Position numbers and translations under genes: made by a program | The notes under the pieces: model-generated | Told to the model about the DNA's origin: nothing | The model's input: only the letters and a program-made list of their open reading frames with translations | The model's database searches: none | DNA from: an uncultured Clostridia bacterium | Lineage (GTDB): Bacteria; Bacillota; Clostridia; TANB77; CAG-465 | NCBI GenBank assembly: GCA_944383015.1 | Contig: CALWOC010000002.1 | Location: forward strand, 262,383-326,382 | Direction: 5' to 3' | DNA length: 64,000 nucleotides | Shown: in pieces, positions 1-64,000 of the stretch | Layout of the letters: each line of letters opens with the position of its first letter | How positions within the stretch are numbered: the first letter of the stretch is position 1

Positions 1-134
1 AGTTTGAAAATTTACACAAATATTTTATAGTTTAATTAATAAACATATAAACATTACATAATTTTTAATAAAAAGCTTGCAAAATAGCTAAAAATAGTGT
101 AAAATAACAAGTGATTGACAGAGGAGGACTGAAA

Positions 135-1004
135 ATGAAAATAATAATTGATGAATTTATTGACAGCTTAAGAGCTAGACAAGCATCACAAAATACACTT
201 GCATCTTATGAGAGAGATATAGTTCAATTTAGCAATTATTTTGAGGAACAAGGAAAGAAAATATTTGATTTAACTAAAGAAGATATGCAAGAATATATTA
301 ACCACCTAATGGCTGAGGGAAAATCTAATTCAACAATATCAAGAAGCACTGCTTCAATAAAGGCATTTTATAGATATTTAGTAAATAAAAAACTTGCTGA
401 AACTAATATAGCAGAAAATGTAGAAGCACCTAAAGTTAGCAGAAAGGAGCCTTTAATTCTTTCAAAAGCAGAGATAGAGAAACTATTAGAGCAACCAGAT
501 CTTTCTGAATTAAAAGGGCAAAGAGATAAAACTATGCTAGAGATTTTATATGCAACAGGAATTAGAGTTACAGAACTTATTTCTTTAAGAGTCGAAGATG
601 TAAACTTAACTAATGGATATATAAAAGTTAAGAAAAAGAATACAGAAAGACATATTCCACTTGGAAATTTATCATTAAAATGTTTAAAAGATTATATGAA
701 TAAAGTAAGACCTTTATTAATTAGAACAGAAGAAGAAAAAACTTTATTTATAAATACAAATGGACAAAAAATGACAAGACAAGGATATTGGAAAATATTA
801 AAACAATATAAAGAGCAAGCAAAAATAGATAAAGATATTACACCACATACAATTAGACATTCATTTGCTGTACATATGTTAGAAGACGGTGCAGAATTAA
901 AAACAGTCCAAGAATTATTGGGACATACTGATGTAGCATCAACAATGATGTATACACAGATGGCACATTTAGATGAGAAAAATAATAATGATGTAAATCT
1001 ATAA
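135..1004 (+). CDS. XerC/XerD-family tyrosine site-specific recombinase
   Basis: ORF 111..1004; RBS gaggagg before ATG at 135; C-terminal RHSFA...LLGH...Y catalytic motifs of tyrosine recombinases; ~290 aa Xer-like size. Confidence 0.65.
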   Translation: MKIIIDEFIDSLRARQASQNTLASYERDIVQFSNYFEEQGKKIFDLTKEDMQEYINHLMAEGKSNSTISRSTASIKAFYRYLVNKKLAETNIAENVEAPKVSRKEPLILSKAEIEKLLEQPDLSELKGQRDKTMLEILYATGIRVTELISLRVEDVNLTNGYIKVKKKNTERHIPLGNLSLKCLKDYMNKVRPLLIRTEEEKTLFINTNGQKMTRQGYWKILKQYKEQAKIDKDITPHTIRHSFAVHMLEDGAELKTVQELLGHTDVASTMMYTQMAHLDEKNNNDVNL

Positions 1005-1102
1005 TAGAGAAATCCTATTCTTTTTTGAATGGGATTTTTTCTTCATTATTGAACATATAATTATTATATGATATAATAAACATAATTTTAATGGAGGATA
1101 AA

Positions 1103-1876
1103 ATGGCAAAGGTAAAAAAGAATAAAGGTTTTATTATAATGCTAATATTAATTATAGTTATAGCAGTAATTGGTGTTGTAGCTTTAATTTTAAATAATAT
1201 TTTTTCAAACAAATCATTAGAAGAGCCAGGAAAAGAGCTTGGGTTTGATATCTTTGTAGGAGATGAGAACATGGCAGTTACTACATCAGCAGATGAAGGT
1301 CGTGATCTTGTAGAAGAATTAAAAGCTGTAAATGTAACATATAAAGATGCAAAAGCTTGGCTTAAAGTACCAGGAACAACAATTGATTATCCTATATTTC
1401 AAGGAACAAATAATACAAGATATTATAGAGATGATAGAGATGGAAAGACTCAAGACTGGGGAGAGACTTTTATAGACTATAGATGTAATGTAAAGAAATT
1501 GTCTGATCAAATGACTAATCTTATTATATATGGTCATAATACAGAAACAGATAATAGATTTACTCCTCTTTTAAACTATAAAAGACAAGAGTTTTATAAT
1601 ACACATAAGTATATTGAACTTGCAACTGTAGATGGTCTAAATACATATGAAATTTTTAGTGTATATTCTACAGATACAGACTTTTATTATATTGATACTG
1701 AATTCTCTTCAATGAAAGAATATGGTGATTTCTTAAATGATATAAAAGATCATAGTAGATATGACACTGAAGTACAAATATCATCTGCAGATAGTATATT
1801 AACATTATCAACTTGCGATTATTCTAGAAAAGATGGTAGATTTGTTGTGCAAGCAAAATTGGTAAAAAATCCTTAG
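1103..1876 (+). CDS. srtB: class B sortase
   Basis: N-terminal TM helix; motifs IIYGHN, LTLSTC (TLxTC catalytic Cys), RFVVQAKLV typical of SrtB. Confidence 0.7.
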   Translation: MAKVKKNKGFIIMLILIIVIAVIGVVALILNNIFSNKSLEEPGKELGFDIFVGDENMAVTTSADEGRDLVEELKAVNVTYKDAKAWLKVPGTTIDYPIFQGTNNTRYYRDDRDGKTQDWGETFIDYRCNVKKLSDQMTNLIIYGHNTETDNRFTPLLNYKRQEFYNTHKYIELATVDGLNTYEIFSVYSTDTDFYYIDTEFSSMKEYGDFLNDIKDHSRYDTEVQISSADSILTLSTCDYSRKDGRFVVQAKLVKNP

Positions 1877-1965
1877 AAAAAATCTAAGGATTTTTTGCAT
1901 TTTAGCATATTGTAACAAATTTTGCGTTTTTTATTTGTTATAATGAAATTAAAAGAGGTGAGTTT

Positions 1966-2269
1966 ATTGAAATATAACTATGAAAATGGAAAATTAACTA
2001 TATATTTAGAAGAAGAGCTAGATATTAGTTCATGTAAAATAATAAGAGGAGTTATAGATGGATATATTATGAAATATCAACCATATGAGCTAGTATTAGA
2101 TTTATCTGGTGTTAAATTTATGGATAGTAGCGGTATTGGATTAATTATTGGAAGATACAATTTAATTAAGCTATTAGATTCTAAAATGAAGGTTGTAAAT
2201 GCTGCAGATAATATAAAAAGAATTATTGAACTTTCAAATATAAAACTGGAGTGTGTACAGTATGAATGA
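1966..2269 (+). CDS. spoIIAA: anti-sigma factor antagonist (STAS domain), SpoIIAA-like
   Basis: STAS-domain sequence (LDLSGVKFMDSSGIGLIIGRY); probable TTG start after RBS aaagaggtga; overlaps next gene by 17 nt. Confidence 0.6.
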
Positions 2270-2708
2270 GAATTATATAAAAATAGAATCAAAGTCTAAT
2301 GTGGAAAATATAGCTCCAATACGAATATGTATAGCAACATTTTTAAGTAGTTTAAATATTCATATTGATGATTTAATGGATGTAAAAACGGCTTTATCAG
2401 AGGCAGTAACTAATGCAGTTGATCATGCTTATGAAAATGGAGAAGATAATAAAATTGTAGTTGAAGCTAAGATAAAAGATAATGAGAGAATAATTATTAT
2501 AGTAAAAGATTTTGGAAAAGGGATAGAAGACATATCACTTGCAATGACACCAATGTATACAAGTAAACCAGAAAATGAACATGCAGGAATGGGATTTACT
2601 ATTATGGAGTCATTTATGGATGAAGTAATAGTAGATTCTGTAGTTGCAAATGGTACAACTATAACTCTTACTAAAGATATAAAAAGAACAATTTCAAATA
2701 AGGTTTAA
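2253..2708 (+). CDS. spoIIAB: anti-sigma F factor SpoIIAB-like serine kinase
   Basis: HATPase_c motifs LSEAVTNAVDHAYE and GMGFTIMESFMDEV closely resemble SpoIIAB. Confidence 0.7.
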   Translation: MYSMNENYIKIESKSNVENIAPIRICIATFLSSLNIHIDDLMDVKTALSEAVTNAVDHAYENGEDNKIVVEAKIKDNERIIIIVKDFGKGIEDISLAMTPMYTSKPENEHAGMGFTIMESFMDEVIVDSVVANGTTITLTKDIKRTISNKV

Positions 2709-2736
2709 AAGCTAGAAGTATCCTTCTAGCTTTTTT
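2707..2736 (+). terminator. rho-independent terminator after spoIIAB-like gene
   Basis: hairpin gctagaag-tatcc-ttctagc followed by T6. Confidence 0.6.
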
Positions 2737-2825
2737 ATATTATAGAAAAAACAAGTTACATAATATGTTGAAAAAAGTTATATAATTTGGTAAAATATAA
2801 TATGTATTTTAAAAGGAGAAAAAAT

Positions 2826-3704
2826 ATGAATAAAACAAAAAGGTATTTAGCATATAATGATAGTGTTAGAGTAGTGGCAATAGATGCTACAGAAATGGTT
2901 CAAACATTAAGAGATATACATAGCTTATCTAATTTAGCTACAGCTGCATTAGGAAGAGTGGCTATTGTTTCTGCCATGATAGCCTCTACACTAAAAAATA
3001 ATGATGATAGATTAACTGTTCAAATTAAAGCGGATGGTCCATTAGGAATGATAGTAGTTTGTGCAGATAAGAATTTAAATATAAAAGGATATGTATCAAA
3101 TCCAAATGTTGAATTACCACTTAATAGTGATGGAAAATTAGATGTTTCAAAAGGGATAGGGGTAGGAACACTTACAGTAATTAAAGATATTGGTTTAAAG
3201 GAACCATATATTGGAACTTGTGAACTTCTTAGTGGTGAGATTGGAGATGATTTTGCATATTATTTTAATGTATCAGAACAAACTCCATCTGTTGTTTCAG
3301 TAGGGGTTCTTATTGGAAAAGATGGTAAAGTAGAAAAAGCTGGTGGATATATTATTCAGCCATTACCAGAATGCGAAGAAAAAGTAATAGACAAGCTTGA
3401 GAGTATTAATATAAAATTACCATCGATTACTTCTTTGATGAGTGAAGGAAGGACAATTGACGATATTGCTATTAATTCAACAGGAGATAGTAATATAAAA
3501 ACAGTTTATGAAGATAATGCAAAAGTAAAATGTGATTGTTCTATAGAAAGAATAGAAAATACAATTATAGCGCTCGGAAAGGAAGAAGCTTTAAAGATAA
3601 TAAATGAAAATGGTAAACTAGAATTATCATGTAACTTTTGTAATAAAAAATATAGCTTTAATGAGGAAGACATTTTAAGCTTATTTAAAAGGAAGAATAA
3701 GTAG
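2826..3704 (+). CDS. hslO: redox-regulated chaperone Hsp33
   Basis: Hsp33 family sequence with C-terminal CxC...CxxC zinc centre (CDCS...CNFC). Confidence 0.8.
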   Translation: MNKTKRYLAYNDSVRVVAIDATEMVQTLRDIHSLSNLATAALGRVAIVSAMIASTLKNNDDRLTVQIKADGPLGMIVVCADKNLNIKGYVSNPNVELPLNSDGKLDVSKGIGVGTLTVIKDIGLKEPYIGTCELLSGEIGDDFAYYFNVSEQTPSVVSVGVLIGKDGKVEKAGGYIIQPLPECEEKVIDKLESINIKLPSITSLMSEGRTIDDIAINSTGDSNIKTVYEDNAKVKCDCSIERIENTIIALGKEEALKIINENGKLELSCNFCNKKYSFNEEDILSLFKRKNK

Positions 3705-3712
3705 GAGAGAAA

Positions 3713-4642
3713 ATGAAGTATATTGTAGAAAGCAAAGATATATCCAAAAGATTAGATATATTTTTAAGTGAAAATATAAAAGATGCTACAAGAAGTTACA
3801 TCAAAAATTTAATAGACGATAAAAAGATAAGGGTAAATTCTAACTTTGTAAAGGCTGGATATAAACTTAAAGAAAATGATGTAATTGAAGTGGAACTTAT
3901 ACAAAAACAGTCAGAAAATATTATTCCTGAAGATATACCATTAGATATAATGTATGAAGATGATGATATAATAATAGTAAATAAACCTAAAGGTATGGTT
4001 GTACATCCAGCAAATGGTAATTATAGTGGGACTATGGTGAATTCTTTAATGAACTCACATAAGGACAACCTCTCTTCAATAAATGGTGTTATACGACCAG
4101 GTATAGTTCATAGGATAGACAAAGATACAAGTGGTATACTTGTAGTAGCTAAAAATGACAATGCACATAAGAAACTATCTGAACAATTCAAAGTACATAG
4201 TATTAAAAGAAGATATGTAGCGCTAGTAAAAGGAATTATAAAGGAAAATAATATTACTATAGATAAACCTATTGGTAGGAGTGTAAAAGATAGAAAAAAG
4301 ATGGCAGTTACAGATAAAAATTCGAGAAATGCGATTACTCATATTTCTGTTTTAAAGCGTTTTTATAATTCTAACGTAACACTTGTTGAAGCGGAATTAG
4401 AAACAGGAAGAACGCACCAAATTAGAGTTCATATGGCATATTTACATCACCCATTAGTTGGAGATGAAGTGTATGGAAAAAAAGATTCAAAATTTAAAGT
4501 ATCTGGTCAAATGCTTCATGCAAAATATTTGGGATTTATTCATCCTTCAACAGGAAAGTTTATTGAGTTTGATTCTAAATTGCCAGAATATTTTAAAGAT
4601 ATTTTATCTGCTTTAGAAAATAAAGAAAAAGCTGCAAATTAA
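3713..4642 (+). CDS. rluD: RluA-family 23S rRNA pseudouridine synthase (RluD-like) with S4 domain
   Basis: S4 N-terminus plus HRIDKDTSGILVVAKN catalytic motif. Confidence 0.8.
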   Translation: MKYIVESKDISKRLDIFLSENIKDATRSYIKNLIDDKKIRVNSNFVKAGYKLKENDVIEVELIQKQSENIIPEDIPLDIMYEDDDIIIVNKPKGMVVHPANGNYSGTMVNSLMNSHKDNLSSINGVIRPGIVHRIDKDTSGILVVAKNDNAHKKLSEQFKVHSIKRRYVALVKGIIKENNITIDKPIGRSVKDRKKMAVTDKNSRNAITHISVLKRFYNSNVTLVEAELETGRTHQIRVHMAYLHHPLVGDEVYGKKDSKFKVSGQMLHAKYLGFIHPSTGKFIEFDSKLPEYFKDILSALENKEKAAN

Positions 4643-4719
4643 TGCAGCTTTAAAATATATATCAACATAAGCTTATGATAATATATAATATGAATAAAAT
4701 TTAAAAAGGTGAATATAAT

Positions 4720-5406
4720 ATGGAAAGATTAAATAAATATATTGCTTCTTGTGGAATATGTTCAAGAAGAAAAGCTGATGAATTAATTTTAAATGGAAAA
4801 GTTACAATAAATGATGAAATAATAAGAGAGCTAGGAAAACAAGTTGCTTTAGATGATGTTATAAAAGTAGATGGAAAAGTTATTATTAAAGAAGAGAAAA
4901 AAGTATATATAATGCTTAATAAACCAAGAGGATATGTTACTACAAGTCATGATCAATTTAATAGAAAAAGTGTACTTGATTTAATAAATGAAGATGTTAG
5001 AATTTATCCTATAGGAAGACTTGATATGTATACTGAAGGATTACTTTTACTTACTAATGATGGGGAATTTTCTAATAAAATTATGCATCCTCGTAATAAA
5101 ATTGAAAAGACATATATAGTAACAACTGATACAAAAATTTCTGTGGAGCAAATTGAAAAATTAAAAAATGGTGTTAACATTGGAAGCTATATAACAAAGC
5201 CTGCTAAAGTAAAACTAATAAAAAACGATACTTTAGAAATTATAATATCTGAGGGAAAAAATAGACAAGTAAGAAAAATGTGTGAAGTTGTGGGCATTAA
5301 TTTATTAAATTTAAGAAGGGTTAAGATAGGAAATATTAAGTTAGGAAATTTACAATCTGGAAAATATAGATATTTAACAGATGAAGAAAAAGAAAACGTG
5401 ATATAA
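4720..5406 (+). CDS. RsuA/RluB-family rRNA pseudouridine synthase
   Basis: S4 domain N-terminus; GRLDMYTEGLLLLTNDG catalytic motif of RsuA family. Confidence 0.75.
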   Translation: MERLNKYIASCGICSRRKADELILNGKVTINDEIIRELGKQVALDDVIKVDGKVIIKEEKKVYIMLNKPRGYVTTSHDQFNRKSVLDLINEDVRIYPIGRLDMYTEGLLLLTNDGEFSNKIMHPRNKIEKTYIVTTDTKISVEQIEKLKNGVNIGSYITKPAKVKLIKNDTLEIIISEGKNRQVRKMCEVVGINLLNLRRVKIGNIKLGNLQSGKYRYLTDEEKENVI

Positions 5407-5425
5407 AATATATCACGTTTTTTAT
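5393..5425. terminator. bidirectional terminator between convergent rsuA-like and rpsU
   Basis: palindrome aacgtgatata-aaa-tatatcacgtt flanked by T-runs on both strands. Confidence 0.55.
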
Positions 5426-5480
5426 GAAAAATACATCTTTTTAATGTACCATATTCTATATAAATTAGTTAAAATAAATT

Positions 5481-5654
5481 TTAGTGTTTTCTTTTCCTAG
5501 CAGCTTCTGATTTCTTTTTTCTTTTTACGCTAGGTTTTTCGTAATGTTCTCTTTTACGAATTTCAGCAAGAACACCGTATTTTGCACATTGTTTTTTAAA
5601 TCTAGCTAAAGCATTATCTAAGCTTTCATTATCCTTAATCTTTATACCTGGCAT
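5481..5654 (-). CDS. rpsU: 30S ribosomal protein S21
   Basis: Absent from the ORF track (<60 aa). Minus-strand translation [57 protein letters not shown] matches S21; RBS ggaggga upstream. Confidence 0.85.
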
Positions 5655-5911
5655 TTACTTTCCCTCCCTCCAGTTTGGGAAATACTTTTTTATATATAAT
5701 AGTTTATTACTAAGTATTTCTAAATTTACTATTAAATTATACAATATTTTTAAATATAAGTCAAGGAATATGCGGAAAATTATGTAAAAGAAAAAAATAA
5801 TATTTAATCATAATTGTGAAATTTCTATCATAAAGAAAAAAGGATAGTTGACTATGTTTTTTATATAATATATAATTACTTAGAGAAATTAGTAGAAAAG
5901 GAGATAGTATA

Positions 5912-7168
5912 TTGGAAAATAATGATTTAAAAGAAGCTATAGAACAAGAAAGCAATAATAGGGTAAATAGACAAAAAGTTTTAACAAATGCTTTATCTAT
6001 TTCTATAGGAATAATATTTAGCGTTATAGTATTATTTGCTTTATATGTGGTAATAAAACCTCAGCTTTTAGGTGGAAGTAGCTTTACTAGTGAGATATTT
6101 ACAGAAGAACAACTTCAAAGACTAGAAGAAGCTGCAAAAATAATTGAAGAAGATTACTTATATGATTATGATAAAGATAAAATGGTTGATGGAGCGATAG
6201 AAGGAATGGTAAACTCTCTTGAAAATCCATATACATACTATGAGACAGAAGAGGAATATCAAGAAAGCTTAAATAGTGGTGCAAATAGTAAATATTTTGG
6301 AATTGGTGTTCATTTGACATATGATCAAGATAATGATGCTATTAGAGTGCTTGGTAATGTTCCTGATTCGCCAGCAGAACTAGCAGGAATTCAAGCTGGA
6401 GATGTAATAAAAAAAGTTGACGATATAGTTGTTAATATAGATACATATATGGACGGAGTTAATGCTATAAGAGGAGAAGAAGGAACAGAAGTAAATCTTA
6501 CTATTTTAAGAGGAGATGAAATTCTTGAGATTTCTGTAACAAGAGCTGAAATAACAGACAATAATGTTACATCTGAAATAATAGATAATATTGGATATAT
6601 AAGGGTGTATTCTTTTGGAATAGGAGTATATGATCAATTTAAAGAAGCTTATGATGATATAATGTCCCAAAATATAAAAGGATTAATTATAGATTTAAGA
6701 AATAATCCAGGTGGTTATGTAAAAGATACAGTAAATATGCTCGATTTAATACTTCCAAAAGGAGATGTTTTAAAGTTAGTAGATAAATCTGGTAAAGAAA
6801 CTGTATTTAAAACTTATAACGATGATCAAATTAATATTCCACTTGCTGTAGTTGTAAATCAAAACAGTGCTAGTGCTTCTGAGATATTTGCTAGTGCAAT
6901 TAAAGATGCCCAAAAAGGTGTTGTAATAGGAACACAGACTTTTGGAAAAGGTGTTGTTCAATATGTTGAACGTATAAAAGGACATGGAGCAATAGATATT
7001 GTATCGGCACAATATTTTACTTCTAGTGGTGTTGTAATACAAGATAATGGAATAGAACCAAATTATGTAGTTGAAGTAGATGAAGAATATAAAAATAGTT
7101 CATATATTCCAAGAGACAAAGATGCCCAATTACAGCGTGCTATAGACTACATTAACGAACAATTGTAA
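5912..7168 (+). CDS. ctpA: S41-family carboxy-terminal processing protease with PDZ domain
   Basis: N-terminal TM, PDZ region, S41 peptidase core (NPGG, SASASEIFA...K). Confidence 0.75.
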   Translation: MENNDLKEAIEQESNNRVNRQKVLTNALSISIGIIFSVIVLFALYVVIKPQLLGGSSFTSEIFTEEQLQRLEEAAKIIEEDYLYDYDKDKMVDGAIEGMVNSLENPYTYYETEEEYQESLNSGANSKYFGIGVHLTYDQDNDAIRVLGNVPDSPAELAGIQAGDVIKKVDDIVVNIDTYMDGVNAIRGEEGTEVNLTILRGDEILEISVTRAEITDNNVTSEIIDNIGYIRVYSFGIGVYDQFKEAYDDIMSQNIKGLIIDLRNNPGGYVKDTVNMLDLILPKGDVLKLVDKSGKETVFKTYNDDQINIPLAVVVNQNSASASEIFASAIKDAQKGVVIGTQTFGKGVVQYVERIKGHGAIDIVSAQYFTSSGVVIQDNGIEPNYVVEVDEEYKNSSYIPRDKDAQLQRAIDYINEQL

Positions 7169-7323
7169 TATAAATGTTACAATTATAAAAATAAATTAAC
7201 AAAATAACGCAGTATTACTTAAAAATATCTGCGTTATTTTACATAGTAATGAAATTATATAAAAAACTTACTTTGACAGTTTTGATAAAAAGTGATATAA
7301 TTCGTCACATGAGAGGTGATAGT

Positions 7324-7608
7324 ATGGTGTCAAAAGATTCTTTGATGAAGATTAGACAAGACGTTGAAAACTATATTGGTCAAGAAATATGTGTAAAGGC
7401 TAATGTAGGAAGAAACAAATGCATTGAAAGGAAGGGATATATCGATAGCACCTATACTAATTTGTTTGTGTTTAGAGATTCTGAAACAGATAGCAAATTA
7501 TCATATAGTTATTCAGACTTAGTTACAAATACTTTAGAACTAAGTTTACCAACTGGAGAGCCTATTACTAGGTATGATTTCTCCACACCAAAATATACAA
7601 GATTATAA
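7324..7608 (+). CDS. veg: Veg (DUF1021) protein
   Basis: Veg-like sequence (IRQDVENYIGQEICVKAN...GYIDSTYTNLFVF); internal ATG at 7324 preceded by RBS gagaggtga preferred over the ORF-track start. Confidence 0.55.
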   Translation: MVSKDSLMKIRQDVENYIGQEICVKANVGRNKCIERKGYIDSTYTNLFVFRDSETDSKLSYSYSDLVTNTLELSLPTGEPITRYDFSTPKYTRL

Positions 7609-7650
7609 TAAAAAAGGCAATCAAATAGAGGTTAAGATATATGAAAAGGA

Positions 7651-7718
7651 GCTAAAATTGTTAAAATTTAAGCTCCTTTTTTTTATACAAAAAGCACCCA
7701 TTAGGGTGCTTTTATTAT
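7651..7718 (+). terminator. tandem hairpin terminators downstream of veg
   Basis: ggagct...agctcc + T8, then aaagcaccc-atta-gggtgctttt. Confidence 0.5.
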
Positions 7719-7866
7719 TTAAGGAGAGTATATAAATGTATGTTATAGTAAGAAAGAATTTATCTAATGCTGAATGCCTTAAGCATTCAACTAATATATA
7801 ATATGATTAAAAATCTTTTTTGTTACACAGTAATAATTTTTTTGTTTTAAAATATATATGTACTAA

Positions 7867-9408
7867 ATGAGGAGGAGAAAAATGAATATTAGTACAAATA
7901 ATATGAAACTAAATTTAAATAAATCTAAAATTATTGATAAAGATGAAAAATGGATTGAACAAGATATAATTGTTCCAGATAATATGCCTGATGCAATAAA
8001 AATAATAAACATATCTTCAGTGCCATATGTTAATGATGTTGAGATAAATAATGGTAGAGCAAAAATTGTAGGAAAAATAAACTATTCTGTTATTTATAGA
8101 GCAAATGATGAAGAAATGAATATTAGAGGATTAAATACATCATATCCATATACAGTAAATATTGAAAATAATAATATAAAAAATAAAGAGGATGTTATAG
8201 TTAATTCTAATTTAAAAAATATAATTTATTCGCTACCTAATGAGAGAAAAATAGCCATTAAAAACGAAATTTCATTTGATATAACCATATCCGAAAAAGT
8301 TGAAGTGGATATAATAAAAGATTTTCAAAAATGTGATGACATAGAGTGTAATAAATGTAAGAATTCGTTTAATAATATTAAAGAGAGAAAAAGAAGTATA
8401 ATTTCATCATCTGAGGATATTATGTTATCAAAAGAAGCTAGTGCAGTATATGAAATATTAAAAGTTTGTCCAAAGATTAAAGATACAGAATATAAAGAAA
8501 GCTATAATAAAATAATGCTAAAGGGCGTTATAGAGATTTGTTTAATGTATGTAGGCGAAAATAGAAATATTTGTAATGAGACTGTAGATGTTCCTTTCTC
8601 TTCAATGGTAGAACTTGAGAATATTAGTGATAATTCACAGTTTAAAATAGATTATTGTATAAGGGATTTAAATGTAAGAATTAATCCAGATATAGATCAA
8701 AAAACATTAAATGTAGACTATAAGATTGAAAATAATATTATAGTTTTTGAAAAAGAAGAGATAGAATATATAGAAGATTTTTATAGTAAGGGTAGAGATT
8801 TAAAATATGATGTAAATGATGTTAGCATATCAGCAAATGAATTTGATGTTGAAAAAGAAATAAATATAAGCGAGACAATTAGTGATATAGTTCCAGAAAA
8901 TAATAGAATTGTAGAGTATAGTCTTGATACTGCAAATGTTAATCCTTCCCTAGAAAACAATGATATAAAAATTAATGGAATAGCAAAACTTAATTTAATT
9001 ACTCAAGATAAAGATACTGGCGAACTTGAAAGTAAAACAATAGATATAATGGTTGATCAAATTTTTCCAATGGAGGACACATGGAAAAATTCAAATATTA
9101 ATATAACAATAAAGGATATAAGACTAAATGTTACTCAAAATGGAAAAAATGTGGATATAAAAGTGACAATATATGTTAATATAAATGTTGAAAATATAAT
9201 TGGAATAAGCTCAATACAAAAAATAGAGGATGTACCAATCGACTTAAAAAATATTAGTAGTATTAATATTTATGTCGTAAAACCTGGAGATAGTATTTGG
9301 AAAATTGCTAAAAAATACAAAACTAGTATGGAAAATATTATTAAAACAAATAAACTTGAAAATCCAGATCTGATTGATGTTGGGCAAAAAATATTAGTTA
9401 TTAGATAA
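7867..9408 (+). CDS. DUF3794 + C-terminal LysM sporulation protein (SipL/SpoVID-like)
   Basis: VPDNMPDAIKIINI DUF3794-type motif near the N-terminus; C-terminal LysM (YVVKPGDSIWKIAKKY...DLIDVGQKILVIR); ~513 aa. Confidence 0.5.
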   Translation: MRRRKMNISTNNMKLNLNKSKIIDKDEKWIEQDIIVPDNMPDAIKIINISSVPYVNDVEINNGRAKIVGKINYSVIYRANDEEMNIRGLNTSYPYTVNIENNNIKNKEDVIVNSNLKNIIYSLPNERKIAIKNEISFDITISEKVEVDIIKDFQKCDDIECNKCKNSFNNIKERKRSIISSSEDIMLSKEASAVYEILKVCPKIKDTEYKESYNKIMLKGVIEICLMYVGENRNICNETVDVPFSSMVELENISDNSQFKIDYCIRDLNVRINPDIDQKTLNVDYKIENNIIVFEKEEIEYIEDFYSKGRDLKYDVNDVSISANEFDVEKEINISETISDIVPENNRIVEYSLDTANVNPSLENNDIKINGIAKLNLITQDKDTGELESKTIDIMVDQIFPMEDTWKNSNINITIKDIRLNVTQNGKNVDIKVTIYVNINVENIIGISSIQKIEDVPIDLKNISSINIYVVKPGDSIWKIAKKYKTSMENIIKTNKLENPDLIDVGQKILVIR

Positions 9409-9409
9409 A

Positions 9410-10090
9410 ATGAGAATTAAATATTATAAACTATCATTAAGGCAAATGAAAAAAGAAAAATCATTTGTCTTATTTTTTATTGCTTTAATAATATTTTCAA
9501 GTTTTACTACTTTGTATAAGCAAGTAGTAGAACCAATACTTACACAATTTACAAAGTCTAAAGCGTATATATTAGCATTAAGAGCAACAGAGGAGGCAAT
9601 TAGGCCAAATTTAGAGTCAATTACTTATGGCAGTATAATTTCAGAGGTAACAGATGAAAATGGAAAAATAGTGGCTTTACAGACTAATACAAATGAATTA
9701 AATAAAATATCCAATAGTATTGCTATGGATATTGAAAAAAATATAGCAAATATCAGTGGTACTGAATTAAAAATTCCATTGGCTCTGTTTTTTGATTTAG
9801 GAATTTTTGGTGGAGCTGGTGTAAAAGTTAGTATTGAAACTGTACCACTCGGTGATACAAAAATAGAATGTATTTCTCAGTTCGATAGTGTGGGAATTAA
9901 TCAAACACGACATAGGATTTTATTAAATATAAAAACATATTTTACAATTGTAGCACCAGTGTATTTAAGAAATGAATGTTATGAAAAAGAAGTAGTTCTT
10001 GCAGAGACTATTTTAAATGGAGATATTCCGGACTCATATTATAATTTAGACTTAACAGATTCAAGTGAGCTTATTGACTTGACGAACTAA
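9410..10090 (+). CDS. sporulation protein YunB-like
   Basis: N-terminal TM, ~230 aa, YunB-family-like; directly downstream of the SipL-like gene. Confidence 0.4.
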   Translation: MRIKYYKLSLRQMKKEKSFVLFFIALIIFSSFTTLYKQVVEPILTQFTKSKAYILALRATEEAIRPNLESITYGSIISEVTDENGKIVALQTNTNELNKISNSIAMDIEKNIANISGTELKIPLALFFDLGIFGGAGVKVSIETVPLGDTKIECISQFDSVGINQTRHRILLNIKTYFTIVAPVYLRNECYEKEVVLAETILNGDIPDSYYNLDLTDSSELIDLTN

Positions 10091-10125
10091 AAAAATATAT
10101 GCTAAAATACGTCTAGGTGATAAAA

Positions 10126-10653
10126 ATGAAAATATTAATAGCAACAAAAAATCCTGGAAAAATAGAAGGAGCAAAAAGAGCTTTTTCAAATTATTTTGAT
10201 AATATTACAGTTGAAGGTGTTCCAGTACCATCAGATGTCAGTGAAGAACCTGTAAATGATGAGTTATATAACGGATCAAATAATAGAGTACAAAATTTGA
10301 AAAAATATGCAAAAGAGAATAATATAGATGCAGATTATTTTATTGCTGTAGAGTCTGGGATTACAAACCAACTTGGAAAATGGCTTATAGTAAATATAGC
10401 AACAATTGAAGATAGACATGGTAAAAAGAGCATAGGAAGTAGTTCAGGTTTTCCTGTACCAGATAGATATGTAGATGAAATTATTTCAACTGATTTAGGT
10501 AAAGTTATGGATAGAATATTTAATGAAGAAGATTTAAGATCCAAGCAAGGAGGAGTTTCTTTACTTACAAAAGGTGTTATTTCTAGATATGATTTAACAG
10601 AACAGGCTTTTGTTATGGCACTTACTCAATTTATAAATGGTGATATTTGGTAA
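10126..10653 (+). CDS. inosine/xanthosine triphosphatase (YjjX/Maf-Ham1-like, non-canonical NTP pyrophosphatase)
   Basis: MKILIATKNPGKIEGAKRAF N-terminus typical of the YjjX family. Confidence 0.55.
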   Translation: MKILIATKNPGKIEGAKRAFSNYFDNITVEGVPVPSDVSEEPVNDELYNGSNNRVQNLKKYAKENNIDADYFIAVESGITNQLGKWLIVNIATIEDRHGKKSIGSSSGFPVPDRYVDEIISTDLGKVMDRIFNEEDLRSKQGGVSLLTKGVISRYDLTEQAFVMALTQFINGDIW

Positions 10654-10738
10654 AGTATTGACTACTTAATGTAATTAGAGTATAATGATGCAACATAGAA
10701 TCATTATACTCTAAAATATTTTAAAGGGGGGATTTTAA

Positions 10739-11291
10739 ATGAATGAAGGAAAAGTATTAGCTATTCGTTTAGTAGGAGATCCTATATTAAATAAAAAAGC
10801 AAGAGGTTTAGATTTAGTACGGATTAAAAAATGGAAAATATAAAAATATGTGTGAAGATCTAAAGAAAACTTTGCTTTTTAATAATACTGCATATGGACT
10901 TGCAGGACCACAATTAGGATATGATTTACGTATGATAGTAGTTAGAGCAAAAGCAGAAGATGTTTCATATAATGATCCACAGGATATACCTTTAACTATA
11001 ATGATAAATCCTAAATGGAAGAAATTAGACGATAGTACAGATGAACAATATGAAGCTTGTGCAAGTGTACCACAGATAGTAGGAAAAGTAAAAAGATACA
11101 AGAATATAGAGATTGAATATTATGATGAAAATGCTAAATATGTTAAAAAACAAGTTAGTGGTTTTTTTGCACGACTTATACAACATGAATGTGATCATTT
11201 AGATGGAATAGTTTTTTTAAATAGAGTTGAGAAAGATTTTGCAACTAAAGATATGGTAAAAAAATATAATTTAAAGAAGAGCTCTGAATAA
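10739..11291 (+). pseudogene. def: peptide deformylase split by a frameshift in an A6 run
   Basis: 10739..10843 encodes a PDF N-terminus (VGDPILNKKA); 10848..11291 in the +1 frame encodes the G-LAGPQ and QHECDHLDG PDF motifs; the two frames overlap at the A6 run 10826-10831. Confidence 0.55.
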
Positions 11292-11360
11292 ATTTTCAGA
11301 GCTTTTCTATAGTTTTTTTAGTAAAAGTAATGTATAATGTATATAGAAAAGGGTGATTGT

Positions 11361-12182
11361 ATGCTAAGACTTGAAAATATAAAAGTTATTTTTATTGATA
11401 TTGATAAAACTCTTACAGACGATAAAAGACAAGTGCCAAAAGAGAATTCTTTAGCAATAAAAAGAGCAAAAGAATTAGGAAAACTAGTTGTTTTATGCTC
11501 TGGAAGAGGCTTTTCTTATGCTGGTCAAAAAGCTAAAGAGGCATGTGCAAGTGAGCTTTTAATTACAAGTAATGGTGCTCAAATTTATGATTTTAAAAAT
11601 CATAAATCTTTGTATGAGAATAAAATATCAAAAGAGACTGTAAAAAAATTATTAATTCAGTTACACAATTTAGGAGTCGAATGTATACTAAATACTTCTA
11701 ATACTAGATTTGGAACTAAGAATTTAAAAAGAAAAATAGATAAAGATGAAAAGTTTTTTAATACAATAGATGATATTGGTAATGAAAATATATTGCAGAT
11801 CGTATGTGAAGTAGATTCGTATTCTGATATGAAAAAATTAATAGAAATAGTAGATGAATATAGAGATTTGGTTATTTTAAATTTTTCTAGAACATTTTTA
11901 GAACATAAGGAAAATGAAAATAACTATTATGCAGATATTAATAATTGTAATGTCAACAAAGGAGAAGGAATAAAGAAGTTTTTAGAAATATTTAATATAA
12001 AAAAAGAAGAAGCACTATGCTTTGGAGATTATATTAATGATGTAGAAATGTTTGATGCTTGTGGTTATAAAGTCGCTATGGGCAATGCTAGCGAAAATTT
12101 AAAAGCAAAAGCTGACTATATAACTTTGTCTAATAATGAAGCTGGAGTAGCTTATTTTATTAATAATTATATTTTAAAATAA
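11361..12182 (+). CDS. Cof-type HAD-IIB family hydrolase
   Basis: FIDIDKTL motif I, SGRG motif, C-terminal GDYINDVEM motif. Confidence 0.7.
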   Translation: MLRLENIKVIFIDIDKTLTDDKRQVPKENSLAIKRAKELGKLVVLCSGRGFSYAGQKAKEACASELLITSNGAQIYDFKNHKSLYENKISKETVKKLLIQLHNLGVECILNTSNTRFGTKNLKRKIDKDEKFFNTIDDIGNENILQIVCEVDSYSDMKKLIEIVDEYRDLVILNFSRTFLEHKENENNYYADINNCNVNKGEGIKKFLEIFNIKKEEALCFGDYINDVEMFDACGYKVAMGNASENLKAKADYITLSNNEAGVAYFINNYILK

Positions 12183-12259
12183 CCTTGAAAACAAATAAAA
12201 AATATGGTATAATTATGTAATCTTGAAATGCTTAACTTAAGTTAAAATTAATTTAGGAG

Positions 12260-12571
12260 GTGTGTTTTTTGGAAGAAATATTAATTAATATTGTTGATAA
12301 TATGGAAAAAAGAATTATATTTGTGGATGAGTTTCATATTATTAAATATTTAAATAATTCGGCAAAAGAGCACTATAAGAAAAAGGGACTATGTAATTTA
12401 GTTGGAAGAAGTATTTTTGAATTTCATAAATCCGAAACAAATGAAAAGATAAAAAGTGCAGCTAAAACTTTAGAAGATGATAATTCTTTAAGTAAAGTAA
12501 TAATTGGTTCAGCTACAATGTATGCAATTAGAGTTAAAAATAAATTTTGTGGCTATTATGAAATGTTTTAA
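12260..12571 (+). CDS. hypothetical small protein (possibly PAS-like fold)
   Basis: ORF with RBS ggagg; start codon uncertain (GTG 12260 or TTG 12269). Confidence 0.3.
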   Translation: MCFLEEILINIVDNMEKRIIFVDEFHIIKYLNNSAKEHYKKKGLCNLVGRSIFEFHKSETNEKIKSAAKTLEDDNSLSKVIIGSATMYAIRVKNKFCGYYEMF

Positions 12572-12597
12572 GAGCTTGTATTTACAAGCTCTTTTTA
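12572..12597. terminator. bidirectional terminator between convergent genes
   Basis: hairpin agagcttgta-ttt-acaagctct followed by T-run. Confidence 0.6.
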
Positions 12598-12606
12598 AAA
12601 ACTATA

Positions 12607-12924
12607 TTATAGATTATCTTTTAACCATTCGTCTTCACATAGAACATTTATCCATGTAGCTTCTCCGCTAAGTTTTCCAACAAATAATCTATCATCATCT
12701 TCAATATAATTAGATAAGTATCTTGCTATATCGTTTGATTTAACAGTTGTTTCAACAATCCAACAAGAATTTAAAGCTTTTCTACAATTTCCTAATTTTT
12801 TTATAGCTTTAACTAATTCAGAATAGTCATTTTCTTTATTATTTAAGTCTAAAGTAATAATATAACAATACATAACTATCGCCTCCTTGAGCTTTATTAT
12901 CTCAAAGCTTGTTTTAAAAGTCAA
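12607..12924 (-). CDS. hypothetical protein (probably starts at internal Met MYCYIITLDL, ~88 aa)
   Basis: ORF immediately outside attL; no confident family assignment. Confidence 0.4.
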   Translation of the reverse strand: MTFKTSFEIIKLKEAIVMYCYIITLDLNNKENDYSELVKAIKKLGNCRKALNSCWIVETTVKSNDIARYLSNYIEDDDRLFVGKLSGEATWINVLCEDEWLKDNL

Positions 12925-12936
12925 TATATTGTTAGA

Positions 12937-13030
12937 TAAATATAATAAAACCCGCTATTTTTAATAAATAGCGGGTAAATTTTATATTTTTTAAATATCT
13001 TGAAAAGTTCCTTGAAATTCTATCTTTTAG
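12937..13030. repeat. attL: imperfect direct repeat copy including a duplicated rpsI terminator hairpin and 3'-end-like sequence
   Basis: Aligns with 30019-30109 at ~75-80% identity; conserved blocks taaatataataaaaccc, ctatttt, gcggg, gaaaagt.ccttg.aatt.atcttttag. Confidence 0.7.
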
Positions 13031-13537
13031 TAAATTACAAATGTGGAAAAATAAAGCTTTATAGGCATTTTTGCATATTGTAAGCATATTGTAAATATAA
13101 GTTTGGAAAGTTTTTTAAACTCTTATATAATAAAAAATTGTAGAGTTTATATAATTTTTCTCTATATATATAAAAATTATATATATTAATTATAAAATAT
13201 ATATTAATATTTTTTTGTACATTTTGTACTAATAAACTTCAAACTATATAAAAATAAATAAAATCTAATATACACATATTTGTACAACTAATGTACTTTA
13301 ATGTACACAAGTATATTTTTATAAATTTATATACAAATATTTAATTTAGAATATAACTAGGATTAATGAGGCTTTATTCTAGTTAATTTTTATTATTAAG
13401 ATATTAAATTATATTATTTTATAAGTAAAATACTCCACAATTAAACCTGGAATCAATTTTATAAAATGTAGAAAAAAATATGTACTTCTCTATTCCAACT
13501 ATATATAATTTACCTCATAGAAAGGAGAATTTACATT

Positions 13538-13855
13538 ATGGAAAATGGAGTTGAAGAACAAAAAATTTTACAACAATTATTTGATGTATTAGACGGCAGA
13601 TTACCTTCGATGACTAAGTATGAAAGAAAAGATTATAATGCATTTGGAGAAAAATTAGAAAAAAGATATAAGTATGTAAAAGACTCAATAGATAACAAAG
13701 ATTATGATAATATACTAAATTCTGTAAATGATTATATTGATATGTCTAATGCAAAAAATTCTTTTATGGACAATTTATATTTTAGAGATGGACTTACTAC
13801 CGGTATTACTCTAATGTGTGAAGTATTTGAAAATAATAAGAATAAGGAAGATTAA
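13538..13855 (+). CDS. hypothetical protein (element cargo)
   Basis: ORF with RBS aaaggaga. Confidence 0.45.
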   Translation: MENGVEEQKILQQLFDVLDGRLPSMTKYERKDYNAFGEKLEKRYKYVKDSIDNKDYDNILNSVNDYIDMSNAKNSFMDNLYFRDGLTTGITLMCEVFENNKNKED

Positions 13856-13961
13856 ACAATTTAAAAAGTGTCATTTTATTAATTTTTTGATAGTAATTAT
13901 ATATATTTACTTAGAAAGTGTATATACTTTTAGTTTATTTTAAGTAAAGGAGTTAATTACT

Positions 13962-15536
13962 ATGATAAAAGATAATATGACACTTTTATTGTATTATGAT
14001 GAAACTACAACCTTAATTTATAATATGATAAATAATAGTGTTTTAGGAAAAATTGATAATGATAGTAGTTTGATTAGATATTTGTTAAATATAATGGAAC
14101 TACACAATGTAAGAGTAAATGAAAATGATTATTTAGTTCTAAGAAAATTAGATAATGTTGTAACTACTCTACAAAGAGTAATAATAGAATTTTATAGTGG
14201 GTATGATGTTAAATTAAAGAAATTATTGAATAAAGGTTATGAAGTAAATCACATTAATAAAGATAAATTAGATAATAGACTTTGTAACTTAGAATTAGTA
14301 TCACACTTAGATAATATAAAACATAGAGATAATAAACAATATACTGTGGTTTATTCTTCTAATGAGTTACTTAAACTACAACATATTGTAAAGATTAACC
14401 AACAATATAAGAAAGATACTATATATTTACAAAAGATGAATAAGTATATAATAGATAGTGTAATAAGAAAAGATAGTAATAAAAGTATAGATAAATGGTT
14501 TGGTTGTAGGTATTGTGATTATTTATTATTTAATAATGTTAAAACTCTAACTAAAAAAAATGCTTCTATAATTAGAGAGAGTAATAATAGAGTTACTTTT
14601 ACTAATGTAAAAAAATATACTAAAAAAAGTGCATTTTCTCCTACTAATATAGATAGAATAATATCTTCTTATGATAGATATATAGTACATAGAACTATAA
14701 TAAATAATATAGAAGTAATAAACAAACTAATTAGTCTAAAACAAAATAGTAATTTTAATCTACTCTTAGAAAAGATAGATTTTATATATATAATAAAAGA
14801 ACTAAAAAATAATTATCTACATACTCCTAATAATTACTTAATAATAGAAGATAATATACTACTTACTCTATCTATAAAAGATATATTTAGAGAAATTAGA
14901 AGTAAAAATAAAAAACTACTTATACTCTACTTACTAAATATATTCAAAAGATTAGATAGTGTAAAAAATAATACTAACTATTTTAAATATAAACAAAGAC
15001 CTACTACTCTAATTATTCCATATTTATTAAAAGAAGATTTTATAAATATAGACCTTATATCTAAGGACTTATTAAATTATTATAAAAATATAACTTACTC
15101 ACTACTTACAAGGAACACGGGTAACACTTCTTCTCAACTAATATATAGAAATAGTAATTTAGAGAATAAATATAAAAATAGAGATATTAAAACTATTGAA
15201 GATATATACACCATTTTATCTAATAACACTGATTTACAAAAGTATGGTTATATTACTATTAAAGATTTAGTTACTTCTCTAAGAGTTTTAAATGAAGAAA
15301 GAAAAAATAATGGACTATCTTACAATAATATTTTAAATGGTACTGAGAAGTTTGTAAGGAGACATCTTAATAAGGACACACAACTTATAAATGATTTATC
15401 TAAAATTGGTATAAAATATATTTCTCTTAATAATAAAACTATCTCCTCTATTCTATCTTATCAAAAAGAGAAAAAGACTTATTCTTTATACCTTAATAAA
15501 AAGGTTATTGTATTATCTAAACTATATAAAAAATAA
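13962..15536 (+). CDS. hypothetical 524-aa protein, extremely N/K/I/Y/L-rich
   Basis: A 1.5 kb stop-free ORF in very AT-rich DNA is unlikely by chance; RBS aaaggag; no recognisable motif. Confidence 0.5.
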   Translation: MIKDNMTLLLYYDETTTLIYNMINNSVLGKIDNDSSLIRYLLNIMELHNVRVNENDYLVLRKLDNVVTTLQRVIIEFYSGYDVKLKKLLNKGYEVNHINKDKLDNRLCNLELVSHLDNIKHRDNKQYTVVYSSNELLKLQHIVKINQQYKKDTIYLQKMNKYIIDSVIRKDSNKSIDKWFGCRYCDYLLFNNVKTLTKKNASIIRESNNRVTFTNVKKYTKKSAFSPTNIDRIISSYDRYIVHRTIINNIEVINKLISLKQNSNFNLLLEKIDFIYIIKELKNNYLHTPNNYLIIEDNILLTLSIKDIFREIRSKNKKLLILYLLNIFKRLDSVKNNTNYFKYKQRPTTLIIPYLLKEDFINIDLISKDLLNYYKNITYSLLTRNTGNTSSQLIYRNSNLENKYKNRDIKTIEDIYTILSNNTDLQKYGYITIKDLVTSLRVLNEERKNNGLSYNNILNGTEKFVRRHLNKDTQLINDLSKIGIKYISLNNKTISSILSYQKEKKTYSLYLNKKVIVLSKLYKK

Positions 15537-15610
15537 GATTTTATCACACTTTCTATATATTTATATGAAAGATATATTAAGTATATCTAAATAAAAGGAG
15601 TGATAACACA

Positions 15611-15802
15611 ATGACTAATATTTACAAAGTAAAAGAAGTAGCAGACATTTTAAAAGTAACACCTCACACTATAAGAAGTTATATTGCAGAGCAGAAACTA
15701 AAAGCTATCTATATGGGTAAAGGTTTTATGATTAGAGAAGATGATTTAGATGAATTTATAAAAAGTAGATATTTATTCCAATACAATAAAGGAGAGAATT
15801 AA
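15611..15802 (+). CDS. excisionase-family (HTH_17/MerR-like) small DNA-binding protein
   Basis: VKEVADILKVTPHTIRSYIAEQKLKAIYMGKGFMIREDDL matches the excisionase-family HTH pattern. Confidence 0.55.
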   Translation: MTNIYKVKEVADILKVTPHTIRSYIAEQKLKAIYMGKGFMIREDDLDEFIKSRYLFQYNKGEN

Positions 15803-16267
15803 ACTTTAAATATAACCCACTAATTCCAGATTTAATCCTAATGAACTTTCTACTTAAAGATATTAAATTATATTACTTAGTAGGTAAAGTTTTTTAAATT
15901 GACACCACTAAAAACTTTCTGAAACTTTAAGTCAAAGTATGTACTTTTTAAAAATCACAATTTAAAATTATACCAAGATGAGAGGTTTAATTGTAAGTAT
16001 AAAGGTGGTGGTTATAGTGTTAGTAAATTTTAGTTTATTTTATATTTTGGTAGATAGACTCATATAGAGATAGACTCTATGTGGGTCATTTTTTAGTATG
16101 AATACCATATTTTAATTGTTTTTCAAAAGTGATAATCTAGGTTTAATTTAAAGAAACTTTTGTATTAAAGATATATAACTAATATAAAAAGATATAAAAT
16201 TTAATCTAGGTTTAATATGGAATCAATGGAGTAAAAAGTTTAGTTTTATTATAAAGGAAGATAAAAA

Positions 16268-16597
16268 ATGAGTAAAAAGGAAAAAATAAGATGTATTTTA
16301 GTAAAGGTATTTGAACAACCAAAAGTAATAGAGATAGAACATAACCTATCTACTTTACAAAAGTATGTTGGTGGTCTAATAGATATTGTAGAGTTAGAAA
16401 ATGATGTAGATATTATTATAAATGATGAAGGTAAATTGTTAGGTCTATCTCCTAACTTAGTTTTATATGAATTTAGAGACATTATAGTTGGAGATTTTTT
16501 AGTGGTAGGTCAAGAAAATGGAGAGACTATATCTTTAAGTGAAGAAAAAATAAAAAAGTATATGGAAAGATTTGATTTAAAAAGGAGACTACTATGA
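16268..16597 (+). CDS. DUF3846 domain protein (conjugative/mobilisable-element-associated family)
   Basis: Pattern IRCILVKV...LQKYVGGLIDIVEL...IIINDEGKLLGL...EKIKKYMERF matches the conserved DUF3846 profile. Confidence 0.5.
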   Translation: MSKKEKIRCILVKVFEQPKVIEIEHNLSTLQKYVGGLIDIVELENDVDIIINDEGKLLGLSPNLVLYEFRDIIVGDFLVVGQENGETISLSEEKIKKYMERFDLKRRLL

Positions 16598-16827
16598 GAG
16601 AAGATGATTTAGATATTGTAGAAATAATACTAAGTAATATTCCACAAAATAGTGAAATTCAAAAGAGAATAAAACTATATATTGAAACTCATAAGAGTAA
16701 TTGTAATGACTATATCTATACCAAATATAGAAAAGAGAGTATATATTTTAATTCTATATTTAAAACTTTAAGAGCAGGTTTAGAAAGTGAAATTGTAAGA
16801 ACTTTAAATAGAAAAGGTATGTTATAA
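16594..16827 (+). CDS. hypothetical small protein
   Basis: ORF overlapping the upstream stop (ATGA coupling). Confidence 0.35.
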   Translation: MREDDLDIVEIILSNIPQNSEIQKRIKLYIETHKSNCNDYIYTKYRKESIYFNSIFKTLRAGLESEIVRTLNRKGML

Positions 16828-16894
16828 ATAAGTGTTACTCTTGTTACTTGTGATTTACAAACTAATTTTGTATAATATAGAAAAGGTGGTTTAA

Positions 16895-17584
16895 ATGGAA
16901 AAAGGAAATGAAAATAAAGGAAATGTATTATATGTATTAAATACATTAAAAAAATATAGTGATGATGAACACATATTAAGTAGTAATGAAATAAAAGAAT
17001 TGATAAAGAAAAATTATGATGTAAATATAGATAGTAGAACTATAAGAAGAAATATAAATTTACTTATAGAAAAGTTTGGTTATGATATATCTACATATAA
17101 TGATAATCGCAAAGGTTATTATTATATTAAAAATATAGATATAGACTTCACATTAGGAGAAATTATTATGATTATAAATCAAATAAAGTTAGCTAATGAT
17201 ATAAATGAAGAAACATCAAATCTTTTGTTAAATAAATTAGAAAAACAAATTAATATATTTGATAGAGAAAAACTAAAATCAAATATAGCAAAAATGAAAG
17301 AACAAAAAACAAAGAATTGGGAATTAGTAAATAGTTTAGAAATAGTTTCACAAGCAATAGAAGAAAAGAAAAAGATACAATTTATACATAATGGAAAGAA
17401 TATTATATACTCTCCACAATATATTGTGTATAGAAAATTTAAAGTACTTACACCTTTTAATTATATAGTTATAGGAATAAATAATACACTTAACAATAAT
17501 ATTGGAATTTTATTAACTAGTATGAAAAATATAAAAATTTTAGATGAAGAGTGTGAGTTTTTAGATGAAGAAAAAAACAAGTAA
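16895..17584 (+). CDS. wHTH-WYL domain transcriptional regulator (BrxR/CapW-like architecture, short form)
   Basis: N-terminal HTH_11-like (VLYVLNTLKKYSDDEHILSSNEIKELI...SRTIRRNINLLIEKFGYDI); C-terminal WYL-like beta-rich region (IQFIHNGKNIIYSPQYIVYRKF...NYIVIG...IGILLTSMKNIKIL). Confidence 0.5.
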   Translation: MEKGNENKGNVLYVLNTLKKYSDDEHILSSNEIKELIKKNYDVNIDSRTIRRNINLLIEKFGYDISTYNDNRKGYYYIKNIDIDFTLGEIIMIINQIKLANDINEETSNLLLNKLEKQINIFDREKLKSNIAKMKEQKTKNWELVNSLEIVSQAIEEKKKIQFIHNGKNIIYSPQYIVYRKFKVLTPFNYIVIGINNTLNNNIGILLTSMKNIKILDEECEFLDEEKNK

Positions 17585-17680
17585 TACATTTTTAGACCAA
17601 CGAAAAATTCATAGTATAAAATTCATATACAAAATAACTTCAAAATGATATACTCTAAATAAATAGTTTGGAGGTTCATT

Positions 17681-18058
17681 ATGGGGTTATTTTTGTTAGA
17701 TGTAGGAATTAAAAAGGAAAGTATATATAAAATGGAAATATTTGATAAAGAAAAGAAAGAAGTAGATATTATAAGAAAAGAATTTAACCTACCTACTTCA
17801 AAAGTATTGTTATATAAAGATGATGATATATTTTATGGTAAAGATAATGTTGAATATTTTACTACATATAAATTAGATAACTTAATAAAAGAACTAAAAA
17901 ACTTTAATAATAGTATAGTAATAATTAACCTATCTAAAATTAAAAACAATAATAGATTTAAGGAAAGAACAAACAATGAATTTTTTAGAATATTAGAGGG
18001 TATTAGTATTGTACTTAATATAAAATTTATTGTTTATGAAATAAAAAAGGAGAGATGA
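17681..18058 (+). CDS. hypothetical protein (WYL-regulator-adjacent)
   Basis: RBS ggagg 6 nt upstream of the ATG; translationally coupled to the next ORF. Confidence 0.4.
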   Translation: MGLFLLDVGIKKESIYKMEIFDKEKKEVDIIRKEFNLPTSKVLLYKDDDIFYGKDNVEYFTTYKLDNLIKELKNFNNSIVIINLSKIKNNNRFKERTNNEFFRILEGISIVLNIKFIVYEIKKER

Positions 18059-18405
18059 AAATTCAAGATATAGTGGTAATTCCATTAGGAGTATTTGGTA
18101 AAGAAATAATAAAAGATATAGTTTTAAATGATAATGTAAAAATTGTATATAGTGATGAACTTAAAGATTTAAACTATAATATACCTCCACTACTCTTATG
18201 TATTATTGGAGATATAAAAGAAAAAGTAGTAAAAGAATTTTTTAACACACATAGTGGTTTTTTCGCTATAAATATTGTTGGTATATTTAAGAAAGATAGT
18301 TATAATAAGGAATATGATTTTATAGATTACTTTTATGAGATAGATAATGAAAAAGTGTTTAAGATATTTTTTGATAACTTTATAAAATTAAATAATAACC
18401 ATTGA
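18055..18405 (+). CDS. hypothetical protein (WYL-regulator-adjacent)
   Basis: ATGA overlap with the upstream ORF; no family recognised. Confidence 0.4.
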   Translation: MKIQDIVVIPLGVFGKEIIKDIVLNDNVKIVYSDELKDLNYNIPPLLLCIIGDIKEKVVKEFFNTHSGFFAINIVGIFKKDSYNKEYDFIDYFYEIDNEKVFKIFFDNFIKLNNNH

Positions 18406-18522
18406 AATGAGGTTTTATTTAGAAGAACTTTCTATACTTAGTTATATAAATTTATATCTATTAGTAGAAAGTTAATTTAAGATATAAAGGAGAAAAAAGA
18501 AGCATACAAAAGTATTATTACA

Positions 18523-18891
18523 CTATTGTATGCTTTTTAATGCAATTAATATACCTTCTAATCTTAGCTTGTTATCATCACTTAAAGAATTATATTCTCT
18601 TAAAATATACTTTTCTTTTTCGCTTAAATCACTTTTAGAAGATAAAATAGATATTGGAGTTGGGTCATTTGTCAAATCTAAAAGATAGTCTGTGGAGCAA
18701 TGAAAATAATTAGCTAATTGTATTATAAACTCAATATTTGAAGTCCTAGTTCCAGACTCTAACCTAGATATAACTTCTTGATAAGTATTATTATCTTCAG
18801 CGACTTTTCTTTGTGAGTAATGATTATCTTCCCTAATTTTTTGTAAATTCTTTTTGGGTGAAATTTCTTTGTTTTTCTTTATTTTATCCAC
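18523..18891 (-). CDS. XRE-family (Cro/CI-type) HTH transcriptional regulator
   Basis: HTH_3 motif LQKIREDNHYSQRKVAEDNNTYQEVISRLESGTRTSNIEFIIQLANYF; likely GTG start at 18891 with RBS aaaaggag (the ORF-track N-terminus looks spurious). Confidence 0.7.
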   Translation of the reverse strand: MDKIKKNKEISPKKNLQKIREDNHYSQRKVAEDNNTYQEVISRLESGTRTSNIEFIIQLANYFHCSTDYLLDLTNDPTPISILSSKSDLSEKEKYILREYNSLSDDNKLRLEGILIALKSIQ

Positions 18892-18930
18892 TCTATCTAC
18901 TCCTTTTATTAAATTATAACAATAAAAGGG

Positions 18931-18979
18931 TTGTAAAAAAAGTCGAAAATTGGTATAATTAGTATGACATATTGTCATA
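18931..18979 (+). promoter_or_regulatory. sigma-A-type promoter (TTGTAA-17-TGnTATAAT) with overlapping palindromic operator TATGACA-N3-TGTCATA
   Basis: -35 at 18931-18936, -10 at 18954-18959, perfect 7-bp inverted arms at 18963-18979 between the -10 and the RBS; divergent from the XRE gene. Confidence 0.5.
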
Positions 18980-18999
18980 TAATATGAGGAGGTTTTTAT

Positions 19000-20046
19000 A
19001 TGGAAAATAACATATTCAAATATGCGACTAAGGAGCTTAGTCAAGATGCTTTTATTTGTTGGTTGGTAGAGTGGATTAATCACAAAGAAGAAAATTCAGA
19101 ATTGTATGAAGTATCAAAAAAGTTTTTAGATAAAATTATAGAAAAGTATAATAAGAAAAACACTAAAAGAAATTTAAAGGTCAATGATTATAATAATGTA
19201 AAAATATTAAAACAAGATAAAAATATAGATGTTTTGATAAGTTTTGAAATTGAAAATAATGAAACAATATACATTATTATTGAAGATAAAAAATTAACTT
19301 CGGAACATGATAATCAAATAAACAAATATAAAAGTAAATTAATTAATAAAGGAATAAAGGAAGAAAATATAATAACTACATATTATAAGATGTTTTATGA
19401 ACCAAATCAAATAGATGTAGATGTATTAATTGATAGAAAGTTTATGCTTGAAATAATGGAAAATTATTATATAAAAAATGATATATACATTGATTATTAC
19501 AATTATTTAAGTTTGATAGAATATAAGTGTAAAAACATCAAAAAGTTTCCATTGAAAGAAATTAATGAAAATAAATTTTTGCTATATGAATTACAAAAAA
19601 TATATTGTAGTCATAGTGTAAAAAAACAAATAGAAAAATGTGGTGTTGGTTGGTTTAGAGGTAGTTTACTTTATACGTGGTATATAAGAGAATTAGATAA
19701 AGATTACTTCTTAGATTATTTATATCTTGAAACAAAACTTAGATTAGATAGATATGAATTACAAATTAGAGGTCGCTTTGAGGATAAAGAAAATGGTAAG
19801 TTAAAATATAATGAAGATGAAAGAAATAAATTACAAGAAAAAATAGAAAAATATTTTTCAAATAATAGTAATATAAAATTTGAAAAATTTAATAAAAGAG
19901 AAGCTAATGAGTCAATGATTTTAGCTAAGGTTAAACTACATTTTAAGAAAGATGAAGAATATAAAGTTAGTGATTTATTAAATCTAATGGAAGAATTAGA
20001 AAGAGTATTAGATTTATTTATTGAAAATAAAGAATATAAAAATTAA
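19000..20046 (+). CDS. hypothetical protein with putative N-terminal PD-(D/E)xK nuclease motif
   Basis: NIDVLISFEIENNETIYIIIEDKK fits hhhD-x17-E-x-K; first gene of an XRE-controlled operon. Confidence 0.4.
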   Translation: MENNIFKYATKELSQDAFICWLVEWINHKEENSELYEVSKKFLDKIIEKYNKKNTKRNLKVNDYNNVKILKQDKNIDVLISFEIENNETIYIIIEDKKLTSEHDNQINKYKSKLINKGIKEENIITTYYKMFYEPNQIDVDVLIDRKFMLEIMENYYIKNDIYIDYYNYLSLIEYKCKNIKKFPLKEINENKFLLYELQKIYCSHSVKKQIEKCGVGWFRGSLLYTWYIRELDKDYFLDYLYLETKLRLDRYELQIRGRFEDKENGKLKYNEDERNKLQEKIEKYFSNNSNIKFEKFNKREANESMILAKVKLHFKKDEEYKVSDLLNLMEELERVLDLFIENKEYKN

Positions 20047-20054
20047 AAAGGAAT

Positions 20055-21146
20055 GTGATAAGTATGTATTGTGAAAAATGTGGAAATAAACTAGATGATG
20101 ATAGTAAATTCTGTGATAAATGTGGAACTGTTATAGAAACTACTGATAATATAAAGAAAAGTAAAGACAATGTTTTTAAAAAATTTATATTACCTTTAAT
20201 TTTAGTTACATTATTTATTATATTAATTTTTATAGGAGCAAATTTAATTTTAAATAAACATAATGAAAAATCAGAAGAATATAAACAAGAAATTAATGAA
20301 GAACTTGATAAAAAAGTTATAGCTACATATAATGGTGGAAAACTTACAGATGAAGAGTTTGAAATATATTATAAAATGTTTATAGATTATTTAAGAGATA
20401 AAAAATATAATGAAAGTGAAATACCAAAAATAGTAGTAAATAAAGCAATTATAGATAAATTAGTTTTAACTGAATCACACAAAAACAACATAAAAATCAC
20501 ACAAGAACAAGAAAAAGAACTAAATGAAACTTTTGAAAGTGAAGATTTTAAGAATTTGTGTGTTAATAATAACATTGATAATGAAAAATTAAAAGAACTA
20601 TATAGAAATGATTACATTATAACTAATTATATTGAAGAACAAGCTAAGAATTTGAGCGATAGTGAAGTTATAACATATTTAAAAAATAAGTATGGTAATG
20701 ATGTAGACTTATACCAATATACTACTCAAACAATAATGTTTTTAAATAATTCTGAATTTACAGCAGAGCAGAATGCTATATCAATGCTTAACTATATAAA
20801 ACAAGGAGCAGATTTTACAGAGATGGCTAAATTATATTCAGAAGATGAAGGAACAAGAGATAATGGTGGAATATATATATGTTATGATGATGAAAACACA
20901 GATGAAAATTATTTTAATGCTATAAAACTATTAACTCCAGGAGATGTGAATAAAGAAGTAGTTACAACTGGTAATGGTTATGCAGTAGTTAAGTTAGTAT
21001 CAAAAGTAGAAAATGGTAGAGCAAAAAATGAACTAGATAGGAAAAATATTATAAATGAAAGATTAGATAAATTATCTAGTGAATCTAATATAGTTATAAA
21101 TGATGAGGCACTAAATCAAGTAGTACAAGAATTAGATAATAAATAA
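20055..21146 (+). CDS. membrane protein: N-terminal zinc ribbon, one TM helix, C-terminal parvulin-type PPIase domain
   Basis: CEKCGNKLDDDSKFCDKCG; TM LPLILVTLFIILIFIGANLIL; parvulin-like ISMLNYIKQGADFTEMAKLYSEDEGTRDNGG...GNGYAVVKLV. Confidence 0.5.
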   Translation: MISMYCEKCGNKLDDDSKFCDKCGTVIETTDNIKKSKDNVFKKFILPLILVTLFIILIFIGANLILNKHNEKSEEYKQEINEELDKKVIATYNGGKLTDEEFEIYYKMFIDYLRDKKYNESEIPKIVVNKAIIDKLVLTESHKNNIKITQEQEKELNETFESEDFKNLCVNNNIDNEKLKELYRNDYIITNYIEEQAKNLSDSEVITYLKNKYGNDVDLYQYTTQTIMFLNNSEFTAEQNAISMLNYIKQGADFTEMAKLYSEDEGTRDNGGIYICYDDENTDENYFNAIKLLTPGDVNKEVVTTGNGYAVVKLVSKVENGRAKNELDRKNIINERLDKLSSESNIVINDEALNQVVQELDNK

Positions 21147-21160
21147 TATGAGGTGATTTT

Positions 21161-21634
21161 ATGTATTGTAAAAATTGTGGAAAAGAAATTAGTGAAGATA
21201 ACGTAGTGTGCAAATATTGTGGAAAAGATTTAAAAAGTAAAAATGTTAATGAAGAAACTATAAGTAAAAAGAAAAAATCAAATACTTTGGAAATGGTATT
21301 ATCTTTAATAACTATATTTGTAGGGATTTTTATAGCAGTATGTGTACAATCTTTTTACATATTCATATTTGCATTTATGGTGGTAATAATGGGGTTTGCA
21401 AGTATGACAATAGGAGATGCTAAAGGTATAAATGCAGGTTTTTATTGGGGTTGGCTATTTGGAATAATAGGGTTAATTGTAGTGTGTGGTCTACCAAATA
21501 GATTAGAAAATAAAAATATTGTTGTTAATATAAGTAAGTATGATGAATTAGAAAAATTACAATCATTAAAAGTAAAGGGAATATTAACTCAACAAGAATA
21601 TGAATTAGAAAAGCAAAAAATATTAGAGAACTAA
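21161..21634 (+). CDS. membrane protein: N-terminal zinc ribbon, TM helices, C-terminal SHOCT domain
   Basis: CKNCGKEISEDNVVCKYCG; hydrophobic core; C-terminal LEKLQSLKVKGILTQQEYELEKQKIL SHOCT-like. Confidence 0.5.
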   Translation: MYCKNCGKEISEDNVVCKYCGKDLKSKNVNEETISKKKKSNTLEMVLSLITIFVGIFIAVCVQSFYIFIFAFMVVIMGFASMTIGDAKGINAGFYWGWLFGIIGLIVVCGLPNRLENKNIVVNISKYDELEKLQSLKVKGILTQQEYELEKQKILEN

Positions 21635-21647
21635 AAAATATAATAAG

Positions 21648-21681
21648 TGAGAGTAATACTATGTGTACTACTCTCATTTTT
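21648..21681. terminator. terminator between convergent SHOCT gene and small recombinase gene
   Basis: tgagagta-loop-tactctca hairpin followed by T-run. Confidence 0.55.
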
Positions 21682-21759
21682 TGACTAATTTGTCTAAAAG
21701 TGATATTCATATTTGTATTTTAAGACACTTTTATTATTAAGATATAAAATTATATTAAC

Positions 21760-22329
21760 TTATAAGCAAAAGTCATCATACATATTGTTGATTTCATCTT
21801 GTGATATACCTATATATCGAAGTGTGATACTAGGGCTACTATGATTAAATATTGTTTGCAACATAGCAACATCAGCATATTTTTTATAGTTGTGGAAACC
21901 GAATGTCTTTCTCATAGTGTGAGTTCCTATACTATCAGTGATACCAACCATTTTTGCTGCATCATTAAGAAATCTATATACTTGTGTGCGCGTAAGAGAT
22001 TGATTAGCTCCTTTCCTACTTTTAAAAATATACTCATATTGTTGCATTTGTTTAGTGTAATCTTCTAGTTCTTTTTTTAATTCGACATTAAATCTAAATG
22101 TCTTCTTTTTATTTGTTTTCTTTTCTATAATTGTAATGTCATCTCGCATAGTACCATTTTCATATCTAATATCACTTACTTTAAGCTTTATAATATCTGA
22201 TACCCTTATACCAATATTTATACCTACTTTGAAAATAAGATAATTTCTTTTGCCTTTTCCTTGTTCTAATAATACTTTTTTCATTTCTTCGATTTTGTTC
22301 AAATCTCTAATTGGTTCTACTAAATTCAT
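21760..22329 (-). CDS. small (189 aa) tyrosine recombinase lacking an arm-binding domain (FimB/FimE- or Xer-like size class)
   Basis: Catalytic R...HxxR...Y (GTHTMRKTFGFH ... LRYIGIS); the last 4 codons overlap repeat R3. Confidence 0.7.
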   Translation of the reverse strand: MNLVEPIRDLNKIEEMKKVLLEQGKGKRNYLIFKVGINIGIRVSDIIKLKVSDIRYENGTMRDDITIIEKKTNKKKTFRFNVELKKELEDYTKQMQQYEYIFKSRKGANQSLTRTQVYRFLNDAAKMVGITDSIGTHTMRKTFGFHNYKKYADVAMLQTIFNHSSPSITLRYIGISQDEINNMYDDFCL

Positions 22330-22582
22330 ACTACATACATCTCCTTAAATTTTTATACATTATAATACATTGAATGTAATTCGTACATATTTTTTATTAC
22401 ATTTACTAAAAGTTATTTTTATAAAATGCTTTCTAAGTATTGAAATATAAACAAATAACACATTTTCTTTGAATAAATCAGAATTTCTAATTTGATACAT
22501 TGGCGCTTATTTTTTTATAAAAAAATTATTGAATAGCTATAATATGTGATATGGTACAAAAAATAGGAATAGCTTATATAAA

Positions 22583-23752
22583 CTATTCCTTTTCCCATAA
22601 ATTTTTTAAATAATCAACACTATAATTATATTTTTGTTTTTTTGCTTTTATCTCCACACACATTTTTTTAAATTTCTTAATATCATTAGAATCTTTATTT
22701 GTTTTATTTATACTATTATATACAGATTTAAAATAGTATTTTACAGGTTCGTATTTATCTTTATTATTTTTCATACCTTTTTGCATACTTTCCAAAGTTC
22801 TATTATATAAGTTTTGTAGTTCATCTTGCTTAGTCTTTTGATAATTGACTTTTTTTCCACAAATGGTACTACAAGTTTTTTTCTTTTTGTCATTAGAAAT
22901 AAAATAATTATCACAAAATTCACATCTTTTTACTTGTGTTTTGTTTAAAATCATTTGTTCAATTTCAAAAATGCCTAGTTCTTTTATAGTTTTAAAATAT
23001 TTATTATAACTAATAGATACATTAGAGCTTTTTATTCTGTTTAGTAATTGCCTATCTGAAAGTCCAATAAAATTATCTTTTTCTTTAAAAACAAAAGTAT
23101 TATCAGAAACATTAATTTTATTATTTATAAATATCATATCCAGTAATTCTTGCTCAGTCATATATGTTAATATAATATGTAAGTTACTTAAATCATTTTT
23201 ACATTGGAAGTAAGCTAGCCTTTTGTTTAATGATAAATCATTTAGATTTGTGTTATTGACATCAAGTATATAATAAACTGCTTTCTTCAATGTTTTTTGA
23301 CAAGCTATTAAATATTCTATCAGATATTTACCATAGCTAGAAATTACGTTTTTAATCGCCTCGTTCATATTAGGACTAGTATTAGTAATTGTTTTGTTAA
23401 ACTCATCTATATCATGTTCTCTAACTTTCCTTAAATTTTCTTCTAGTTCATTAATATGCAAATCAACATATTTGCAACTACTCTTTATTGTTCTTATAAA
23501 CTTAACATATTTGCATAAGTAACTATATGCATCTAAACAGTTAGGATAACCAGTAATATCACTATTTGCATAATCAATATTATAAAATTTTATTTTATTT
23601 TTTGAAACAAATTTTGCAGTAACTTCTTCGACTTTTGTAATATAGTCTGTTAAATCTGCATTTAAAAAATCAATAAGTGCTGTACCATATTTCACTTTGC
23701 TTATAATTAAATCATTTGTATAGGTTTTGTTATCTATTATATTTATATACAT
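22583..23752 (-). CDS. hypothetical protein with C-terminal Cys4 zinc-ribbon (CEFC...CSTIC)
   Basis: ORF; terminator hairpin overlaps the stop codon; separate transcription unit upstream of the small recombinase. Confidence 0.45.
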   Translation of the reverse strand: MYINIIDNKTYTNDLIISKVKYGTALIDFLNADLTDYITKVEEVTAKFVSKNKIKFYNIDYANSDITGYPNCLDAYSYLCKYVKFIRTIKSSCKYVDLHINELEENLRKVREHDIDEFNKTITNTSPNMNEAIKNVISSYGKYLIEYLIACQKTLKKAVYYILDVNNTNLNDLSLNKRLAYFQCKNDLSNLHIILTYMTEQELLDMIFINNKINVSDNTFVFKEKDNFIGLSDRQLLNRIKSSNVSISYNKYFKTIKELGIFEIEQMILNKTQVKRCEFCDNYFISNDKKKKTCSTICGKKVNYQKTKQDELQNLYNRTLESMQKGMKNNKDKYEPVKYYFKSVYNSINKTNKDSNDIKKFKKMCVEIKAKKQKYNYSVDYLKNLWEKE

Positions 23753-24013
23753 CTTTTTTCCTCCTAAATTGCGTAGTAAAAAAATTCACTTTTTTCAATA
23801 TTTTTTACTACTCCTACACTTTAACAAATTCCAAGAAAATGCGTTGACATCAAGGTTTTTATCGTTTATAATTGTTTTATCACGTGATAATGCGTAGTAA
23901 AAATATAAAAATATTATACTACGAAATAATAAAAGTTACAATAGCATTTAAGCTACTTGTAAAATTGTACATTGAAAAGCGCATATTGTAACAAAATGAA
24001 AGGAGTGATAGGC

Positions 24014-24568
24014 ATGTATAAGCCTATAATTGAAAAGTTTCAGCAGATAAAAGGTGAAGCAGTACAAAAAAATCAAGATGTATTATTATTAGTAAAAACC
24101 GATGAGGGGTACGCAAGAATTACTGAAAATATTGCAGTATTCTTAGAGAAAAAAGACATGGGTCCTAACGAACTTCCAAGAATAAAATTGAAGTTCGCTA
24201 ATGGGCAAATAGTCATAGTCTATGGATATAGTGATGACACTATAACTCCAGGTACTATTGTTAGTTCCTTAGGCTACTTCACAAAGAATTGTGATGTACT
24301 CCAATATTCTAATAGGTGTGGTATGACAAGAGTCTATAACACGGCTAAAGAAATTGGAAGAGTTAAAGTAGAGTATCCATACAGACTAGGTTTTTGGGAA
24401 CTTACAACTCCACAAGAATCAACCCTATATCAACCCTCAACTGAGTTTAAACAACTTGAAGATAATATCTACTATTTTATAGGAGATGTTTCAACACTTC
24501 AAGAAGTACCAAAACTTGAAGAGGGAGAAATTGATGTTACTAACTGTGGCGACTACTTTTATGCTTAA
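24014..24568 (+). CDS. hypothetical protein
   Basis: RBS aaaggag 8 nt upstream of the ATG at 24014. Confidence 0.4.
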   Translation: MYKPIIEKFQQIKGEAVQKNQDVLLLVKTDEGYARITENIAVFLEKKDMGPNELPRIKLKFANGQIVIVYGYSDDTITPGTIVSSLGYFTKNCDVLQYSNRCGMTRVYNTAKEIGRVKVEYPYRLGFWELTTPQESTLYQPSTEFKQLEDNIYYFIGDVSTLQEVPKLEEGEIDVTNCGDYFYA

Positions 24569-24647
24569 TAGTAACAAGGTCATATTAAAGGAAAATATAT
24601 TAAAGCTATGTTTTCCTTTAGTATATAAATGTAAGGAGGAATTTAAA

Positions 24648-25544
24648 ATGGAAAATGATAATATGTTGTTAGAACATAAGCAAAATGAGATACTTGAAGA
24701 TATAAGAAAACTTGTGAAAAAATATAAGTCAGAACTTAAACATATAGATTTTAATATAAACAGTATTGAAAATTTGTATGATACTTTTAATAATAAACTG
24801 TTTAATCTAGTATATGAGAAAATATATAATGGAGAGAATTTTGACTATGTTAGAGATAATTATAAATATCGTATTTATAATCAAGAAAGTATTTTAAAGT
24901 CAATGCCAAATGATATTAAGACTAATGTATCTAAATCTATTATAGATGAAATATTAAGATTTTATAATAGAATAATAGATTCGTATTACTGTGTTAATAC
25001 TACTAAATACTTAAATGAAATAAATTATGCTATTTTTAATACAGAAGAGGAATATTATAATAAAGATTATAAATTTTATAGTCCATTTTTCAGAGATTTT
25101 GCTATTGAAACTTTAATTTGTAGATTAGGAAGTTTAGGCAATATATCTGATTATGAACCTATTTATAAACTAAACTCAAACGATAAAACGTTTATATGTA
25201 AAATTTTAAATGATAGGCAGATTATGGCAAGCCTAATAATAGAGGACAACGTACATCTTTACTGTATTTTTTTAGATAGTATTGTATGTATAGGATGTAT
25301 GAAATGTAAATCTATGACTGAAGATGAGTTTCTTAATGGATTACCAAACCTTGTAGATGAATTTCAAAAACATAGTTGTTTTGACCATATTGAAATATTA
25401 GATGCTATAAGAAGTTATTATTATTATATTTTTGATAGTAAGGCAGATATAAATATAAATAGTCAAACTCTACTATCATTATTAGATTCAATTAATATAA
25501 CTAATTACTTATTAAGATATGCTTTTAGTGTATATGATGAGTAA
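24648..25544 (+). CDS. hypothetical Cys-rich protein
   Basis: RBS aaggagg before the ATG at 24648 (the ORF-track start at 24486 overlaps the previous gene). Confidence 0.4.
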   Translation: MENDNMLLEHKQNEILEDIRKLVKKYKSELKHIDFNINSIENLYDTFNNKLFNLVYEKIYNGENFDYVRDNYKYRIYNQESILKSMPNDIKTNVSKSIIDEILRFYNRIIDSYYCVNTTKYLNEINYAIFNTEEEYYNKDYKFYSPFFRDFAIETLICRLGSLGNISDYEPIYKLNSNDKTFICKILNDRQIMASLIIEDNVHLYCIFLDSIVCIGCMKCKSMTEDEFLNGLPNLVDEFQKHSCFDHIEILDAIRSYYYYIFDSKADININSQTLLSLLDSINITNYLLRYAFSVYDE

Positions 25545-25746
25545 AATAGCTTAAAAAATGTGTACAAACTGATGTTTGTTTTATATAATAAAAAATAGAA
25601 AGAATTTTATAGATTAGGCCCCTAAAAAATTCTTTCAACTCAAAAAAATTATGGAAATGCATTTGTTTTTACATTTCTATTATATTATATGATAAGAATT
25701 GCGAAAAATCAAGTGTATTTCCTTTTTAATAAAAGGAGGTAGAAAA

Positions 25747-28521
25747 GTGAGTATTGATGAACTAAAAATTGTTCTAAGTAACAAAGAAGTTGTAGAACAC
25801 TATTTAGGACCAGGCGTAGTTAGCGGAAACAATATAAAGTACAGCAGTCCTTTCAGAGATGGAGATTCAGAACCATCTCTTAGCGTATCAGATGAGCATA
25901 TAAAAGATTTTGGTGGCGATTTTTCTGGAGACTTTATAAATTTTGTTGCAAGATATAAAAATGTTTCTGAAAAACAAGCTATTGATATTATTAAAAAAGA
26001 TTTTCAAATAGATGATAATGTTACATATAGTAAATCAATATCTAAAAGAAAGTCAAATCAAAATAATTCAGAATCTAAGAATGCTATTAATGTACGTTTA
26101 GCAGAAAAAACAAGCACAATAGCGTGTATGTTTGATGAAGTTGAATTTTCTGAAAAGCCAAAAGGTTATGAAGTCGGAGGTATAAAAAATAGGATTAATG
26201 AAAATCAGTTTAAGGGCTACACATTAGAAGAAATAAAACAAAATATTGTTTTAGGAAAAACAACTATACCAGCAGGCATTAAAGGTAATGCTAAAGAAAA
26301 TTTTAAAGGACAACAACTATATATGATAGATATAGATAATGCTATTGAAGAAAATGGAAAGAAAGTAAATTTTACTATTGATGATGAAAGACATATCACA
26401 ATAGAGAAGATTATTGAGCATTGCAAACAAATAAATCTATTACCTACATTTGCATATTATAGTTTCAGTCATAGCGAAAAACAACATAAGATGAGGTTAG
26501 TATATATATTAAATGAAGTGATAACAGATTATGAAATAGCGAAAGGCTTTATTAATTATTTATTAGACAAGCTAAGTATATTCTATCCTGATTCTAAACC
26601 AACAAATTTGGCAAGTATGTTTTTTGGTGGTAAATCAATAGCTTATGAAAGTGATATTTTTTATAAGTTAGATATAGTAAAAGTAAAAGAAAAAGAAGTT
26701 AAAAGGAAAGCTAATTCTAATATTCCTAATGATTATCAAAAGGACATTGAATTATTAGAAAATAGCAATTATGTTTTTGCAGAATATGGCATATATGAAA
26801 AGAAAGAGAAAATATCTAATTTTGTACCAATTATAACAAAAGAGATTATATATGATAATGGAAATGGAGAGAAGTCAGCAGTATATAAAATTAAAGCAGT
26901 TTTGAGTAATGGGGATATATTAAATGAAGTGGAAGTAAAAATTGAAGATTTTACATCTATGAAGTGGCTGATAAATGAAACTTGGAAGATGCTACCAATA
27001 GTAAATGCAGGAGTAAGTAATAAGGATAAACTTCGTGAAGTTACACAAATAGTATCTAAAAATATGCAGAAAGAAGTTGTATATACACATACTGGTTTTA
27101 TAAAACAAAATGATAAGTATGTATATTTGTACAACAATGGTAATATTGGTGGAGATGATACTATAAAAGTTAATCTTGATGATAGTTTAGTTAGATATGA
27201 ATTTACAAATCAAGAATATGATTTGAAAGAGTGTCTACAACTAGTATATAGCATTTTAGATATAGCAGATAAAAAGATAACTTTACCATTAGTTGCTTTT
27301 ACATATCTAGCTCCTTTGGTATCACTTTTAGATGAATTAGGAATTGTACCAGATTTTTTAATGGCAGTTGTAGGAGTAAGTGGTAGTAGAAAGAGTTCAT
27401 TATCAGCTTTATTAAATTGTCATTATGGTAGATTTGATAAAGACAGTTTTGTATGTAGTTGTAAAGATACTATAAATAGTATTGAGCTTAGAAGTAATTT
27501 ATTAGCAGATACTTTGGTGGTATTAGATGATTACTATCCTAGTACGGAAACAAATGAAGCTAAAAAGATGAAAAACACTCTTGAAAAAGTTATAGCTATA
27601 TACGGAGATCGTTCAGCTAGAGGTAGATTAAATGTAGATGTTACTTTAAGGAAAGCATATAAAGCTAAGGGCTTGTGTTTAGTAACTGGCGAGTCTTTTC
27701 CAGATGTTTCAGAAAGCAGATTAGCAAGATGTTTTATTATTGACTTAAAAAAGGATAGTATAGATTTAGATAAACTAACTATACTTCAAAGAAATAAAGA
27801 TAAATTATCTTATGCAATGAAACAATATATTAAAGTTCTAATAGCAAACATTGAGAAGATTAAAAATAATGCTAAAGATAAATTTGAAAAATATAGAAAT
27901 AATATTACAAATAATTTATTGCATGGAAGAACGGCCGAAATAATATGTTTCTTACAAATATCTTTTGAATTATTTATTAACTTTCTAATATCTTATGAAA
28001 TAATAAGAGAACAAGACAAAGAGAAACTGCTTAAAGAAAGTTGGGATATTTTAAATTTTGTAGCAAATGAACAAACTTTAAAAATACAAGATAATAAACC
28101 TATAAGTATGTTTTTTAATGCTATAAGTCAACTTGAAAATACCGGAAAAATATATATAGTTAGAAACTGGCAAGAGTCTTATTTAACAGATAATAAAAAT
28201 AAAACTCTTATAGGTTTTGTAGATGAAACAAAAGATGAGTACAATAACTATTATTATTTTTTCCCAGAAACTGTACTAAATGAAGTATCTAAGTTTTATT
28301 CACAACAAGGTATAAAATTTCCTATAAATAAAACCGGACTTCAAAAACATTTAGCAGATGAGGGATATTTGAAAACTGGTAGTGATAGAGCAACTATTAG
28401 AAAGAAAATGCCAGGTCCTACTTCAAGAGATAAAACAGAAATAGTATGGGCAGTAAAAAAAGATAAAGTTCCATATTTAGAATTACAACCTTATGGAACT
28501 AATCCACCTAATTGTGATTAA
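25747..28521 (+). CDS. primase-helicase-like replication protein (degenerate CHC2-like N-terminus, AEP/prim-pol DIDN motif, P-loop region)
   Basis: GTG start after RBS aaaggagg; N-terminus resembles a DnaG zinc finger with the Cys residues replaced; LYMIDIDNA acidic motif; GVSGSRKSS P-loop-like with LVVLDDYY Walker-B-like. Confidence 0.45.
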   Translation: MSIDELKIVLSNKEVVEHYLGPGVVSGNNIKYSSPFRDGDSEPSLSVSDEHIKDFGGDFSGDFINFVARYKNVSEKQAIDIIKKDFQIDDNVTYSKSISKRKSNQNNSESKNAINVRLAEKTSTIACMFDEVEFSEKPKGYEVGGIKNRINENQFKGYTLEEIKQNIVLGKTTIPAGIKGNAKENFKGQQLYMIDIDNAIEENGKKVNFTIDDERHITIEKIIEHCKQINLLPTFAYYSFSHSEKQHKMRLVYILNEVITDYEIAKGFINYLLDKLSIFYPDSKPTNLASMFFGGKSIAYESDIFYKLDIVKVKEKEVKRKANSNIPNDYQKDIELLENSNYVFAEYGIYEKKEKISNFVPIITKEIIYDNGNGEKSAVYKIKAVLSNGDILNEVEVKIEDFTSMKWLINETWKMLPIVNAGVSNKDKLREVTQIVSKNMQKEVVYTHTGFIKQNDKYVYLYNNGNIGGDDTIKVNLDDSLVRYEFTNQEYDLKECLQLVYSILDIADKKITLPLVAFTYLAPLVSLLDELGIVPDFLMAVVGVSGSRKSSLSALLNCHYGRFDKDSFVCSCKDTINSIELRSNLLADTLVVLDDYYPSTETNEAKKMKNTLEKVIAIYGDRSARGRLNVDVTLRKAYKAKGLCLVTGESFPDVSESRLARCFIIDLKKDSIDLDKLTILQRNKDKLSYAMKQYIKVLIANIEKIKNNAKDKFEKYRNNITNNLLHGRTAEIICFLQISFELFINFLISYEIIREQDKEKLLKESWDILNFVANEQTLKIQDNKPISMFFNAISQLENTGKIYIVRNWQESYLTDNKNKTLIGFVDETKDEYNNYYYFFPETVLNEVSKFYSQQGIKFPINKTGLQKHLADEGYLKTGSDRATIRKKMPGPTSRDKTEIVWAVKKDKVPYLELQPYGTNPPNCD

Positions 28522-28674
28522 TGTACATTTTATTTGTACATTGATACAAATGTATGTAATACAACAAATGTTTATATATCAACCATTTGAAGATATATGT
28601 ACAAAATGTACAAAAATAAATTAGATATATATACAATATATAAATAATAAAAAAAAAAAGAAAGGAATGTTTTT

Positions 28675-28866
28675 ATGAAAAATAATATTAGTATAAAAGA
28701 AGCAGCTGAAAAAATGGGAAAATCAAAAGAATTTGTTAGAATTGGACTACAAAGAAATCTCTTACCTTTTGGTATGGCACAGAAAATGAGTTCAAGATAC
28801 ACATATTATATATCTCCTATAAAGTTTTATGAATATATTGGTAAACTTGAAAGGAGTCAACAATAA
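28675..28866 (+). CDS. excisionase (Xis)-like small HTH protein
   Basis: 63 aa, ISIKEAAEKMGKSKEFVRIGLQRNLLPF HTH; immediately upstream of int and overlapping it (ATGA). Confidence 0.55.
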   Translation: MKNNISIKEAAEKMGKSKEFVRIGLQRNLLPFGMAQKMSSRYTYYISPIKFYEYIGKLERSQQ

Positions 28867-29921
28867 TGAGATTACCTAATGGTTATGGATCTGTAATTCA
28901 TAATAAAAATAAGAATAGAAGAAATCCTTATCAAGTTAGAATTACAAAAGGTTGGACTGATGATGGTAAGCAAATATATTCAACATTAGGCTTCTATAAA
29001 GATAAAAAAACAGCTTTGGAAGCCTTAGCTGAATATAATTCTAATCCATATGATATTGAAACAAATAAAATAACATTTGAAGATGTATATAAAAAATGGT
29101 CAAAGGAACATTTTCCAAAAGTAAGTGATAGCTCTATTGAAAGATATGGAAATGCTTATAGAAAATATTGTAAATCTTTATATAATATGAGATTTAAAGA
29201 TATTAGATTAACACATTTACAAGGTGTTATTGATAACTGTGGAATGGCACACCCTACTAGAGCTTCAATAAAAACTTTATTTAATGTATTATTTAAGTTT
29301 GCTATGAAAAATGATATTATTGATAAAGACTACTCAAAATATGTAGATGTAGGACAAAGAGAGGGAAAAATAAATAGAACTCCTTTTAGCAAAGAAGAAA
29401 TAAAAAAGCTTTTTGAAAATGTTGATAAATTAGATTTTATAGATACTATATTAATTATGATTTATACTGGTCTAAGAGTCGGAGAATTGCTAGATTTAAA
29501 AATAAAAAATATACACTTAAAAGAGAGATATATGATTGGTGGGTTTAAAACTAAAGCTGGTACTGATAGAATTATACCAATAAATAGAAAAATAGAGCCA
29601 TTTATAAAAAAATATTATGAAAAAAATAAAGATAAAGAATTTCTTATTACAAACTTTAAAGGTAATCAAATGAATTATTCAAATTATAGAAGAGAAAAAT
29701 TTGATAATATTATGGAAAAACTAAGAATGAAACATAATCCACATGACTGCCGCCATACTTTTGCTGGGCTTATGGATAGTGCAGGTGGTGCTGGTGCTGG
29801 TGCTAGTGCTAATAAGCTGTGTATCAAAAGAATAATGGGGCACGCTTCACAAGATATTACTGATGATATATATACACATAAAACTTTGGAAGAATTAATA
29901 GAAGCAATTGATTTAATTTAA
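28866..29921 (+). CDS. int: tyrosine integrase with N-terminal AP2-like arm-DNA-binding domain
   Basis: N-terminus LPNGYGSVIHNKNKNRRNPYQVRITKG (arm-binding domain); C-terminal catalytic RHTFAG...LMGHAS...IYTH; adjacent to attR. Confidence 0.85.
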   Translation: MRLPNGYGSVIHNKNKNRRNPYQVRITKGWTDDGKQIYSTLGFYKDKKTALEALAEYNSNPYDIETNKITFEDVYKKWSKEHFPKVSDSSIERYGNAYRKYCKSLYNMRFKDIRLTHLQGVIDNCGMAHPTRASIKTLFNVLFKFAMKNDIIDKDYSKYVDVGQREGKINRTPFSKEEIKKLFENVDKLDFIDTILIMIYTGLRVGELLDLKIKNIHLKERYMIGGFKTKAGTDRIIPINRKIEPFIKKYYEKNKDKEFLITNFKGNQMNYSNYRREKFDNIMEKLRMKHNPHDCRHTFAGLMDSAGGAGAGASANKLCIKRIMGHASQDITDDIYTHKTLEELIEAIDLI

Positions 29922-29940
29922 AAAGTAAATTAACATAAAG

Positions 29941-29974
29941 TGTGCATATTGCGTGCATATTGTGTGCATATTGT
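29941..29974 (+). repeat. three tandem 11-bp repeats gtgcatattg(c/t) between int and attR (candidate arm-type integrase sites)
   Basis: tgcatattg at 29944, 29955 and 29966. Confidence 0.5.
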
Positions 29975-30018
29975 TGAGCAAATTTTATATGTTTTCTAGC
30001 CTTTTTATAAAGTTTTAA

Positions 30019-30109
30019 TAAATATAATAAAACCCACTATTTTCAACGAATAGCGGGTTTTTTCTAACTTTTTTAACTTTACCGAAAAGTCCTTGTAATT
30101 ATCTTTTAG
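30019..30109. repeat. attR: direct repeat copy overlapping the rpsI terminator and last codons
   Basis: Aligns with 12937-13030; covers the rpsI stop codon (30099-30101) and the bidirectional terminator hairpin cccactatttt-caacg-aatagcggg + T6. Confidence 0.7.
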
Positions 30110-30494
30110 AGAATTGAGGGGCTTTTCTTGCTTTTTTAAGACCGTATTTTCTTCTTTCTTTTACTCTAGAATCTCTAGTTAAAAGACCATTTCTTTTTAA
30201 TACTGCTCTAACTTCAGGATCTGTAGTAGCTAAAGCTTTAGCTATACCATGAGAAACTGCACCTGCTTGACCAGCAAATCCACCACCATGAACTGTAGCT
30301 TCAACATCATATTTTTCCATCATGTTAGCAACTGTAAAAGGTTTTAAAACTATAGCTTTTAAAGTATCTAAAGTATAAATATCATTAATATCTTTTTTAT
30401 TTATTGTTATTTTACCAGTTCCAGGAATAATGTTTACTCTTGCAATTGAAGATTTTCTTTTTCCTGTTGCATAAATATATTCTTTTTTTGCCAT
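30099..30494 (-). CDS. rpsI: 30S ribosomal protein S9
   Basis: Clear S9 sequence (GGGFAGQAGAVSHGIAKAL...KKARKAPQFSKR). Confidence 0.9.
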   Translation of the reverse strand: MAKKEYIYATGKRKSSIARVNIIPGTGKITINKKDINDIYTLDTLKAIVLKPFTVANMMEKYDVEATVHGGGFAGQAGAVSHGIAKALATTDPEVRAVLKRNGLLTRDSRVKERRKYGLKKARKAPQFSKR

Positions 30495-30507
30495 TTTTTA
30501 ATTCCTC

Positions 30508-30942
30508 CTAAAAATTCCACATTTCAGGTTTTTGAGCTTCATGAGTATGCTCAGCACCTTTAAATACTCTTAATTTTGTTAACATTTGTCTACCTAAAGT
30601 ATTGTGTGGTAGCATTCCTTTAACTGCTAGCATAACAGCTTTTTCTGAATTATTAGCCATTAAATCTTTATAAGATACTTCTTTTAGACCTGTCATATAT
30701 TCTGAATGACGTCTATATTTTTTGTCTTGTAATTTGTTACCAGTTAAAACTATTTTATCTGAGTTTATAACTATAACATTGTCTCCACAATCAATGTGTG
30801 TAGAATAAGTAGGTTTGTGTTTACCTCTTAAAAGTCTAGCTGCTTCTGTAGCTACTCTACCAAGTGGCTTATTTGCTGCATCTAGAATATACCATTTTTT
30901 TTCGATTTCATTAGCTTTAACGCTATGTGTAGTATTATTCAT
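30508..30942 (-). CDS. rplM: 50S ribosomal protein L13
   Basis: Clear L13 sequence. Confidence 0.9.
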   Translation of the reverse strand: MNNTTHSVKANEIEKKWYILDAANKPLGRVATEAARLLRGKHKPTYSTHIDCGDNVIVINSDKIVLTGNKLQDKKYRRHSEYMTGLKEVSYKDLMANNSEKAVMLAVKGMLPHNTLGRQMLTKLRVFKGAEHTHEAQKPEMWNF

Positions 30943-31018
30943 CTTAATTTATCCTCCTAAAATATACTCTTAGAAAGTCAAATTTTCCGGGGTTATAGTT
31001 TGACTAACTATACGATAC
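30943..31018 (-). ncRNA. structured 5' leader of rplM-rpsI (candidate L13 autoregulatory leader)
   Basis: ~75-nt leader between the consensus promoter and the ATG, containing nested stems (agtcaaa...tttgact; tatagtt...aactata). Confidence 0.3.
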
Positions 31019-31025
31019 TCAAATA

Positions 31026-31054
31026 TTATACATTTTTTTTACAAAAATGTCAAC
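31026..31054 (-). promoter_or_regulatory. consensus sigma-A promoter TTGACA-17-TATAAT for rplM-rpsI
   Basis: Minus-strand reading ttgacatttttgtaaaaaaaatgtataat. Confidence 0.6.
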
Positions 31055-31181
31055 TAAATAAATAAAAACTTATGAAAAAAGTGCATATATAAAATTTATA
31101 TCTAATATTAAAATACTTGCAAAAATAATTGTTTTATAGTAAGATATGTTTAGTAGAAAAAATTATAGTGAGGAATAGATA

Positions 31182-32816
31182 ATGATAAAATATGAGGTTT
31201 ATGAAGGCGTATTCGATATGGATTTTGCAGATACTTCTGCTACCCTTATTGATGCCAAAGAAAAAGGAAGACTAAGAAATATAATTAATAACTTAAATAT
31301 GTATGCAGATAACGCAAAGATAATCACTGAGTTATATACAAACGTGCTTTTAGATGAGAATGTATCATATTTTTTACCTAAGATTACTCAGCAAGATGTT
31401 TTTATGAGACATTTTCCAGAACTTTTTGTGTACAATGAATATGGAGAAAATTTATTTAATTGTCAGCAAAATAGTAGATATCATAGATACAGTGTATTTC
31501 ATCATATTGTAGCAAGTATAGAATGTGCAAATGTATCAGAAATTTCTATAGCAGATTGGCAAAAGAAAATAATAAAATGGACTATGTTTTTACATGATAT
31601 AGGAAAGCCATATGTAAAGAAAATATCAGAAGATGGAACAGATAGTTTTGTTGGGCATGATGAAAAATCAATAGAACTTGCAGAGACAATACTAAATAGA
31701 TTTGATTTTAGTAAAGAGGAAAAAAATATAATATTAACTTTAATTAAGTATCATGATAAGTATTTATCAGTTGAAGAAGTTACTAATGAAAATTTAACAT
31801 TTCTTGCTAAAGAGCTTAATAACGATAGAGAACTTTTCTATTTGTTAATTAATGTTAAGGATGCAGACTCGAAAGCAAAGAACACCGAAGCATATAACAA
31901 TTTTAAAATAATTAAAGAAAAATATTATGAATTTGCAAATACTTATTTTGAACAGAGTACAAGAAAGAAGATTGAAATAAAAGAATCTACTATTGAGGGT
32001 TCAAAGGTAGAAGACAAAAAAGAGTTAGAGCAAGAGACTAAGCTTACAAGTAAAGATATAAAAGAACTTATTGATGAAATAATAACAAAAAAATCAATAA
32101 GAGTAAGATATCAACCAATTGTTGATTTAAAGACACAATCTGTATTTGGATATGAAGCTTTATCACAAATTAGTTCTGCTAAAAAAATAAAAATAGAAAA
32201 ACTTCTTGAGGTTGCAAAAGATTATAATGACTATGACAAATTACAACAAATTTTATTTACTAATGCAATTGAGCAATTTGAAAGTGTGGTAAATAGAGAT
32301 TCTAATATTATAATGGTAAATATAGATTATGATAGCTATGTAAACTATGTAAATAAACCTAGAATATATGATATGATGGCAAGAAATAAAGTTGTAATTG
32401 AATTTAAAAATTATGATAATAAAGATTTAACAGATATACAAGAAACTATTCAATCTATACATTTAAAAGGTGGTCAAGTAGCATTTGATAATTTTAAGTT
32501 GGATAATTTATCTATAGAAGATATTTGTTATTTAGATATAGATTATATAATACCAGATATGTCTTTTATAAAAGATATATATAAAGATTTTGAAAAACAG
32601 AAATTTATTAATAGTTTAATAACATATACGATTTCTAAAGATATAAATTTAATAGCTGTTGGAGTAGAAAATAAAAGAATATTGGATACTTTAAAATTAG
32701 TTGGAGTTAGACTTGTTCAAGGATATTACTTTGGAAAACCTTTACCTGAGATTAATATGATGAATGATGATATATTTGATTTATTAAATAAAGAAGAAGA
32801 TCAATCTATTATGTAA
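31182..32816 (+). CDS. HDIG-domain + EAL-domain protein (putative c-di-GMP phosphodiesterase)
   Basis: HD motifs (FHH, MFLHDIGKP, GHDE, KYHDK, KDAD); C-terminal EAL domain (YQPIVDLKTQSVFGYEALSQ). Confidence 0.65.
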   Translation: MIKYEVYEGVFDMDFADTSATLIDAKEKGRLRNIINNLNMYADNAKIITELYTNVLLDENVSYFLPKITQQDVFMRHFPELFVYNEYGENLFNCQQNSRYHRYSVFHHIVASIECANVSEISIADWQKKIIKWTMFLHDIGKPYVKKISEDGTDSFVGHDEKSIELAETILNRFDFSKEEKNIILTLIKYHDKYLSVEEVTNENLTFLAKELNNDRELFYLLINVKDADSKAKNTEAYNNFKIIKEKYYEFANTYFEQSTRKKIEIKESTIEGSKVEDKKELEQETKLTSKDIKELIDEIITKKSIRVRYQPIVDLKTQSVFGYEALSQISSAKKIKIEKLLEVAKDYNDYDKLQQILFTNAIEQFESVVNRDSNIIMVNIDYDSYVNYVNKPRIYDMMARNKVVIEFKNYDNKDLTDIQETIQSIHLKGGQVAFDNFKLDNLSIEDICYLDIDYIIPDMSFIKDIYKDFEKQKFINSLITYTISKDINLIAVGVENKRILDTLKLVGVRLVQGYYFGKPLPEINMMNDDIFDLLNKEEDQSIM

Positions 32817-32820
32817 TAAA

Positions 32821-32845
32821 AAAAGAGCAAGAATATCTTGCTCTT
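32821..32845 (+). terminator. terminator after the HDIG-EAL gene
   Basis: agagcaag-aatat-cttgctct + T-run. Confidence 0.6.
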
Positions 32846-32888
32846 TTAAAGATAGTAAAAAAGTTTAATAAAATTTTAAAATTATGTG

Positions 32889-32937
32889 TTGACAAACTAA
32901 AAAATTAATAGTATAATGATAAACGAACAAACGTTCT
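32889..32937 (+). promoter_or_regulatory. recA promoter (TTGACA-17-TATAAT) with LexA/DinR Cheo box CGAACAAACGTTCT
   Basis: -35 at 32889-32894, -10 at 32912-32917, Cheo box at 32924-32937 matching CGAACRNRYGTTYC. Confidence 0.7.
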
Positions 32938-32962
32938 TGATAAGAATAAGGGGGAGAAATTT

Positions 32963-34024
32963 ATGATATCTGAAGAAAGAAAAAAAGCATTAGATATAGC
33001 AATGGCACAAATAGAAAAAAATTTTGGTAAAGGTGCTGTAATGAAATTAGGTGAAGTTGGAGATGTAAGTATTGATACAATTCCATCAGGAGCTTTAAGT
33101 TTAGATATAGCATTAGGAATAGGTGGTTTTCCTAGAGGAAGAATTATTGAGATTTTTGGACCTGAATCATCAGGAAAAACAACTGTTGCTTTACATGCTA
33201 TAGCAGAAGCACAAAAATTAGGTGGTATAGCAGCATTCATTGATGCTGAGCATGCTTTAGATCCTGTTTATGCTAGAAATTTAGGTGTAGACGTAGATAA
33301 TCTTATTGTTGCTCAACCAGATACAGGAGAACAAGCTTTGGAGATTGCAGAACAACTTGTTAGAAGTGGAGCGGTTGATATCATAACTATCGACTCTGTT
33401 GCAGCATTAGTTCCTAAAGCTGAGATTGACGGTGAAATGGGAGACTCTCACGTTGGTTTACAAGCAAGGCTAATGTCACAAGCTTTAAGAAAATTAACTG
33501 GAGTATTAAACAAATCAAACACAGTTGCAATATTCATAAATCAGTTACGTGAAAAAGTTGGTGTTATGTTTGGAAATCCAGAAACAACACCAGGTGGTAG
33601 AGCTTTAAAATTTTATGCTTCAGTAAGACTTGATGTTAGAAAACAAGAAGCTATAAAAATAAATGGTGAAGTAATGGGAACAAGAACTAAAGTAAAAGTT
33701 GTAAAAAATAAAGTTGCACCTCCATTTAGAGAAGCAGTATTTGATATTGTATATGGAAAAGGTATTTCAAATGAGGGATGTGTACTTGATCTTGCTACAG
33801 ATATGAATATAGTAGATAAAAGTGGTGCTTGGTTTGCATATAATGGTCAAAAGATTGGTCAAGGTAGAGAAAATGCTAAGCAATTTCTTGCACAAAATCC
33901 TGATATAATGAAAGAAATTGAAGGAAAGGTTAGAGAAAACTTTAATTTAGCTTTTGAAAATAGTATGACAGGAGCATCTGATTCAGATGAAGAACAAGAA
34001 GAAGAATTTTTAGATGAAGAGTAA
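32963..34024 (+). CDS. recA: recombinase RecA
   Basis: Unmistakable RecA sequence (GPESSGKTT, Walker motifs, L1/L2 loops). Confidence 0.95.
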
Positions 34025-34179
34025 TTAAAAAGATGCATGAAAATGCATCTTTTTTTATATTATAGATAGGAAAAATCAATTTTTTTGTTAAAAATTACGA
34101 CGAAAAACGGCAAAAAAAAGAATAAAATATTTGCAAATGTATGTTCTTAAATTATAAAATTCTCCTAAGGAGGTGGCAA

Positions 34180-34599
34180 ATGGAGTTTGAAGAAGCAAAA
34201 GAAAGGGCAGTGAGATATTTAGTACTTGCCTTAAGAACTCAAAGAGAAGTAGAAAATAAGCTAAGAAAGTTAAAAGTAAATGATGAAATTATATTTCAAG
34301 TGGTAGAATATCTTAAGGATATAGGATATATAGATGATTTAAAATATGTAGATGCTTATCTTAGGCAATGTATATCAATTCCAAAATATTCTGTATATGA
34401 AATAAAGATGAAACTTTTACAAAAAGGGATAGATAAAGAGTTATTGCAAAAAAAGTTATCTAAGTTTAATTCAAAAAATTATGAAAAGAAATTAGTAGAA
34501 AAACTTTTAAATGGAAAGTTAAAAAATATGGAACCTATTAAGCAAAAGGCATACTTGTATAGAAGGGGGTTTAATATAAGTGATAATTTTGAAATGTAA
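34180..34599 (+). CDS. recX: regulatory protein RecX
   Basis: RecX-like helical repeats; downstream of recA; start at MEFEEAK after RBS aaggaggtgg. Confidence 0.65.
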   Translation: MEFEEAKERAVRYLVLALRTQREVENKLRKLKVNDEIIFQVVEYLKDIGYIDDLKYVDAYLRQCISIPKYSVYEIKMKLLQKGIDKELLQKKLSKFNSKNYEKKLVEKLLNGKLKNMEPIKQKAYLYRRGFNISDNFEM

Positions 34600-35022
34600 A
34601 GATAAAAAAGAATACTCAAAATTTATAGTTAGTGCTTGTGATGAAATTTCAAATCTTACAGAAGAGCAATATGAAAATGAAAGAAAATTTTTTACATCAT
34701 TTGATGAAGAACTGGAAATTTTAATTAAAAATTTAAGTAAAAAAGTGAAATTGAAAATGATGTAAATGAGTAGTTTTACAGAAGAAGAGAAAATTAAAAA
34801 AAAATATTATGAATTTTTTAGAGTAAGTATTTTAGGTGTAAAATATGAAGAGAATAAAATAACTACTGTAAAAACAAGAAAATGATATTCCTAATTAAGT
34901 ATATTCATTATTTATAAAAGTAATAATATGAAGATGAGACTTAGTCTTATCTTTTTTCTTAGTATTTACTTGAAAAAAGAACTCTTAAAGTATATAATCT
35001 AATTATATTTAGGAGGATACGT

Positions 35023-35772
35023 ATGAAAATAAATACACCAACACCACATAATGAAGCAAAATATGGAGAAATCGCAAAGACTGTTTTAATGCCAGGAGAT
35101 CCTTTAAGAGCAAAGTATATAGCAGAAAATTTTTTAGATGATGCAAAGTTATATAATAATGTAAGAGGAATGCTAGGATATACAGGAAAATATAAGGGTG
35201 TAACTGTTTCTGTTCAAGGAAGCGGGATGGGTGTTCCATCCATGGCAATATACTCTAAAGAACTCTTTGAAGGTTATGATGTAGATAATATAATTAGAAT
35301 TGGCAGTGCAGGTTCTTTAGATAATGATAATGCTTGTGATATTTGTAAAAGTGTAAATTTAGGAGATATTATAATAGCGCAAGATGTTGTAACTGATTCA
35401 AATTATATTAAAGCAAACAAATATAATGTTATTCCTATAGCATCAGATAGAATTTTAAATGTTGCTAAGGAGGAATGTAGAAATTTAAGCAATATTAAGT
35501 TTGGTACAATATACACTTCTGATACATTTTATATGGAACATAAGCTACTTGAAGAAATGTCAAAAAAACCTGTTTTAGGTGTAGAAATGGAAACTTTAGC
35601 TTTGTATACTAATGCAAAAGTAGCAAATAAAAATGCTATAGCAATGTTTACAGTAACAGATAAACTTTTAAGAGGAATATCTGTACCATCTAGTGATAGA
35701 CAAACAGGATTAAATCAAATGATAGAATTAGCATTAGAAATTGCAATAAAATTAGAAAAGGGAAAAGATTAA
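35023..35772 (+). CDS. deoD: purine nucleoside phosphorylase DeoD-type
   Basis: Close match to DeoD (VLMPGDPLRAKYIAENFL...VRGMLGYTGKYKG); TTGAAA-17-TATAAT promoter upstream. Confidence 0.85.
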   Translation: MKINTPTPHNEAKYGEIAKTVLMPGDPLRAKYIAENFLDDAKLYNNVRGMLGYTGKYKGVTVSVQGSGMGVPSMAIYSKELFEGYDVDNIIRIGSAGSLDNDNACDICKSVNLGDIIIAQDVVTDSNYIKANKYNVIPIASDRILNVAKEECRNLSNIKFGTIYTSDTFYMEHKLLEEMSKKPVLGVEMETLALYTNAKVANKNAIAMFTVTDKLLRGISVPSSDRQTGLNQMIELALEIAIKLEKGKD

Positions 35773-35773
35773 T

Positions 35774-36562
35774 ATGAATGGCATTGAAAAGATAGAAGAT
35801 ATTAAATTTAATATAAAAAACTTTGAAGGACCACTTGATTTATTGCTATATTTAATATCTAAAAATAAAAAAGATATTTTTGAAATATCTTTAAGCGAGC
35901 TTACAGATGAATATGTTTCATATTTGAATATAATGGATGAAAATAATATTGAAGTGGCATCAGAATTTATTGTTATGGCATCTACACTTTTAGATATAAA
36001 AGCAAGAAAGCTTTTACCACAGTTAGAAGATGATGAGGAAGAAGAACAAATATCTGAAGAAGAACTTTTAAGAAAAATATCTCTGTATAAATTATATAAA
36101 GAGGCATCAGAAAAAATTAATGAGTTGTATAAAGTAAACTTTGGATCTTTTACAAAAGCTTTTGAAAAGATAAAATTTAAAAGAAAAGTAGAATATACAG
36201 GGGATAAATTTACAAAGCAGGATATTTTTAATACATATTCAAATATTTTATTTAGGAATCAAAATAAGATAAATAAAAATGCAAAAGAAATTGAAAAAAT
36301 AGCTGTATATGAAAAATATACAGTTCAAGACAAAGTAAAGCAAATTGTTGGTTACTTAAATGATAATGGAAGCATGGTGTTTAATAATGTATTTAATAAT
36401 ACTTGTGATAATGTAGAAATTGTAACTGCATTTTTAGGAGTATTAGAACTTGGAAGAATGAAACAAGTAGATATAAATCAGAAGTACTTGTTTTCAGATA
36501 TAAATGTTACAAGAAAAAATGAAGCAAAAATAGATATAGATGTATCAACTTTAAATTATTAG
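35774..36562 (+). CDS. scpA: segregation and condensation protein A
   Basis: FEGPLDLLLYLISKNKKDIFEISLSELTDEY ScpA signature. Confidence 0.8.
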   Translation: MNGIEKIEDIKFNIKNFEGPLDLLLYLISKNKKDIFEISLSELTDEYVSYLNIMDENNIEVASEFIVMASTLLDIKARKLLPQLEDDEEEEQISEEELLRKISLYKLYKEASEKINELYKVNFGSFTKAFEKIKFKRKVEYTGDKFTKQDIFNTYSNILFRNQNKINKNAKEIEKIAVYEKYTVQDKVKQIVGYLNDNGSMVFNNVFNNTCDNVEIVTAFLGVLELGRMKQVDINQKYLFSDINVTRKNEAKIDIDVSTLNY

Positions 36563-36633
36563 TACGGTTATACCGTACTTTTTTTGTTATATTTTTTTAC
36601 TTCGTGAATATATATTAAATAGGAGGGATAAAT

Positions 36634-36882
36634 ATGTTAAGATGCGTAGGAAAAAATATAATAGTAGAATTAAGTGATAAAAATGAATATGAAAAAAATG
36701 GAATAATAATTAAAACTACTTCATCAAATCTTATAGGAAAAGTTATATGTGTAGGAAAAGATGTAATAGAGATTAAGCAGGAGGATAAAGTTATATATAA
36801 TGAGTCGTATGCTAGAAAAATTATATATGATAGTATGGAGTATTTTGTTTTAAATGAAAAGGATGTATTAGCAATAATTTAA
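36634..36882 (+). CDS. divergent GroES-like co-chaperonin (Cpn10 family)
   Basis: 82 aa; GroES-like pattern including a mobile-loop-like segment (EKNGIIIKTTSSNLIGKVICVGKD); directly upstream of the GroEL-like gene. Confidence 0.45.
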   Translation: MLRCVGKNIIVELSDKNEYEKNGIIIKTTSSNLIGKVICVGKDVIEIKQEDKVIYNESYARKIIYDSMEYFVLNEKDVLAII

Positions 36883-36898
36883 GGGGGATTAATTTATT

Positions 36899-38479
36899 AT
36901 GAAGAAAATATTATATGGCAATGATGCTAAAGAAGCAATTTTAAGGGGTGTAGAAAAGCTATCTAATGCAGTAAATATAACTTTAGGACCAAAAGGAAAA
37001 AACGTTGCATTAAAGAATGAATTTTCATCTCCTGTAATAATTAATGATGGCGTTTCTATTGCAAAAGAAATTCAGTTAGATGATGAAATAGAAAATTTAG
37101 GAGCAGAACTTTTAAAAGAAGTTGCATTAAAGACTAATGATATTGCAGGAGACGGAACAACAACTGCAACTGTTCTTGCTCATAGTATGGTAAAAGAAGG
37201 TATGAAAAATATAACAGCAGGAGCCAACCCTGTTCAAATTAGAAATGGTATGAATAAGACTCTTAAAGAGGCTGTTAAGGTAATAAAAGAAATATCACAA
37301 ACTATTGAATCAAATGACCAAATAAAAGAGATAGCTGTTATATCTTCAGGAGACTATGAAATTGGAAATTTAATAAGTAAAGCAATAGATATGATTGGAA
37401 AAGAAGGTGTGATTACTGTTGATGAGTCAAAGACTACAAATACAAACTTAAATATTGTGGAGGGATTAAAAATAAATAGTGGATATATATCTTCATATAT
37501 GGTTGGAGATAATATGAAAATGGAAGAGGTATTAGAAAATCCATATATTTTAATATCTAATAAGAAAATAACAAGTGTACAAGAAGTTTTACCTCTTATA
37601 GAAAAAGTATCTCAAACTAATAGAGCGCTAGTATTAATTGTAGATGATATTGAAGGCGAAGCACTAGCAACTTTAATTGTAAATAAAATTAGAGGCACTT
37701 TTAATTCAATAGCAGTAAAGGCTCCAAGTTTTGGTGAGGAAAGAAGACAAATACTTGAAGATATAGCAACTGTGACAGGAGGAAATTTAATTGATGACGA
37801 AATTTTGTCTGATTTAAAAGAAGTAAGTTTAGCAGATTTAGGAAGTGCAAAGAGTGTAAAAATATCTAAGGATAATACAATAATTCTTAGAGGAAATGGA
37901 AAAGAAGAAAAAATTACTCAAAAAATAGAAGATACTAAAAATAATATTCTTGCTCAAAGTAGTGAAGAAGAAATTAAAAAACTTAGAAGAAGACTTGCTA
38001 GACTTTTAGGAGGAATTGCTGTAATAGAAGTGGGAGCAGCAACACAAACGGAGCTTAATGAAAAAAAGCTTAGAATTGAAGATGCTTTATCTGCTACAAG
38101 AGCTGCTATAGAAGAAGGTATTGTAGAAGGAGGTGGAAGGGCATATATAACAGTGGAGAATAAAATAAAAGGATTTGTAAATAGACTTATAGAAGGAGAG
38201 CAAGTTGGAGGTAATATAGTCCTTAAGGCTTTAGAAAAACCTTTATATCATATTGCAGAAAATGCTGGTCAAAATGGAGATATTATAGTAGAGAAAGTAA
38301 AAGAGAGTAAGGATGAAATTGGCTATAATGCTAATGAAAATGTTTTAGTAAATATGAAAGAAGAGGGAATAATTGATCCTACTAAAGTTACAAGAACTGC
38401 CTTAGAAAATGCTGTTTCTATTTCTTCTATGATACTTACAACAGATGCTGCTATATGTAATGTAGATAAAGAAATTTAA
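36899..38479 (+). CDS. divergent GroEL-like chaperonin (Cpn60 family) lacking the C-terminal GGM tail
   Basis: Conserved Cpn60 motifs (TLGPKGKNV, DGVSIAKEI, AGDGTTTATVLA, GEALATLIVNKIRG, AAIEEGIVEGGG) but only ~45-50% similar to canonical GroEL by eye; ends ...AAICNVDKEI. Confidence 0.8.
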   Translation: MKKILYGNDAKEAILRGVEKLSNAVNITLGPKGKNVALKNEFSSPVIINDGVSIAKEIQLDDEIENLGAELLKEVALKTNDIAGDGTTTATVLAHSMVKEGMKNITAGANPVQIRNGMNKTLKEAVKVIKEISQTIESNDQIKEIAVISSGDYEIGNLISKAIDMIGKEGVITVDESKTTNTNLNIVEGLKINSGYISSYMVGDNMKMEEVLENPYILISNKKITSVQEVLPLIEKVSQTNRALVLIVDDIEGEALATLIVNKIRGTFNSIAVKAPSFGEERRQILEDIATVTGGNLIDDEILSDLKEVSLADLGSAKSVKISKDNTIILRGNGKEEKITQKIEDTKNNILAQSSEEEIKKLRRRLARLLGGIAVIEVGAATQTELNEKKLRIEDALSATRAAIEEGIVEGGGRAYITVENKIKGFVNRLIEGEQVGGNIVLKALEKPLYHIAENAGQNGDIIVEKVKESKDEIGYNANENVLVNMKEEGIIDPTKVTRTALENAVSISSMILTTDAAICNVDKEI

Positions 38480-38513
38480 AAAAAGAAATTCTTCATTTTC
38501 ATGAAGAATTTCT

Positions 38514-38969
38514 TTAGCTTAAAACAGTTGGTCCAGTTACATATGAAAATCCGCCCATTAATGATAGTATAATACAAACTATTAGAATTATTAAAGATAT
38601 AATATATGCCACTTTACTAATAGCTTGTGAATTATCCTTTTTTAAAGCCTTTTTTGAAAGTATAAATGCAGGGACAACTAATATATATGAAAAGACAACT
38701 TGCATAAATATTAATAAAGGTATAGTTATAATTGAAAGCACTGTTGATAATATTGAAAATGTTTTAGCATTTTCTTTTTTTATTTTTATAAAATTTGCTA
38801 TATTCATTGTCACTATAATTGCTCCAATACCTATTACGCCTGGAATTAATCTATAGTTTTGATTTTTTACTATTATAATAACATAGATAATACATAATAA
38901 AATTAAAATAGCTGTTATAATTTTTACTATGATACTATTATTTTCTTTCTTTTTTTGACTATTTCGCAT
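38514..38969 (-). CDS. hypothetical polytopic membrane protein
   Basis: Four predicted TM segments. Confidence 0.4.
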   Translation of the reverse strand: MRNSQKKKENNSIIVKIITAILILLCIIYVIIIVKNQNYRLIPGVIGIGAIIVTMNIANFIKIKKENAKTFSILSTVLSIITIPLLIFMQVVFSYILVVPAFILSKKALKKDNSQAISKVAYIISLIILIVCIILSLMGGFSYVTGPTVLS

Positions 38970-39109
38970 TTTTCACACCTCTTATATGTGTATTATATTA
39001 TATAAAGTTGTCAAAGTCAATTAAAATATATAATTACTAATAGGTTATTTTGCTTGCAAATAAGGATGATTTAATATATAATATTATGTATATAAAGTAG
39101 GAGATTTTT

Positions 39110-39505
39110 ATGGAAGAATATATAGATAATATAGATATCCAGACAGTTTCGGCACAGACTTTGGCTTTTATTGGAGATGCTGTATATAATGTATATATAA
39201 GGACATATTTAACAAGTAAATCAACAGCAAAAGCAGGATTGCTACATAATCAATCAATAAAATATGTGAGTGCAAAAGGTCAGTCTGAAACAATAGATAA
39301 GATTATGGACATGCTTACAGAAGAAGAGGTATCTGTATATAAAAGAGGAAGAAACACAAATATTTCAACAGTTTCAAAACATGTTGACGTTGTTGAATAT
39401 AAAAAGGCAACAGGTTTTGAATGTTTAATAGGCTATTTGTATGTTACTAGACAAAAAGAAAGGTTAGATGAAATAGTAAAAGAGAGTATAAAGTGCTTTA
39501 ATTAG
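39110..39505 (+). CDS. mrnC: mini-ribonuclease 3
   Basis: LAFIGDAVYNVYIRTYL motif and ~130 aa size typical of Mini-III. Confidence 0.75.
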   Translation: MEEYIDNIDIQTVSAQTLAFIGDAVYNVYIRTYLTSKSTAKAGLLHNQSIKYVSAKGQSETIDKIMDMLTEEEVSVYKRGRNTNISTVSKHVDVVEYKKATGFECLIGYLYVTRQKERLDEIVKESIKCFN

Positions 39506-39516
39506 GAGGAAAAGTT

Positions 39517-39990
39517 ATGAAAGAAGATGAAAAGGATTTTTTAGAAGAGAGTTTTAGAAAAGAAGTTTTAAAGTCAATGGATAAGAATCTTTCTGAAAAA
39601 GAGAAAAAAGAACTTATGGAAGAAGCAAATGTTTCTTTGAAATTTTTAGATAAGATAAATGAAATAGAATTACCTAAAGATAACTATGTTATATTTACTG
39701 ATGGAAAAGAACAATTGATATATGAAAACGGTGAGTTTTTTGTTGTTTCTTCTACTAGTACTTTAAAACAAAGAAAGAAAAAAACAAAAAAAGAAGCTAC
39801 TGATATGTATTTAGATTATTTTATTAAGTATCAGCTTAATCCTATATTAGATAGTAGAAAAGAAAAGCAAAAAGCTATTGAAGAAAAAGCTAAGACTAAA
39901 GCAAACAAGACAAAGCAGATTCAAAAAATTGCAGAAGATAAAAAAATTAAAAATGATAAAATTATAGAAAAAGAAGATTTAACAAGATAA
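39517..39990 (+). CDS. hypothetical K/E-rich protein
   Basis: ORF with RBS aggagga. Confidence 0.4.
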   Translation: MKEDEKDFLEESFRKEVLKSMDKNLSEKEKKELMEEANVSLKFLDKINEIELPKDNYVIFTDGKEQLIYENGEFFVVSSTSTLKQRKKKTKKEATDMYLDYFIKYQLNPILDSRKEKQKAIEEKAKTKANKTKQIQKIAEDKKIKNDKIIEKEDLTR

Positions 39991-40029
39991 AGAATACTAC
40001 CTTTAGTTAAAACTAAAGGTAGTATATTT

Positions 40030-40281
40030 TTAGCAAATACTATTTTTTACTTGTTCAATGTCTGCTTGACCTGCAGGAGCTGCTGGAACATAATATCCTT
40101 TTTCTTTTGCAATTAAATATATTTGCCACTGATAATTTTCTAGTGAATTTCTTGAAGTTATTAAAGTATCTCTAAAATTTTTATCATTTGATTGTTGAAT
40201 ACTATAGTTAATCATGTTTATAGTACTGTTTAACGTAGATAGTACGTCATTTACACCAATTTTCTCTGTCATTTTATTCAC
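40030..40281 (-). CDS. Coat F-domain spore coat protein-like
   Basis: ~83 aa, ...AKEKGYYVPAAPAG pattern reminiscent of Coat_F proteins. Confidence 0.4.
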   Translation of the reverse strand: MNKMTEKIGVNDVLSTLNSTINMINYSIQQSNDKNFRDTLITSRNSLENYQWQIYLIAKEKGYYVPAAPAGQADIEQVKNSIC

Positions 40282-40282
40282 C

Positions 40283-40465
40283 TCACAACATATTAGATAA
40301 TTCAGATTTTAAATTTGTACATTCACTACAGATATCATCAAATACCGTAGTTACATTAGAATCTGAAGTTAGAGTCTTGTAGTAATTAATTTTTGAGCAA
40401 AACTCAGTTGCATGACCACATATGTGTCTAATATTTTGAATTTCAATTTGATTTAAACTATTCAT
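40283..40465 (-). CDS. hypothetical small Cys-containing protein
   Basis: ORF co-directional and adjacent to the Coat F-like gene. Confidence 0.3.
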   Translation of the reverse strand: MNSLNQIEIQNIRHICGHATEFCSKINYYKTLTSDSNVTTVFDDICSECTNLKSELSNML

Positions 40466-40524
40466 AATAACCTCCTTTTAAATCACTAAGAATATTATCT
40501 GCAAATATTTTTGATTTATACAAA

Positions 40525-40890
40525 TTATTTTATAGTTGGTTTGGCAAATAATGATGCTAAAAATCCAAATACAACTGCTGCTGCAATTCCGCCGGCAGTT
40601 GCTGATACTCCACCAGTAAAAATTCCAATAAATCCTTGTTCAGATATTGCTTTTACAGTACCTTTATATAGCGAGTAGCCAAAACCAGAAATAGGGACAC
40701 TTGCACCACATTTCCCAAAATTATATATAGGCTCATAAAGACCTAAAAAGCCAAGTATTACACCAAGTGTAACAAACAGAGTTAGTATTCTTGCAGGTGT
40801 AATCTTTGTTTTATCTATTAAAATTTGACCAATTGTACATATTATACCGCCTGTTAAAAAAACTTTACCATATTCTAAAAATATATCCAT
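40525..40890 (-). CDS. spoVAEb: stage V sporulation protein AE (SpoVAEb)
   Basis: ~120 aa membrane protein; spoVAC-spoVAD-spoVAE gene order. Confidence 0.7.
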   Translation of the reverse strand: MDIFLEYGKVFLTGGIICTIGQILIDKTKITPARILTLFVTLGVILGFLGLYEPIYNFGKCGASVPISGFGYSLYKGTVKAISEQGFIGIFTGGVSATAGGIAAAVVFGFLASLFAKPTIK

Positions 40891-40893
40891 AGT

Positions 40894-41910
40894 TTACACC
40901 TCATTTTCTATTGCTATAGCATGAGCAATTCCAGGAATTGATTCGCCTTGGGATGATGATAGTGGACTCATTAATGCACCTGTTGCTACAAGTAGAATTT
41001 TATTTATATTTTTTGCTTTTAATTCGTTAAAAAAATAAGAAGAAAATACACTTGCTACGCATCCACAACCACTTCCTCCACAGTTTACATCTTGTTTTTT
41101 CTCATCATATATTAATATACCACAGTCTTTATGTTTTTTAGAGATATCGATTCCCTCTTTTTTAAATAATTGTATTAACATATCTGTACCATGAATACCT
41201 AAATCTCCAGTAATTATAGCATCATAATAGTTAATATCTCTTCCTGTATCATTTAAATGGTTAGAAACAGTGCTAAATACAGCTGGAGCCATTGCAGCTC
41301 CCATATTTGACATATCTGTTACGCCTAAATCAATTATTTTACCTGGAGTTACATGAGTTATATGTATTCCATTATCTGCAATTTCTCTTCTTGTTATAAG
41401 TGCTGCTCCACTAGCTGTAACTGTTGCTTGTGCAGTTGGACTTTTTTGATTACCGTGTTCTAAAGGCATTCTAAATTGTCTTTCAGCACTACAAAAATGA
41501 GAAGAGGCAGCAGCAACTACTTGTTTTACACAATTAGATTCAAGAAGTAATGAAGAAAGAAGCATTCCTTCACAAAAAGTAGAACAAGCTCCATAAAGTC
41601 CTAAGAATGGAGTATCAAATGAACGTATTGCAAATCCAGAAGAAATACATTGGTTTAATAAATCACCTGAAAAAATAACATCAACATCATGTTCTGTTAT
41701 TCCAGATTTTACCAATAAGTTATTTATACAACTTTCAAGCATTTTACTTTCAGACTTTTCAAATGTTTTTTCATCAAAAAAAACATCTTTTATATGCAAA
41801 TCAAAATAGTTTGCAAGTGGACCTTGCATTTCTTTTGGTCCAACTATACTTGAGGTTGAATATATGCAAGGCTTGCATTCAATTTTAAAAGTTTGTTTTC
41901 CAATTTTCAT
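40894..41910 (-). CDS. spoVAD: stage V sporulation protein AD
   Basis: 338 aa thiolase-like fold SpoVAD sequence. Confidence 0.85.
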   Translation of the reverse strand: MKIGKQTFKIECKPCIYSTSSIVGPKEMQGPLANYFDLHIKDVFFDEKTFEKSESKMLESCINNLLVKSGITEHDVDVIFSGDLLNQCISSGFAIRSFDTPFLGLYGACSTFCEGMLLSSLLLESNCVKQVVAAASSHFCSAERQFRMPLEHGNQKSPTAQATVTASGAALITRREIADNGIHITHVTPGKIIDLGVTDMSNMGAAMAPAVFSTVSNHLNDTGRDINYYDAIITGDLGIHGTDMLIQLFKKEGIDISKKHKDCGILIYDEKKQDVNCGGSGCGCVASVFSSYFFNELKAKNINKILLVATGALMSPLSSSQGESIPGIAHAIAIENEV

Positions 41911-41920
41911 TTTTAACCTC

Positions 41921-42379
41921 CTAAATTATATAATTAAAAATATAGTATATAAATCCTAAAATAACAGATGTTGTTATTCCGTACACTAGTACAGGACCTG
42001 CAATTTTAAACATATTTGCGCCAATCCCTAAAATATATCCTTCGCTTTTAAATTCAATAGCAGGAGATACAACAGAGTTTGAAAAACCAGTGATAGGAAT
42101 TGTAGATCCAGCTCCAGCGATTTTTCCAAGTCTTGAATATAAGTTTATTGCAGTTAAAAAAGCACCAATAAATATTAAAGATATACTTGTAATTGTGCCT
42201 GCTTTTTCTTTGTCTATATTTAAATTTAGCATTTGATCAAATATAAATTGACCTAGCATACAAATTAAACCTCCTATTATGAAGGCAAAAAATATATTTT
42301 TTAAAATAGGGCTTTTTTCTGCTTTTTTTGATATTAAATCATTATATTCACTATTTGAAATATTTAAATTTGTATTCAT
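41921..42379 (-). CDS. spoVAC: stage V sporulation protein AC
   Basis: ~150 aa membrane protein upstream of spoVAD. Confidence 0.8.
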   Translation of the reverse strand: MNTNLNISNSEYNDLISKKAEKSPILKNIFFAFIIGGLICMLGQFIFDQMLNLNIDKEKAGTITSISLIFIGAFLTAINLYSRLGKIAGAGSTIPITGFSNSVVSPAIEFKSEGYILGIGANMFKIAGPVLVYGITTSVILGFIYYIFNYII

Positions 42380-42513
42380 AATATAATCACCATTAATACT
42401 ATTTGCAAAAAAAATCTAAATATAATTTTTATTTATATTTTTTAAAAAATATTGAAATAGAAACAATAATTTGATATAATGTCTACATATATTGGAGCTA
42501 TGGGGGTAGTAAT

Positions 42514-42933
42514 ATGGAAAACGAGAAAAAGTTTGGAACTGAGATGTTCGGTTATGATAAGAAGGAAGTTGAAGAGTATGTAAAAGCTATGAAAGCTGAT
42601 TACGAAAGTAAATTACAAGCCGAACGCTCAGATGCTAATAGAATTGCTAATGAGCTTTCTTTGGTTAAAAGAAAACTAGAAAAATATGAAACAGACTATA
42701 TCGCAAAACAAGAAAAAGTTGCTAGTGCTCTAATAACTGCGGAAGATCAAGCAAAAAAAATTATTGAAAATTCAAGAAGTGAAGCTATACAAGAAAAAGA
42801 TAGAATTGAACACTTAATTGAAATGGAAAAAGAAAAACTCTTAGATATGAAAAGAGAAGTAATAGATTTAAAAGAGAAAACTGTAGGATTATTAGATAAA
42901 TACAGTCAAGAAATCAATAATTTATTAGATTAG
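42514..42933 (+). CDS. DivIVA-domain protein
   Basis: N-terminal F...GYDKKEVEEYV DivIVA motif followed by coiled coil. Confidence 0.6.
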   Translation: MENEKKFGTEMFGYDKKEVEEYVKAMKADYESKLQAERSDANRIANELSLVKRKLEKYETDYIAKQEKVASALITAEDQAKKIIENSRSEAIQEKDRIEHLIEMEKEKLLDMKREVIDLKEKTVGLLDKYSQEINNLLD

Positions 42934-42983
42934 TAATTATATTTAAGTGACCGTAATAAAATAGAACATAGGAGATATGTTTT

Positions 42984-44129
42984 ATGAAAATTGCGGTTAC
43001 TTTTTTTAGAAAAAATAAAAAAATACAAAAGATAAGAAAAAATTATGTTCATGTAGACACTACAAACAGTATAAATATAAAAAAATATGAAATATTAATA
43101 GTATTATTTGTTATAATATTTATTATATTTAATAGTAACAACCTAATATATTTAGGAAGTAATATAGTAGAAGTAAAAAATATAGATATATCTAATGAAA
43201 AGATTATTTCTTTAAATTCTTTGGCAAATTCAGATAATTATATATTTAAAGAGAAAGAAGAAATAGAAAAAGTACAAAAAGATGTTGGAACACAAGAAGA
43301 AATTGCAATGGATCAAATAGCAGAAGAATATAATGATATATCAACTTTTAATGATATAACAGCAGATGATATAAAAATTGTAGCAGAAAATGAAATGTAT
43401 CAGAAGCTTAATATTTGTGGAGTAGATATAACAAACTACTCTACTAATAGAAATATTGACTTTGAAGCTATAATAAATAGTGAAGATAAGTTTTTTTCAA
43501 AATCGATTGATGAGGTATTGTTATATACAACTCATACGTCAGAATCATATGCTAATAGTCAAAACTATGTGTTTGATTATACAAGTCCAAGAAGAACTAC
43601 AGACGGACAATATAATATGTTAGCTGTATCATCAAAGCTTGCATCAAATTTAAATAATAAGGGTATTAATACTGTTTGTAGTTTAACACCTCATGATTAT
43701 GGTGAGTATAATAGTGCATATACAAATTCAAGGCAAACCTTTGAATCTTTAATTGCTCAAAACCCTAATGTGGCAATTGCTATAGATGTACATAGAGATG
43801 CGATAGAGGATTTAGATTTTGCGCCAAATGTAGAATTAAGGGGATATAAGGTTGCATCTTTAATGCTTGTAATGGGAATAGGATATGATGGAGAGTATAA
43901 TCCATATTATATGGAAAATTTAAAACTTGCTCTTCAAATTCAAATTCTTGCAAATAAAATATATCCTGGTCTTTTTAGACCAATGATAATACGTAATTCT
44001 GTATATAATCAAGATATAAGAGCAAATTCATTTTTAGTTGAAGTTGGAGCATCAGGAAATACTTTAGATGAAGCAATTTTAGCTACAAGGTGTTTATCAA
44101 ATTTATTAAATATACTATATAAGGATTGA
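42984..44129 (+). CDS. spoIIP: stage II sporulation protein P-like
   Basis: N-terminal TM; LLYTTHTSESY and IAIDVHRDA motifs typical of SpoIIP. Confidence 0.55.
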   Translation: MKIAVTFFRKNKKIQKIRKNYVHVDTTNSINIKKYEILIVLFVIIFIIFNSNNLIYLGSNIVEVKNIDISNEKIISLNSLANSDNYIFKEKEEIEKVQKDVGTQEEIAMDQIAEEYNDISTFNDITADDIKIVAENEMYQKLNICGVDITNYSTNRNIDFEAIINSEDKFFSKSIDEVLLYTTHTSESYANSQNYVFDYTSPRRTTDGQYNMLAVSSKLASNLNNKGINTVCSLTPHDYGEYNSAYTNSRQTFESLIAQNPNVAIAIDVHRDAIEDLDFAPNVELRGYKVASLMLVMGIGYDGEYNPYYMENLKLALQIQILANKIYPGLFRPMIIRNSVYNQDIRANSFLVEVGASGNTLDEAILATRCLSNLLNILYKD

Positions 44130-44186
44130 TTTGGATATTTTATTTGTGATATAATCTAAAATCAGTATGAAAGGTTAGGAGTGTAA

Positions 44187-46163
44187 ATGGCAAAGTTAGT
44201 TATAGTTGAATCTCCTTCTAAAGCAAAAACAATAAAAAAATATTTAGGTGGAGATTATGATGTTATTGCATCACAAGGACATATTATAGATTTACCTTCA
44301 AGTAAACTTGCGGTTGATATAGATAATGATTTTAAACCAGAGTATAAAACTATGAAGGGAAAGGCTAGTATAATAAAAAATATAAAGAAGCTTGCAAAAG
44401 ATAAAGATGTAGTTTATCTTGCAACCGACCCCGATAGAGAAGGAGAAGCAATTGCATGGCATTTAAAAAATGTATTAGGTATTAAAGATAATGAAAAATG
44501 TAGAATAGAATTTAATGAAATTACAAAAAATGCAGTAAAAAAAGCAGTTCAAAAGCCTAGAGTTGTAAATCAGGCTTTAGTAAACGCCCAGCAGGCAAGA
44601 CGTATACTTGATAGACTTGTTGGATATAAGTTATCACCTTTATTATGGAAAAAAGTAAAAAAAGGGACTAGTGCAGGAAGAGTACAGTCTGTTGCATTAA
44701 AAATAATAGTAGACAAGGAAAGAGAAATAAGAGCGTTTGTACCTGAAGATTATTATTTAATGTATGCAAAATTAGAAAAAGATGAGGACATACTAATCGC
44801 AAAATTTTACGGTGATACAAAAGGAAAAATTGAATTAAAAGATGAAAAGCAAGTTAATAAAATAATTAAAGCAATAGATAATAAGCAATACGAAGTAATA
44901 GATATAAAAAAGAGTGAGAGAAAAAGAAATCCACCTGCTCCATTTACGACGTCTTCATTACAACAGGAAGCATCACGAAAACTTGGGTTTAGTGTAAAAA
45001 AGACTATGATGGTTGCACAAAAACTATATGAATCTGGATATATAACATATATGAGAACTGATTCAACAAGACTTTCTGAAGATGCAATGAAAATGGCAAA
45101 GGAATATATTACAAATAAATTTGGAAAAGAGTATTACTTAAATAGAGAATTTAAGGTAAAAGAAAGTGCACAAGATGCACATGAAGCTATAAGACCTTCA
45201 AACGTAGAAGCTATTGTTGATTTGGGAAAAGACGAAGAAAAATTATATAACTTAATAGTGAATAGGTTTTTAGCATCTCAAATGTCTGTTGCTCTATATG
45301 ATACAACTAGAATAAGACTTAAGGTTGAAAATTATATTTTTTATATAAACGGAAGAACTATAAAATTTGATGGATATATGAAGTTATATATTGAAGGAAA
45401 AGATGATAAAGTAAAATCTAAAAATGATTCGGAAGATGACGACGATGATGATAGAGCTTTGCCAGAATTTTACATAGGAGAAAAATTAATTCCTAAAGAA
45501 TTAAAAGCAGATAAAAAGACAACAGAGCCCCCAGCAAGGTATACAGAAGCTACTCTTGTTAAAGTTATGGAAGAAAAGGGTATAGGAAGACCAAGTACAT
45601 ATGCCCCTATTATTTCAACATTAGAAGAAAGAGTGTATATTGAAAAAGATGGTAGATATCTAAAGCCTACAGAGCTTGGGGAAATAATAAATAAATTACT
45701 AGAAGAAAACTTTAAAGATATTGTAGATGTTAAGTTTACTGCTGATATGGAAAATAAGCTTGATGATGTAGCTGATTCTAAACAAGACTATGTACAAATG
45801 TTAAGAGAGTTTTATGAGCCATTTAATAAAAACTTACTTGAAGTACAAGATAAAATAGAAAAAATAAAAATTCCAGAACAAGAAACTGATGTAGTTTGTG
45901 AAAAATGTGGAAGAAAAATGGTTATAAAACAAGGCAGGTTTGGAAAATTTCTTGCGTGTCCTGGATATCCAGAATGTAAAAATATAAAACCATATAATGA
46001 ATCAATAGATATTCCATGTCCTGAGTGTGGAGGAAAAGTTTTAATTAAACATACTAAAACAAGAAGACCATTTTATGTATGTGAAAATAATACAAATACT
46101 GAGGACAGTAAATGTCATTATATATCTTGGAGTAAGCCTACATCTAAGAAGAAAGAAGAGTAA
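44187..46163 (+). CDS. topA: DNA topoisomerase I
   Basis: TOPRIM N-terminus (LVIVESPSKAKTI), catalytic Tyr region, C-terminal Zn ribbons. Confidence 0.95.
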   Translation: MAKLVIVESPSKAKTIKKYLGGDYDVIASQGHIIDLPSSKLAVDIDNDFKPEYKTMKGKASIIKNIKKLAKDKDVVYLATDPDREGEAIAWHLKNVLGIKDNEKCRIEFNEITKNAVKKAVQKPRVVNQALVNAQQARRILDRLVGYKLSPLLWKKVKKGTSAGRVQSVALKIIVDKEREIRAFVPEDYYLMYAKLEKDEDILIAKFYGDTKGKIELKDEKQVNKIIKAIDNKQYEVIDIKKSERKRNPPAPFTTSSLQQEASRKLGFSVKKTMMVAQKLYESGYITYMRTDSTRLSEDAMKMAKEYITNKFGKEYYLNREFKVKESAQDAHEAIRPSNVEAIVDLGKDEEKLYNLIVNRFLASQMSVALYDTTRIRLKVENYIFYINGRTIKFDGYMKLYIEGKDDKVKSKNDSEDDDDDDRALPEFYIGEKLIPKELKADKKTTEPPARYTEATLVKVMEEKGIGRPSTYAPIISTLEERVYIEKDGRYLKPTELGEIINKLLEENFKDIVDVKFTADMENKLDDVADSKQDYVQMLREFYEPFNKNLLEVQDKIEKIKIPEQETDVVCEKCGRKMVIKQGRFGKFLACPGYPECKNIKPYNESIDIPCPECGGKVLIKHTKTRRPFYVCENNTNTEDSKCHYISWSKPTSKKKEE

Positions 46164-46244
46164 CTTTGAAAGCTACTCTTCTTTTGCTATTTATCTTGTA
46201 AAACATTAGTTTGAATGGTATAATAGCTTTGAATGGAGAATGAT

Positions 46245-47612
46245 ATGGAAAGAAAAGTTAATATAATAGGGGCAGGACTTGCAGGATGTGAATGTGCATA
46301 TATTCTTGCAAAAAATGGAATAAAAGTTAGATTATATGAAATGAAGCCAAATTTTAAAAGTGAGGCACATAAGTCGGATGAATTTGCAGAACTTGTATGT
46401 AGTAATTCTTTAAAATCAGAACTTATTACAAATGCTTGTGGATTGTTAAAAAAAGAAATGGAGATGCTTGGAAGTCTTTTTATAGAAGCAGCATACAATG
46501 CAAAAGTTCCAGCAGGGCAAGCATTAGCTGTAAATAGAGATATTTTTTCTAAATATATAACAAAAAAAATTAAAGAGAATGAAAATATTGAAGTTGTATA
46601 TGAAAAAGTAAAAAGTTTAAATGATATAGACGGAATTAAAGTGATTGCAACTGGACCTCTTACAGATAGTGTATTAATGAATAGTTTAAAAGATAAGATA
46701 GGACAAGAAGATTTATATTTTTATGATGCTGCAGCACCTATTATATCAAGCGACTCGATTGATATGAATATTGCTTATTGGGGAGATCGATATGAGCAAG
46801 AAAGAAAAAGAAATGAGTCTATTGATGAGTGGAAAGAAAGAATAAGTAAAATATCAAAATCAGACTATCTTAATTTACCTATGAATAAAGAAGAATATGA
46901 GAGATTTTGTAATGAGTTAGTAAATGCAGAAGTTGTAACACTTCATGATTTTGAGAAAAAAGATATATTTGAAGGGTGTATGCCAATAGAGGTTATGGCC
47001 AAAAGAGGTATAGATACACTTAGATTTGGTCCTTTAAAGCCTGTTGGTTTTACAGACTTAAGAACAGGAAGTAGACCATATGCAAATGTTCAGCTAAGAA
47101 TGGAAAATGTAGAAGGTAAATCTTTTAATATTGTAGGATTTCAGACAAATTTAAAGTTTGGAGAGCAAAAAAGAGTTTTTTCTTTAATTCCTGGTCTTAA
47201 AAATGCTATTTTTGAAAGATATGGCGTTATGCATAAAAATACATATATAAATGGAGGAAAACTTTTAGACAATAATTTTTGCTTAAAGAAAGATAATAAT
47301 ATATATTTTGCTGGTCAGATTTCTGGAGTAGAAGGATATGTGGAATCTGCAGCTTCTGGTATGATGGTAGCATATAGCATTATTGAAAGATTTAATGGAA
47401 GTGAATTAGTATTTCCAGAAGATACAATGCTTGGTAGTCTAGCTAAATATGTTTCTACAGAAAATGTAAATTATCAGCCAATGAATGCCAACTTTGGAAT
47501 AATTAAACCTTTAGATAGAAAAATTAAAGACAAAAAGCAAAAGTATACTGCGATTGCAAATATTTCTTTAGATAGTATAGAGAGATTCAAAAATAGTAAA
47601 TCTTGGAGGTAG
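46245..47612 (+). CDS. trmFO: methylenetetrahydrofolate--tRNA-(uracil-5-)-methyltransferase TrmFO
   Basis: VNIIGAGLAGCECAY FAD-binding N-terminus; topA-trmFO synteny; TTGTAA-17-TATAAT promoter upstream. Confidence 0.85.
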   Translation: MERKVNIIGAGLAGCECAYILAKNGIKVRLYEMKPNFKSEAHKSDEFAELVCSNSLKSELITNACGLLKKEMEMLGSLFIEAAYNAKVPAGQALAVNRDIFSKYITKKIKENENIEVVYEKVKSLNDIDGIKVIATGPLTDSVLMNSLKDKIGQEDLYFYDAAAPIISSDSIDMNIAYWGDRYEQERKRNESIDEWKERISKISKSDYLNLPMNKEEYERFCNELVNAEVVTLHDFEKKDIFEGCMPIEVMAKRGIDTLRFGPLKPVGFTDLRTGSRPYANVQLRMENVEGKSFNIVGFQTNLKFGEQKRVFSLIPGLKNAIFERYGVMHKNTYINGGKLLDNNFCLKKDNNIYFAGQISGVEGYVESAASGMMVAYSIIERFNGSELVFPEDTMLGSLAKYVSTENVNYQPMNANFGIIKPLDRKIKDKKQKYTAIANISLDSIERFKNSKSWR

Positions 47613-47614
47613 GC

Positions 47615-48523
47615 ATGAGTAACATATATTTGTTTTATGGTGAAGAAAAGTATGATATAAATCAAAGAGTAGAAAAAATAAAAAAAGAGTTTTCAAATTT
47701 AGAAGTTGGAGTAAATTTGTTTTATATAAATTCAGAGAATATAGATGAGCTTGAAAGTATTACTCAGGGGGTATCATTTTTTGGAAGTGAAAAATTAATA
47801 ATTATTAGAAATACTAATTTAAAATTTAATGTTAATATTTTAAAAGATATAGATAAGGATATTAAAGTTATAATAATTGAAGATAGTATAGATAAAAGAT
47901 TATCTGAATATAAGACATTATCTAAAATTGCAGAATGTACTGAGTATAATCATTTAGATGAAAGACAAATGACTCAATTTATAATTCAAATTTTAAAAAA
48001 ATATAATGTCAATATTTCATATGATGATGCACAATATATGCAAAGTGTATGTGGAAATGATAAATATAATACTATTAATGAGCTTCAAAAATTAGTGATA
48101 TATGTACAAAGTGGTTTTACAGTAACAAAAGATATTATAGATAAAGTATGTTCTAAAACACTTAACGCAAAAATTTTTGATGTATTAGATGATATCGTAA
48201 ATAAAAGAAAAGATATAGCAATAGAAGAGTTAAATTCTCTTCTTAGACAAAAAGAACCAATTGTTAAAATTTATATAATGCTATATAAGCAATTTAAACA
48301 ACTTTATATGATAAAGCTTTTGAAAAACTCAGGAGATAAGAATATAGCACAAACTTTAGGGATAGCACCGTTTATTGTAAAAAAATTATCTTATTCTTGT
48401 GATAAATATTCTGAAAAAGAATTAAAAAATATAATATATGCTTTTGATAATTATGATCAAAAAACTAAAAATGGAGATATGGATTTTGAGATTGGTTTAA
48501 AAGAAATAATATGTATGTTATAG
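47615..48523 (+). CDS. holA: DNA polymerase III delta subunit-like
   Basis: IYLFYGEEKY N-terminus and ~300 aa size; adjacent to gpr. Confidence 0.5.
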   Translation: MSNIYLFYGEEKYDINQRVEKIKKEFSNLEVGVNLFYINSENIDELESITQGVSFFGSEKLIIIRNTNLKFNVNILKDIDKDIKVIIIEDSIDKRLSEYKTLSKIAECTEYNHLDERQMTQFIIQILKKYNVNISYDDAQYMQSVCGNDKYNTINELQKLVIYVQSGFTVTKDIIDKVCSKTLNAKIFDVLDDIVNKRKDIAIEELNSLLRQKEPIVKIYIMLYKQFKQLYMIKLLKNSGDKNIAQTLGIAPFIVKKLSYSCDKYSEKELKNIIYAFDNYDQKTKNGDMDFEIGLKEIICML

Positions 48524-48572
48524 AATAAAAGCACCTTTATTTATACATAATTGTATATAGAGGTGTTTTTTT

Positions 48573-49448
48573 ATGAATAAGATAAAATACAATACAGATA
48601 TGGCAGATGAGAGAGTAGATGAGTACAAAGTAATAAACAATATGAGTAGCATTGATGGCATAGAAATAACAGAAGAGAAATTTGATGAATTTAAAATCAC
48701 ACAAGTTAATGTTTTAAATCAAAATGGAGCAGATGCAATAGATAAAAAAATAGGTAAGTATATTACTTTTGAGATGGAAAATGTAAAATATTTAGAAAAT
48801 AAAGATAAAATAGTTTTAAAGTTAAATGAGTATTTAAAAGAATTAATTACTTCAAAAGATTCAGTAATGATAGTAGGACTTGGAAATTTATACGTTACAC
48901 CGGATGCTTTAGGATCAAAAGTTGTAAATAGTATAGATGTTACAAGACATATTTTAAAACTTGCAAAAGAAATGGTAAGTGAAAATACTCGTGAAGTTAG
49001 TGCTATTTGTCCAGGTGTAATGGGAAATACGGGAATACAAACAAGTGAAATAATATCTTCAGTTTCACAAATTGTTAAACCTAAGTATATTATTGTTATT
49101 GATAGCTTGATGTCAAAATCAATAAAAAGAGTCGGAGCATCTATACAACTTAGTAATACGGGAATAACACCAGGGTCTGGAATTACTGGTTTTAATAACG
49201 CTATAGATAAAGACTCAACTGGAGCAACTGTTATATCTTTAGGAGTACCCATGGTGGTAGATATGGCAACAATAACAAATGATGCTTTAAATAAAATAGA
49301 GAATAAAGAAGATGAAAGAGGAGAACGATATTATAAAATAGCAAATATTTTAGATACAGAAAATTATATAGTTACACCTAAAGATATAGATGAATTAATT
49401 CAAATTATGTCTGATATAATTTCACAGAGTATAAACAGAGCTATGTAA
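48573..49448 (+). CDS. gpr: germination protease
   Basis: TDMADE, ITQVNVLNQNGADAIDKKIGKYITFE closely parallel the B. subtilis Gpr N-terminal region. Confidence 0.8.
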   Translation: MNKIKYNTDMADERVDEYKVINNMSSIDGIEITEEKFDEFKITQVNVLNQNGADAIDKKIGKYITFEMENVKYLENKDKIVLKLNEYLKELITSKDSVMIVGLGNLYVTPDALGSKVVNSIDVTRHILKLAKEMVSENTREVSAICPGVMGNTGIQTSEIISSVSQIVKPKYIIVIDSLMSKSIKRVGASIQLSNTGITPGSGITGFNNAIDKDSTGATVISLGVPMVVDMATITNDALNKIENKEDERGERYYKIANILDTENYIVTPKDIDELIQIMSDIISQSINRAM

Positions 49449-49513
49449 TTTATATATTGATTTTTATTAATAATTAGTATAAAATATCATTATGATTTTA
49501 GGAGGAAAAACAT

Positions 49514-50719
49514 ATGACGAAAAATAGAATTGGTATGATATTAACTATACTAATGTTTTCAATACTAACATTTAATGTTACGCTTGCAGCAGAAATTTTT
49601 GATAACAAAAGTACAAATGAAGTATATAAGGTTAGTGAAGATGATTCATCTTTCGACTTACCATTTATTAGAGTTATAGACAATAGAATTGAAGTAGATA
49701 AATCAATTTCACAAGTTGGACTTTTTATGAGTACAAATTCAATTGAGGTTACTGAACCTTTAGAAGGAATACAAGTATTTTATGGTAATGATACAGTAAG
49801 ACTTAACGCTAGTACTCAATATCCTGTTGTATTTACTACAGGAAATGTTGTAATAAATGGAGAGATTGAAAATACAACATTTATATATTGTAATGGAACA
49901 ATTACATTAGGAGAAGATGCAAATATTAAAGGAAATTTAATATGCTATTCACCAAAACTTGAAATTAATGGTCAAATTGATGGAAATATTTTAGGAAGTG
50001 TTACTACTTTAGATATAAATAATACTATTAAAGGTAAAGTTAGAATGAAGGTACAACAAATAAATTGTTCAGAAAATGCAGTTGTTGAAAATGAAATGCA
50101 ATTTACAACAACAAATGCAGAGCTTTCAGTTCCAGAAAGTGTTGGAACTGCTAAAATAGATGTACTTTCTGGAAATGATGTAAAAGTAGGACAATATTTC
50201 TTAGAAATATTAATAGCTACTATAGGAAATATAGTTATCTTCTTATTGTTATTAATATTATTAAAAGGAGAAAAATTAGAAAAGCTTACAAAAGGAATAA
50301 CAAATGGAAAAAAAGTATTAAAAAATGGTGTATCTGCATATATAGTATTAATTATTAGTATATGCTTTGGAATTGTGCTATTGGCATTACTTACAAAATT
50401 AGGTATAGCATTAATAGTTTTTGCAGCAGCTGTTATGATAATATTTACACTATTAAAAAATGTAATATTTGGAATATTTATTGTTGAACTTGTTAAAACT
50501 AGATATGCAAAACAAGAAATTAAACCTAATGGTGTTTTAACAGCAATTGTTGTATTTTTAATTTTAGAGTTGCTAGAAATTATACCATATGTAGGAGAAA
50601 TAATTAAATTTATAGTATTTATATTCTCACTTGGAATTGTATATTCCTTAATTAAAAAAGATAATGAAAAAGTAGAGGTCGTTAAAGAAGATAAACAAGA
50701 GGTAATTGATGTAAAATAG
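49514..50719 (+). CDS. bactofilin-like (beta-helical) domain protein with C-terminal TM segments
   Basis: Signal/TM N-terminus; repetitive beta-rich G/N/I segment; C-terminal multi-TM region. Confidence 0.4.
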   Translation: MTKNRIGMILTILMFSILTFNVTLAAEIFDNKSTNEVYKVSEDDSSFDLPFIRVIDNRIEVDKSISQVGLFMSTNSIEVTEPLEGIQVFYGNDTVRLNASTQYPVVFTTGNVVINGEIENTTFIYCNGTITLGEDANIKGNLICYSPKLEINGQIDGNILGSVTTLDINNTIKGKVRMKVQQINCSENAVVENEMQFTTTNAELSVPESVGTAKIDVLSGNDVKVGQYFLEILIATIGNIVIFLLLLILLKGEKLEKLTKGITNGKKVLKNGVSAYIVLIISICFGIVLLALLTKLGIALIVFAAAVMIIFTLLKNVIFGIFIVELVKTRYAKQEIKPNGVLTAIVVFLILELLEIIPYVGEIIKFIVFIFSLGIVYSLIKKDNEKVEVVKEDKQEVIDVK

Positions 50720-50771
50720 TCATAAAATGAAGAGTTAAACATAGACTATACCAAAGGAAGAAGGTATAGCT

Positions 50772-51134
50772 ATGTTTAATTTTTTTGGCGTAAGGAGATC
50801 TAGGCAGATTAATAGAAATCTTGTATATAATTTAGTAAGTTATGAAAAAGTAAGGGATATGATTTTAGATAATAATAATATTTTAATAGATGTAAGAAGT
50901 AAAAACGAATATGATATATTGCATATTGTAAATGCAGTAAATATTCCAGTTTCAAAACTTAGACTTTGTGAAAATGAGTATAAAGATAAAAATTGTATAA
51001 TAGTATATTGTTCTAGTGGAATAAGGACTAAAGAGGCAATTACTGTATTAAATAGTATGGGTTATAATAACATATACATATGGGAGTATGGTTCTTTGTC
51101 TAATTTTCCATATAAGGATATGTTAAAAATATAA
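50772..51134 (+). CDS. rhodanese-domain protein
   Basis: IDVRSKNEYD...IIVYCSSGIR active-site Cys loop. Confidence 0.7.
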   Translation: MFNFFGVRRSRQINRNLVYNLVSYEKVRDMILDNNNILIDVRSKNEYDILHIVNAVNIPVSKLRLCENEYKDKNCIIVYCSSGIRTKEAITVLNSMGYNNIYIWEYGSLSNFPYKDMLKI

Positions 51135-51631
51135 ATTATGTTAAAAAATTTATCTCCTTTTAATTTAAAATAGTGTTTATTTTTAAATCCAAAAAATATA
51201 AGTAACTTAAATGAAATATTTTTGTTCTTGATTTTAAATTAAGATTTTTATATAATTAAGTTACTTTTTGGAGGTTTATAGTTTATTATGAAAAAGAATA
51301 AGATATTAATGCTTTATCCAAGCATTATGGAAATAGAACAAAAGAGTGATATGAATTCTTTTTGGAGAAGTGAATGGAAAAGAGTTAAGGAAGATATTAG
51401 CGATTTTAAAGCTTTATTAGAATATATTTTTCAAGCCAATTAAAACATTATTGTAAACTGTTACAATTTCAAACAATGATTATAAGACACCTTTTTTGAT
51501 ATAAAACCATTATTGTAACTTAATTGAAATGTAAATAAAATATTCTTGTTATTGCATTTTGATTTAGCATTTAATATAATGAAATTACATATAATAGTTA
51601 AGTTATATTATGTACAAAAGAGGTGTTTTTA

Positions 51632-52630
51632 ATGTTAGAGTTTTGGAAAAATGAATGGAAACTATTTCTTGAAGATATTGATTCATTAAAAAATACGTTT
51701 GCAAAAATTTTTGGAAGAAAGAAAGATTACTTGATGTTAAAATCTGGAACACAAGAAGATGGAGAAGTTCTACCACAAGAAGAACCTGCTCAAACATCAT
51801 CAATATCTTTAGAAAACGTTTCATCCGAAGTAAGTTTAGATTCAGCAAATGGATTAAATGCTGGGGGAGTTTTTGCACAAGATAATGGTGTGTTTTCTGA
51901 GTTGTCTCAAGTTGCAGATAATACTCAAGTTGAACAGCCTACTTATCAACTAGATGGAATTGACCATAAAGTTACAGCATATTTTGGTGAAAATATTGAT
52001 GAATTAAGAGTTAATATGAGTGGAGATAAAACACAACATGAAGTATTAAGAGAGTATGCACAATATTTTAAACCATATTCTGAAGCGCAAGATATGTGTA
52101 ATAGTGCTTTTAGAAAATACTATGACAGACATGCTTTAAAAATTGCAACAGAAGAACTTCCAATAGAGCAAGCTAGAATAATTCAAAATAATGTTGATTT
52201 ATTTATCAAAGGTCAAGAAGTATTTGGAGAAAATGGACAATTCATTGATTCAAGAGTAGATACTATATTTGAGAGAATAGGAATAGACCAAGTAAATAAA
52301 GTTGTAGATATTTTACATGATAATACTGATGATGGAGTAAATGTTCAAGGTGAAAGATTATTTGCAGAGGTTATTACTTATATGGTAGACAATGGAATTA
52401 AAGTTGAAAAAGGAGCAAATGTATTAGAGCCTATAAAAAATGTTCTTGAAGAAAAACTAGATGATGTTCATAACAATTTGAAAAATCATGAAGATTGGAA
52501 TGAAGAATATCAGTCACTACTATCTCAAGAGAGAAAATATTTATACGCTCTAAATAGAATTGAACAATATGAAACAGAACAAAGAATATCTGAATTTGAA
52601 GAAAAATTAAATGAAATAGAATCAGTTTAA
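51632..52630 (+). CDS. hypothetical protein
   Basis: ORF with RBS aaagaggtg; N-terminal FWKNEWK motif duplicated in an upstream mini-ORF. Confidence 0.45.
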   Translation: MLEFWKNEWKLFLEDIDSLKNTFAKIFGRKKDYLMLKSGTQEDGEVLPQEEPAQTSSISLENVSSEVSLDSANGLNAGGVFAQDNGVFSELSQVADNTQVEQPTYQLDGIDHKVTAYFGENIDELRVNMSGDKTQHEVLREYAQYFKPYSEAQDMCNSAFRKYYDRHALKIATEELPIEQARIIQNNVDLFIKGQEVFGENGQFIDSRVDTIFERIGIDQVNKVVDILHDNTDDGVNVQGERLFAEVITYMVDNGIKVEKGANVLEPIKNVLEEKLDDVHNNLKNHEDWNEEYQSLLSQERKYLYALNRIEQYETEQRISEFEEKLNEIESV

Positions 52631-52811
52631 TTTGTGTAATAAAATAAAAATATGAGAAGCTTTCAAGTTTATAAATTGAAAGCTTCTTTTATCATTATAA
52701 ACTATATAAAATTATCATTACATAATATATTGAAAAAAATATTTTATTATGTTATAATGTTTAGGTAATTAACGACACAAGACATTTTTATAAGTTAGGA
52801 GAGGATTTTTT

Positions 52812-53552
52812 ATGAAATGTATTTTACTTTGTGCTGGTTATGCTACAAGATTATTCCCATTAACTGAGAATTTTCCAAAGGCATTATTAGAGGTTGGTGG
52901 AAGACCGTTACTAGATTATATTGTTGATGAAGTTAATTCTTTAGAAGAAGTTGATCAAATTTATTTAGTAACAAATGATAGATATACACCTCATTTTCAA
53001 AAATGGGCAAATGAAAAAAATAATATAAAACCAATAAAGGTATTTAACGATAAAACAACAAATAATGATAATAGACTAGGTGCAATAGGTGATATTCAAT
53101 ATACAATTGAACAAGCAAATATTGATGATGATTTATTAATAATTGCAGGTGATAACTTATTTACATTTAAGCTAAGAGACTTTGTTGACTTTCAAAAAGA
53201 AAAAGGGACATCAGCAGTTTGTGTAAAAGAAGAAGAATATGAGACTTTAAAAAGACTTGGTGTTGTTGAAACTGACGATAATCAAAAAATTATTGGGTTT
53301 GAAGAAAAGCCAGCAGAACCAAAAGGAAGATATGCAGCTTATGCAGAATATTTATATCCTAGAGAAGTTATTCCTGTGTTTAAAAAATATATAGATGAAG
53401 GAAATAATATTGATGCTCCAGGAAATTTTGTTGCATATTTATATAAGCATATGCCTGTATATGCTTTTCCATTTGATGGACAATGCTATGATGTTGGAAC
53501 ACATGAGTCTTTAGCATATGTAAATAAATTATATTCAAAAGAAGATAAATAG
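52812..53552 (+). CDS. sugar-phosphate nucleotidyltransferase (NTP_transferase family)
   Basis: ILLCAGYATRLFPLTENFPKALLEVGGRPLLDY N-terminal signature. Confidence 0.7.
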   Translation: MKCILLCAGYATRLFPLTENFPKALLEVGGRPLLDYIVDEVNSLEEVDQIYLVTNDRYTPHFQKWANEKNNIKPIKVFNDKTTNNDNRLGAIGDIQYTIEQANIDDDLLIIAGDNLFTFKLRDFVDFQKEKGTSAVCVKEEEYETLKRLGVVETDDNQKIIGFEEKPAEPKGRYAAYAEYLYPREVIPVFKKYIDEGNNIDAPGNFVAYLYKHMPVYAFPFDGQCYDVGTHESLAYVNKLYSKEDK

Positions 53553-53579
53553 TAAATTTAATAGTAAAGGTAAATAAGT

Positions 53580-54818
53580 ATGAGTAAAATTTCACGTAGT
53601 ATAGTAGTAGCAATATTTGTAGCTTTAATCTTATTTTTAGGTGTATCAGATTTTATATATATAAATAATGTAGAGAAAACAGTAAATAGTATTAATGGAT
53701 GGGTTAAGTTTGGATATATTATATTAGTAATTGTCCTTGTTTCGTTATATACATATGTTAGAGAAAAAATATCTAGACTTAAACTTCAAAAAACGATTTC
53801 ACTTATATATAGATATATATATATTACATTAGTAATGCTTGCTACTACATTTTTTAAAATATATAAAGTAATGGAAATATATCCTAAAAGATCGTTAGTA
53901 CTCTATTTTGTACTTACATATCTAATAGGAATTTGTATACAAAGAATAATATTTAATGTTTCAAAGAGTGATGTGTTATCTGTACTTGGAATGTTTATTT
54001 CATTTACTCTACCAGTAGTAATAGATGACAAGACAATAGATCTTAACTCTAAAGTTATTGTTTTTATAATGTTAATGTCTATTTATGTATTGCAAATACT
54101 ACTTGATGAGCTAAAGCAATTAAATATAAAAAATAAGAAATATATTATACAAGCTGTTATACTAGGAGTACTTATAGGAGTTAGTACAATAGTAGGAATT
54201 AATTATTTGATATGGGTTGTAATTGGTGTGATTTCTTTATTTATAACTTCAAATTTAGATTCTACTAGTTTGAATTTATCTAATAGGCAAAATAAGACAA
54301 TAAAAAGAAAGAAGAATAATTATTTTATTTATAAAATAGAAAGAATAAAAATAAGTAAGTTATTAATATCTTTGTGTATAATAGTTGTTATTTCTACTGT
54401 TATATATTTTAGCGGTAGAGAAGTAGTAAGATATTTTGCAATGAATGGAAATAGTGTTTGTCAAAATATAGTAAATGATCTTACAGTTGGTATACATACA
54501 GATACTGATACTAGTTTTGAAAATTTAAAATTACAAGCTTATGCATTTTCTAGTATGTCAACTAAATTTTATATAGTATGTTATTTTTATATTATTGCTA
54601 TGGAAATTTTAGCATTAGTATTAAAAAGAAAGTATGATACAAAGTCTACTGTTATAAAGTTAAGTTTTATATTGCTGTTTGGTATTATAGCAATTTTTAA
54701 ATTAAATATTGTTTATTATCAACCAATTTTAACTTTATTATTAGTTATAATTTGTATTGTAAATACAACTAATATTTATTACAATAGAGAAGAAAGAATA
54801 AAAATGATTGAAGCATAA
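53580..54818 (+). CDS. hypothetical polytopic membrane protein
   Basis: More than 10 predicted TM helices. Confidence 0.45.
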   Translation: MSKISRSIVVAIFVALILFLGVSDFIYINNVEKTVNSINGWVKFGYIILVIVLVSLYTYVREKISRLKLQKTISLIYRYIYITLVMLATTFFKIYKVMEIYPKRSLVLYFVLTYLIGICIQRIIFNVSKSDVLSVLGMFISFTLPVVIDDKTIDLNSKVIVFIMLMSIYVLQILLDELKQLNIKNKKYIIQAVILGVLIGVSTIVGINYLIWVVIGVISLFITSNLDSTSLNLSNRQNKTIKRKKNNYFIYKIERIKISKLLISLCIIVVISTVIYFSGREVVRYFAMNGNSVCQNIVNDLTVGIHTDTDTSFENLKLQAYAFSSMSTKFYIVCYFYIIAMEILALVLKRKYDTKSTVIKLSFILLFGIIAIFKLNIVYYQPILTLLLVIICIVNTTNIYYNREERIKMIEA

Positions 54819-54836
54819 GAAAGAAGGTGTAAGAGG

Positions 54837-56651
54837 GTGCCATATTATTCAGGCGATTTAATTGAAGAAGTTATATCTCAAAATGATATAGTTGAAGTTG
54901 TATCTGAATATGTCACTTTAAAAAAGAGTGGTAGAAATTATATGGGACTATGTCCTTTTCACAGAGAAAAGTCACCTTCTTTTTGTGTCTCAATGGATAA
55001 ACAAATTTTCAAATGTTTTGGATGCTCAGAGGGTGGAAATGTTATTACTTTTATTATGAAAATAGAAAATATTGACTTTTGGGAAGCCGTTGAAATGCTT
55101 GCCGAAAGAGCAAATATTGATACAGCAAGATATGAAGTAAATAATTATTATAATAAAATAGAATCGGCAAAAAAAGATTTGAAAGACACAATGTATAGAT
55201 TAAACAGAGATGTTGGTCTATTTTATCATAATAATTTGATTGAGCTTTTAAAAGAAGATAAGAATGATGTAAAGGATTATATTATATCTAGAAAGCTTGA
55301 TATAAAAACGATAAATAAGTTTGGTATAGGATATTCTACAGGAAAGGAACCATTATATGATTATTTAATAAAACAAGGATATTCTGATGAAGAAATTATG
55401 GCTTCAGATATAATCTTAAATAGTAAAAATGGTAGAAAATATGATAGATTTTTTGATAGAATAATGTTTCCTATTTTTGATATTAGAGATAGAATTATAG
55501 CTTTTGGAGGTAGAGCTTTTGGAGAAAAAGTTAATAATAAAACAGTTCCAAAGTATTATAATTCACAAGAAAATGACATTTACCATAAGGGTAAAACATT
55601 ATATTTAATGAACTTTGCAAAAAGGAATAAACTAGAAAATATAATAATAGTTGAAGGATATATGGATGCTATTGCTCTTCAAAAGTTTGGTTTTAATAAT
55701 GCAGTTGCTTCTCTTGGAACAGCACTTACAGAAAATCAAGCACGCCTTATAAAAAAGTATACTGATAATGTTATTATTGGCTATGATCAAGATGGTGCAG
55801 GACAAGCTGCAACTTTAAGAGGCTTAGATATACTTGCCAGTCATGGTCTTAATGTTAAAGTATTAAAACTTGATAGAGATGATGTAAAAGATCCAGATGA
55901 ATATTTAAATAAATATGGACCAGAAAGACTAAAAAATTGTATTAATAACGCAATTGCTTTAGTTGAGTTTAAAATTTCAATTTTAGAAAAGGATTTGAAT
56001 TTAGATAATTTTGACTCAAAAGTAAGATTTCTTACAGGAGTTTCTAATATATTAGCAAAAATAGAAAATAATATTGAAAGAGACTTATATATAGATAAAA
56101 TTTCAAAAAAATATGGAATGAGTCCCGGTCCAATATTAAAAGAGGTTGAAAAGGGTTTAAAATCTAAAAAGCAAAATGATGATATACAAATAGATATGAA
56201 TTCTCTTAATAAAAAAATGCAACTTGTAACAAGTGTAAGGAAGAGGCAAGAACAATATATTGTAGCATTAGTACTTTCCAAAAATAAAAAAGTACAAGAA
56301 GCTATATTAAGTAACATTTCATCTTATGATATAGATGATGAAAGTGTTAGAAAAATTTATGATTTCATCTTATCTTTAAAAGATAAGTATGATATAAATA
56401 AAATTGATATCTTATCCAAGATACAAGATGAAGATATGATAAAGGAAATCACCGATATAATGTATATCGACATTTCAGGATATGAGGAAAAATTACTTCA
56501 AGATGTATTAAAGAATAAGAAAAAAGAAAAACTATTTACAAGGAGAGATGATATTATAAAGCGATTAAATGAAAACATCTCAGATGACGAAAGTCAAATA
56601 TTAAATGTTGAGTTAAATCAAATAATAATTGAACTTTCAAAATTAAAGTAA
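54837..56651 (+). CDS. dnaG: DNA primase
   Basis: CHC2 zinc finger ([11 protein letters not shown]...[13 protein letters not shown]), TOPRIM region. Confidence 0.9.
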
Positions 56652-56668
56652 AAAGGAGTTTGAAGTTA

Positions 56669-57907
56669 ATGGAAAAAGAAGACAAAAAAGCAACAGATTC
56701 TAATGAATTAACACAAAAAGAAAAAGTAAAAGCTTTTATTGATGAGGCAATAAAAGCAAATAAAGTTCAGATGAAAGATGTTATTGAATTTATTAGTAAG
56801 GAAAACATTGATTCTGAATATGTTACTAAAATTTATGATGAGCTAGATAAAGCTAAAGTAAAGTTAGTTTTAGATGATGAAGACGAAGAAAAAGATTTAT
56901 TAATTGATGGAAAGATTAAAGAGGAGCTTGAAGAGGATCCTAATAAAAAGGATGAAGACAATGTAGCTGTTGCAGACTTAGATATTGAACCTGATCTTGA
57001 AGATATTGACGAAACAGAAAAAGATTTACTTTTCCAAGATATGCAAGATATGTCTTTTGTAGACAATTTAAATGTTGATGATCCTGTAAAAATGTTTTTA
57101 AAAGAGATAGGAAAAATAAGATTATTAACTTATGAAGAAGAAAATATTTTGGCAGAGAGAATGCTTAAAGGTGATAAAGAAGCTAAAAAACAATTGATTG
57201 AATCAAACTTAAGACTTGTTGTAAGTATTGCTAAGAAGTATATAGGAAGAGGAATGAACTTTTTAGATTTAATTCAAGAAGGAAATCTTGGTTTGATAAA
57301 GGCAGTAGATAAATTTGATCAAACAAAAGGATATAAATTTTCAACTTATGCTACATGGTGGATAAGACAAGCCATTACTAGAGCAATTGCAGATCAAGCG
57401 AGAACAATTAGAATACCTGTTCACATGGTTGAAACAATAAACAAATTAATTAAGACATCTAGACATTTATTACAGACTTTAGGAAGAGAACCTACACCAG
57501 AAGAAATTGCTGCTGAACTTGAAATGCCGGTAGAAAAAGTTAGAGATATTTTAAAAGTATCACAAGAACCAATTTCTTTAGAGACACCAGTAGGTGAGGA
57601 AGATGAAAGTAATCTTGGAAACTTTATACCAGATGATGAGGCGCCATCTCCATCAGAGCAAGCAGCAGATACTCTACTTAGAGAGCATATTGAGGAGGTA
57701 ATGCAAACTCTAACTCCACGTGAAGCCAAAGTATTAAAATTAAGGTTTGGTCTTGAAGATGGAAGAATGAGAACTTTAGAAGAAGTAGGAAGAGAGTTTG
57801 ATGTTACTCGTGAAAGAATTAGACAAATAGAAGCAAAAGCTTTAAGAAAGTTAAGACATCCAAGTAGAAGTAAAAAGTTAAAAGATTTTATGAGTAGTGA
57901 TATTTAA
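56669..57907 (+). CDS. sigA: RNA polymerase sigma factor SigA/RpoD
   Basis: Conserved regions 1.2-4.2 ([43 protein letters not shown]). Confidence 0.95.
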
Positions 57908-57927
57908 AATATCAAAGAGGAGGGTAT

Positions 57928-58392
57928 ATGTCTACATTAATTATAGTTGTAATATTAATATATGTAATATTTTTTGCATTTAGCTTTTTATCTTATGCAT
58001 TTAATTCATATGGATTATATGAGATAGCTAAAAGAGAAAATGAAGATAAACAAGTTCTTGCATGGATTCCCTATTTAAATAAATTTACTTTAGGAAAATT
58101 AGCTTTTAAATCAAATATTCATGGTATATTACTTGTTACATTTAATATAATAGGATTAATTTGTTTGTTAGCTTTGCTATTTATAAGTAAAAATGAGAAA
58201 GCAATTATAGCGTTTTCACTAATAAGTATTTTAATGTTTATAATAACATCTATATATTCATATTTTGCAAGATATAAGCTATATAAAAGATATGGTAAAA
58301 GTACAATTCTTCTTACTGTTTTAGATGTTATTTCTTGTGGAATTTTAGGACCATTTTTTGTTTTTGCAATAAGAAATAATAATGAGAACTAA
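57928..58392 (+). CDS. hypothetical membrane protein
   Basis: Four predicted TM helices. Confidence 0.4.
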   Translation: MSTLIIVVILIYVIFFAFSFLSYAFNSYGLYEIAKRENEDKQVLAWIPYLNKFTLGKLAFKSNIHGILLVTFNIIGLICLLALLFISKNEKAIIAFSLISILMFIITSIYSYFARYKLYKRYGKSTILLTVLDVISCGILGPFFVFAIRNNNEN

Positions 58393-58402
58393 AAAAAAGC
58401 AC

Positions 58403-58449
58403 TTGACAAAGTGCTTTTTTAAATATATAATAGTCAAAGAAAGTCAAAG
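58403..58449 (+). promoter_or_regulatory. ctsR-operon promoter TTGACA-17-TATAAT with CtsR operator direct repeat AGTCAAAGAAAGTCAAAG
   Basis: -35 at 58403-58408 (inside the upstream terminator hairpin), -10 at 58426-58431, heptad direct repeat at 58432-58449 matching the CtsR box RGTCAAAnAnRGTCAAA. Confidence 0.7.
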
Positions 58450-58472
58450 TTAAATAGGAGGAGAAAATTAAT

Positions 58473-58919
58473 ATGAATTTATCAGATATGATTGAGGAAT
58501 ATATTATAAATGCAATATCTGATTCAGATCAAGTTGAATTAAAAAGAAGTGAGATTGCACATGAGTTTAATTGTGTTCCATCACAGATTAATTATGTTAT
58601 ATCTACTAGATTTATACCAGAATTAGGATTTTATGTAGAGAGTAAGCGAGGAGGAAATGGATATATAAAGATAAGTAAAATAAATTTATCAAAGTCGAAA
58701 TTTGTAAAAGATATTATATACAAAATTGGTGGAAAAATGTCGCAAAGTGTTATGGATATTTACTTAAGAGAACTGCTTAGATATAATATAATAGATGATA
58801 AAAATGCAAGTATAATATCTGCTGCACTATCTGAAAAGAGTTTAAATCAAGTTCCAAAACTTTCAAGAGATAATGTAAGGGCAGATATGTTTAAAAATAT
58901 ACTTGTTAATTTAATATAA
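58473..58919 (+). CDS. ctsR: transcriptional repressor CtsR
   Basis: KRSEIAHEFNCVPSQINYVISTRF...VESKRGGNGYIKI is highly characteristic of CtsR. Confidence 0.85.
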   Translation: MNLSDMIEEYIINAISDSDQVELKRSEIAHEFNCVPSQINYVISTRFIPELGFYVESKRGGNGYIKISKINLSKSKFVKDIIYKIGGKMSQSVMDIYLRELLRYNIIDDKNASIISAALSEKSLNQVPKLSRDNVRADMFKNILVNLI

Positions 58920-58937
58920 TTTAAGGAGGAAGAAAAA

Positions 58938-59417
58938 ATGATATGTTCAAATTGTGGAAAAAATAATGCAACAATTACATATAAGCAAAACATAAATGGC
59001 GAGGTTACTAATTTAAACTTATGCGAAAACTGTGCGCATAAGCTTGGAATACTTAATTCTTTTGATGATATTTTTTCACCTATGATTTTAGATTTGGATT
59101 ATATATTACCAGAAGAAGTAAAATGTAAAAAATGTGGATATACTTTTTCTAAGTATAAATCAACAGGTCTTTTTGGCTGTGATGAATGTTATAATACTTT
59201 TAAAAAGGAAATAGATAGCATTTTGCCTAAGATTCAGGGAAAAAATAGACATGTTACAAATAAATCTTTAAATAAACTTAATGATAACAAGAATTTAAGT
59301 GAAATAGATAAACTTAAAAATAAGTTACAACAGTTAATAAAAGAAGAAAACTTTGAAGAGGCTGCAGTAGTTAGAGATAAAATAAAAGCTCTAGAAAAAA
59401 AGGAGGAAAATAAATAG
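58938..59417 (+). CDS. mcsA: protein-arginine kinase activator McsA (UvrB/C-motif protein)
   Basis: Two CxxC zinc-finger pairs and a C-terminal UVR domain (EENFEEAAVVRDKIKALE). Confidence 0.75.
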   Translation: MICSNCGKNNATITYKQNINGEVTNLNLCENCAHKLGILNSFDDIFSPMILDLDYILPEEVKCKKCGYTFSKYKSTGLFGCDECYNTFKKEIDSILPKIQGKNRHVTNKSLNKLNDNKNLSEIDKLKNKLQQLIKEENFEEAAVVRDKIKALEKKEENK

Positions 59418-59418
59418 T

Positions 59419-60390
59419 ATGGAAAATTATGATGATGTTGTACTAACAACAAGAATAAGGCTAGCAAGAAATGTAAAGGGATATAATTTTACAAATAATA
59501 TGATAGATAAGCAAAAACAAGAGCTTTTAGATTATATAAAAGATAGATTAGGTAATAGTTACAATGTATTAGAATTAAATAATATGGACGATGTTACTAA
59601 GAAATCGTTGGTAGAGACTCATATAATTTCTAAGGAACTATTGTTAAATAATAATACTGCAATTATTGTAGATGAGAAAAATAAAATTACTACAATGCTT
59701 AATGAAGAAGATCATTTTAGAATACAAGCTTTAGAAAATGCTTTTAATATAGATAAGGCGTACGAGAATATAAAAAAAGTGGACGAAGATTTTTCTTCTA
59801 AAATAGAGTATGCATATAATGACGATTATGGATATATTACTGCGTGTCCTACTTGCCTCGGCACTGGTATGAGAGTATCAGTAATGCTACATTTACCAGC
59901 GCTTGAAAAAATAGGGGCACTTGAAAAAATATTTAATGAAATATCTGGACTAGGAATTGCTATTAGAGGAATTTATGGCGAAAATACAAGTGGTGAAGGG
60001 TCAATATTTCAAATATCTAATCAAAAAACTCTTGGTATAGAAGAAGAACAAATTATAGAGCAAGTAAAACAAGTAACAAAATATATTGTAAAGCAAGAAC
60101 GAAAAGCAAGAGAGATAATAAAGACGAAATTAGAGGTTAAAGATGAAATAATGAGGTCTTTGGGTGTTGCTAAGTATTCAATACTTATGACGAAAAAAGA
60201 AGCTATGCAGATTTTATCTAATATACGTTTGGGTATTAATATGGATATAATAAGTGATATATCGTTAGATAAAATAAATAATATAATTGAAGGTATTGGA
60301 ATAAATACATTAAGAAAGAATTTAAAAGATAATTTTCCTAGAGAAGAAGAGAATATAAAAAGAGCAGAATATATAAAAAATAATATATAG
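59419..60390 (+). CDS. mcsB: protein arginine kinase McsB
   Basis: ATP:guanido phosphotransferase motifs (ITACPTCLGTGMRVS). Confidence 0.8.
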   Translation: MENYDDVVLTTRIRLARNVKGYNFTNNMIDKQKQELLDYIKDRLGNSYNVLELNNMDDVTKKSLVETHIISKELLLNNNTAIIVDEKNKITTMLNEEDHFRIQALENAFNIDKAYENIKKVDEDFSSKIEYAYNDDYGYITACPTCLGTGMRVSVMLHLPALEKIGALEKIFNEISGLGIAIRGIYGENTSGEGSIFQISNQKTLGIEEEQIIEQVKQVTKYIVKQERKAREIIKTKLEVKDEIMRSLGVAKYSILMTKKEAMQILSNIRLGINMDIISDISLDKINNIIEGIGINTLRKNLKDNFPREEENIKRAEYIKNNI

Positions 60391-60406
60391 AAGGGGGAGA
60401 GAATAT

Positions 60407-62848
60407 ATGTATGAGTTTACGGAAAGTGCAAGAAAAGTTATAGAGCTTGCAAAAGAGTTTTCTTTAAATCATAATTATTCATATATAGGGACAGAACAAA
60501 TTTTGTATGGTTTGATTGCAGAAAATGATGGACTAGCTGCAAATATATTAAAAAAACAAGATTTAACAGCAGAATATATTGAAGAGGAAATAGTTAAGAT
60601 TGATGGTGTAATGAATACAATTATAGAAGAAGATCAAATAGATTTTACACCAAGAGCAAAGAGAATTATTGCAAATAGTCAAAAAGAAGCAATTAGAATG
60701 GGGCAAAATTATGTTGGTTCAGAGCATATTTTACTTGCTTTAATGAGAGAAATTGATAGTGTTGCTGTAAGAATACTAATTGACTCAGATGTAGATCCTC
60801 AAAGAATCTTTACAGAACTTTTAAGAATTCTTGGAGAAGAATCACCAATTTCTAAATCGTACAATGATCCTGCAAATATAGAAGCTAAATCTTCATCAAA
60901 TACACCTACACTTAATCAGTATGGTAAAGATTTAACAGAACTTGCAAGACAAAATAAATTAGATCCTGTAATAGGGAGAGAGTCAGAAATTGAAAGAGTA
61001 ATAGAAATACTAAGTCGTAGAACAAAGAATAATCCTGTTTTAATAGGAGAACCTGGTGTCGGTAAAACAGCTGTAGTTGAAGGATTAGCTCAGATGATAT
61101 ATGAAAATAATGTTCCAGAAATATTAAAAGGAAGAAGAGTTGTTTCTTTAGATATGGCCTCAATGATTGCGGGAGCTAAATATAGAGGAGAATTTGAAGA
61201 AAGATTAAAAAAAGCACTTCAAGAAGTAAAAAATTCTAAAAATGTTATATTGTTTATTGATGAAATTCACACTATAGTTGGAGCAGGCTCAGCAGAAGGA
61301 GCAATGGATGCAGCTAATATTTTAAAGCCATTATTATCTAGAGGAGAAATTCAAGTAATAGGAGCAACAACATTAAACGAATATAGAAAATATATTGAAA
61401 AAGACAGTGCTTTAGAAAGGAGATTTCAAAGTGTTATTGTAGAGGAGCCAAGTATAGAGAATACAATTGAAATACTTAAAGGACTAAAAGATAAATATGA
61501 AGCTCATCATAAAGTAAAAATTACAGATGAAGCAATTAAAGAGGCCACTATTTTATCTGAAAGATATATTACAGATAGATTTTTGCCAGATAAAGCAATT
61601 GATCTTATAGATGAAGCTTGTTCTAAAGCAAAGATAAAAAGTTTGACAAAGCCGGAGAGTTTTAAAAATCTTGAAAAAGAACTAGAGAAAAAATCAAAAG
61701 AAAAAGAAGAAGCTATTATATCTCAGAATTTTGAAAAGGCAGCTAAAATAAGAGATGAAGAAAAAGAACTAAAAGACAAGATTGAAAAGCAAGATGAAAA
61801 ATGGAAAAGTAAAGAAAGTAGTAAAGATATTTCAATAGGAAAAGAAGATATATGTTTAGTTGTATCAAATTGGACAAAAATACCTGTTACAAAACTTACT
61901 GAAACTGAGACAGAAAAGTTAAGAAACTTAGATAAAGAACTTAAAAAAAGAGTAATAGGCCAAGATGAAGCTATTGATGTTCTATCAAAAGCTATAAAAA
62001 GAGCAAGAGTTGGACTTAAGGATGAAAATAGACCAATAGGTTCATTTATGTTTTTGGGACCAACAGGAGTTGGTAAAACAGAACTAACAAAAGCACTTGC
62101 AGCTAATATGTTTGGTAGTGAGAATTCTATGATAAGACTTGATATGTCAGAGTATATGGAACCACATAGTGTGTCAAAATTAATAGGCTCACCCCCAGGA
62201 TATGTTGGCTATGATGATGGGGGACAGCTTACAGAGCAAGTAAGAAGAAAGCCATATTCTATTGTACTATTTGATGAGATAGAAAAAGCACATCCAGATG
62301 TATTTAATATGCTACTTCAAATATTAGATGATGGTAGACTTACAGATTCTAATGGTAGAACAGTTAGTTTTAAAAATACGGTTATAATAATGACTTCAAA
62401 TACTGGTGCTAGAAATATACTTGAAACTAAAACTATTGGATTTGCAAATAAAGAGAATCCAAAAGAGACATATGAAAGAAATAAAGAAGAAGTAATGAAT
62501 GAACTTAAAAAAACTTTTAGACCAGAATTTTTAAATAGACTCGATGAAATAATTGTATTTAAAAAATTAGATAAGGAATCTGTTAAGAAGATATCAAAAA
62601 TTATGATTGATAATTCTATTTCAAAATTAAAGGAAAGAAATATAGATATAGACATAGACGAATCAGTGATTGAATATATTTCTAATGTAGGATTTGATGA
62701 TAATTATGGTGCTAGACCACTAAGAAGAGCTGTACAATCTAAAATAGAGGATAAATTTGCAGAAGAATTGCTTGATGGAAAGATTAAAGATGGTGATCAT
62801 GTAAAAGTAAGTGTTGAAGATAATAAAGTCATAATAAGTTCTAAATAG
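60407..62848 (+). CDS. clpC: ATP-dependent Clp protease ATP-binding subunit ClpC
   Basis: Clp N repeats, two AAA+ modules ([16 protein letters not shown]), UVR-like middle domain. Confidence 0.9.
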
Positions 62849-62904
62849 TTGAATTTAATTTATTTTTGTGCTATATTTAAGCTATAGTATAAGGAGGAAT
62901 TTAT

Positions 62905-63414
62905 ATGGAATTTATGAAAAAAGTAGAGGAGATTTCTAAAAAAGTAGGAGATACAGCATCTAATACATATAATACTGTTGCTGATAAATCAGGTAAATTA
63001 ATTGAGGAAACAAAATTAAAAATTTCAATTTCAGATAAAGAGACTGATATTGATGAAATTTATGAAGAAATCGGTAAAGCAATTTATACAACATATAAAT
63101 CTGGAGAAGATGTTGGAAAAGATTTTACTAAACAATGTAAAAAAATAGATAAATTAAATGATGAAATCAATGAGATGAATAAAAAAATTTTATTTAATAA
63201 AAATTTAAGGACATGTGAAAACTGTGGAGAAACAATTCCACTTGAGAGCAAATTTTGTACCAATTGTGGAGAAAAACAAAAACCAGTAAAAATAAAAGAA
63301 GAAAAGAAAGTTATAAAAAAAGATGAAGTGGAAGTTGAGAAAGTTTGTCCAGAATGTGGAGAAGTTTGCGAACCAACTGTTAAATTTTGTAATAAATGTG
63401 GTCATAAATTTTAG
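62905..63414 (+). CDS. zinc-ribbon domain protein with N-terminal coiled coil
   Basis: Two C-terminal CxxC...CxxC ribbons (CENCG...CTNCG; CPECG...CNKCG). Confidence 0.45.
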   Translation: MEFMKKVEEISKKVGDTASNTYNTVADKSGKLIEETKLKISISDKETDIDEIYEEIGKAIYTTYKSGEDVGKDFTKQCKKIDKLNDEINEMNKKILFNKNLRTCENCGETIPLESKFCTNCGEKQKPVKIKEEKKVIKKDEVEVEKVCPECGEVCEPTVKFCNKCGHKF

Positions 63415-63514
63415 TGATAAAAAAATAGCTAGTTATGAGAATAACTAGCTTTTTTTGTTGTTAAGTTTTATTAGTGTTATATAAGATAGTAAAATGTGGT
63501 TTAGGTGGTTGATT

Positions 63515-64000
63515 ATGAAAAAGAAAATAATAATATTGTTGCTTATTTTTTTATCGTTTAATATGGGGACCATATTTTTCTATTGTAAATATAATTCTAA
63601 TGAAGAACTGATGTTGACTAAAAAAGAGATATTTGATATTATTGATAATATAGAAGATATAGTTATAACTTCTATTTCAACAGATGGACAGAACTATTTG
63701 TCAGAGGAAAATAAATTAGATGCAACAATTTTATATATATTAGGTAACAAATCTAAATATCAAGAATATATTAGTAATGATTATAGTCAAGATTTGAGTT
63801 CAGAAATTATAAGTTTCGGTAAAATTGATTATAAAGTATTTTATAGTATAACTAAAGAGCTATTTGGGACTATTGATTATCCAATATATGAATATAAGTA
63901 TTTTGATAATGGTATGATTAATTTGAAAATTGAACCTTTTAATTATACATATTTTGATAAGAAAAATGTTCTAAGTCAAATTAAAGATGAAAATAGCTAT
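63515..64000 (+). CDS. partial CDS (5' part) of a secreted/membrane-anchored hypothetical protein, continues past the window end
   Basis: ATG at 63515 after RBS aggtgg; stop-free to position 64000; N-terminal hydrophobic segment KKIIILLLIFLSF. Confidence 0.4.
   Translation, partial: MKKKIIILLLIFLSFNMGTIFFYCKYNSNEELMLTKKEIFDIIDNIEDIVITSISTDGQNYLSEENKLDATILYILGNKSKYQEYISNDYSQDLSSEIISFGKIDYKVFYSITKELFGTIDYPIYEYKYFDNGMINLKIEPFNYTYFDKKNVLSQIKDENSY

Follow-up and report, generated by a model that had tools for sequence, protein, structure and literature searches.

The 3' end of rpsI, the gene for ribosomal protein S9, is a published integration hotspot in the Bacillota (PMC5341023, PMC5357655, PMC5090054, PMC7487436), and the first-pass annotation of the locus described here overstated matters in calling a ribosomal-protein 3' end an unusual target. 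Known occupants are McRImecD of Macrococcus and streptococcal ICE and integrative mobilisable elements (IME) (PMC5341023, PMC5357655, PMC5090054). McRImecD-1 and McRImecD-2 of Macrococcus caseolyticus resemble our island in lying at the rpsI 3' end, in their size of 16-18 kb, in having a tyrosine integrase adjoining rpsI and no transfer genes, and in that rpsI now ends in the element-side repeat, its displaced native end forming the other one; likewise, strand exchange was mapped to the first att-site bases, one large gene is annotated as virulence-associated protein E (virE), and circular excision has been demonstrated for McRImecD-1, which has the same anatomy (PMC5341023). The streptococcal rpsI elements, such as IMESag-rpsI, share the target and the use of tyrosine integrases (families Tyr_4, Tyr_5 and Tyr_7), and show a mosaic, modular evolution in which integration modules are exchanged (PMC5090054, PMC5357655, PMC4701971). 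SaPI/PICI elements are similar in size, in carrying int and xis without structural genes, in their dedicated chromosomal att site in a conserved gene, and in a primase-helicase of the same fold class (Foldseek 7ola, 7pds). SCCmec islands likewise occupy the 3' end of a conserved housekeeping gene, but SCC recombination relies on serine recombinases (CcrAB/CcrC), and the target is rlmH (orfX) rather than rpsI. The lambdoid phage 21 and element e14 integrate in the 3' end of a protein-coding gene, E. coli icd, and supply a replacement end so that the gene stays functional, as here; unlike our island, they are a prophage and a defective prophage of Proteobacteria with another target gene.

Here we describe a fresh example of this kind of element, a 17-kb mobile genetic island in the last rpsI codons of an uncultured gut Clostridia bacterium. 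The window, that is, the whole stretch analysed, spans 64,000 nucleotides. We estimate a probability of about 90% that the locus is a 17,079-bp integrative genomic island, placed site-specifically in the last rpsI codons by its own tyrosine integrase. Compared with McRImecD by anatomy, the island differs in host (uncultured Clostridia versus Bacilli), repeats (~94 bp versus 160-163 bp) and cargo (no resistance gene versus the mecD operon), and its xis and int are co-directional downstream of the primase-helicase, whereas McRImecD has a divergent regulator and xis beside int. The streptococcal elements carry relaxases (e.g. MobV) or full conjugation modules and Rep_trans initiators, none of which was found in the island; its replication is assigned instead to a Cch/D5-type primase-helicase. 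Unlike SaPI/PICI, it lacks both a module for packaging or interference (terS, cpm, ppi) and the int-stl-str layout, and it has no known helper phage. The features are as follows.

12936..13020, minus strand: displaced native rpsI trailer with intrinsic terminator (hairpin and U tract), chromosomal B' side of attL, outside the element; identical to the single copy in empty-site contigs L002 and L003
13021..13030, no strand: attL copy of the 10-bp core tatcttttag (CTAAAAGATA on the rpsI strand), common to attL, attR and empty attB
13073..13094, plus: pair of arm-type repeats, GCATATTGTAA, with an 11-bp period, on the P' arm of attP; three more copies of the 8-mer are found at the opposite element end
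13375..13430, plus: internal repeat A, containing AAGATATTAAATTATATTA; further copies at 15834-15889 and 21716-21771
13538..13855, plus: 105-aa protein of unknown function, sub-threshold matches only
13962..15536, plus: 524-aa protein with HNH_3 endonuclease motif (Pfam PF13392, E 4.7e-8; PHROG families annotated HNH endonuclease)
15611..15802, plus: 63-aa HTH_17 (excisionase/MerR-type) DNA-binding protein (Pfam PF12728, E 5.6e-12)
16268..16597, plus: DUF3846 protein (Pfam PF12957, E 2e-26)
16895..17584, plus: 229-aa putative WYL-like regulator (PADLOC WYL model, E 1.2e-5; no Pfam match)
18523..18891, minus: 122-aa XRE-family HTH regulator, candidate repressor, divergent from the next operon (Pfam HTH_19 and HTH_3; PHROG families annotated transcriptional regulator/repressor)
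19000..20046, plus: 348-aa protein, weak PD-(D/E)XK nuclease similarity (Pfam PDDEXK_4, E 8e-4, below cutoff; PADLOC PDC-S26, E 7e-10)
20064..21634, plus: variable cargo encoding two membrane proteins with zinc ribbons, one a PpiC-type rotamase of 360 aa, the other a SHOCT protein of 157 aa
21760..22329, minus: 189-aa catalytic-domain-only tyrosine recombinase (Pfam Phage_integrase, E 2e-24; NCBIfam matches to tyrosine-type DNA invertase)
22583..23752, minus: 389-aa protein of unknown function, no family match
24014..25544, plus: two proteins of unknown function (184 aa, 336 aa) without family match, preceding the primase-helicase
25747..28521, plus: 924-aa primase-helicase, proposed replication protein (DnaG-type CHC2 zinc finger, then Cch/D5-type SF3 helicase)
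28675..28866, plus: 63-aa Xis-like protein, proposed recombination directionality factor; stop overlaps int start (PHROG 6058, E 1e-21, function unannotated)
28866..29921, plus: 351-aa tyrosine integrase (Pfam Phage_integrase and SAM_3; PHROG_1 integrase, E 1e-57)
29940..29974, plus: three arm-type repeats, GTGTGCATATT, 11-bp period (P arm); same architecture in relatives
30018..30098, minus: element-borne rpsI trailer/terminator copy (P' side), now terminating rpsI; in occupied sites only, folds as a terminator
30099..30494, minus: rpsI (ribosomal protein S9), target gene; same 131-aa protein in empty and occupied contigs
30100..30109, no strand: 10-bp core, attR copy; overlaps rpsI at its last codons and stop

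The end repeats had been annotated as imperfect direct repeats of ~90 bp, and formal alignment bears this out. Aligned with MAFFT, 12936-13030 and 30018-30109 have a mean column identity of 76% and share an 18-nt identical block, ATAAATATAATAAAACCC, as well as the common block tatcttttag. Their local alignment score is 54, against a mean of 11.8 and a maximum of 22 for 2000 shuffles of the right copy, and a maximum of 25 against all other 100-nt tiles of the window. This is the sole such pair in the window; a repeat search returned it again (12936-13008 and 30018-30090, 79%). Read on the rpsI strand, each copy folds into a stable hairpin with a U tract behind it (-19.5 and -21.1 kcal/mol), and no shuffle folded as stably. 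rpsI lies on the minus strand at 30099..30494, so that its stop and last three codons overlap the right copy. The element proper is 13031..30109 or, equivalently, 13021..30099, with strand exchange mapped to 13029|13030 from the junctions of a second host, where the core has mismatches. The annotated 17-kb insertion stands, but its left limit does not, as the left repeat up to ~13020-13030 is chromosomal.

Integration, its boundaries, the empty site and the silent replacement of the gene's end are demonstrated here by contigs in both states, found through exact-protein look-ups with RpsI and the 88-aa protein of the left flank. Twelve independent metagenome contigs of the same species have rpsI, a single terminator copy and then the left-flank gene, and the element is present in 10-11 others; with about half of the species' contigs lacking it, the island is polymorphic in the population. 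In the empty site, ...TCTAAAAGATAG leads into a trailer with the very sequence of the window's left copy, a nucleotide-level match to B plus core plus left copy, whereas in the occupied site ...TCTAAAAGATAA leads into the right copy. Because the single terminator copy of the empty site is identical to the left repeat, that repeat is the native trailer of rpsI, displaced by the insertion. The element brought in the right repeat, which is now the source of the rpsI stop codon and terminator. The element therefore replaced both with its own copy, as had been claimed; this copy is 77% identical to the host trailer, and the stop codon changes from TAG to TAA with the RpsI protein unaltered.

The integrase, annotated as such from the outset, is intact as judged from its sequence: the catalytic residues R204, K228, H293, R296, H326 and Y336 fall in columns invariant across a 15-sequence alignment. 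An arm-binding N-terminal domain had also been claimed; Pfam Arm-DNA-bind_4 matches it only below threshold (E 0.009), while the arm-type DNA repeats lend support. Three to five repeats of 11 bp directly follow the int stop in 35 of 37 relatives. The annotated Xis-like gene is corroborated by homologues beside the integrase family in 46 of 80 loci; the protein has no Pfam match, and PHROG 6058 carries no assigned function. Relatives of the integrase adjoin rpsI in 37 of 80 genomes, with rpsI-rplM convergent and 126-214 bp after int. Adjacency was seen at all six informative loci with at least 60% integrase identity to the query, at 33 of 42 with 44-60% and at one of 23 below 44%, demonstrating rpsI specificity across the family. 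The rpsI site often carries decayed copies whose integrase is cut short at 240-244 aa, and therefore not every copy is active.

The 19 ORFs were screened against Pfam, NCBIfam, PHROGs and PADLOC, and gave no capsid, terminase, relaxase or type IV secretion (T4SS) match. Of the interior genes named in the first-pass annotation, the DUF3846 protein was recovered, as was one of two further excisionase-type HTH genes (HTH_17, 15611-15802) but not the second, the other regulators being XRE-type and WYL-like. A primase-helicase type for the 924-aa protein, also annotated, is supported by its predicted fold (AlphaFold2, mean pLDDT 83.9). In a Foldseek search of the PDB, the best match was SCCmec Cch (5dgk; E 2e-14, target TM 0.60), over the C-terminal two-thirds, followed by poxvirus D5/E5, SaPI5 Pri-Rep (7ola) and PriRep1 (7pds). 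The putative primase domain is assigned from sub-threshold sequence matches (Pfam zf-CHC2, E 7.7e-5) and the predicted structure. The virE family is of P-loop primase/helicase type, which would make the virE protein of McRImecD analogous to the 924-aa protein.

We propose that attP holds a homologous rpsI end, consisting of S-K-R codons, stop codon and a trailer of ~80 nt with intrinsic terminator. Strand exchange occurs at the upstream edge of this homology (TC|TAAAAGATA on the rpsI strand), so that rpsI ends in element DNA with the same protein, TAA for TAG and a working, possibly insulating, terminator, and the native trailer is displaced 17 kb to the element's far end. The integrase probably bridges the core and the arm-type repeats, three on one arm and two on the other at 11-bp spacing. 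Excision is probably directed by the 63-aa Xis-like protein, and the circle, once excised, is probably replicated by the 924-aa primase-helicase. With neither packaging nor conjugation genes of its own, the island would have to rely for transfer between species on a helper, phage or conjugative element, or on transformation.

Both repeat copies look like functional terminators, as ordinary paralogous terminators on either side of 17 kb of core genome might. Such an arrangement has virtually no chance of being correct and was ruled out by the 12 empty-site contigs, which connect one flank to the other precisely through a single copy; the look for an empty site in relatives, named beforehand as the test that could refute the insertion, came out in its favour. 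The identity step between lineages is also located at the repeat. A second host lineage carries the element at the same site, ~100% identical, while flank identity drops to 73-94% from ~30100 outward, demonstrating horizontal transfer between lineages. So near-identical an element between such flanks indicates that the transfer was recent and that the island, on this comparison, has lately been mobile. The excised form was not detected: the predicted attP junction was not found in IMG/VR or JGI metagenome contigs, and none of 23 integrase-bearing contigs had int joined to the element's left end. The missing junction and the frequent decayed copies with truncated integrases would suit a defective prophage or a fixed remnant that has lost its mobility. 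We regard this as very improbable, given the full-length int, xis and primase-helicase genes of the present copy, the zero phage structural genes, the many element-free contigs and the identity of the element across diverged hosts.

As to how an integrative island of this kind would travel, it is possible, tentatively, that it is a PICI/SaPI-like phage satellite, silenced by a repressor, induced to excise by a helper phage, replicated by its primase-helicase and packaged in helper capsids, which would account for transfer between species. Its 17 kb, int and xis, XRE-type regulator and a primase-helicase fold matching SaPI5 Pri-Rep and PriRep1 are consistent with this, as are the absence of structural and lysis genes, the near-identical copies in two host lineages and a SaPI-like arrangement of int and divergent xis in distant relatives. 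PICI-like elements have also been reported at rpsI in group B Streptococcus (PMC7487436), and McRImecD has been described as SaPI-like (PMC5341023, PMC13304753). However, the PHROG screen recognised no terS, capsid-size redirection, ppi or capsid genes, the attP junction was unmatched in IMG/VR viral contigs, no divergent repressor adjoins int, xis and int being co-directional downstream of the primase, and no helper phage is known. rpsI is also a classic IME/ICE site in streptococci (PMC5357655, PMC5090054, PMC5704250), and an IME could excise and use the mating pore of a co-resident conjugative element via an unrecognised relaxase or a helper-mimicking oriT. Sibling elements that have ArdA and RepA_N genes share the left module, DUF3846 gene included, and several ORFs have no assigned function. 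We consider this route rather unlikely, since no ORF matched a relaxase (MobV, MobT, MobP, MobQ), coupling protein or T4SS in Pfam, NCBIfam or PHROGs, and no oriT was identified.

Within the island, the content of several positions differs among related loci. L089 has a 177-aa zinc-ribbon protein in place of the rotamase/SHOCT pair. The 389-aa protein is probably variable cargo; L112 has a different 436-aa gene at its position, and tblastn of the 389-aa protein against L112 gave no match. The 184-aa protein has homologues in the sister elements L008 and L013. The ~770-bp cassette (21680-22447) that encodes the 189-aa recombinase is inverted in L087, L090 and L109, where it is 82% identical. 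At locus L111, a precise deletion has occurred between internal repeat copies A and B.

The first-pass annotation had proposed that about 17 kb is inserted at the 3' end of rpsI between imperfect direct repeats of roughly 75-80% identity. Aligned over ~94 bp, the left copy (12936-13030) and the right copy (30018-30109) are 76% identical, and share 18 consecutive identical nucleotides as well as the block tatcttttag. The window is AT-rich (about 26% G+C), and the local alignment score of the pair, 54, exceeds that of all 2000 shuffles (mean 11.8, maximum 22) and of all other tiles of the window in the same test (25 or less). The repeats are therefore real, and each holds a 10-bp identical core, one at each end of the element. 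The genes to the right of the element are:

30099..30494, minus strand, rpsI
30508..30942, minus strand, rplM

Given the position of rpsI, the right copy covers its stop codon and last three codons, as had been suggested. Folding on the rpsI strand gives a strong hairpin and then a U tract in both copies. A tRNA scan and an Rfam search of the window returned no match, so the insertion target is not an RNA gene. The rplM-rpsI pair (30099-30942) lies on the minus strand, against the plus-strand bias of the GC skew and of nearly all genes around it.

Exact-protein look-up of RpsI returned 22 contigs. An integrase adjoins rpsI in 10 of them; in the remaining 12, an 88-aa gene, which is the left-flank gene of the window (12607..12873), follows rpsI by ~145 nt, and the site is empty. 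The reciprocal look-up, starting from the 88-aa protein, found the site occupied in 11 contigs and empty in 12. In nucleotide alignment, the empty site reads ...CAATTCTCTAAAAGATAG and then a trailer identical to the left copy of the window, and the occupied rpsI ends ...CAATTCTCTAAAAGATAA and then the right copy. The alignment thus identifies the left copy as the native trailer, now displaced, and the right copy as part of the element; the common core is CTAAAAGATA (13021-13030 and 30100-30109), and the element measures 17,079 bp. The empty site equals the two flanks joined through one core, as expected of attB (12 empty versus 10-11 occupied contigs). The RpsI protein is identical in the two states, with the change limited to the stop codon (TAG to TAA) and the 3' trailer. 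An empty site in relatives was the check that the first-pass annotation had named, and both its observation and its interpretation, that the element replaces the 3' end and terminator of rpsI with its own copy, hold. The result is a clean natural example of an element that brings a working copy of the stop codon and terminator of its target. Because int is convergent with the rplM-rpsI operon, the element-borne terminator also parts rpsI transcription from antisense int. In relatives adjoining rpsI, a terminator hairpin sits between the repeats that follow int and the rpsI stop. The element-borne trailer (30018-30098, minus strand) is 77% identical to the native trailer of the first host, 70% to that of a second host and 73% to that of a sister element (L010), and the two native trailers match each other at 73%. 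All these rpsI trailers, whether carried by elements or chromosomal, thus form one homologous set. The junction predicted for the excised circle (attP) is ...CCGAAAAGTCCTTGTAATTATCTTTTAG/TAAATTACAAATGTGGAAAAATAAAGC..., with attB as ...CAATTCTCTAAAAGATAGAATTTCAAGG...; an exact DNA search for the attP junction in IMG/VR and JGI metagenome contigs gave no match and no sign of an episome.

Two observations concern the site itself. The 88-aa gene beside attB (12607-12873, minus strand) matches phage family PHROG 1090 (E 2e-20, function unassigned). The second host lineage lacks it, and there attL borders directly on a PAS-domain gene (L109 15944-16249). The 88-aa gene may have been left behind by an older insertion here. 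One empty-site allele (L004, about 6470-6500) carries changes in the terminator loop (..TTTACTGAAAATAGTGGG..), two of which agree with the element-borne copy and not with the common host allele; these could reflect gene conversion between the repeats, or coincidence.

The same element occurs in this second host lineage (loci L087, L089, L092 and L109), and its junctions there locate the exchange. The second-host attR is ...CAATTCTC/TAAAAGATAA-TTACAAGG and attL is ...GTAATTTAC/AAAGAGATAG-TTTCAAGG. The host's own core, AAAGAGATAG, is unlike the element core, TAAAAGATAA, and this mismatch resolves the exchange to TC/T, at 30108/30109 and 13029/13030 of the window, which is the upstream edge of the homology. 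Compared in 500-nt blocks, the element in the window and those in L087 and L089 are mostly 98-100% identical, with the lowest block at 95%. Beyond ~30100, identity across rpsI-rplM is 93-94% for L087 and 90-93% for L089, and further out it is 72-84%. This contrast in sequence identity points to recent horizontal transfer between the two lineages, and a copy so nearly identical in a second host suggests that such islands are moving in present gut communities. A third flank type, L111, holds a decayed copy with a 240-aa integrase (L111 7471-8193) and large internal deletions. Integrases truncated to 240-244 aa are common in the protein cluster and lie at the rpsI site on dozens of contigs, indicating that the site accumulates decaying copies.

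The 351-aa integrase (28866..29921, plus strand) matches Pfam Phage_integrase (E 1e-21) and carries a SAM-like domain. R204, K228, H293, R296, H326 and Y336 fall in invariant columns of a 15-sequence alignment, and the catalytic set is intact. The integrase assignment made at first sight therefore stands, while the arm-binding N-terminal domain read there has a sub-threshold Pfam match. The 8-mer GCATATTG occurs 9 times in the 64 kb against 2.25 expected, and five of the nine copies (13073 and 13084; 29944, 29955 and 29966) lie within ~160 bp of the cores, on one strand with an 11-bp period. The stop codon of the 63-aa Xis-like gene (28675-28866) overlaps the int start; its product matches PHROG 6058, which has no annotated function. 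Homologues accompany the integrase family in 46 of 80 loci, co-directional and just upstream of int in the closest clade, divergent and 1-3.7 kb upstream in more distant relatives. Within int, a hexanucleotide repeat (TGGTGC x 4.2, 29786-29810) encodes an 8-residue Gly/Ala-rich insertion (..SAGGAGAGASANK..) relative to the closest homologues of 343 aa. Since several hosts have this identical 351-aa protein, the insertion is presumably tolerated.

The 80 loci come from a genome scan limited to one genome per species, following a search that gave 2257 integrase homologues at E <= 1e-20. A convergent rpsI-rplM pair lies 126-214 bp past int in 37 of the 80 and at 0.5-2.1 kb in 3 more. Proximity to rpsI follows integrase identity: it is seen in 6/6 informative loci at 60% identity or above, in 33/42 at 44-60% and in 1/23 below 44%. 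Hosts include Clostridia, Desulfosporosinus, Propionispira, MAGs labelled Fusobacterium or Mycoplasmatota (labels to be read with caution), and many Bacilli, among them Lentibacillus, Oceanobacillus, Lysinibacillus, Geomicrobium and Gracilibacillus; relatives 49-53% identical adjoin rpsI in Lentibacillus, Oceanobacillus and other Bacilli. Among the 37 rpsI-adjacent loci, 35 have 3-5 tandem repeats of 11-bp period after the int stop, with a sequence that varies with the integrase clade. Insertion is directed at the conserved S-K-R-stop end of rpsI, a specificity that an integrase clade reaching down to roughly 44% identity keeps in many genera. For Clostridia, the integrase together with Xis and the att sites could be used as a tool for site-specific integration.

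To assess what the element carries, 19 ORFs were scanned with Pfam, PHROGs, NCBIfam and PADLOC. Recognised products are HNH_3, HTH_17 and DUF3846 proteins, a WYL-like and an XRE regulator, a weak PD-(D/E)XK match, two zinc-ribbon membrane proteins (a PpiC-type rotamase and a SHOCT protein) and a 189-aa recombinase consisting of the catalytic domain only; several ORFs have no assigned function in these four collections. None of the 19 matched capsid, terminase, tail, lysis, relaxase, coupling-protein or T4SS families. PADLOC gave weak matches only (WYL, PDC-S26), from which a defence system cannot be claimed. Exact-protein look-up returned matches for the 105-aa protein of 13538-13855 and none for the 524-aa HNH protein, and megablast of the whole element against a plasmid collection gave no match. 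The 924-aa primase-helicase candidate had sub-threshold matches only, to Pfam zf-CHC2, to weak PHROG DNA-primase families and to DnaG (2au3, E 0.011). Because NCBIfam and relaxed Pfam searches of the ORFs without function and of the primase-helicase segments gave nothing useful, this protein was examined by structure. An AlphaFold2 model built with 36 homologues (mean pLDDT 83.9) retrieved from the PDB with Foldseek the SCCmec Cch helicase (E 2e-14), the poxvirus D5/E5 primase-helicases, the SaPI5 primase-helicase and PriRep1. From this modelled fold we infer that it would act as the replication protein of the element.

The left half, from the 105-aa gene (13538-13855) through the SHOCT gene and the small recombinase (13538-22329), recurs beside other integrases and replication genes at 81-100% protein identity (L106, L108, L110 and L112). 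There it is paired with a 418-aa integrase and a 972-aa protein, or with a 387-aa integrase and a 798-aa DUF927 protein, and these siblings also bear RepA_N and ArdA genes. The XRE protein is present in 740 collection blocks and the rpsI integrase in 70, a difference of about ten times. Together, these counts and the recurrence of the left half indicate a mosaic, in which a widely shared accessory module is joined to an rpsI-specific integration and replication module.

The 3' end of rpsI is a documented integration hotspot and elements of this kind are already known. In streptococci it hosts IMEs and ICEs with three integrase families and long or short repeats (PMC5357655, PMC4701971, PMC5090054, PMC5704250), and in group B Streptococcus a prophage and PICI-like elements (PMC7487436); the McRImecD integrase is active in Staphylococcus and Bacillus (PMC13304753). 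Our literature search found no paper on such an rpsI element in Clostridia. McRImecD-1 shares with the present element its anatomy, its site at the rpsI 3' end and an element-borne repeat that replaces the gene end, but differs in host class, cargo, repeat length and xis-int layout. In the McRImecD type (KY013610-13) int stands with a divergent Cro/CI-type regulator and xis, whereas here xis is co-directional and overlaps the int start; the divergent layout is confined to more distant relatives of this integrase. A PICI or SaPI would account for the size (17.1 kb in a 10-18 kb class), the integrase, the regulators, the pri-rep fold and the lack of structural and lysis genes, but no ORF matches a packaging or interference module (terS, cpm, ppi, capsid) in PHROG, Pfam or NCBIfam. 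An IME should carry a relaxase, and no relaxase family was matched in Pfam, NCBIfam or PHROGs. For an ICE, T4SS, coupling protein and relaxase are all absent from the 19 ORFs, and 17 kb is too small for a complete one. A prophage is at odds with the absence of PHROG structural or lysis matches, and the best tblastn hits of the integrase to phages reach at most 43% identity; nor is there a near plasmid match.

On a broader reading, this element would belong with its relatives to a widespread and so far undescribed family of rpsI-targeting islands of uncultured gut Clostridia, marked by a primase-helicase of Cch/D5 type, a conserved partner Xis and arm repeats of 11-bp spacing that are specific to each clade. 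Its members would pass from species to species as a new type of phage satellite or helper-dependent island, and would exchange the shared accessory module between three or more unrelated integrase/replication modules, possibly through the 189-aa recombinase and a 19-nt site. We consider this unlikely as a whole, at about one chance in five. The findings leave current concepts unchanged; they add uncultured gut Clostridia to the Bacilli (Macrococcus, Staphylococcus, Bacillus, Streptococcus) as hosts of rpsI-targeted islands.

The 189-aa recombinase gene (21760..22329, minus strand) has an NCBIfam match to FimB/E-type tyrosine DNA invertases and sits in a ~770-bp cassette (21680-22447) that is inverted in other copies of the element (L087 2898-3666; L109 6499-7068; L112 6499-7068). 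A simple invertible switch is unsupported: between flanks of about 98-99% identity, the oppositely oriented copy reaches only 82% in DNA and 81% in protein, and a search for terminal inverted repeats found none. To judge from these comparisons, the cassette looks exchangeable and not like a plain on/off switch. The boundary of the shared left-half module lies within the small recombinase gene in L106 and L108, with residues 1-61 of its product fused to a different protein. A 19-nt motif, AAGATAT(T/A)AAATTATATTA, lies inside a 35-56-nt repeat in three direct copies (13398-13416, 15857-15875 and 21739-21757), with a degenerate fourth around 16125-16181; one copy is just past the small recombinase stop and travels with its cassette. 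In L111 (around 13018), the 2.46 kb between the first two copies, with the 105-aa, HNH and HTH_17 genes, is deleted exactly through the motif. The motif may be a recombination site, or the loss may simply be repeat-mediated; AAGATATTAAATTATATTA could be the site of the 189-aa recombinase, and the L111 deletion is equally explicable either way. In L089 (2233-2766), a single 177-aa zinc-ribbon protein stands in place of the PpiC-type and SHOCT proteins (window 20064-21634), marking this position as a cargo slot.

What the first reader, a model, noticed from the sequence alone, without database searches (positions are those of the whole stretch)
16895..18405. WYL-domain regulator followed by two translationally coupled unknown small genes
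The 229-aa wHTH-WYL protein has the architecture of BrxR/CapW-type regulators, which often gate defence or mobile-element modules. It is followed by two coupled ORFs (125 and 116 aa; ATGA overlap) with no recognisable domains. The second has alternating hydrophobic beta-strand-like segments (IVVIPLG, LLLCIIGD, FAINIVG) suggestive of a Rossmann-like fold. Their position inside the element next to a WYL regulator makes them candidate regulated effectors.
Basis: inference. Interest (0 to 1): 0.55.

Follow-up and report, generated by a model that had tools for sequence, protein, structure and literature searches.

The report
Degenerate WYL regulator, helicase-less replication operon
The three genes are real, but they are most likely the leftover of a mobile element's helicase operon: a WYL-type DNA-binding protein that has lost its sensor parts, plus two narrowly distributed small proteins that became neighbours only because the DnaB-like helicase gene between them is missing here. 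This is an ordinary decaying island, not a new regulator-effector system.

Summary
All three ORFs, their ribosome-binding sites and the ATGA overlap are confirmed.

**Regulator (229 aa).** It misses every Pfam threshold. It is nevertheless 40-50% identical to ~325-aa PF13280 WYL proteins. Its AlphaFold model (pLDDT 83) matches DriD, BrxR, PafBC and CapW. It has a wHTH and a WYL-like barrel but no WCX domain. The family's R-x-D-R sensor-loop motif reads L-L-T-S.

**ORF2 (125 aa).** It has only six sequence clusters among 1.84 billion representatives. It always follows this regulator, even where the regulator is cut down to a 101-aa wHTH.

**ORF3 (116 aa).** It is found next to ORF2 only in this species.
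- In the closest other lineage a 446-aa DnaB-like helicase lies between ORF2 and ORF3.
- A second lineage carries a 261-aa RecA-like gene there and only a stub of ORF3.
- Two further lineages have no ORF3.
- The same microhomology flanks the helicase gene on both sides, so the ATGA junction is a deletion or cassette-exchange scar.

**Setting.** A ~17-kb integrative island bounded by att-like repeats next to rpsI.

**Best reading (moderate confidence).** This is an autoregulated helicase/replication operon of a decaying element. The "regulated defence effectors" idea is not supported. The fold of ORF3 is unresolved.

The parts
12930..13010 (.). Left copy of a ~75-nt imperfect direct repeat (att-like), marking the left end of the island
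   Evidence: About 82% identical to 30012-30092, terminator hairpin included.
16834..16848 (+). GTTACTCTTGTTACT direct repeat; candidate operator overlapping the -35 region of the regulator's promoter
   Evidence: The only exact match in the 64-kb window. GTTACTnnnGTTACTTGT is retained in L009 although the flanks diverge (A8). Its function is inferred.
16848..16876 (+). Sigma-70-like promoter (TTGTGA-17-TATAAT) upstream of the regulator
   Evidence: 10 of 12 consensus matches. This is a consensus match only.
16895..17584 (+). 229-aa wHTH + degenerate WYL protein without a WCX domain. wHTH = residues 8-77 (nt 16916-17125); helical linker = residues 87-130; WYL-like helix plus 5-strand barrel = residues 142-219 (nt 17318-17551).
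   Evidence: 40-50% identity to ~325-aa PF13280 proteins. Pfam WYL maps to residues 146-218 of full-length relatives. AlphaFold pLDDT 83. Foldseek matches DriD, BrxR, PafBC and CapW at E 3e-7 to 5e-5. The family's R206/D208/R209 are L/T/S here.
17585..17680 (+). Regulator-ORF2 intergenic region with a promoter-like site (17626-17654, TATACA-17-TATACT preceded by TG). It is more conserved than the flanking genes.
   Evidence: 84% identity to L009 against 73% for the surrounding coding DNA. Promoter scan.
17681..18058 (+). ORF2, 125 aa, basic (pI 9.1), no known domain. It is the conserved partner of the wHTH regulator. In relatives it is translationally coupled to a DnaB-like helicase gene.
   Evidence: 47-51% identical homologues follow the regulator in L009 and L015. 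Only 6 clusters in 1.84 billion representatives. A helicase gene follows directly in L027, L022 and L024-L026.
18038..18061 (+). ORF2/ORF3 junction (GAAATAAAAAAGGAGAGATGAAAA). This is the scar where the helicase gene is missing.
   Evidence: It resembles both the ORF2/helicase junction (L027 ~7358-7381) and the helicase/ORF3 junction (L027 8714-8737).
18055..18405 (+). ORF3, 116 aa, acidic (pI 5.1), no known domain, fold unresolved. In L027/L022 it lies downstream of the helicase.
   Evidence: Only 5 clusters at 88% identity or more. An intact 116-codon frame with ATA in place of ATG in L027/L022, about 92% nt identity, dN/dS 0.38. A 38-codon stub in L024. AlphaFold pLDDT 53.7.
18497..18538 (.). 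Hairpin flanked by A and T runs; probable bidirectional terminator between ORF3 and the convergent HTH_3 gene
   Evidence: Minimum free energy -16.6 kcal/mol, z-score -5.2, 0 of 200 shuffles fold as well.
18523..18891 (-). 122-aa cI/Cro-type HTH_3 repressor (CapH-like in PADLOC). It is convergent with the operon and divergent from the cargo genes.
   Evidence: Pfam HTH_19/HTH_3; PADLOC capH E 4e-8. The 122-aa gene call comes from the related loci. Conserved in every element variant.
19000..20046 (+). 348-aa PD-(D/E)XK-like cargo protein (PDDEXK_4, PADLOC candidate PDC-S26)
   Evidence: Pfam E 8e-4, below the family cut-off. PADLOC PDC-S26 E 7e-10. A related 438-aa protein lies directly upstream of the short WYL homologue in L010.
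30012..30092 (.). Right copy of the att-like direct repeat, overlapping the rpsI terminator; right end of the island
   Evidence: Integrase at 28866-29921. rpsI/rplM at 30099-30942.

Best explanation
The three genes are what remains of an operon in the replication/maintenance region of a ~17-kb integrative element inserted next to rpsI.

**Regulator.** Gene 1 descends from wHTH-WYL-WCX regulators. It keeps the DNA-binding wHTH and a WYL-like barrel. It has lost the WCX domain and the arginines of the beta4/beta5 loop. It probably acts as a ligand-insensitive, autoregulatory DNA-binding protein for the operon. The candidate operator is GTTACTnnnGTTACT, lying over its own promoter. This step is inferred.

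**ORF2.** It is the regulator's constant partner. In fuller copies of the element it is translationally coupled to a DnaB-type helicase. Its most likely role is therefore a helicase-associated factor, such as a loader or adaptor. It sits in the same position and has the same size as phage SPP1 G39P upstream of G40P. This too is inferred, and there is no sequence similarity to G39P.

**ORF3.** It normally lies downstream of the helicase gene and has no assignable function.

**In this window.** The helicase gene is missing. Recombination between the near-identical ribosome-binding-site junctions on either side of it joined ORF2 to ORF3. That event also gave ORF3 an ATG start and produced the ATGA overlap. 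The module here is thus a helicase-less, probably non-replicative remnant that persists under weak purifying selection.
For: **Regulator**
- Homology to PF13280 proteins.
- The model has a wHTH plus a five-strand barrel, and Foldseek matches DriD, BrxR, PafBC and CapW.
- No WCX domain, and the R-x-D-R motif is lost. In contrast, 60 of 64 complete metagenome relatives keep the motif and 63 of 64 are 320-359 aa long.
- Those arginines and the WCX crevice are needed for ssDNA sensing in CapW and PafBC (PMC11662680; PMC6789036).

**Contents of the slot after ORF2**
- L027: ORF2, 3 nt, a 446-aa DnaB-like helicase, then an ORF3-like frame. The helicase matches PDB DnaB at E 3e-25 and SPP1 G40P (3bgw) at E 1e-13.
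- L022: the same layout with a frameshifted helicase.
- L024-L026: ORF2 overlaps a 261-aa RecA-like gene, and only a stub of ORF3 remains.
- L010: a short WYL homologue is followed directly by RecA-like and DnaB_C genes.
- The window aligns with L027 on both sides of the helicase gene, with an overlapping microhomology at the junction.

**ORF2 goes with the regulator**
- This holds in all five lineages, including the 101-aa wHTH-only version in L015.

**Element context**
- RepA_N initiator, HNH_3, HTH_17, a CHC2 primase-like 940-aa protein, two tyrosine recombinases and att-like repeats.
Against: - No sequence or structural evidence assigns any biochemical function to ORF2 or ORF3.
- ORF2 stays intact in three lineages that lack the helicase (window, L009, L015). 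A dedicated loader would be expected to decay there, unless it acts on the host helicase.
- Deletion and insertion/cassette exchange cannot be told apart from the junctions alone.
- The regulator's wider family sits next to PD-(D/E)XK nucleases more often (20 of 48 loci) than next to DnaB_C-like genes (6 of 33). A nuclease gene also lies 1.4 kb downstream here.
- Operator and promoter assignments are consensus matches only.
- The dN/dS values rest on about 30 substitutions per gene.
Confidence: 0.45

Rival explanations
1. Defence-regulator reading, close to the first reader's. The WYL-type protein represses a defence module of the island. The effectors are either ORF2/ORF3 or, more plausibly, the PDDEXK_4 (PDC-S26-like) nuclease at 19000-20046.
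For: - Fold-level kinship with BrxR and CapW.
- PD-(D/E)XK nucleases (DUF2779, PDDEXK_4) lie upstream of family members in 20 of 48 loci, and directly adjacent in 8.
- In L010 a PDDEXK_4 gene directly precedes the short homologue.
- The window's PDDEXK_4 protein hits the PADLOC candidate PDC-S26.
- The regulator-ORF2-ORF3-HTH_3-PDDEXK_4 block is kept at 95-100% identity in islands that have lost HNH_3 and HTH_17.
Against: - The sensor features are gone (no WCX, no R-x-D-R), so there would be no ssDNA-type de-repression.
- The PDDEXK_4 gene lies beyond a strong terminator and has its own divergent cI/CapH-like repressor.
- ORF2 and ORF3 have no PADLOC hit.
- L009 and L015 keep the regulator and ORF2 but carry no PDDEXK_4 gene.
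Confidence: 0.2
2. Addiction (toxin-antitoxin-like) pair. The wHTH protein acts as an autorepressing antitoxin and ORF2 as a small toxin. This would explain why the pair is retained in decaying islands.
For: - The gene order is DNA-binding protein, then a small basic protein.
- The pair survives while neighbouring genes are lost: in L001, and in L015, where the regulator is cut down to its wHTH with a 21-nt spacer.
Against: - ORF2 matches no toxin family in Pfam, NCBIfam or PADLOC.
- A 97-nt intergenic region with its own promoter-like site separates the genes here.
- ORF2 is truncated or chimeric in some strains (P0140, P0142) with nothing to suggest this is lethal.
- Coupling to a helicase gene is not a toxin-antitoxin feature.
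Confidence: 0.1
3. No current function. ORF2 and ORF3 are drifting leftovers of a dead element, and the regulator is a decaying pseudo-regulator.
For: - The helicase gene has been inactivated independently several times: deleted here, frameshifted in L022, truncated in L024.
- The regulator shrinks progressively: 325 aa, then 229 aa, then 101 aa.
- ORF3 has a non-canonical ATA start in L027.
- Distribution is very narrow.
Against: - Full-length frames are kept at 47-63% protein identity across lineages.
- dN/dS is 0.2-0.4, not about 1.
- Good ribosome-binding sites are present.
- The exact ORF3 protein is found on 529 contigs.
Confidence: 0.2

Closest known systems
wHTH-WYL-WCX transcription factors (BrxR, CapW, DriD, PafBC; class A of Mueller et al. 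2019)
   Same: - N-terminal winged helix, helical linker and an Sm-like WYL barrel.
- Foldseek probability 1.0 over about 230 aligned columns.
- 40-50% sequence identity to PF13280 proteins.
- Encoded in a mobile or variable island.
   Different: - No WCX domain. WCX is the dimerisation module and forms half of the ssDNA crevice.
- The two conserved beta4/beta5-loop arginines are replaced (L206, S209).
- The beta1/beta2 hairpin is shortened and 8 residues are inserted before the WYL-motif strand.
- It falls below Pfam's WYL threshold.
Class B HTH-WYL proteins without WCX (about 15% of WYL proteins, mostly proteobacterial; PMC6789036)
   Same: Two-domain HTH + WYL architecture.
   Different: - This protein is a recent truncation of a Firmicutes class A lineage. 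Its nearest relatives are all about 325 aa with a WCX domain.
- Its ligand-site motif has degenerated.
Phage SPP1 replication module G38P-G39P-G40P (origin binder, 126-aa helicase loader, DnaB-like helicase)
   Same: - In the fuller element copies the gene order and sizes match: a DNA-binding protein, a 125-aa protein, then a ~446-aa DnaB-type helicase translationally coupled to it.
- The helicase matches G40P (3bgw) at E 1e-13.
   Different: - ORF2 has no detectable similarity to G39P or to any other loader.
- The helicase carries a second RecA-like domain in place of the DnaB N-terminal domain.
- In this window the helicase is absent.
- The analogy comes from my own knowledge of SPP1 and was not tested.

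Membership tests
wHTH-WYL-WCX regulators (BrxR/CapW/DriD/PafBC type) | [quoted passage not shown] | tested here: met
   The AlphaFold model has three helices plus a wing at residues 8-77 with pLDDT above 90. Foldseek aligns the full length to BrxR, DriD and CapW. There is no Pfam HTH_11 hit.
wHTH-WYL-WCX regulators (BrxR/CapW/DriD/PafBC type) | Central WYL domain (Sm-like five-strand barrel after a helix) | tested here: met
   - Helix 142-156 plus strands 159-219 in the model.
- The isolated DriD C-domain (7tzv) aligns over about 100 columns at rmsd 3.4-3.9.
- This region aligns to the PF13280 region (residues 146-218) of full-length relatives.
- The Pfam WYL HMM itself does not score.
wHTH-WYL-WCX regulators (BrxR/CapW/DriD/PafBC type) | C-terminal WCX (ferredoxin-like) dimerisation domain | tested here: not met
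   The protein ends 10 residues after the barrel. Relatives continue for about 100 aa more. ORF2 is not a detached WCX domain (hhalign probability 0.2%).
wHTH-WYL-WCX regulators (BrxR/CapW/DriD/PafBC type) | Conserved ligand-contact residues (beta4/beta5-loop arginines; ssDNA pocket) | tested here: not met
   The family's R206-x-D208-R209 reads L-L-T-S here and is also lost in P0003 and P0007. It is kept in 60 of 64 complete metagenome relatives. The role of these residues is taken from PMC11662680 and PMC6789036. The S-P of strand beta2 is retained.
wHTH-WYL-WCX regulators (BrxR/CapW/DriD/PafBC type) | Binds its own or a neighbouring promoter and responds to ssDNA or DNA damage | not testable with these tools
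   Only a candidate operator (16834-16848) and promoter-like sites are available.
Class B HTH-WYL (no WCX) | HTH plus WYL domains only | tested here: met
   The class is defined in PMC6789036.
Replicative helicase loader (G39P / lambda P / DnaC-like role) for ORF2 | Gene directly upstream of, and coupled to, a DnaB-family helicase gene | tested here: inconclusive
   Met in the relatives L027/L028, L022 and L024-L026, with a 3-nt spacer or a 4-nt overlap. Not met in the window, L009 or L015, where no helicase gene follows.
Replicative helicase loader (G39P / lambda P / DnaC-like role) for ORF2 | Sequence or structural similarity to a known loader family | tested here: not met
   No hit in Pfam, PHROGs (function-annotated families), NCBIfam or PDB sequences.
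Type II toxin-antitoxin pair (regulator/ORF2 or ORF2/ORF3) | Toxin or antitoxin belongs to a recognised family; tight two-gene operon conserved as a unit | tested here: not met
   No toxin or antitoxin family hit. ORF2/ORF3 are not conserved as a unit. The regulator and ORF2 are conserved together but are separated by 97 nt carrying a promoter-like site.
Rossmann-like / three-layer alpha-beta fold for ORF3 | Confident beta-alpha-beta model with structural neighbours | tested here: inconclusive
   AlphaFold pLDDT 53.7 from 6 near-identical sequences. The secondary structure alternates strand and helix, but no Foldseek match is better than E 0.2.

The most novel reading that the evidence does not exclude
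A PD-(D/E)XK nuclease, a WYL regulator and DnaB_C-only (RecA-like) ATPases, often one inactive and one active copy, may form a recurrent and undescribed DNA-surveillance or defence module in gut Clostridia. The window would then hold a decayed, mobile-element-borne copy. ORF2 and ORF3 would be lineage-specific subunits, and the WYL protein would have been recruited as a ligand-blind scaffold. Evidence not excluding this:
- L010 (nuclease, short WYL homologue, two RecA-like genes).
- L073, L081, L091 and L105 (DUF2779 nuclease, WYL, DnaB_C-like genes, together with GmrSD and GIY-YIG genes).
- Family neighbourhood counts of 20 of 48 loci with a nuclease and 6 of 33 with a DnaB_C-like gene.
Probability: 0.1. 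Interest if true: 0.6.

Novelty: new variant of a known kind. Interest (0 to 1): 0.3.

Why it matters
- It shows that a protein with a WYL fold need not be a ligand-gated switch. This lineage lost the WCX domain and the sensor arginines, and in one relative the whole WYL domain, while keeping its wHTH and its small partner gene. Annotating such proteins as BrxR/CapW-like defence regulators would mislead.
- It gives a worked example of how an ATGA-coupled pair of unknown genes can arise by clean loss of an intervening gene. Overlap alone is therefore weak evidence of functional pairing.
- ORF2 is a tiny orphan family tied to a wHTH protein and a DnaB-type helicase. If it proves to be a helicase loader or adaptor, it would add a new family to a functionally important but sequence-diverse class.

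Tried and rejected
**Hypotheses tested and dropped**
- **ORF2 as a detached WCX domain of the truncated regulator.** hhalign of the ORF2 profile against the family profile gives probability 0.2%. Rejected.
- **ORF3 as a fragment of the DnaB-like helicase or of the 261/289-aa RecA-like proteins.** No significant BLASTP or phmmer match. DNA alignment shows ORF3 is a separate frame downstream of the helicase. Rejected.
- **ORF3 related to the FtsZ homologue in the same chromosomal slot of L010.** No phmmer signal. Rejected.
- **ORF3 homologue among L009's downstream genes.** None.
- **Full-length relatives' neighbours (L030, L021) related to ORF2, ORF3 or the RecA-like proteins.** They are not.

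**Searches that found nothing**
- Megablast of the island against phage and plasmid collections.
- IMG/VR scans for ORF2, ORF3 and the regulator family.
- JGI metagenome scan for ORF2.
- One GTDB species representative carries ORF2, an uncultured Clostridia MAG.
- Rfam scan of 12-31 kb: nothing above noise.
- tRNA scan: none, so this is not a tRNA-linked island.
- Profile search of the regulator family against PDB sequences: only marginal WYL hits (E about 0.25), and through the WCX part.

**Structure work**
- AlphaFold of ORF3 gave low confidence, and the Foldseek matches are meaningless.

**Repeats**
- No convincing inverted repeats at the ends of the inverted recombinase segment.
Full report
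**1. Observation**

Each is preceded by a good Shine-Dalgarno sequence. ORF2's TGA stop overlaps ORF3's ATG start as ATGA. A promoter-like site (TTGTGA-17-TATAAT) precedes the regulator. A second one (TATACA-17-TATACT with an upstream TG) lies in the 97-nt gap before ORF2. A strong hairpin at 18497-18538 (-16.6 kcal/mol, z -5.2), flanked by A and T runs, closes the unit against the convergent HTH_3 gene. The window has about 25% G+C.

**2. The regulator**

Sequence evidence:
- Pfam gives no WYL or HTH_11 hit. PADLOC's WYL model hits weakly (E 1.2e-5, residues 43-166).
- A database search finds 192 relatives. The non-trivial ones are almost all 320-335 aa proteins carrying PF13280 (WYL), at 38-52% identity.
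- In those relatives Pfam places WYL at residues 146-218. That region aligns with residues ~146-218 of the window protein, which then ends after about 10 more residues.
- The ~100-aa WCX domain is therefore absent.

Structure evidence:
- An AlphaFold model built on 104 sequences has pLDDT 83. It shows a winged helix (residues 8-77), a helical linker, a helix (142-156) and five strands (159-219).
- Foldseek returns DriD, BrxR, PafBC and CapW as the top 26 hits (E 3e-7 to 5e-5, probability 1.0).
- The isolated DriD C-domain aligns over about 100 columns at rmsd 3.4-3.9.
The fold is there.

Loss of the sensor features:
- The family's nearly invariant R206-x-D208-R209 at the beta4/beta5 loop reads L-L-T-S in the window protein. 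It is also lost in the other short homologues, P0003 and P0007.
- Of 64 complete relatives from a metagenome scan, 63 are 320-359 aa long and 60 keep R-x-D-R-[IMLV].
- In PafBC the two arginines of this loop are essential (PMC6789036).
- In CapW the ssDNA sits in a crevice formed by the WYL top face and the WCX domains. It contacts conserved Ser and Arg residues, and R200A abolishes the response (PMC11662680).
- I therefore infer that this protein cannot sense ssDNA the way its relatives do.
- HTH-WYL proteins without WCX are a known class, class B, about 15% of WYL proteins (PMC6789036). This one is a recent truncation of a class A lineage.
- In locus L015 the homologue is cut further, to a 101-aa wHTH only.

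**3. ORF2**

- It has no hit in Pfam, NCBIfam, PADLOC or PDB sequences. One weak PHROG of unknown function appears.
- The word-indexed search found only close relatives at 84-97% identity.
- An exhaustive HMMER search of 1.84 billion cluster representatives found six clusters in all. Two are full-length diverged homologues, P0150 and P0151.
- Both diverged homologues lie directly downstream of the regulator's homologue. In L009 the regulator is 63% and ORF2 47% identical. In L015 the regulator is the wHTH-only form and ORF2 is 51% identical.
- The regulator-ORF2 spacer is better conserved between the window and L009 (84%) than the flanking coding DNA (73%).
- ORF2 is therefore a real gene and the constant partner of the wHTH protein.
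- It is not a detached WCX domain (hhalign probability 0.2%).

**4. ORF3 and the slot after ORF2**

ORF3 has five database clusters, all at 88% identity or more. The exact window sequence occurs on 529 contigs.

The space between ORF2 and the convergent HTH_3 gene is variable:

| Loci | Contents after ORF2 |
|---|---|
| Window, L001-L008, L014, L031 (one species) | ORF3 only |
| L027/L028 | 3 nt, then a 446-aa protein of two RecA-like domains. Its C-terminal half matches replicative DnaB helicases (PDB E 3e-25; SPP1 G40P E 1e-13). In L027 this is followed by an intact 116-codon ORF3-like frame, about 92% identical in DNA, beginning ATA instead of ATG |
| L022 | As L027, but the helicase is frameshifted (76 + 358 aa) |
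| L024-L026 | ORF2 overlaps by 4 nt a 261-aa RecA-like protein with a degenerate Walker A motif. Only the last 38 codons of ORF3 survive |
| L009 | A DUF1810 fragment and an unrelated 139-aa ORF |
| L015 | Nothing |

Two further points bear on this slot:
- A more distant short WYL homologue (P0007, 42% identity) occupies the same chromosomal site in another species (L010). It is followed directly by a 289-aa degenerate RecA-like protein and a 204-aa DnaB_C protein.
- The window aligns with L027 up to 18061 on the left and from 18038 on the right. The 24-nt overlap reflects near-identical ribosome-binding-site junctions (AAAAGGAGAnATnAAAA) at both ends of the helicase gene.

Recombination between those junctions would remove exactly the helicase gene. 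It would also supply ORF3 with the ATG and create the ATGA overlap. Insertion or cassette exchange in the other direction cannot be excluded. I prefer loss because helicase-type genes follow the WYL homologue in two deeply separated lineages.

ORF3's AlphaFold model is poor (pLDDT 53.7). It has no structural neighbours, so the Rossmann idea stays open.

dN/dS against L027 is 0.21 for the regulator, 0.32 for ORF2 and 0.38 for ORF3. This is weak evidence for constraint.

**5. Setting**

- The genes lie in a ~17-kb island between a HAD-hydrolase gene and rpsI/rplM. The island is bounded by a ~75-nt imperfect direct repeat that includes the rpsI terminator (12930-13010 and 30012-30092).
- The island backbone recurs in L009, L015, L022, L024 and L027:
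  - RepA_N (present in some copies, absent here);
  - a 524-aa HNH_3 protein, an HTH_17 protein, DUF3846 and a 77-aa ORF;
  - the regulator, ORF2 and the variable slot;
  - a cI/CapH-like HTH_3 repressor on the opposite strand;
  - cargo genes, then a 189-aa tyrosine recombinase and a 389-398-aa protein;
  - and a terminal integrase, preceded in the window and L014 by a CHC2 primase-like 940-aa protein.
- Here the cargo is a PDDEXK_4 / PDC-S26-like protein plus zinc-ribbon membrane proteins.
- L001-L003 have additionally lost HNH_3 and HTH_17.
- The element family is absent from the phage, plasmid and IMG/VR collections.
- The host is an uncultured spore-forming Clostridia MAG lineage.

**6. 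Mechanism**

Shown:
- the anatomy of the three genes;
- the domain losses in the regulator;
- the linkage of the regulator with ORF2;
- the presence of a DnaB-type helicase between ORF2 and ORF3 in fuller copies;
- the junction microhomology.

Inferred:
- The regulator is a ligand-insensitive autoregulator. The candidate operator GTTACTnnnGTTACT at 16834-16848 is unique in the window and kept in L009.
- ORF2 works with the helicase as a loader or adaptor. This rests on position and size only, by analogy with SPP1 G39P/G40P from my own knowledge.
- In this window the module is a non-replicative remnant.

I put about 0.45 on this package. The rivals and my weights are:
- a defence regulator controlling the PDDEXK_4 cargo or the small genes (0.2);
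- an addiction pair (0.1);
- functionless drift (0.2).

**7. Wider family**

- In 79 metagenome loci the full-length relatives most often follow a PD-(D/E)XK nuclease (DUF2779 or PDDEXK_4). This holds for 20 of 48 loci with enough upstream flank.
- DnaB_C-only ATPases lie within 5 kb downstream in 6 of 33 loci.
- GmrSD, GIY-YIG and AAA+ genes occur nearby.
- This leaves a low-probability but more novel reading: a nuclease + WYL + RecA-like ATPase module.

**8. Verdict**

This is a new variant of a known kind. It is a degenerate, WCX-less WYL-family protein together with two orphan genes. The pairing of those two genes is a by-product of helicase loss in a decaying integrative element. Interest is modest (0.3).

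Noticed in passing
window 21687-22455: A ~0.77-kb segment carrying the 189-aa tyrosine recombinase gene (21760-22329, - strand) and its upstream region is inverted relative to L009, L015, L022 and L027. The flanks are collinear. L014 shares the window's orientation. This may be a self-inverting recombinase cassette. No clear terminal inverted repeats were found.
   Followed up: partly
window 12930-13010 and 30012-30092: A ~75-nt imperfect direct repeat containing the rpsI terminator hairpin brackets a ~17-kb island. The HAD-hydrolase to rpsI slot holds different islands in related genomes: about 6 kb in L001, and a different set of genes in L010.
   Followed up: partly
window 18523-20046: A cI/CapH-like HTH_3 repressor is transcribed divergently from a 348-aa PDDEXK_4 protein. 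That protein matches the PADLOC candidate single-gene system PDC-S26 (E 7e-10). It is a more plausible defence cargo than ORF2 or ORF3.
   Followed up: partly
window 22583-29921: The right half of the island carries a 389-aa protein (- strand), 198- and 352-aa proteins without domains, a 940-aa protein with a DnaG-type CHC2 zinc finger (primase-like), and a 351-aa integrase next to rpsI.
   Followed up: no
window 13962-15536: A 524-aa protein has an HNH_3 motif near its N-terminus. It is conserved at 64% identity in L009 and L015 and is part of the element backbone. Its role is unknown. In L001-L003 it has been deleted together with HTH_17, leaving a hybrid 76-aa ORF.
   Followed up: partly
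L027 7382-8722: The element's DnaB-like helicase has two RecA-like domains, both with Walker A motifs. The N-terminal one replaces the usual DnaB N-terminal domain. Other loci carry a split version: a degenerate RecA-like protein plus a DnaB_C protein (L010, L105).
   Followed up: partly
L010 5297-6424: A complete FtsZ homologue (Tubulin + FtsZ_C domains) sits in the same variable slot of a related species, upstream of PDDEXK_4 and the short WYL homologue.
   Followed up: no
L017-L020 and about 20 further metagenome loci: Full-length relatives of the regulator commonly lie directly downstream of a ~500-aa DUF2779 nuclease. In one lineage this is beside rpoB and a cas4-cas1-cas2 set. Another subgroup is preceded by a conserved 59-aa ORF. 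L092 has a DnaB_C-like gene followed by a DNA polymerase III alpha fragment.
   Followed up: partly
window 20055-21634: Two zinc-ribbon membrane proteins lie among the island cargo. One has a PpiC-type rotamase domain. The other has a C-terminal SHOCT domain.
   Followed up: no
P0140, P0142, P0152 (database proteins): Some strains carry chimeric ORF2 genes. The N-terminal 59-87 residues are fused to unrelated sequence, for example a DUF3298-like tail. This shows recombination breakpoints inside ORF2.
   Followed up: no

Follow-up and report, generated by a model that had tools for sequence, protein, structure and literature searches.

Close counterparts have been described for parts of the locus analysed here. 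CapH, together with CapP, and in parallel the WYL proteins CapW/BrxR are repressors that gate defence operons, while P4-like, PICI-like and pipolin elements are known as variable hotspots of defence and cargo genes. Hotspots of this kind have been described for integrative elements and phage satellites (PMC11551731). Of the two nuclease families most relevant to this work, PF14281 (PDDEXK_4) is listed as 'function unknown' (PMC3424549), and PDC-S26 only as a PADLOC-predicted system (PMC11551731); we found no experimental report in the literature of phage protection by a protein of either kind.

The window, a stretch of 64,000 nucleotides, comes from an uncultured low-GC gut Clostridia bacterium. 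A previous, sequence-only reading had described in it a repressor-controlled operon of three genes on a mobile element, and had proposed that they form a novel anti-phage or abortive-infection module. In our analysis the locus is a regulated cargo slot in a ~17-kb integrative element of the integrase/primase type, and its best reading (probability roughly 0.6) is that of a recombining slot gated by the XRE protein, with a stand-alone candidate defence nuclease in it. The features are as follows.

12936..30058, no strand: integrated element of ~17.1 kb, with an imperfect direct repeat of 41 bp at its ends
18523..18891, minus strand: XRE/Cro-C1-type HTH regulator, 122 aa; GTG start with AGGAG 8 nt upstream
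18931..18959, plus strand: sigma-70-type promoter, TTGTAA-17-TGgTATAAT (extended -10), read from the sequence
18963..18979, no strand: putative XRE operator, perfect 7-N3-7 dyad TATGACA-tat-TGTCATA, TATGACAtatTGTCATA
18986-18992, plus strand: ribosome-binding site GAGGAGG, 5' of gene A
19000..20046, plus strand: gene A, 348 aa, soluble, no transmembrane segment
20064..21146, plus strand: gene B, 360 aa (MYCEKCG...), from the ATG that gene callers use and that matches all paralogues
21161..21634, plus strand: gene C, 157 aa; zinc ribbon, about three transmembrane segments, C-terminal SHOCT
21648..21682, plus strand: likely terminator, a G+C-rich hairpin (21648-21676) with a 12-bp stem, then T6
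21760..22329, minus strand: rec189, a 189-aa tyrosine recombinase, catalytic domain only (Pfam Phage_integrase, 2e-24)
28866..29921: integrase gene of the element

The element and its regulator

The direct repeat that delimits the element has an exact core of 18 bp (ATAAATATAATAAAACCC), with copies at 12936 and 30018. The GC content between them is 23.4%, against 26.5-26.9% in the flanks, and the gene set includes, besides the integrase, CHC2 primase-like, HNH, HTH_17 and DUF3846 genes. On its left are the housekeeping genes def and HAD. A mobile setting had been claimed before, and it is upheld by the repeat and the integrase; the locus is located in a region where sister copies have defence genes (HEPN_AbiU2, see below).

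The XRE protein consists of an N-terminal HTH and a conserved C-terminal helical part. It is matched by Pfam HTH_19 (4.7e-9) and HTH_3 (7e-8), by the PADLOC capH model (E 1.2e-8, positions 2-99 of 103 aligned) and by PHROG 8, a transcriptional regulator family (7e-16), as well as PHROG 4 and 3; matches to NCBIfam RstR and DicA are sub-threshold. Every variant of the element has this gene, with the HTH part diverged and the C-terminal part conserved.

The promoter is composed of a -35 box TTGTAA (18931-18936), a 17-nt spacer with TG at 18951-18952, and a -10 box TATAAT (18954-18959), a 10/12 match plus the TG. Promoter-like matches are not enriched in this 22%-GC DNA (43 found, 42 expected). 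The dyad starts 4 nt past the -10 box, so that it overlaps the expected transcription start; it is unique in the window, even when up to two mismatches are allowed, and perfect 7-N3-7 palindromes number 22 in the window as compared to 15 +/- 4 in shuffles. What raises promoter and operator above chance is that sister elements hold counterparts at the same positions. In three of them (L016, L019 and L020), with an XRE protein 55% identical to the one in the window, a TTGACA-17-TATACT promoter is aligned at the same place, and a different perfect dyad, TATGAAT-N3-ATTCATA, stands in register with both arms changed. The change in the dyad is compensatory and accompanies the divergence of the HTH, and the operator assignment is well supported. 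The divergent regulator, the near-consensus promoter and the perfect operator over the start site, all three proposed earlier, are thus retained.

Judging by geometry and co-variation, the XRE protein probably represses the operon that it faces. Its dimer would bind the dyad, which overlaps the site where transcription from the strong divergent promoter starts, and would silence the downstream genes until a signal removes it. Defence genes are normally expressed in the carrier state; repressed cargo would be unusual among them, and this counts against the defence reading.

Gene A and its relatives

Gene A encodes a predicted N-terminal PD-(D/E)xK nuclease domain (approximately residues 1-200), followed by a C-terminal α/β domain (approximately 210-345). 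The nuclease-like D-x17-E-x-K motif, already noticed in the sequence-only reading, corresponds to D77...E95-D96-K97; E12, D77, E95, K97 and Q106xxxY110 are invariant in an alignment of 77 sequences of the gene A family. Structure prediction, which had been suggested as a check on the 348-aa protein, has given part of the answer: the AlphaFold model is confident (pLDDT 89), and residues of the catalytic signature are found on strands E78-83 and E89-96. The match to Pfam PF14281 scores 19.8 bits (E 8e-4), below the gathering cutoff of 22.3 bits. Yet gene A shows significant full-length homology to carriers of PF14281, such as P0010 (E 1.5e-28, 98% coverage) and P0031, dozens of its matches are annotated with PF14281, and its plasmid relatives are annotated as 'PD-(D/E)XK nuclease family protein'. 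PADLOC PDC-S26 is matched with E 7.3e-10 by residues 8-114 only, which align to model positions 39-140 of 397. By homology and by the model, gene A is a predicted PD-(D/E)xK nuclease-like protein of the large PF14281 family, and the earlier impression of an unrecognised system has to be given up for the nuclease, with this family assignment and the partial match to PDC-S26.

The family of gene A comprises 1663 representative clusters at 50% identity in many phyla and has no conserved neighbour, while the C-terminal domain is limited to a small subclade (seven representative clusters at E <=1e-30). No neighbour recurs at the 80 genomic loci of gene A homologues. The commonest neighbour family in the wider family, WYL, accounts for 4-5 of 145 neighbours. 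Immediate neighbours are sporadic, and include WYL regulators, mad3, capP, DRT UG5, DrmD, type I methyltransferase, AbiEii and REase-ARP. The closest distant homologues adjoin GmrSD, LlaJI restriction-modification genes and WYL, and lie in DUF2779-A-WYL-...-DnaB_C arrays that resemble the p229 (WYL-like)-p125-DnaB_C backbone of this element. Since the WYL and DnaB_C neighbours in these relatives look like backbone genes, gene A might conceivably take part in DNA transactions of the element itself.

An extension of this idea is that the XRE protein serves as the master repressor of the element, similar to cI or Stl, that the promoter is an early promoter of the induction phase, and that gene A is a life-cycle nuclease (in recombination, replication or processing) and not a defence protein. 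The resemblance of the backbone to the arrays just described fits this proposal, and so do the conservation of XRE, promoter and operator in all variants while the cargo varies, and the likeness of XRE to phage repressors (sub-threshold RstR and DicA; PHROG 8, 4 and 3). In four near-identical copies with a different downstream backbone (L105-L108), moreover, all genes from the 3' side of gene C up to the primase-like gene are co-oriented with the operon. In the window, however, a terminator and two convergent genes stand between the operon and the replication genes. Gene A is also missing from L016, L019 and L020, which have the same backbone, and the life cycle can therefore do without it. 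The PF14281 family as a whole has no link to mobile-element backbones; it is nearly absent from viral contigs (two loci) and was not found in any of 50,697 phage records. On balance, we consider the master repressor unlikely, though worth keeping in mind.

Could the XRE gene and gene A together make a toxin-antitoxin-like or C-protein-controlled restriction module that addicts the host to the element and stabilises it, with B and C as passengers? An HTH regulator does adjoin a potentially toxic nuclease, and XRE matches the PADLOC restriction-modification 'Control_protein' model weakly (E 0.002), as well as antitoxin-type HTH models. The two genes, however, are divergent and not co-transcribed, the product of gene A has 348 aa and matches no known toxin family, and among the 145 neighbours in the wider gene A family just 2 have HTH_3. 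The first two of these points rule against a type II toxin-antitoxin pair, and restriction-modification with C-protein control is ruled against by the lack of a methyltransferase domain in the ORFs of the element that the Pfam scans covered and in those listed for identical contigs. Such an addiction module is very improbable.

In the preferred reading gene A is, most likely, a self-contained nuclease that would act alone on nucleic acid against phages or mobile elements; its potential for harm would explain why it is under repression.

Genes B and C and the mosaic cargo

Gene B had been described as a 363-aa zinc-ribbon/transmembrane/parvulin-type prolyl isomerase. The open reading frame indeed opens at GTG 20055, but the start at ATG 20064 leaves 360 aa. 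The domains are borne out: a cytoplasmic zinc ribbon (Zn_Ribbon_1, 8e-8), one transmembrane segment (placed at residues ~41-63 or ~35-66) and an extracytoplasmic, PrsA/SurA-like parvulin ectodomain, in which Rotamase_3 (4e-12; 47 bits, cutoff 22.5) and Rotamase (9e-11; 43 bits, cutoff 21.7) are preceded by SurA_N_3 (7e-6; 26.3 bits, slightly below the 27.2 cutoff). Listeria PrsA1 (5HTF) is matched with 9e-7. The isomerase claim fares less well: since both conserved parvulin histidines are replaced (RHIL against QTIM, H to T; YGYHL against NGYAV, H to A), gene B is probably a chaperone or a binding module devoid of isomerase activity. The gene B family is confined to this group of elements. A 38%-identical homologue occupies a housekeeping-like position after mfd.

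Gene C is composed as previously described, with Zn_ribbon_3 (1.9e-6), hydrophobic stretches at 40-87 and 90-112, and SHOCT at residues 128-155 (1.2e-6; 28.5 bits, cutoff 27). It is a near-orphan, for which 5.8 billion proteins yielded its own cluster and two weak matches only.

The gaps between A and B and between B and C are 17 and 14 nt, and the hairpin with its T6 run is the likely terminator of the A-B-C transcript; the terminator search listed this same hairpin on the minus strand, and the plus-strand T-run was read from the sequence. The same region is also the left junction of a variable module with rec189, and homology to variants ends there, at 21682-21688. The rec189 gene, which borders the cargo slot, has sub-threshold NCBIfam matches to XerA/XerD and to tyrosine-type DNA invertases. 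Its module stands in the opposite orientation in L106 and is cut short in L105, L107 and L108, and in L105-L108 PIN7 and other genes take the place of the region at this junction. Among sister copies, the junction next to rec189 has an annotated HEPN_AbiU2 gene in L011 and an ORF of the same size (233 aa) in L023.

The three genes could still be taken, with XRE, for a single system dedicated to phage defence or abortive infection; sensing or execution would fall to the membrane proteins, and DNA degradation to the nuclease. They are tightly packed and share a single promoter and a single terminator, and the cargo region around them receives AbiU2 as well. All near-identical copies keep A-B-C, including L105-L108 with their differing downstream backbone, and this arrangement is the commonest one in the sampled metagenomes, which counts against the mosaic-cargo reading. 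But intact trios are limited to copies with a nucleotide identity of 97% or more, which indicates clonal inheritance and shared descent, not selection for linkage. Beyond this range the combination dissolves. L023 has XRE and gene A (87% identical), then a different 178-aa zinc-ribbon protein, and neither B nor C. L016, L019 and L020 have the diverged XRE and gene B, followed by zinc-ribbon proteins of 492 aa and of 169/177 aa, and neither A nor C. At the distant loci of gene A homologues (80 genomic and 5 metagenomic) there is no B- or C-like neighbour with a zinc ribbon, parvulin or SHOCT domain, and gene C, as noted, is close to an orphan. Outside the near-identical copies the three genes are thus not seen together, an outcome that the sequence-only reading had itself named as refuting. 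The claim of one coherent novel system is accordingly not sustained, and a dedicated three-gene system seems to us improbable.

The variants are joined in a telling way. Breakpoints are located at window positions 20126 and 21189, both inside zinc-ribbon codons, and at 21638, and five different cassette genes have almost the same nucleotide sequence at their zinc-ribbon 5' ends. Genes A, B and C are a patchwork of swappable cargo. B and C are members of a paralogous cassette set, in which a near-identical 5' end coding for the zinc ribbon is combined with differing domains, in the membrane or outside the cytoplasm. The 5' ends would serve as 'handles' for homologous recombination, by which cassettes are deleted and reshuffled. 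Their products are probably accessory proteins that act at the envelope, rather than partners of the nuclease.

A bolder version would have the slot as a locus built for diversification, with tandem membrane-protein cassettes that start with the same ~65-nt zinc-ribbon handle. Recombination at the handles would swap ectodomains and thereby vary the surface or superinfection-exclusion properties of the host cell, and the PF14281 nuclease would be a co-regulated, intracellular second line of defence. The exchange would involve a PrsA-like module, domains of 492 aa and of ~100 aa, and a multi-pass SHOCT protein; rec189, which lies next to the slot and whose module occurs in both orientations, possibly helps the swapping. 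If true, this would be a repressor-gated module that shuffles envelope cassettes and contributes to defence, in a new kind of satellite-like element of Clostridia. We give this version little credence.

Comparison with described systems

The locus does not overturn current understanding. In practice, it should stay out of the catalogues as a three-gene defence system. If gene A were shown to protect against phages or plasmids, that would be the first function for PF14281, a family of at least 1,600 clusters at 50% identity in many phyla, and for its PDC-S26-like relatives. The matched pairs of XRE and operator variants are a natural specificity swap for studies of repressor-operator recognition, and the zinc-ribbon cassettes show how a mobile element reshuffles membrane-protein cargo in uncultured gut Clostridia.

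With PF14281 and PDC-S26 proteins gene A shares the nuclease core (the E...SQD helix, D77, E95-x-K97 and QxxxY), a length of ~330-400 aa, the organisation as a stand-alone gene without a conserved partner, and a patchy distribution across phyla, often in variable regions. It differs from them in its score below the Pfam cutoff, in aligning to ~100 of the 397 positions of PDC-S26, in its subclade-restricted C-terminal domain, and in its position downstream of an XRE switch, as part of an integrative element.

Like repressors of the CapH and C-protein type, XRE is a small, divergently encoded HTH protein with a C-terminal oligomerisation part, and the potentially toxic operon that it faces has a dyad operator over its promoter; distant gene A homologues, in contrast, precede WYL proteins. 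Unlike in CapH/CapP, a peptidase of the CapP/ImmA type (Peptidase_M78) was not matched in any neighbouring or element ORF scanned, and nothing downstream corresponds to CBASS, restriction-modification or any other recognised system. Gene B has the SurA_N-like part and the parvulin domain in the same order as the PrsA/SurA foldases of Firmicutes (Listeria PrsA1), but its anchor is a cytoplasmic zinc ribbon with a transmembrane helix in place of a lipoprotein signal, it rides on a mobile element, and the parvulin histidines are lost.

As in the hotspots of integrative elements and satellites, the backbone of integrase, primase and regulators is conserved around an internal slot, and the content of this slot, with AbiU2, PIN and a PD-(D/E)xK nuclease among it, varies between otherwise near-identical elements. 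Capsid or packaging genes were not seen, so the element is at most a putative satellite. The slot differs from those hotspots in lying behind a repressor-controlled promoter, and in that much of its variation arises by recombination between the zinc-ribbon-coding stretches that recur at the 5' ends of paralogous genes for membrane proteins.

Locus anatomy and the proposed XRE-operator switch

Gene A encodes a PD-(D/E)xK nuclease-like protein, and genes B and C encode zinc-ribbon proteins; the three form a compact operon divergent from the XRE regulator gene. The sequence-only reading described this layout accurately: regulator, promoter, dyad and all three genes are present.

Features of the operon and its control region (window positions)
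18523-18891, minus strand: XRE gene, 122 aa, GTG start, AGGAG 8 nt upstream
18931-18936 and 18951-18959, plus strand: promoter by direct reading of the sequence, TTGTAA, 17-nt spacer, TGgTATAAT
18963-18979: perfect dyad TATGACA-tat-TGTCATA, beginning four bases past the -10
19000-20046, plus strand: gene A, 348 aa
20064-21146, plus strand: gene B from its ATG, 360 aa; the ORF opens at GTG 20055
21161-21634, plus strand: gene C, 157 aa
21648-21682, plus strand: hairpin with 12-bp stem plus T6, end of the A-B-C unit

The region between XRE and A spans 108 nt, with GAGGAGG on the 3' side of the dyad and then the gene A ATG at 19000; gaps of 17 nt (A/B) and 14 nt (B/C) separate the operon genes. 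The XRE product is a clear Cro/C1-type HTH protein (Pfam HTH_19, 4.7e-9; HTH_3, 7e-8). It also matches the PADLOC capH profile over its full length, but the neighbouring and element ORFs scanned include no CapP-type peptidase. A toxin-antitoxin pair or a C-protein-controlled restriction locus is very improbable here, the defining features of either being missing.

Promoter-like sites (43 in the window, 42 expected) have no significance alone in 22%-GC DNA, and neither does the count of perfect 7-N3-7 palindromes, 22 in the window and 15 +/- 4 in shuffled sequence. Comparison with sister elements that lack gene A is more telling. Their intergenic region is alignable to that of the window, and carries the promoter TTGACA-17-TATACT followed by TATGAAT-N3-ATTCATA in register with the window dyad, so that TATGACA-N3-TGTCATA is replaced with both arms altered and the symmetry preserved. 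Most differences between the two corresponding XRE types fall in the HTH region, with the C-terminal part nearly identical. Such co-variation is the expected outcome of a dimeric repressor co-evolving with its operator, and it upholds the proposal of an XRE regulator with an operator in front of the operon. The XRE-operator pair is the best-supported functional element of the locus. The expected transcription start lies under the putative operator dyad, which implies repression of the operon by XRE; more speculatively, the dyad may also overlap a weak minus-strand XRE promoter, in which case the regulator would control its own gene.

Gene A contains another perfect 7-N3-7 palindrome, GACTAAGGAGCTTAGTC, at 19026-19042. 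It spans codons of the invariant ATKELSQD motif and is probably a coincidental by-product of coding sequence.

Composition of the operon in sister elements

The description of genes B and C as zinc-ribbon membrane proteins is borne out, B being of parvulin type and C a SHOCT protein. B consists of a zinc ribbon, a transmembrane helix (its one hydrophobic segment), a SurA_N-like region and a parvulin domain (Pfam), with Listeria PrsA1 (5HTF) as the best solved relative. Alignment to 5HTF indicates that in residues ~218-310 both conserved parvulin histidines are replaced, one by T and the other by A, so that B more likely works as a chaperone or binding module than as an isomerase; this PrsA-like protein of a mobile element is probably not an active isomerase. 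Members of the B family occur only in this element group, apart from two PrsA-like proteins of ~35% identity; of these two, one is encoded after mfd in a housekeeping-like position. Phage origin of B was rejected, as it has no relatives on viral contigs. C combines a zinc ribbon, about three transmembrane helices (a double-length hydrophobic stretch and one more) and SHOCT; it is essentially without relatives beyond its own cluster, and one of its sequence variants appears in 751 indexed blocks of the metagenome collection.

XRE-A-B-C stays intact in copies of 97% identity or more, including those with a different downstream backbone. Four more diverged sister elements (L023, L016, L019 and L020), with the same backbone as the window, tell another story. 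In L023, where A is 87% identical, the gene next after XRE-A encodes a 178-aa zinc-ribbon protein, the small recombinase comes after it, and B and C are absent; in L016, L019 and L020 an XRE of 55-57% identity precedes B and zinc-ribbon proteins of 492 aa and 169/177 aa, without A or C. The claim of a three-gene system therefore fails, since A, B and C stay together only in clonal copies, and the operon is a lineage-specific mosaic. That XRE-A-B-C would act as a single system is, given these variants, decidedly improbable. Of the earlier interpretation, the regulator, the nuclease-like gene, the membrane proteins and the mobile element stand, while the novel three-gene system does not.

Aligned with the variants, the window loses nucleotide homology at 20126, 60 nt into the zinc-ribbon codons of B, and at 21189, 30 nt into those of C; homology returns at 21638. 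Five membrane-protein genes that are otherwise unrelated begin with ~65 nt of nearly identical DNA, comprising the zinc-ribbon codons (MYCKNCG...KFCDKCG), and these shared ends coincide with the recombination breakpoints between variants.

Shared ~65-nt 5' ends of membrane-protein genes
Window: 20064-20130 and 21161-21225
L016: 4738, 5850 and 7345
L019: 8107 and 9604
L023: 9053

Breakpoints within coding 5' ends that share sequence indicate homologous recombination, and integron-like cassettes were rejected on this ground. The simplest account is a row of paralogous cassettes that recombine through their common 5' ends. Operator co-variation and this shuffling by a zinc-ribbon 'handle' are tidy, testable details.

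We favour, with a probability of about 0.6 for the reading as a whole, a cargo slot that belongs to an integrative element and is gated by XRE. Its cargo would comprise a stand-alone nuclease of the PF14281 type (PDDEXK_4 of Pfam), a candidate anti-phage or anti-mobile-element effector, together with interchangeable and presumably envelope-related zinc-ribbon membrane cassettes.

In L016 (4660-4737; equivalent in L019/L020) the RBS and ATG of A are kept without A, giving a ~7-codon ORF ~60 nt upstream of B, either a scar of A loss or a mini leader ORF. A DnaB_C-domain gene lies between a 125-aa gene and XRE, coding for 446 aa in L019/L020 (L019:4677-6017) and 256 aa in L016 (L016:3189-3959). 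In the window, a 116-aa ORF occupies 18055-18405 instead. Its C-terminal 39 residues match a remnant ORF that follows the DnaB_C gene in the sister elements, which points to deletion or replacement in the window copy.

The integrative element and adjoining modules

Location on a mobile element is supported by an island of low GC content (23.4%; flanks 26.5-26.9%), a bracketing direct repeat and an integrase.

Boundaries of the element (window positions)
12936-12976 and 30018-30058: imperfect direct repeat of ~41 bp, with an 18-bp exact core ATAAATATAATAAAACCC and including a terminator-like hairpin
28866-29921: tyrosine integrase, at the right end of the island

The repeats are probably attL and attR of an element of ~17.1 kb, to the left of which lie housekeeping def and HAD genes. 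The island encodes an HNH protein, an excisionase-like HTH_17 protein, DUF3846, a 229-aa protein, a 940-aa primase-like protein with a CHC2 zinc finger and, just downstream of gene C, a 189-aa tyrosine recombinase (rec189) consisting of the catalytic domain only. Neither a tRNA gene nor genes for capsid or packaging were seen. The element is common in metagenomes, and the closest genome match is an uncultured Clostridia MAG.

In sister elements a 233-aa gene sits between the small recombinase and a 389-aa gene (L011:11681-12382; L023:10640-11341), corresponding to the window junction 22502/22560. The L011 gene is annotated HEPN_AbiU2; the L023 ORF matches it in size. The junction is a second cargo insertion point, adjoining the locus. 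Loci L105-L108 have a PIN7-containing block in place of the recombinase region; together with the 233-aa genes, this supports the view of the region as a hotspot for cargo and defence.

The recombinase is of FimB/FimE size, with sub-threshold matches to tyrosine-type DNA invertase models. Its module (window 21680-22447), which takes in the region upstream of the gene, is inverted relative to A-B-C in L106 (5547-6316), at 81.5% identity; L105, L107 and L108 retain only the first 295 bp, also inverted (L105:5547-5840), fused to a 248-aa ORF with a PIN7 gene after it. The surroundings of rec189 in the window contain no convincing inverted repeats, just AT-rich 70-80% matches. An invertible switch was rejected, since the divergence of the L106 copy, its other backbone and the lack of convincing repeats suggest mosaicism rather than active switching.

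Gene A and its family

The proposal that the first gene is nuclease-like is borne out by motif and family evidence, activity being predicted only. Invariant in a 77-sequence alignment are E12, S14, Q15, D16, D77, E95, D96, K97, Q106 and Y110, a PD-(D/E)xK signature plus RecB/Cas4-like QxxxY. Gene A scores 19.8 bits against PF14281, just under the threshold of 22.3, and 7e-10 against PDC-S26, a PADLOC single-gene phage-defence candidate, in an alignment limited to the ~100-residue nuclease core. A hydrophobic segment scan of the product found none. The AlphaFold2 model is confident and has two domains (pLDDT 89, pTM 0.86); neither a sequence profile search of PDB nor Foldseek against PDB gave any significant solved structure. 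A is thus a predicted nuclease, for which motif and family evidence is strong and fold evidence weaker.

A database search returned 189 homologues, many annotated PF14281. An exhaustive search found 1663 representative clusters at E <= 1e-3 but only 7 at E <= 1e-30, so that A falls into a small branch of a large family. Phage origin of A was rejected: phage records gave 0 matches, viral contigs only 2, and there was no PHROG family.

Among 80 genomic loci of A homologues, from many phyla, and five metagenomic loci with distant homologues, none has a B- or C-like neighbour, and no other neighbour is conserved. The closest distant homologues (35-39% identity) have a WYL regulator downstream and DUF2779, GmrSD and LlaJI-type restriction genes beside them; elsewhere, scattered defence genes are direct neighbours. 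The WYL- and DnaB_C-type neighbours of A relatives, and the conserved switch, would suit a role in the life cycle of the element, with XRE as its master repressor and A as an induction-phase nuclease; we consider this doubtful, since sister elements can do without A.

The 229-aa backbone protein (16895-17584) has no Pfam match. It nevertheless shares 37-39% identity with the N-terminal ~220 residues of WYL-domain proteins (329-336 aa) whose genes come directly after those of the closest distant A homologues (L001-L004, L024).

Gene A adds a member to a family that is known but uncharacterised. The literature found on PF14281, PDDEXK_4 and PDC-S26 amounts to a catalogue entry, where PF14281 is listed as 'Unknown' (PMC3424549), and a passing mention of PDC-S26, named once among the defence systems found in pipolins (PMC11551731). 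If a defence role of A were demonstrated, it would provide an annotation for a large family of unknown function.
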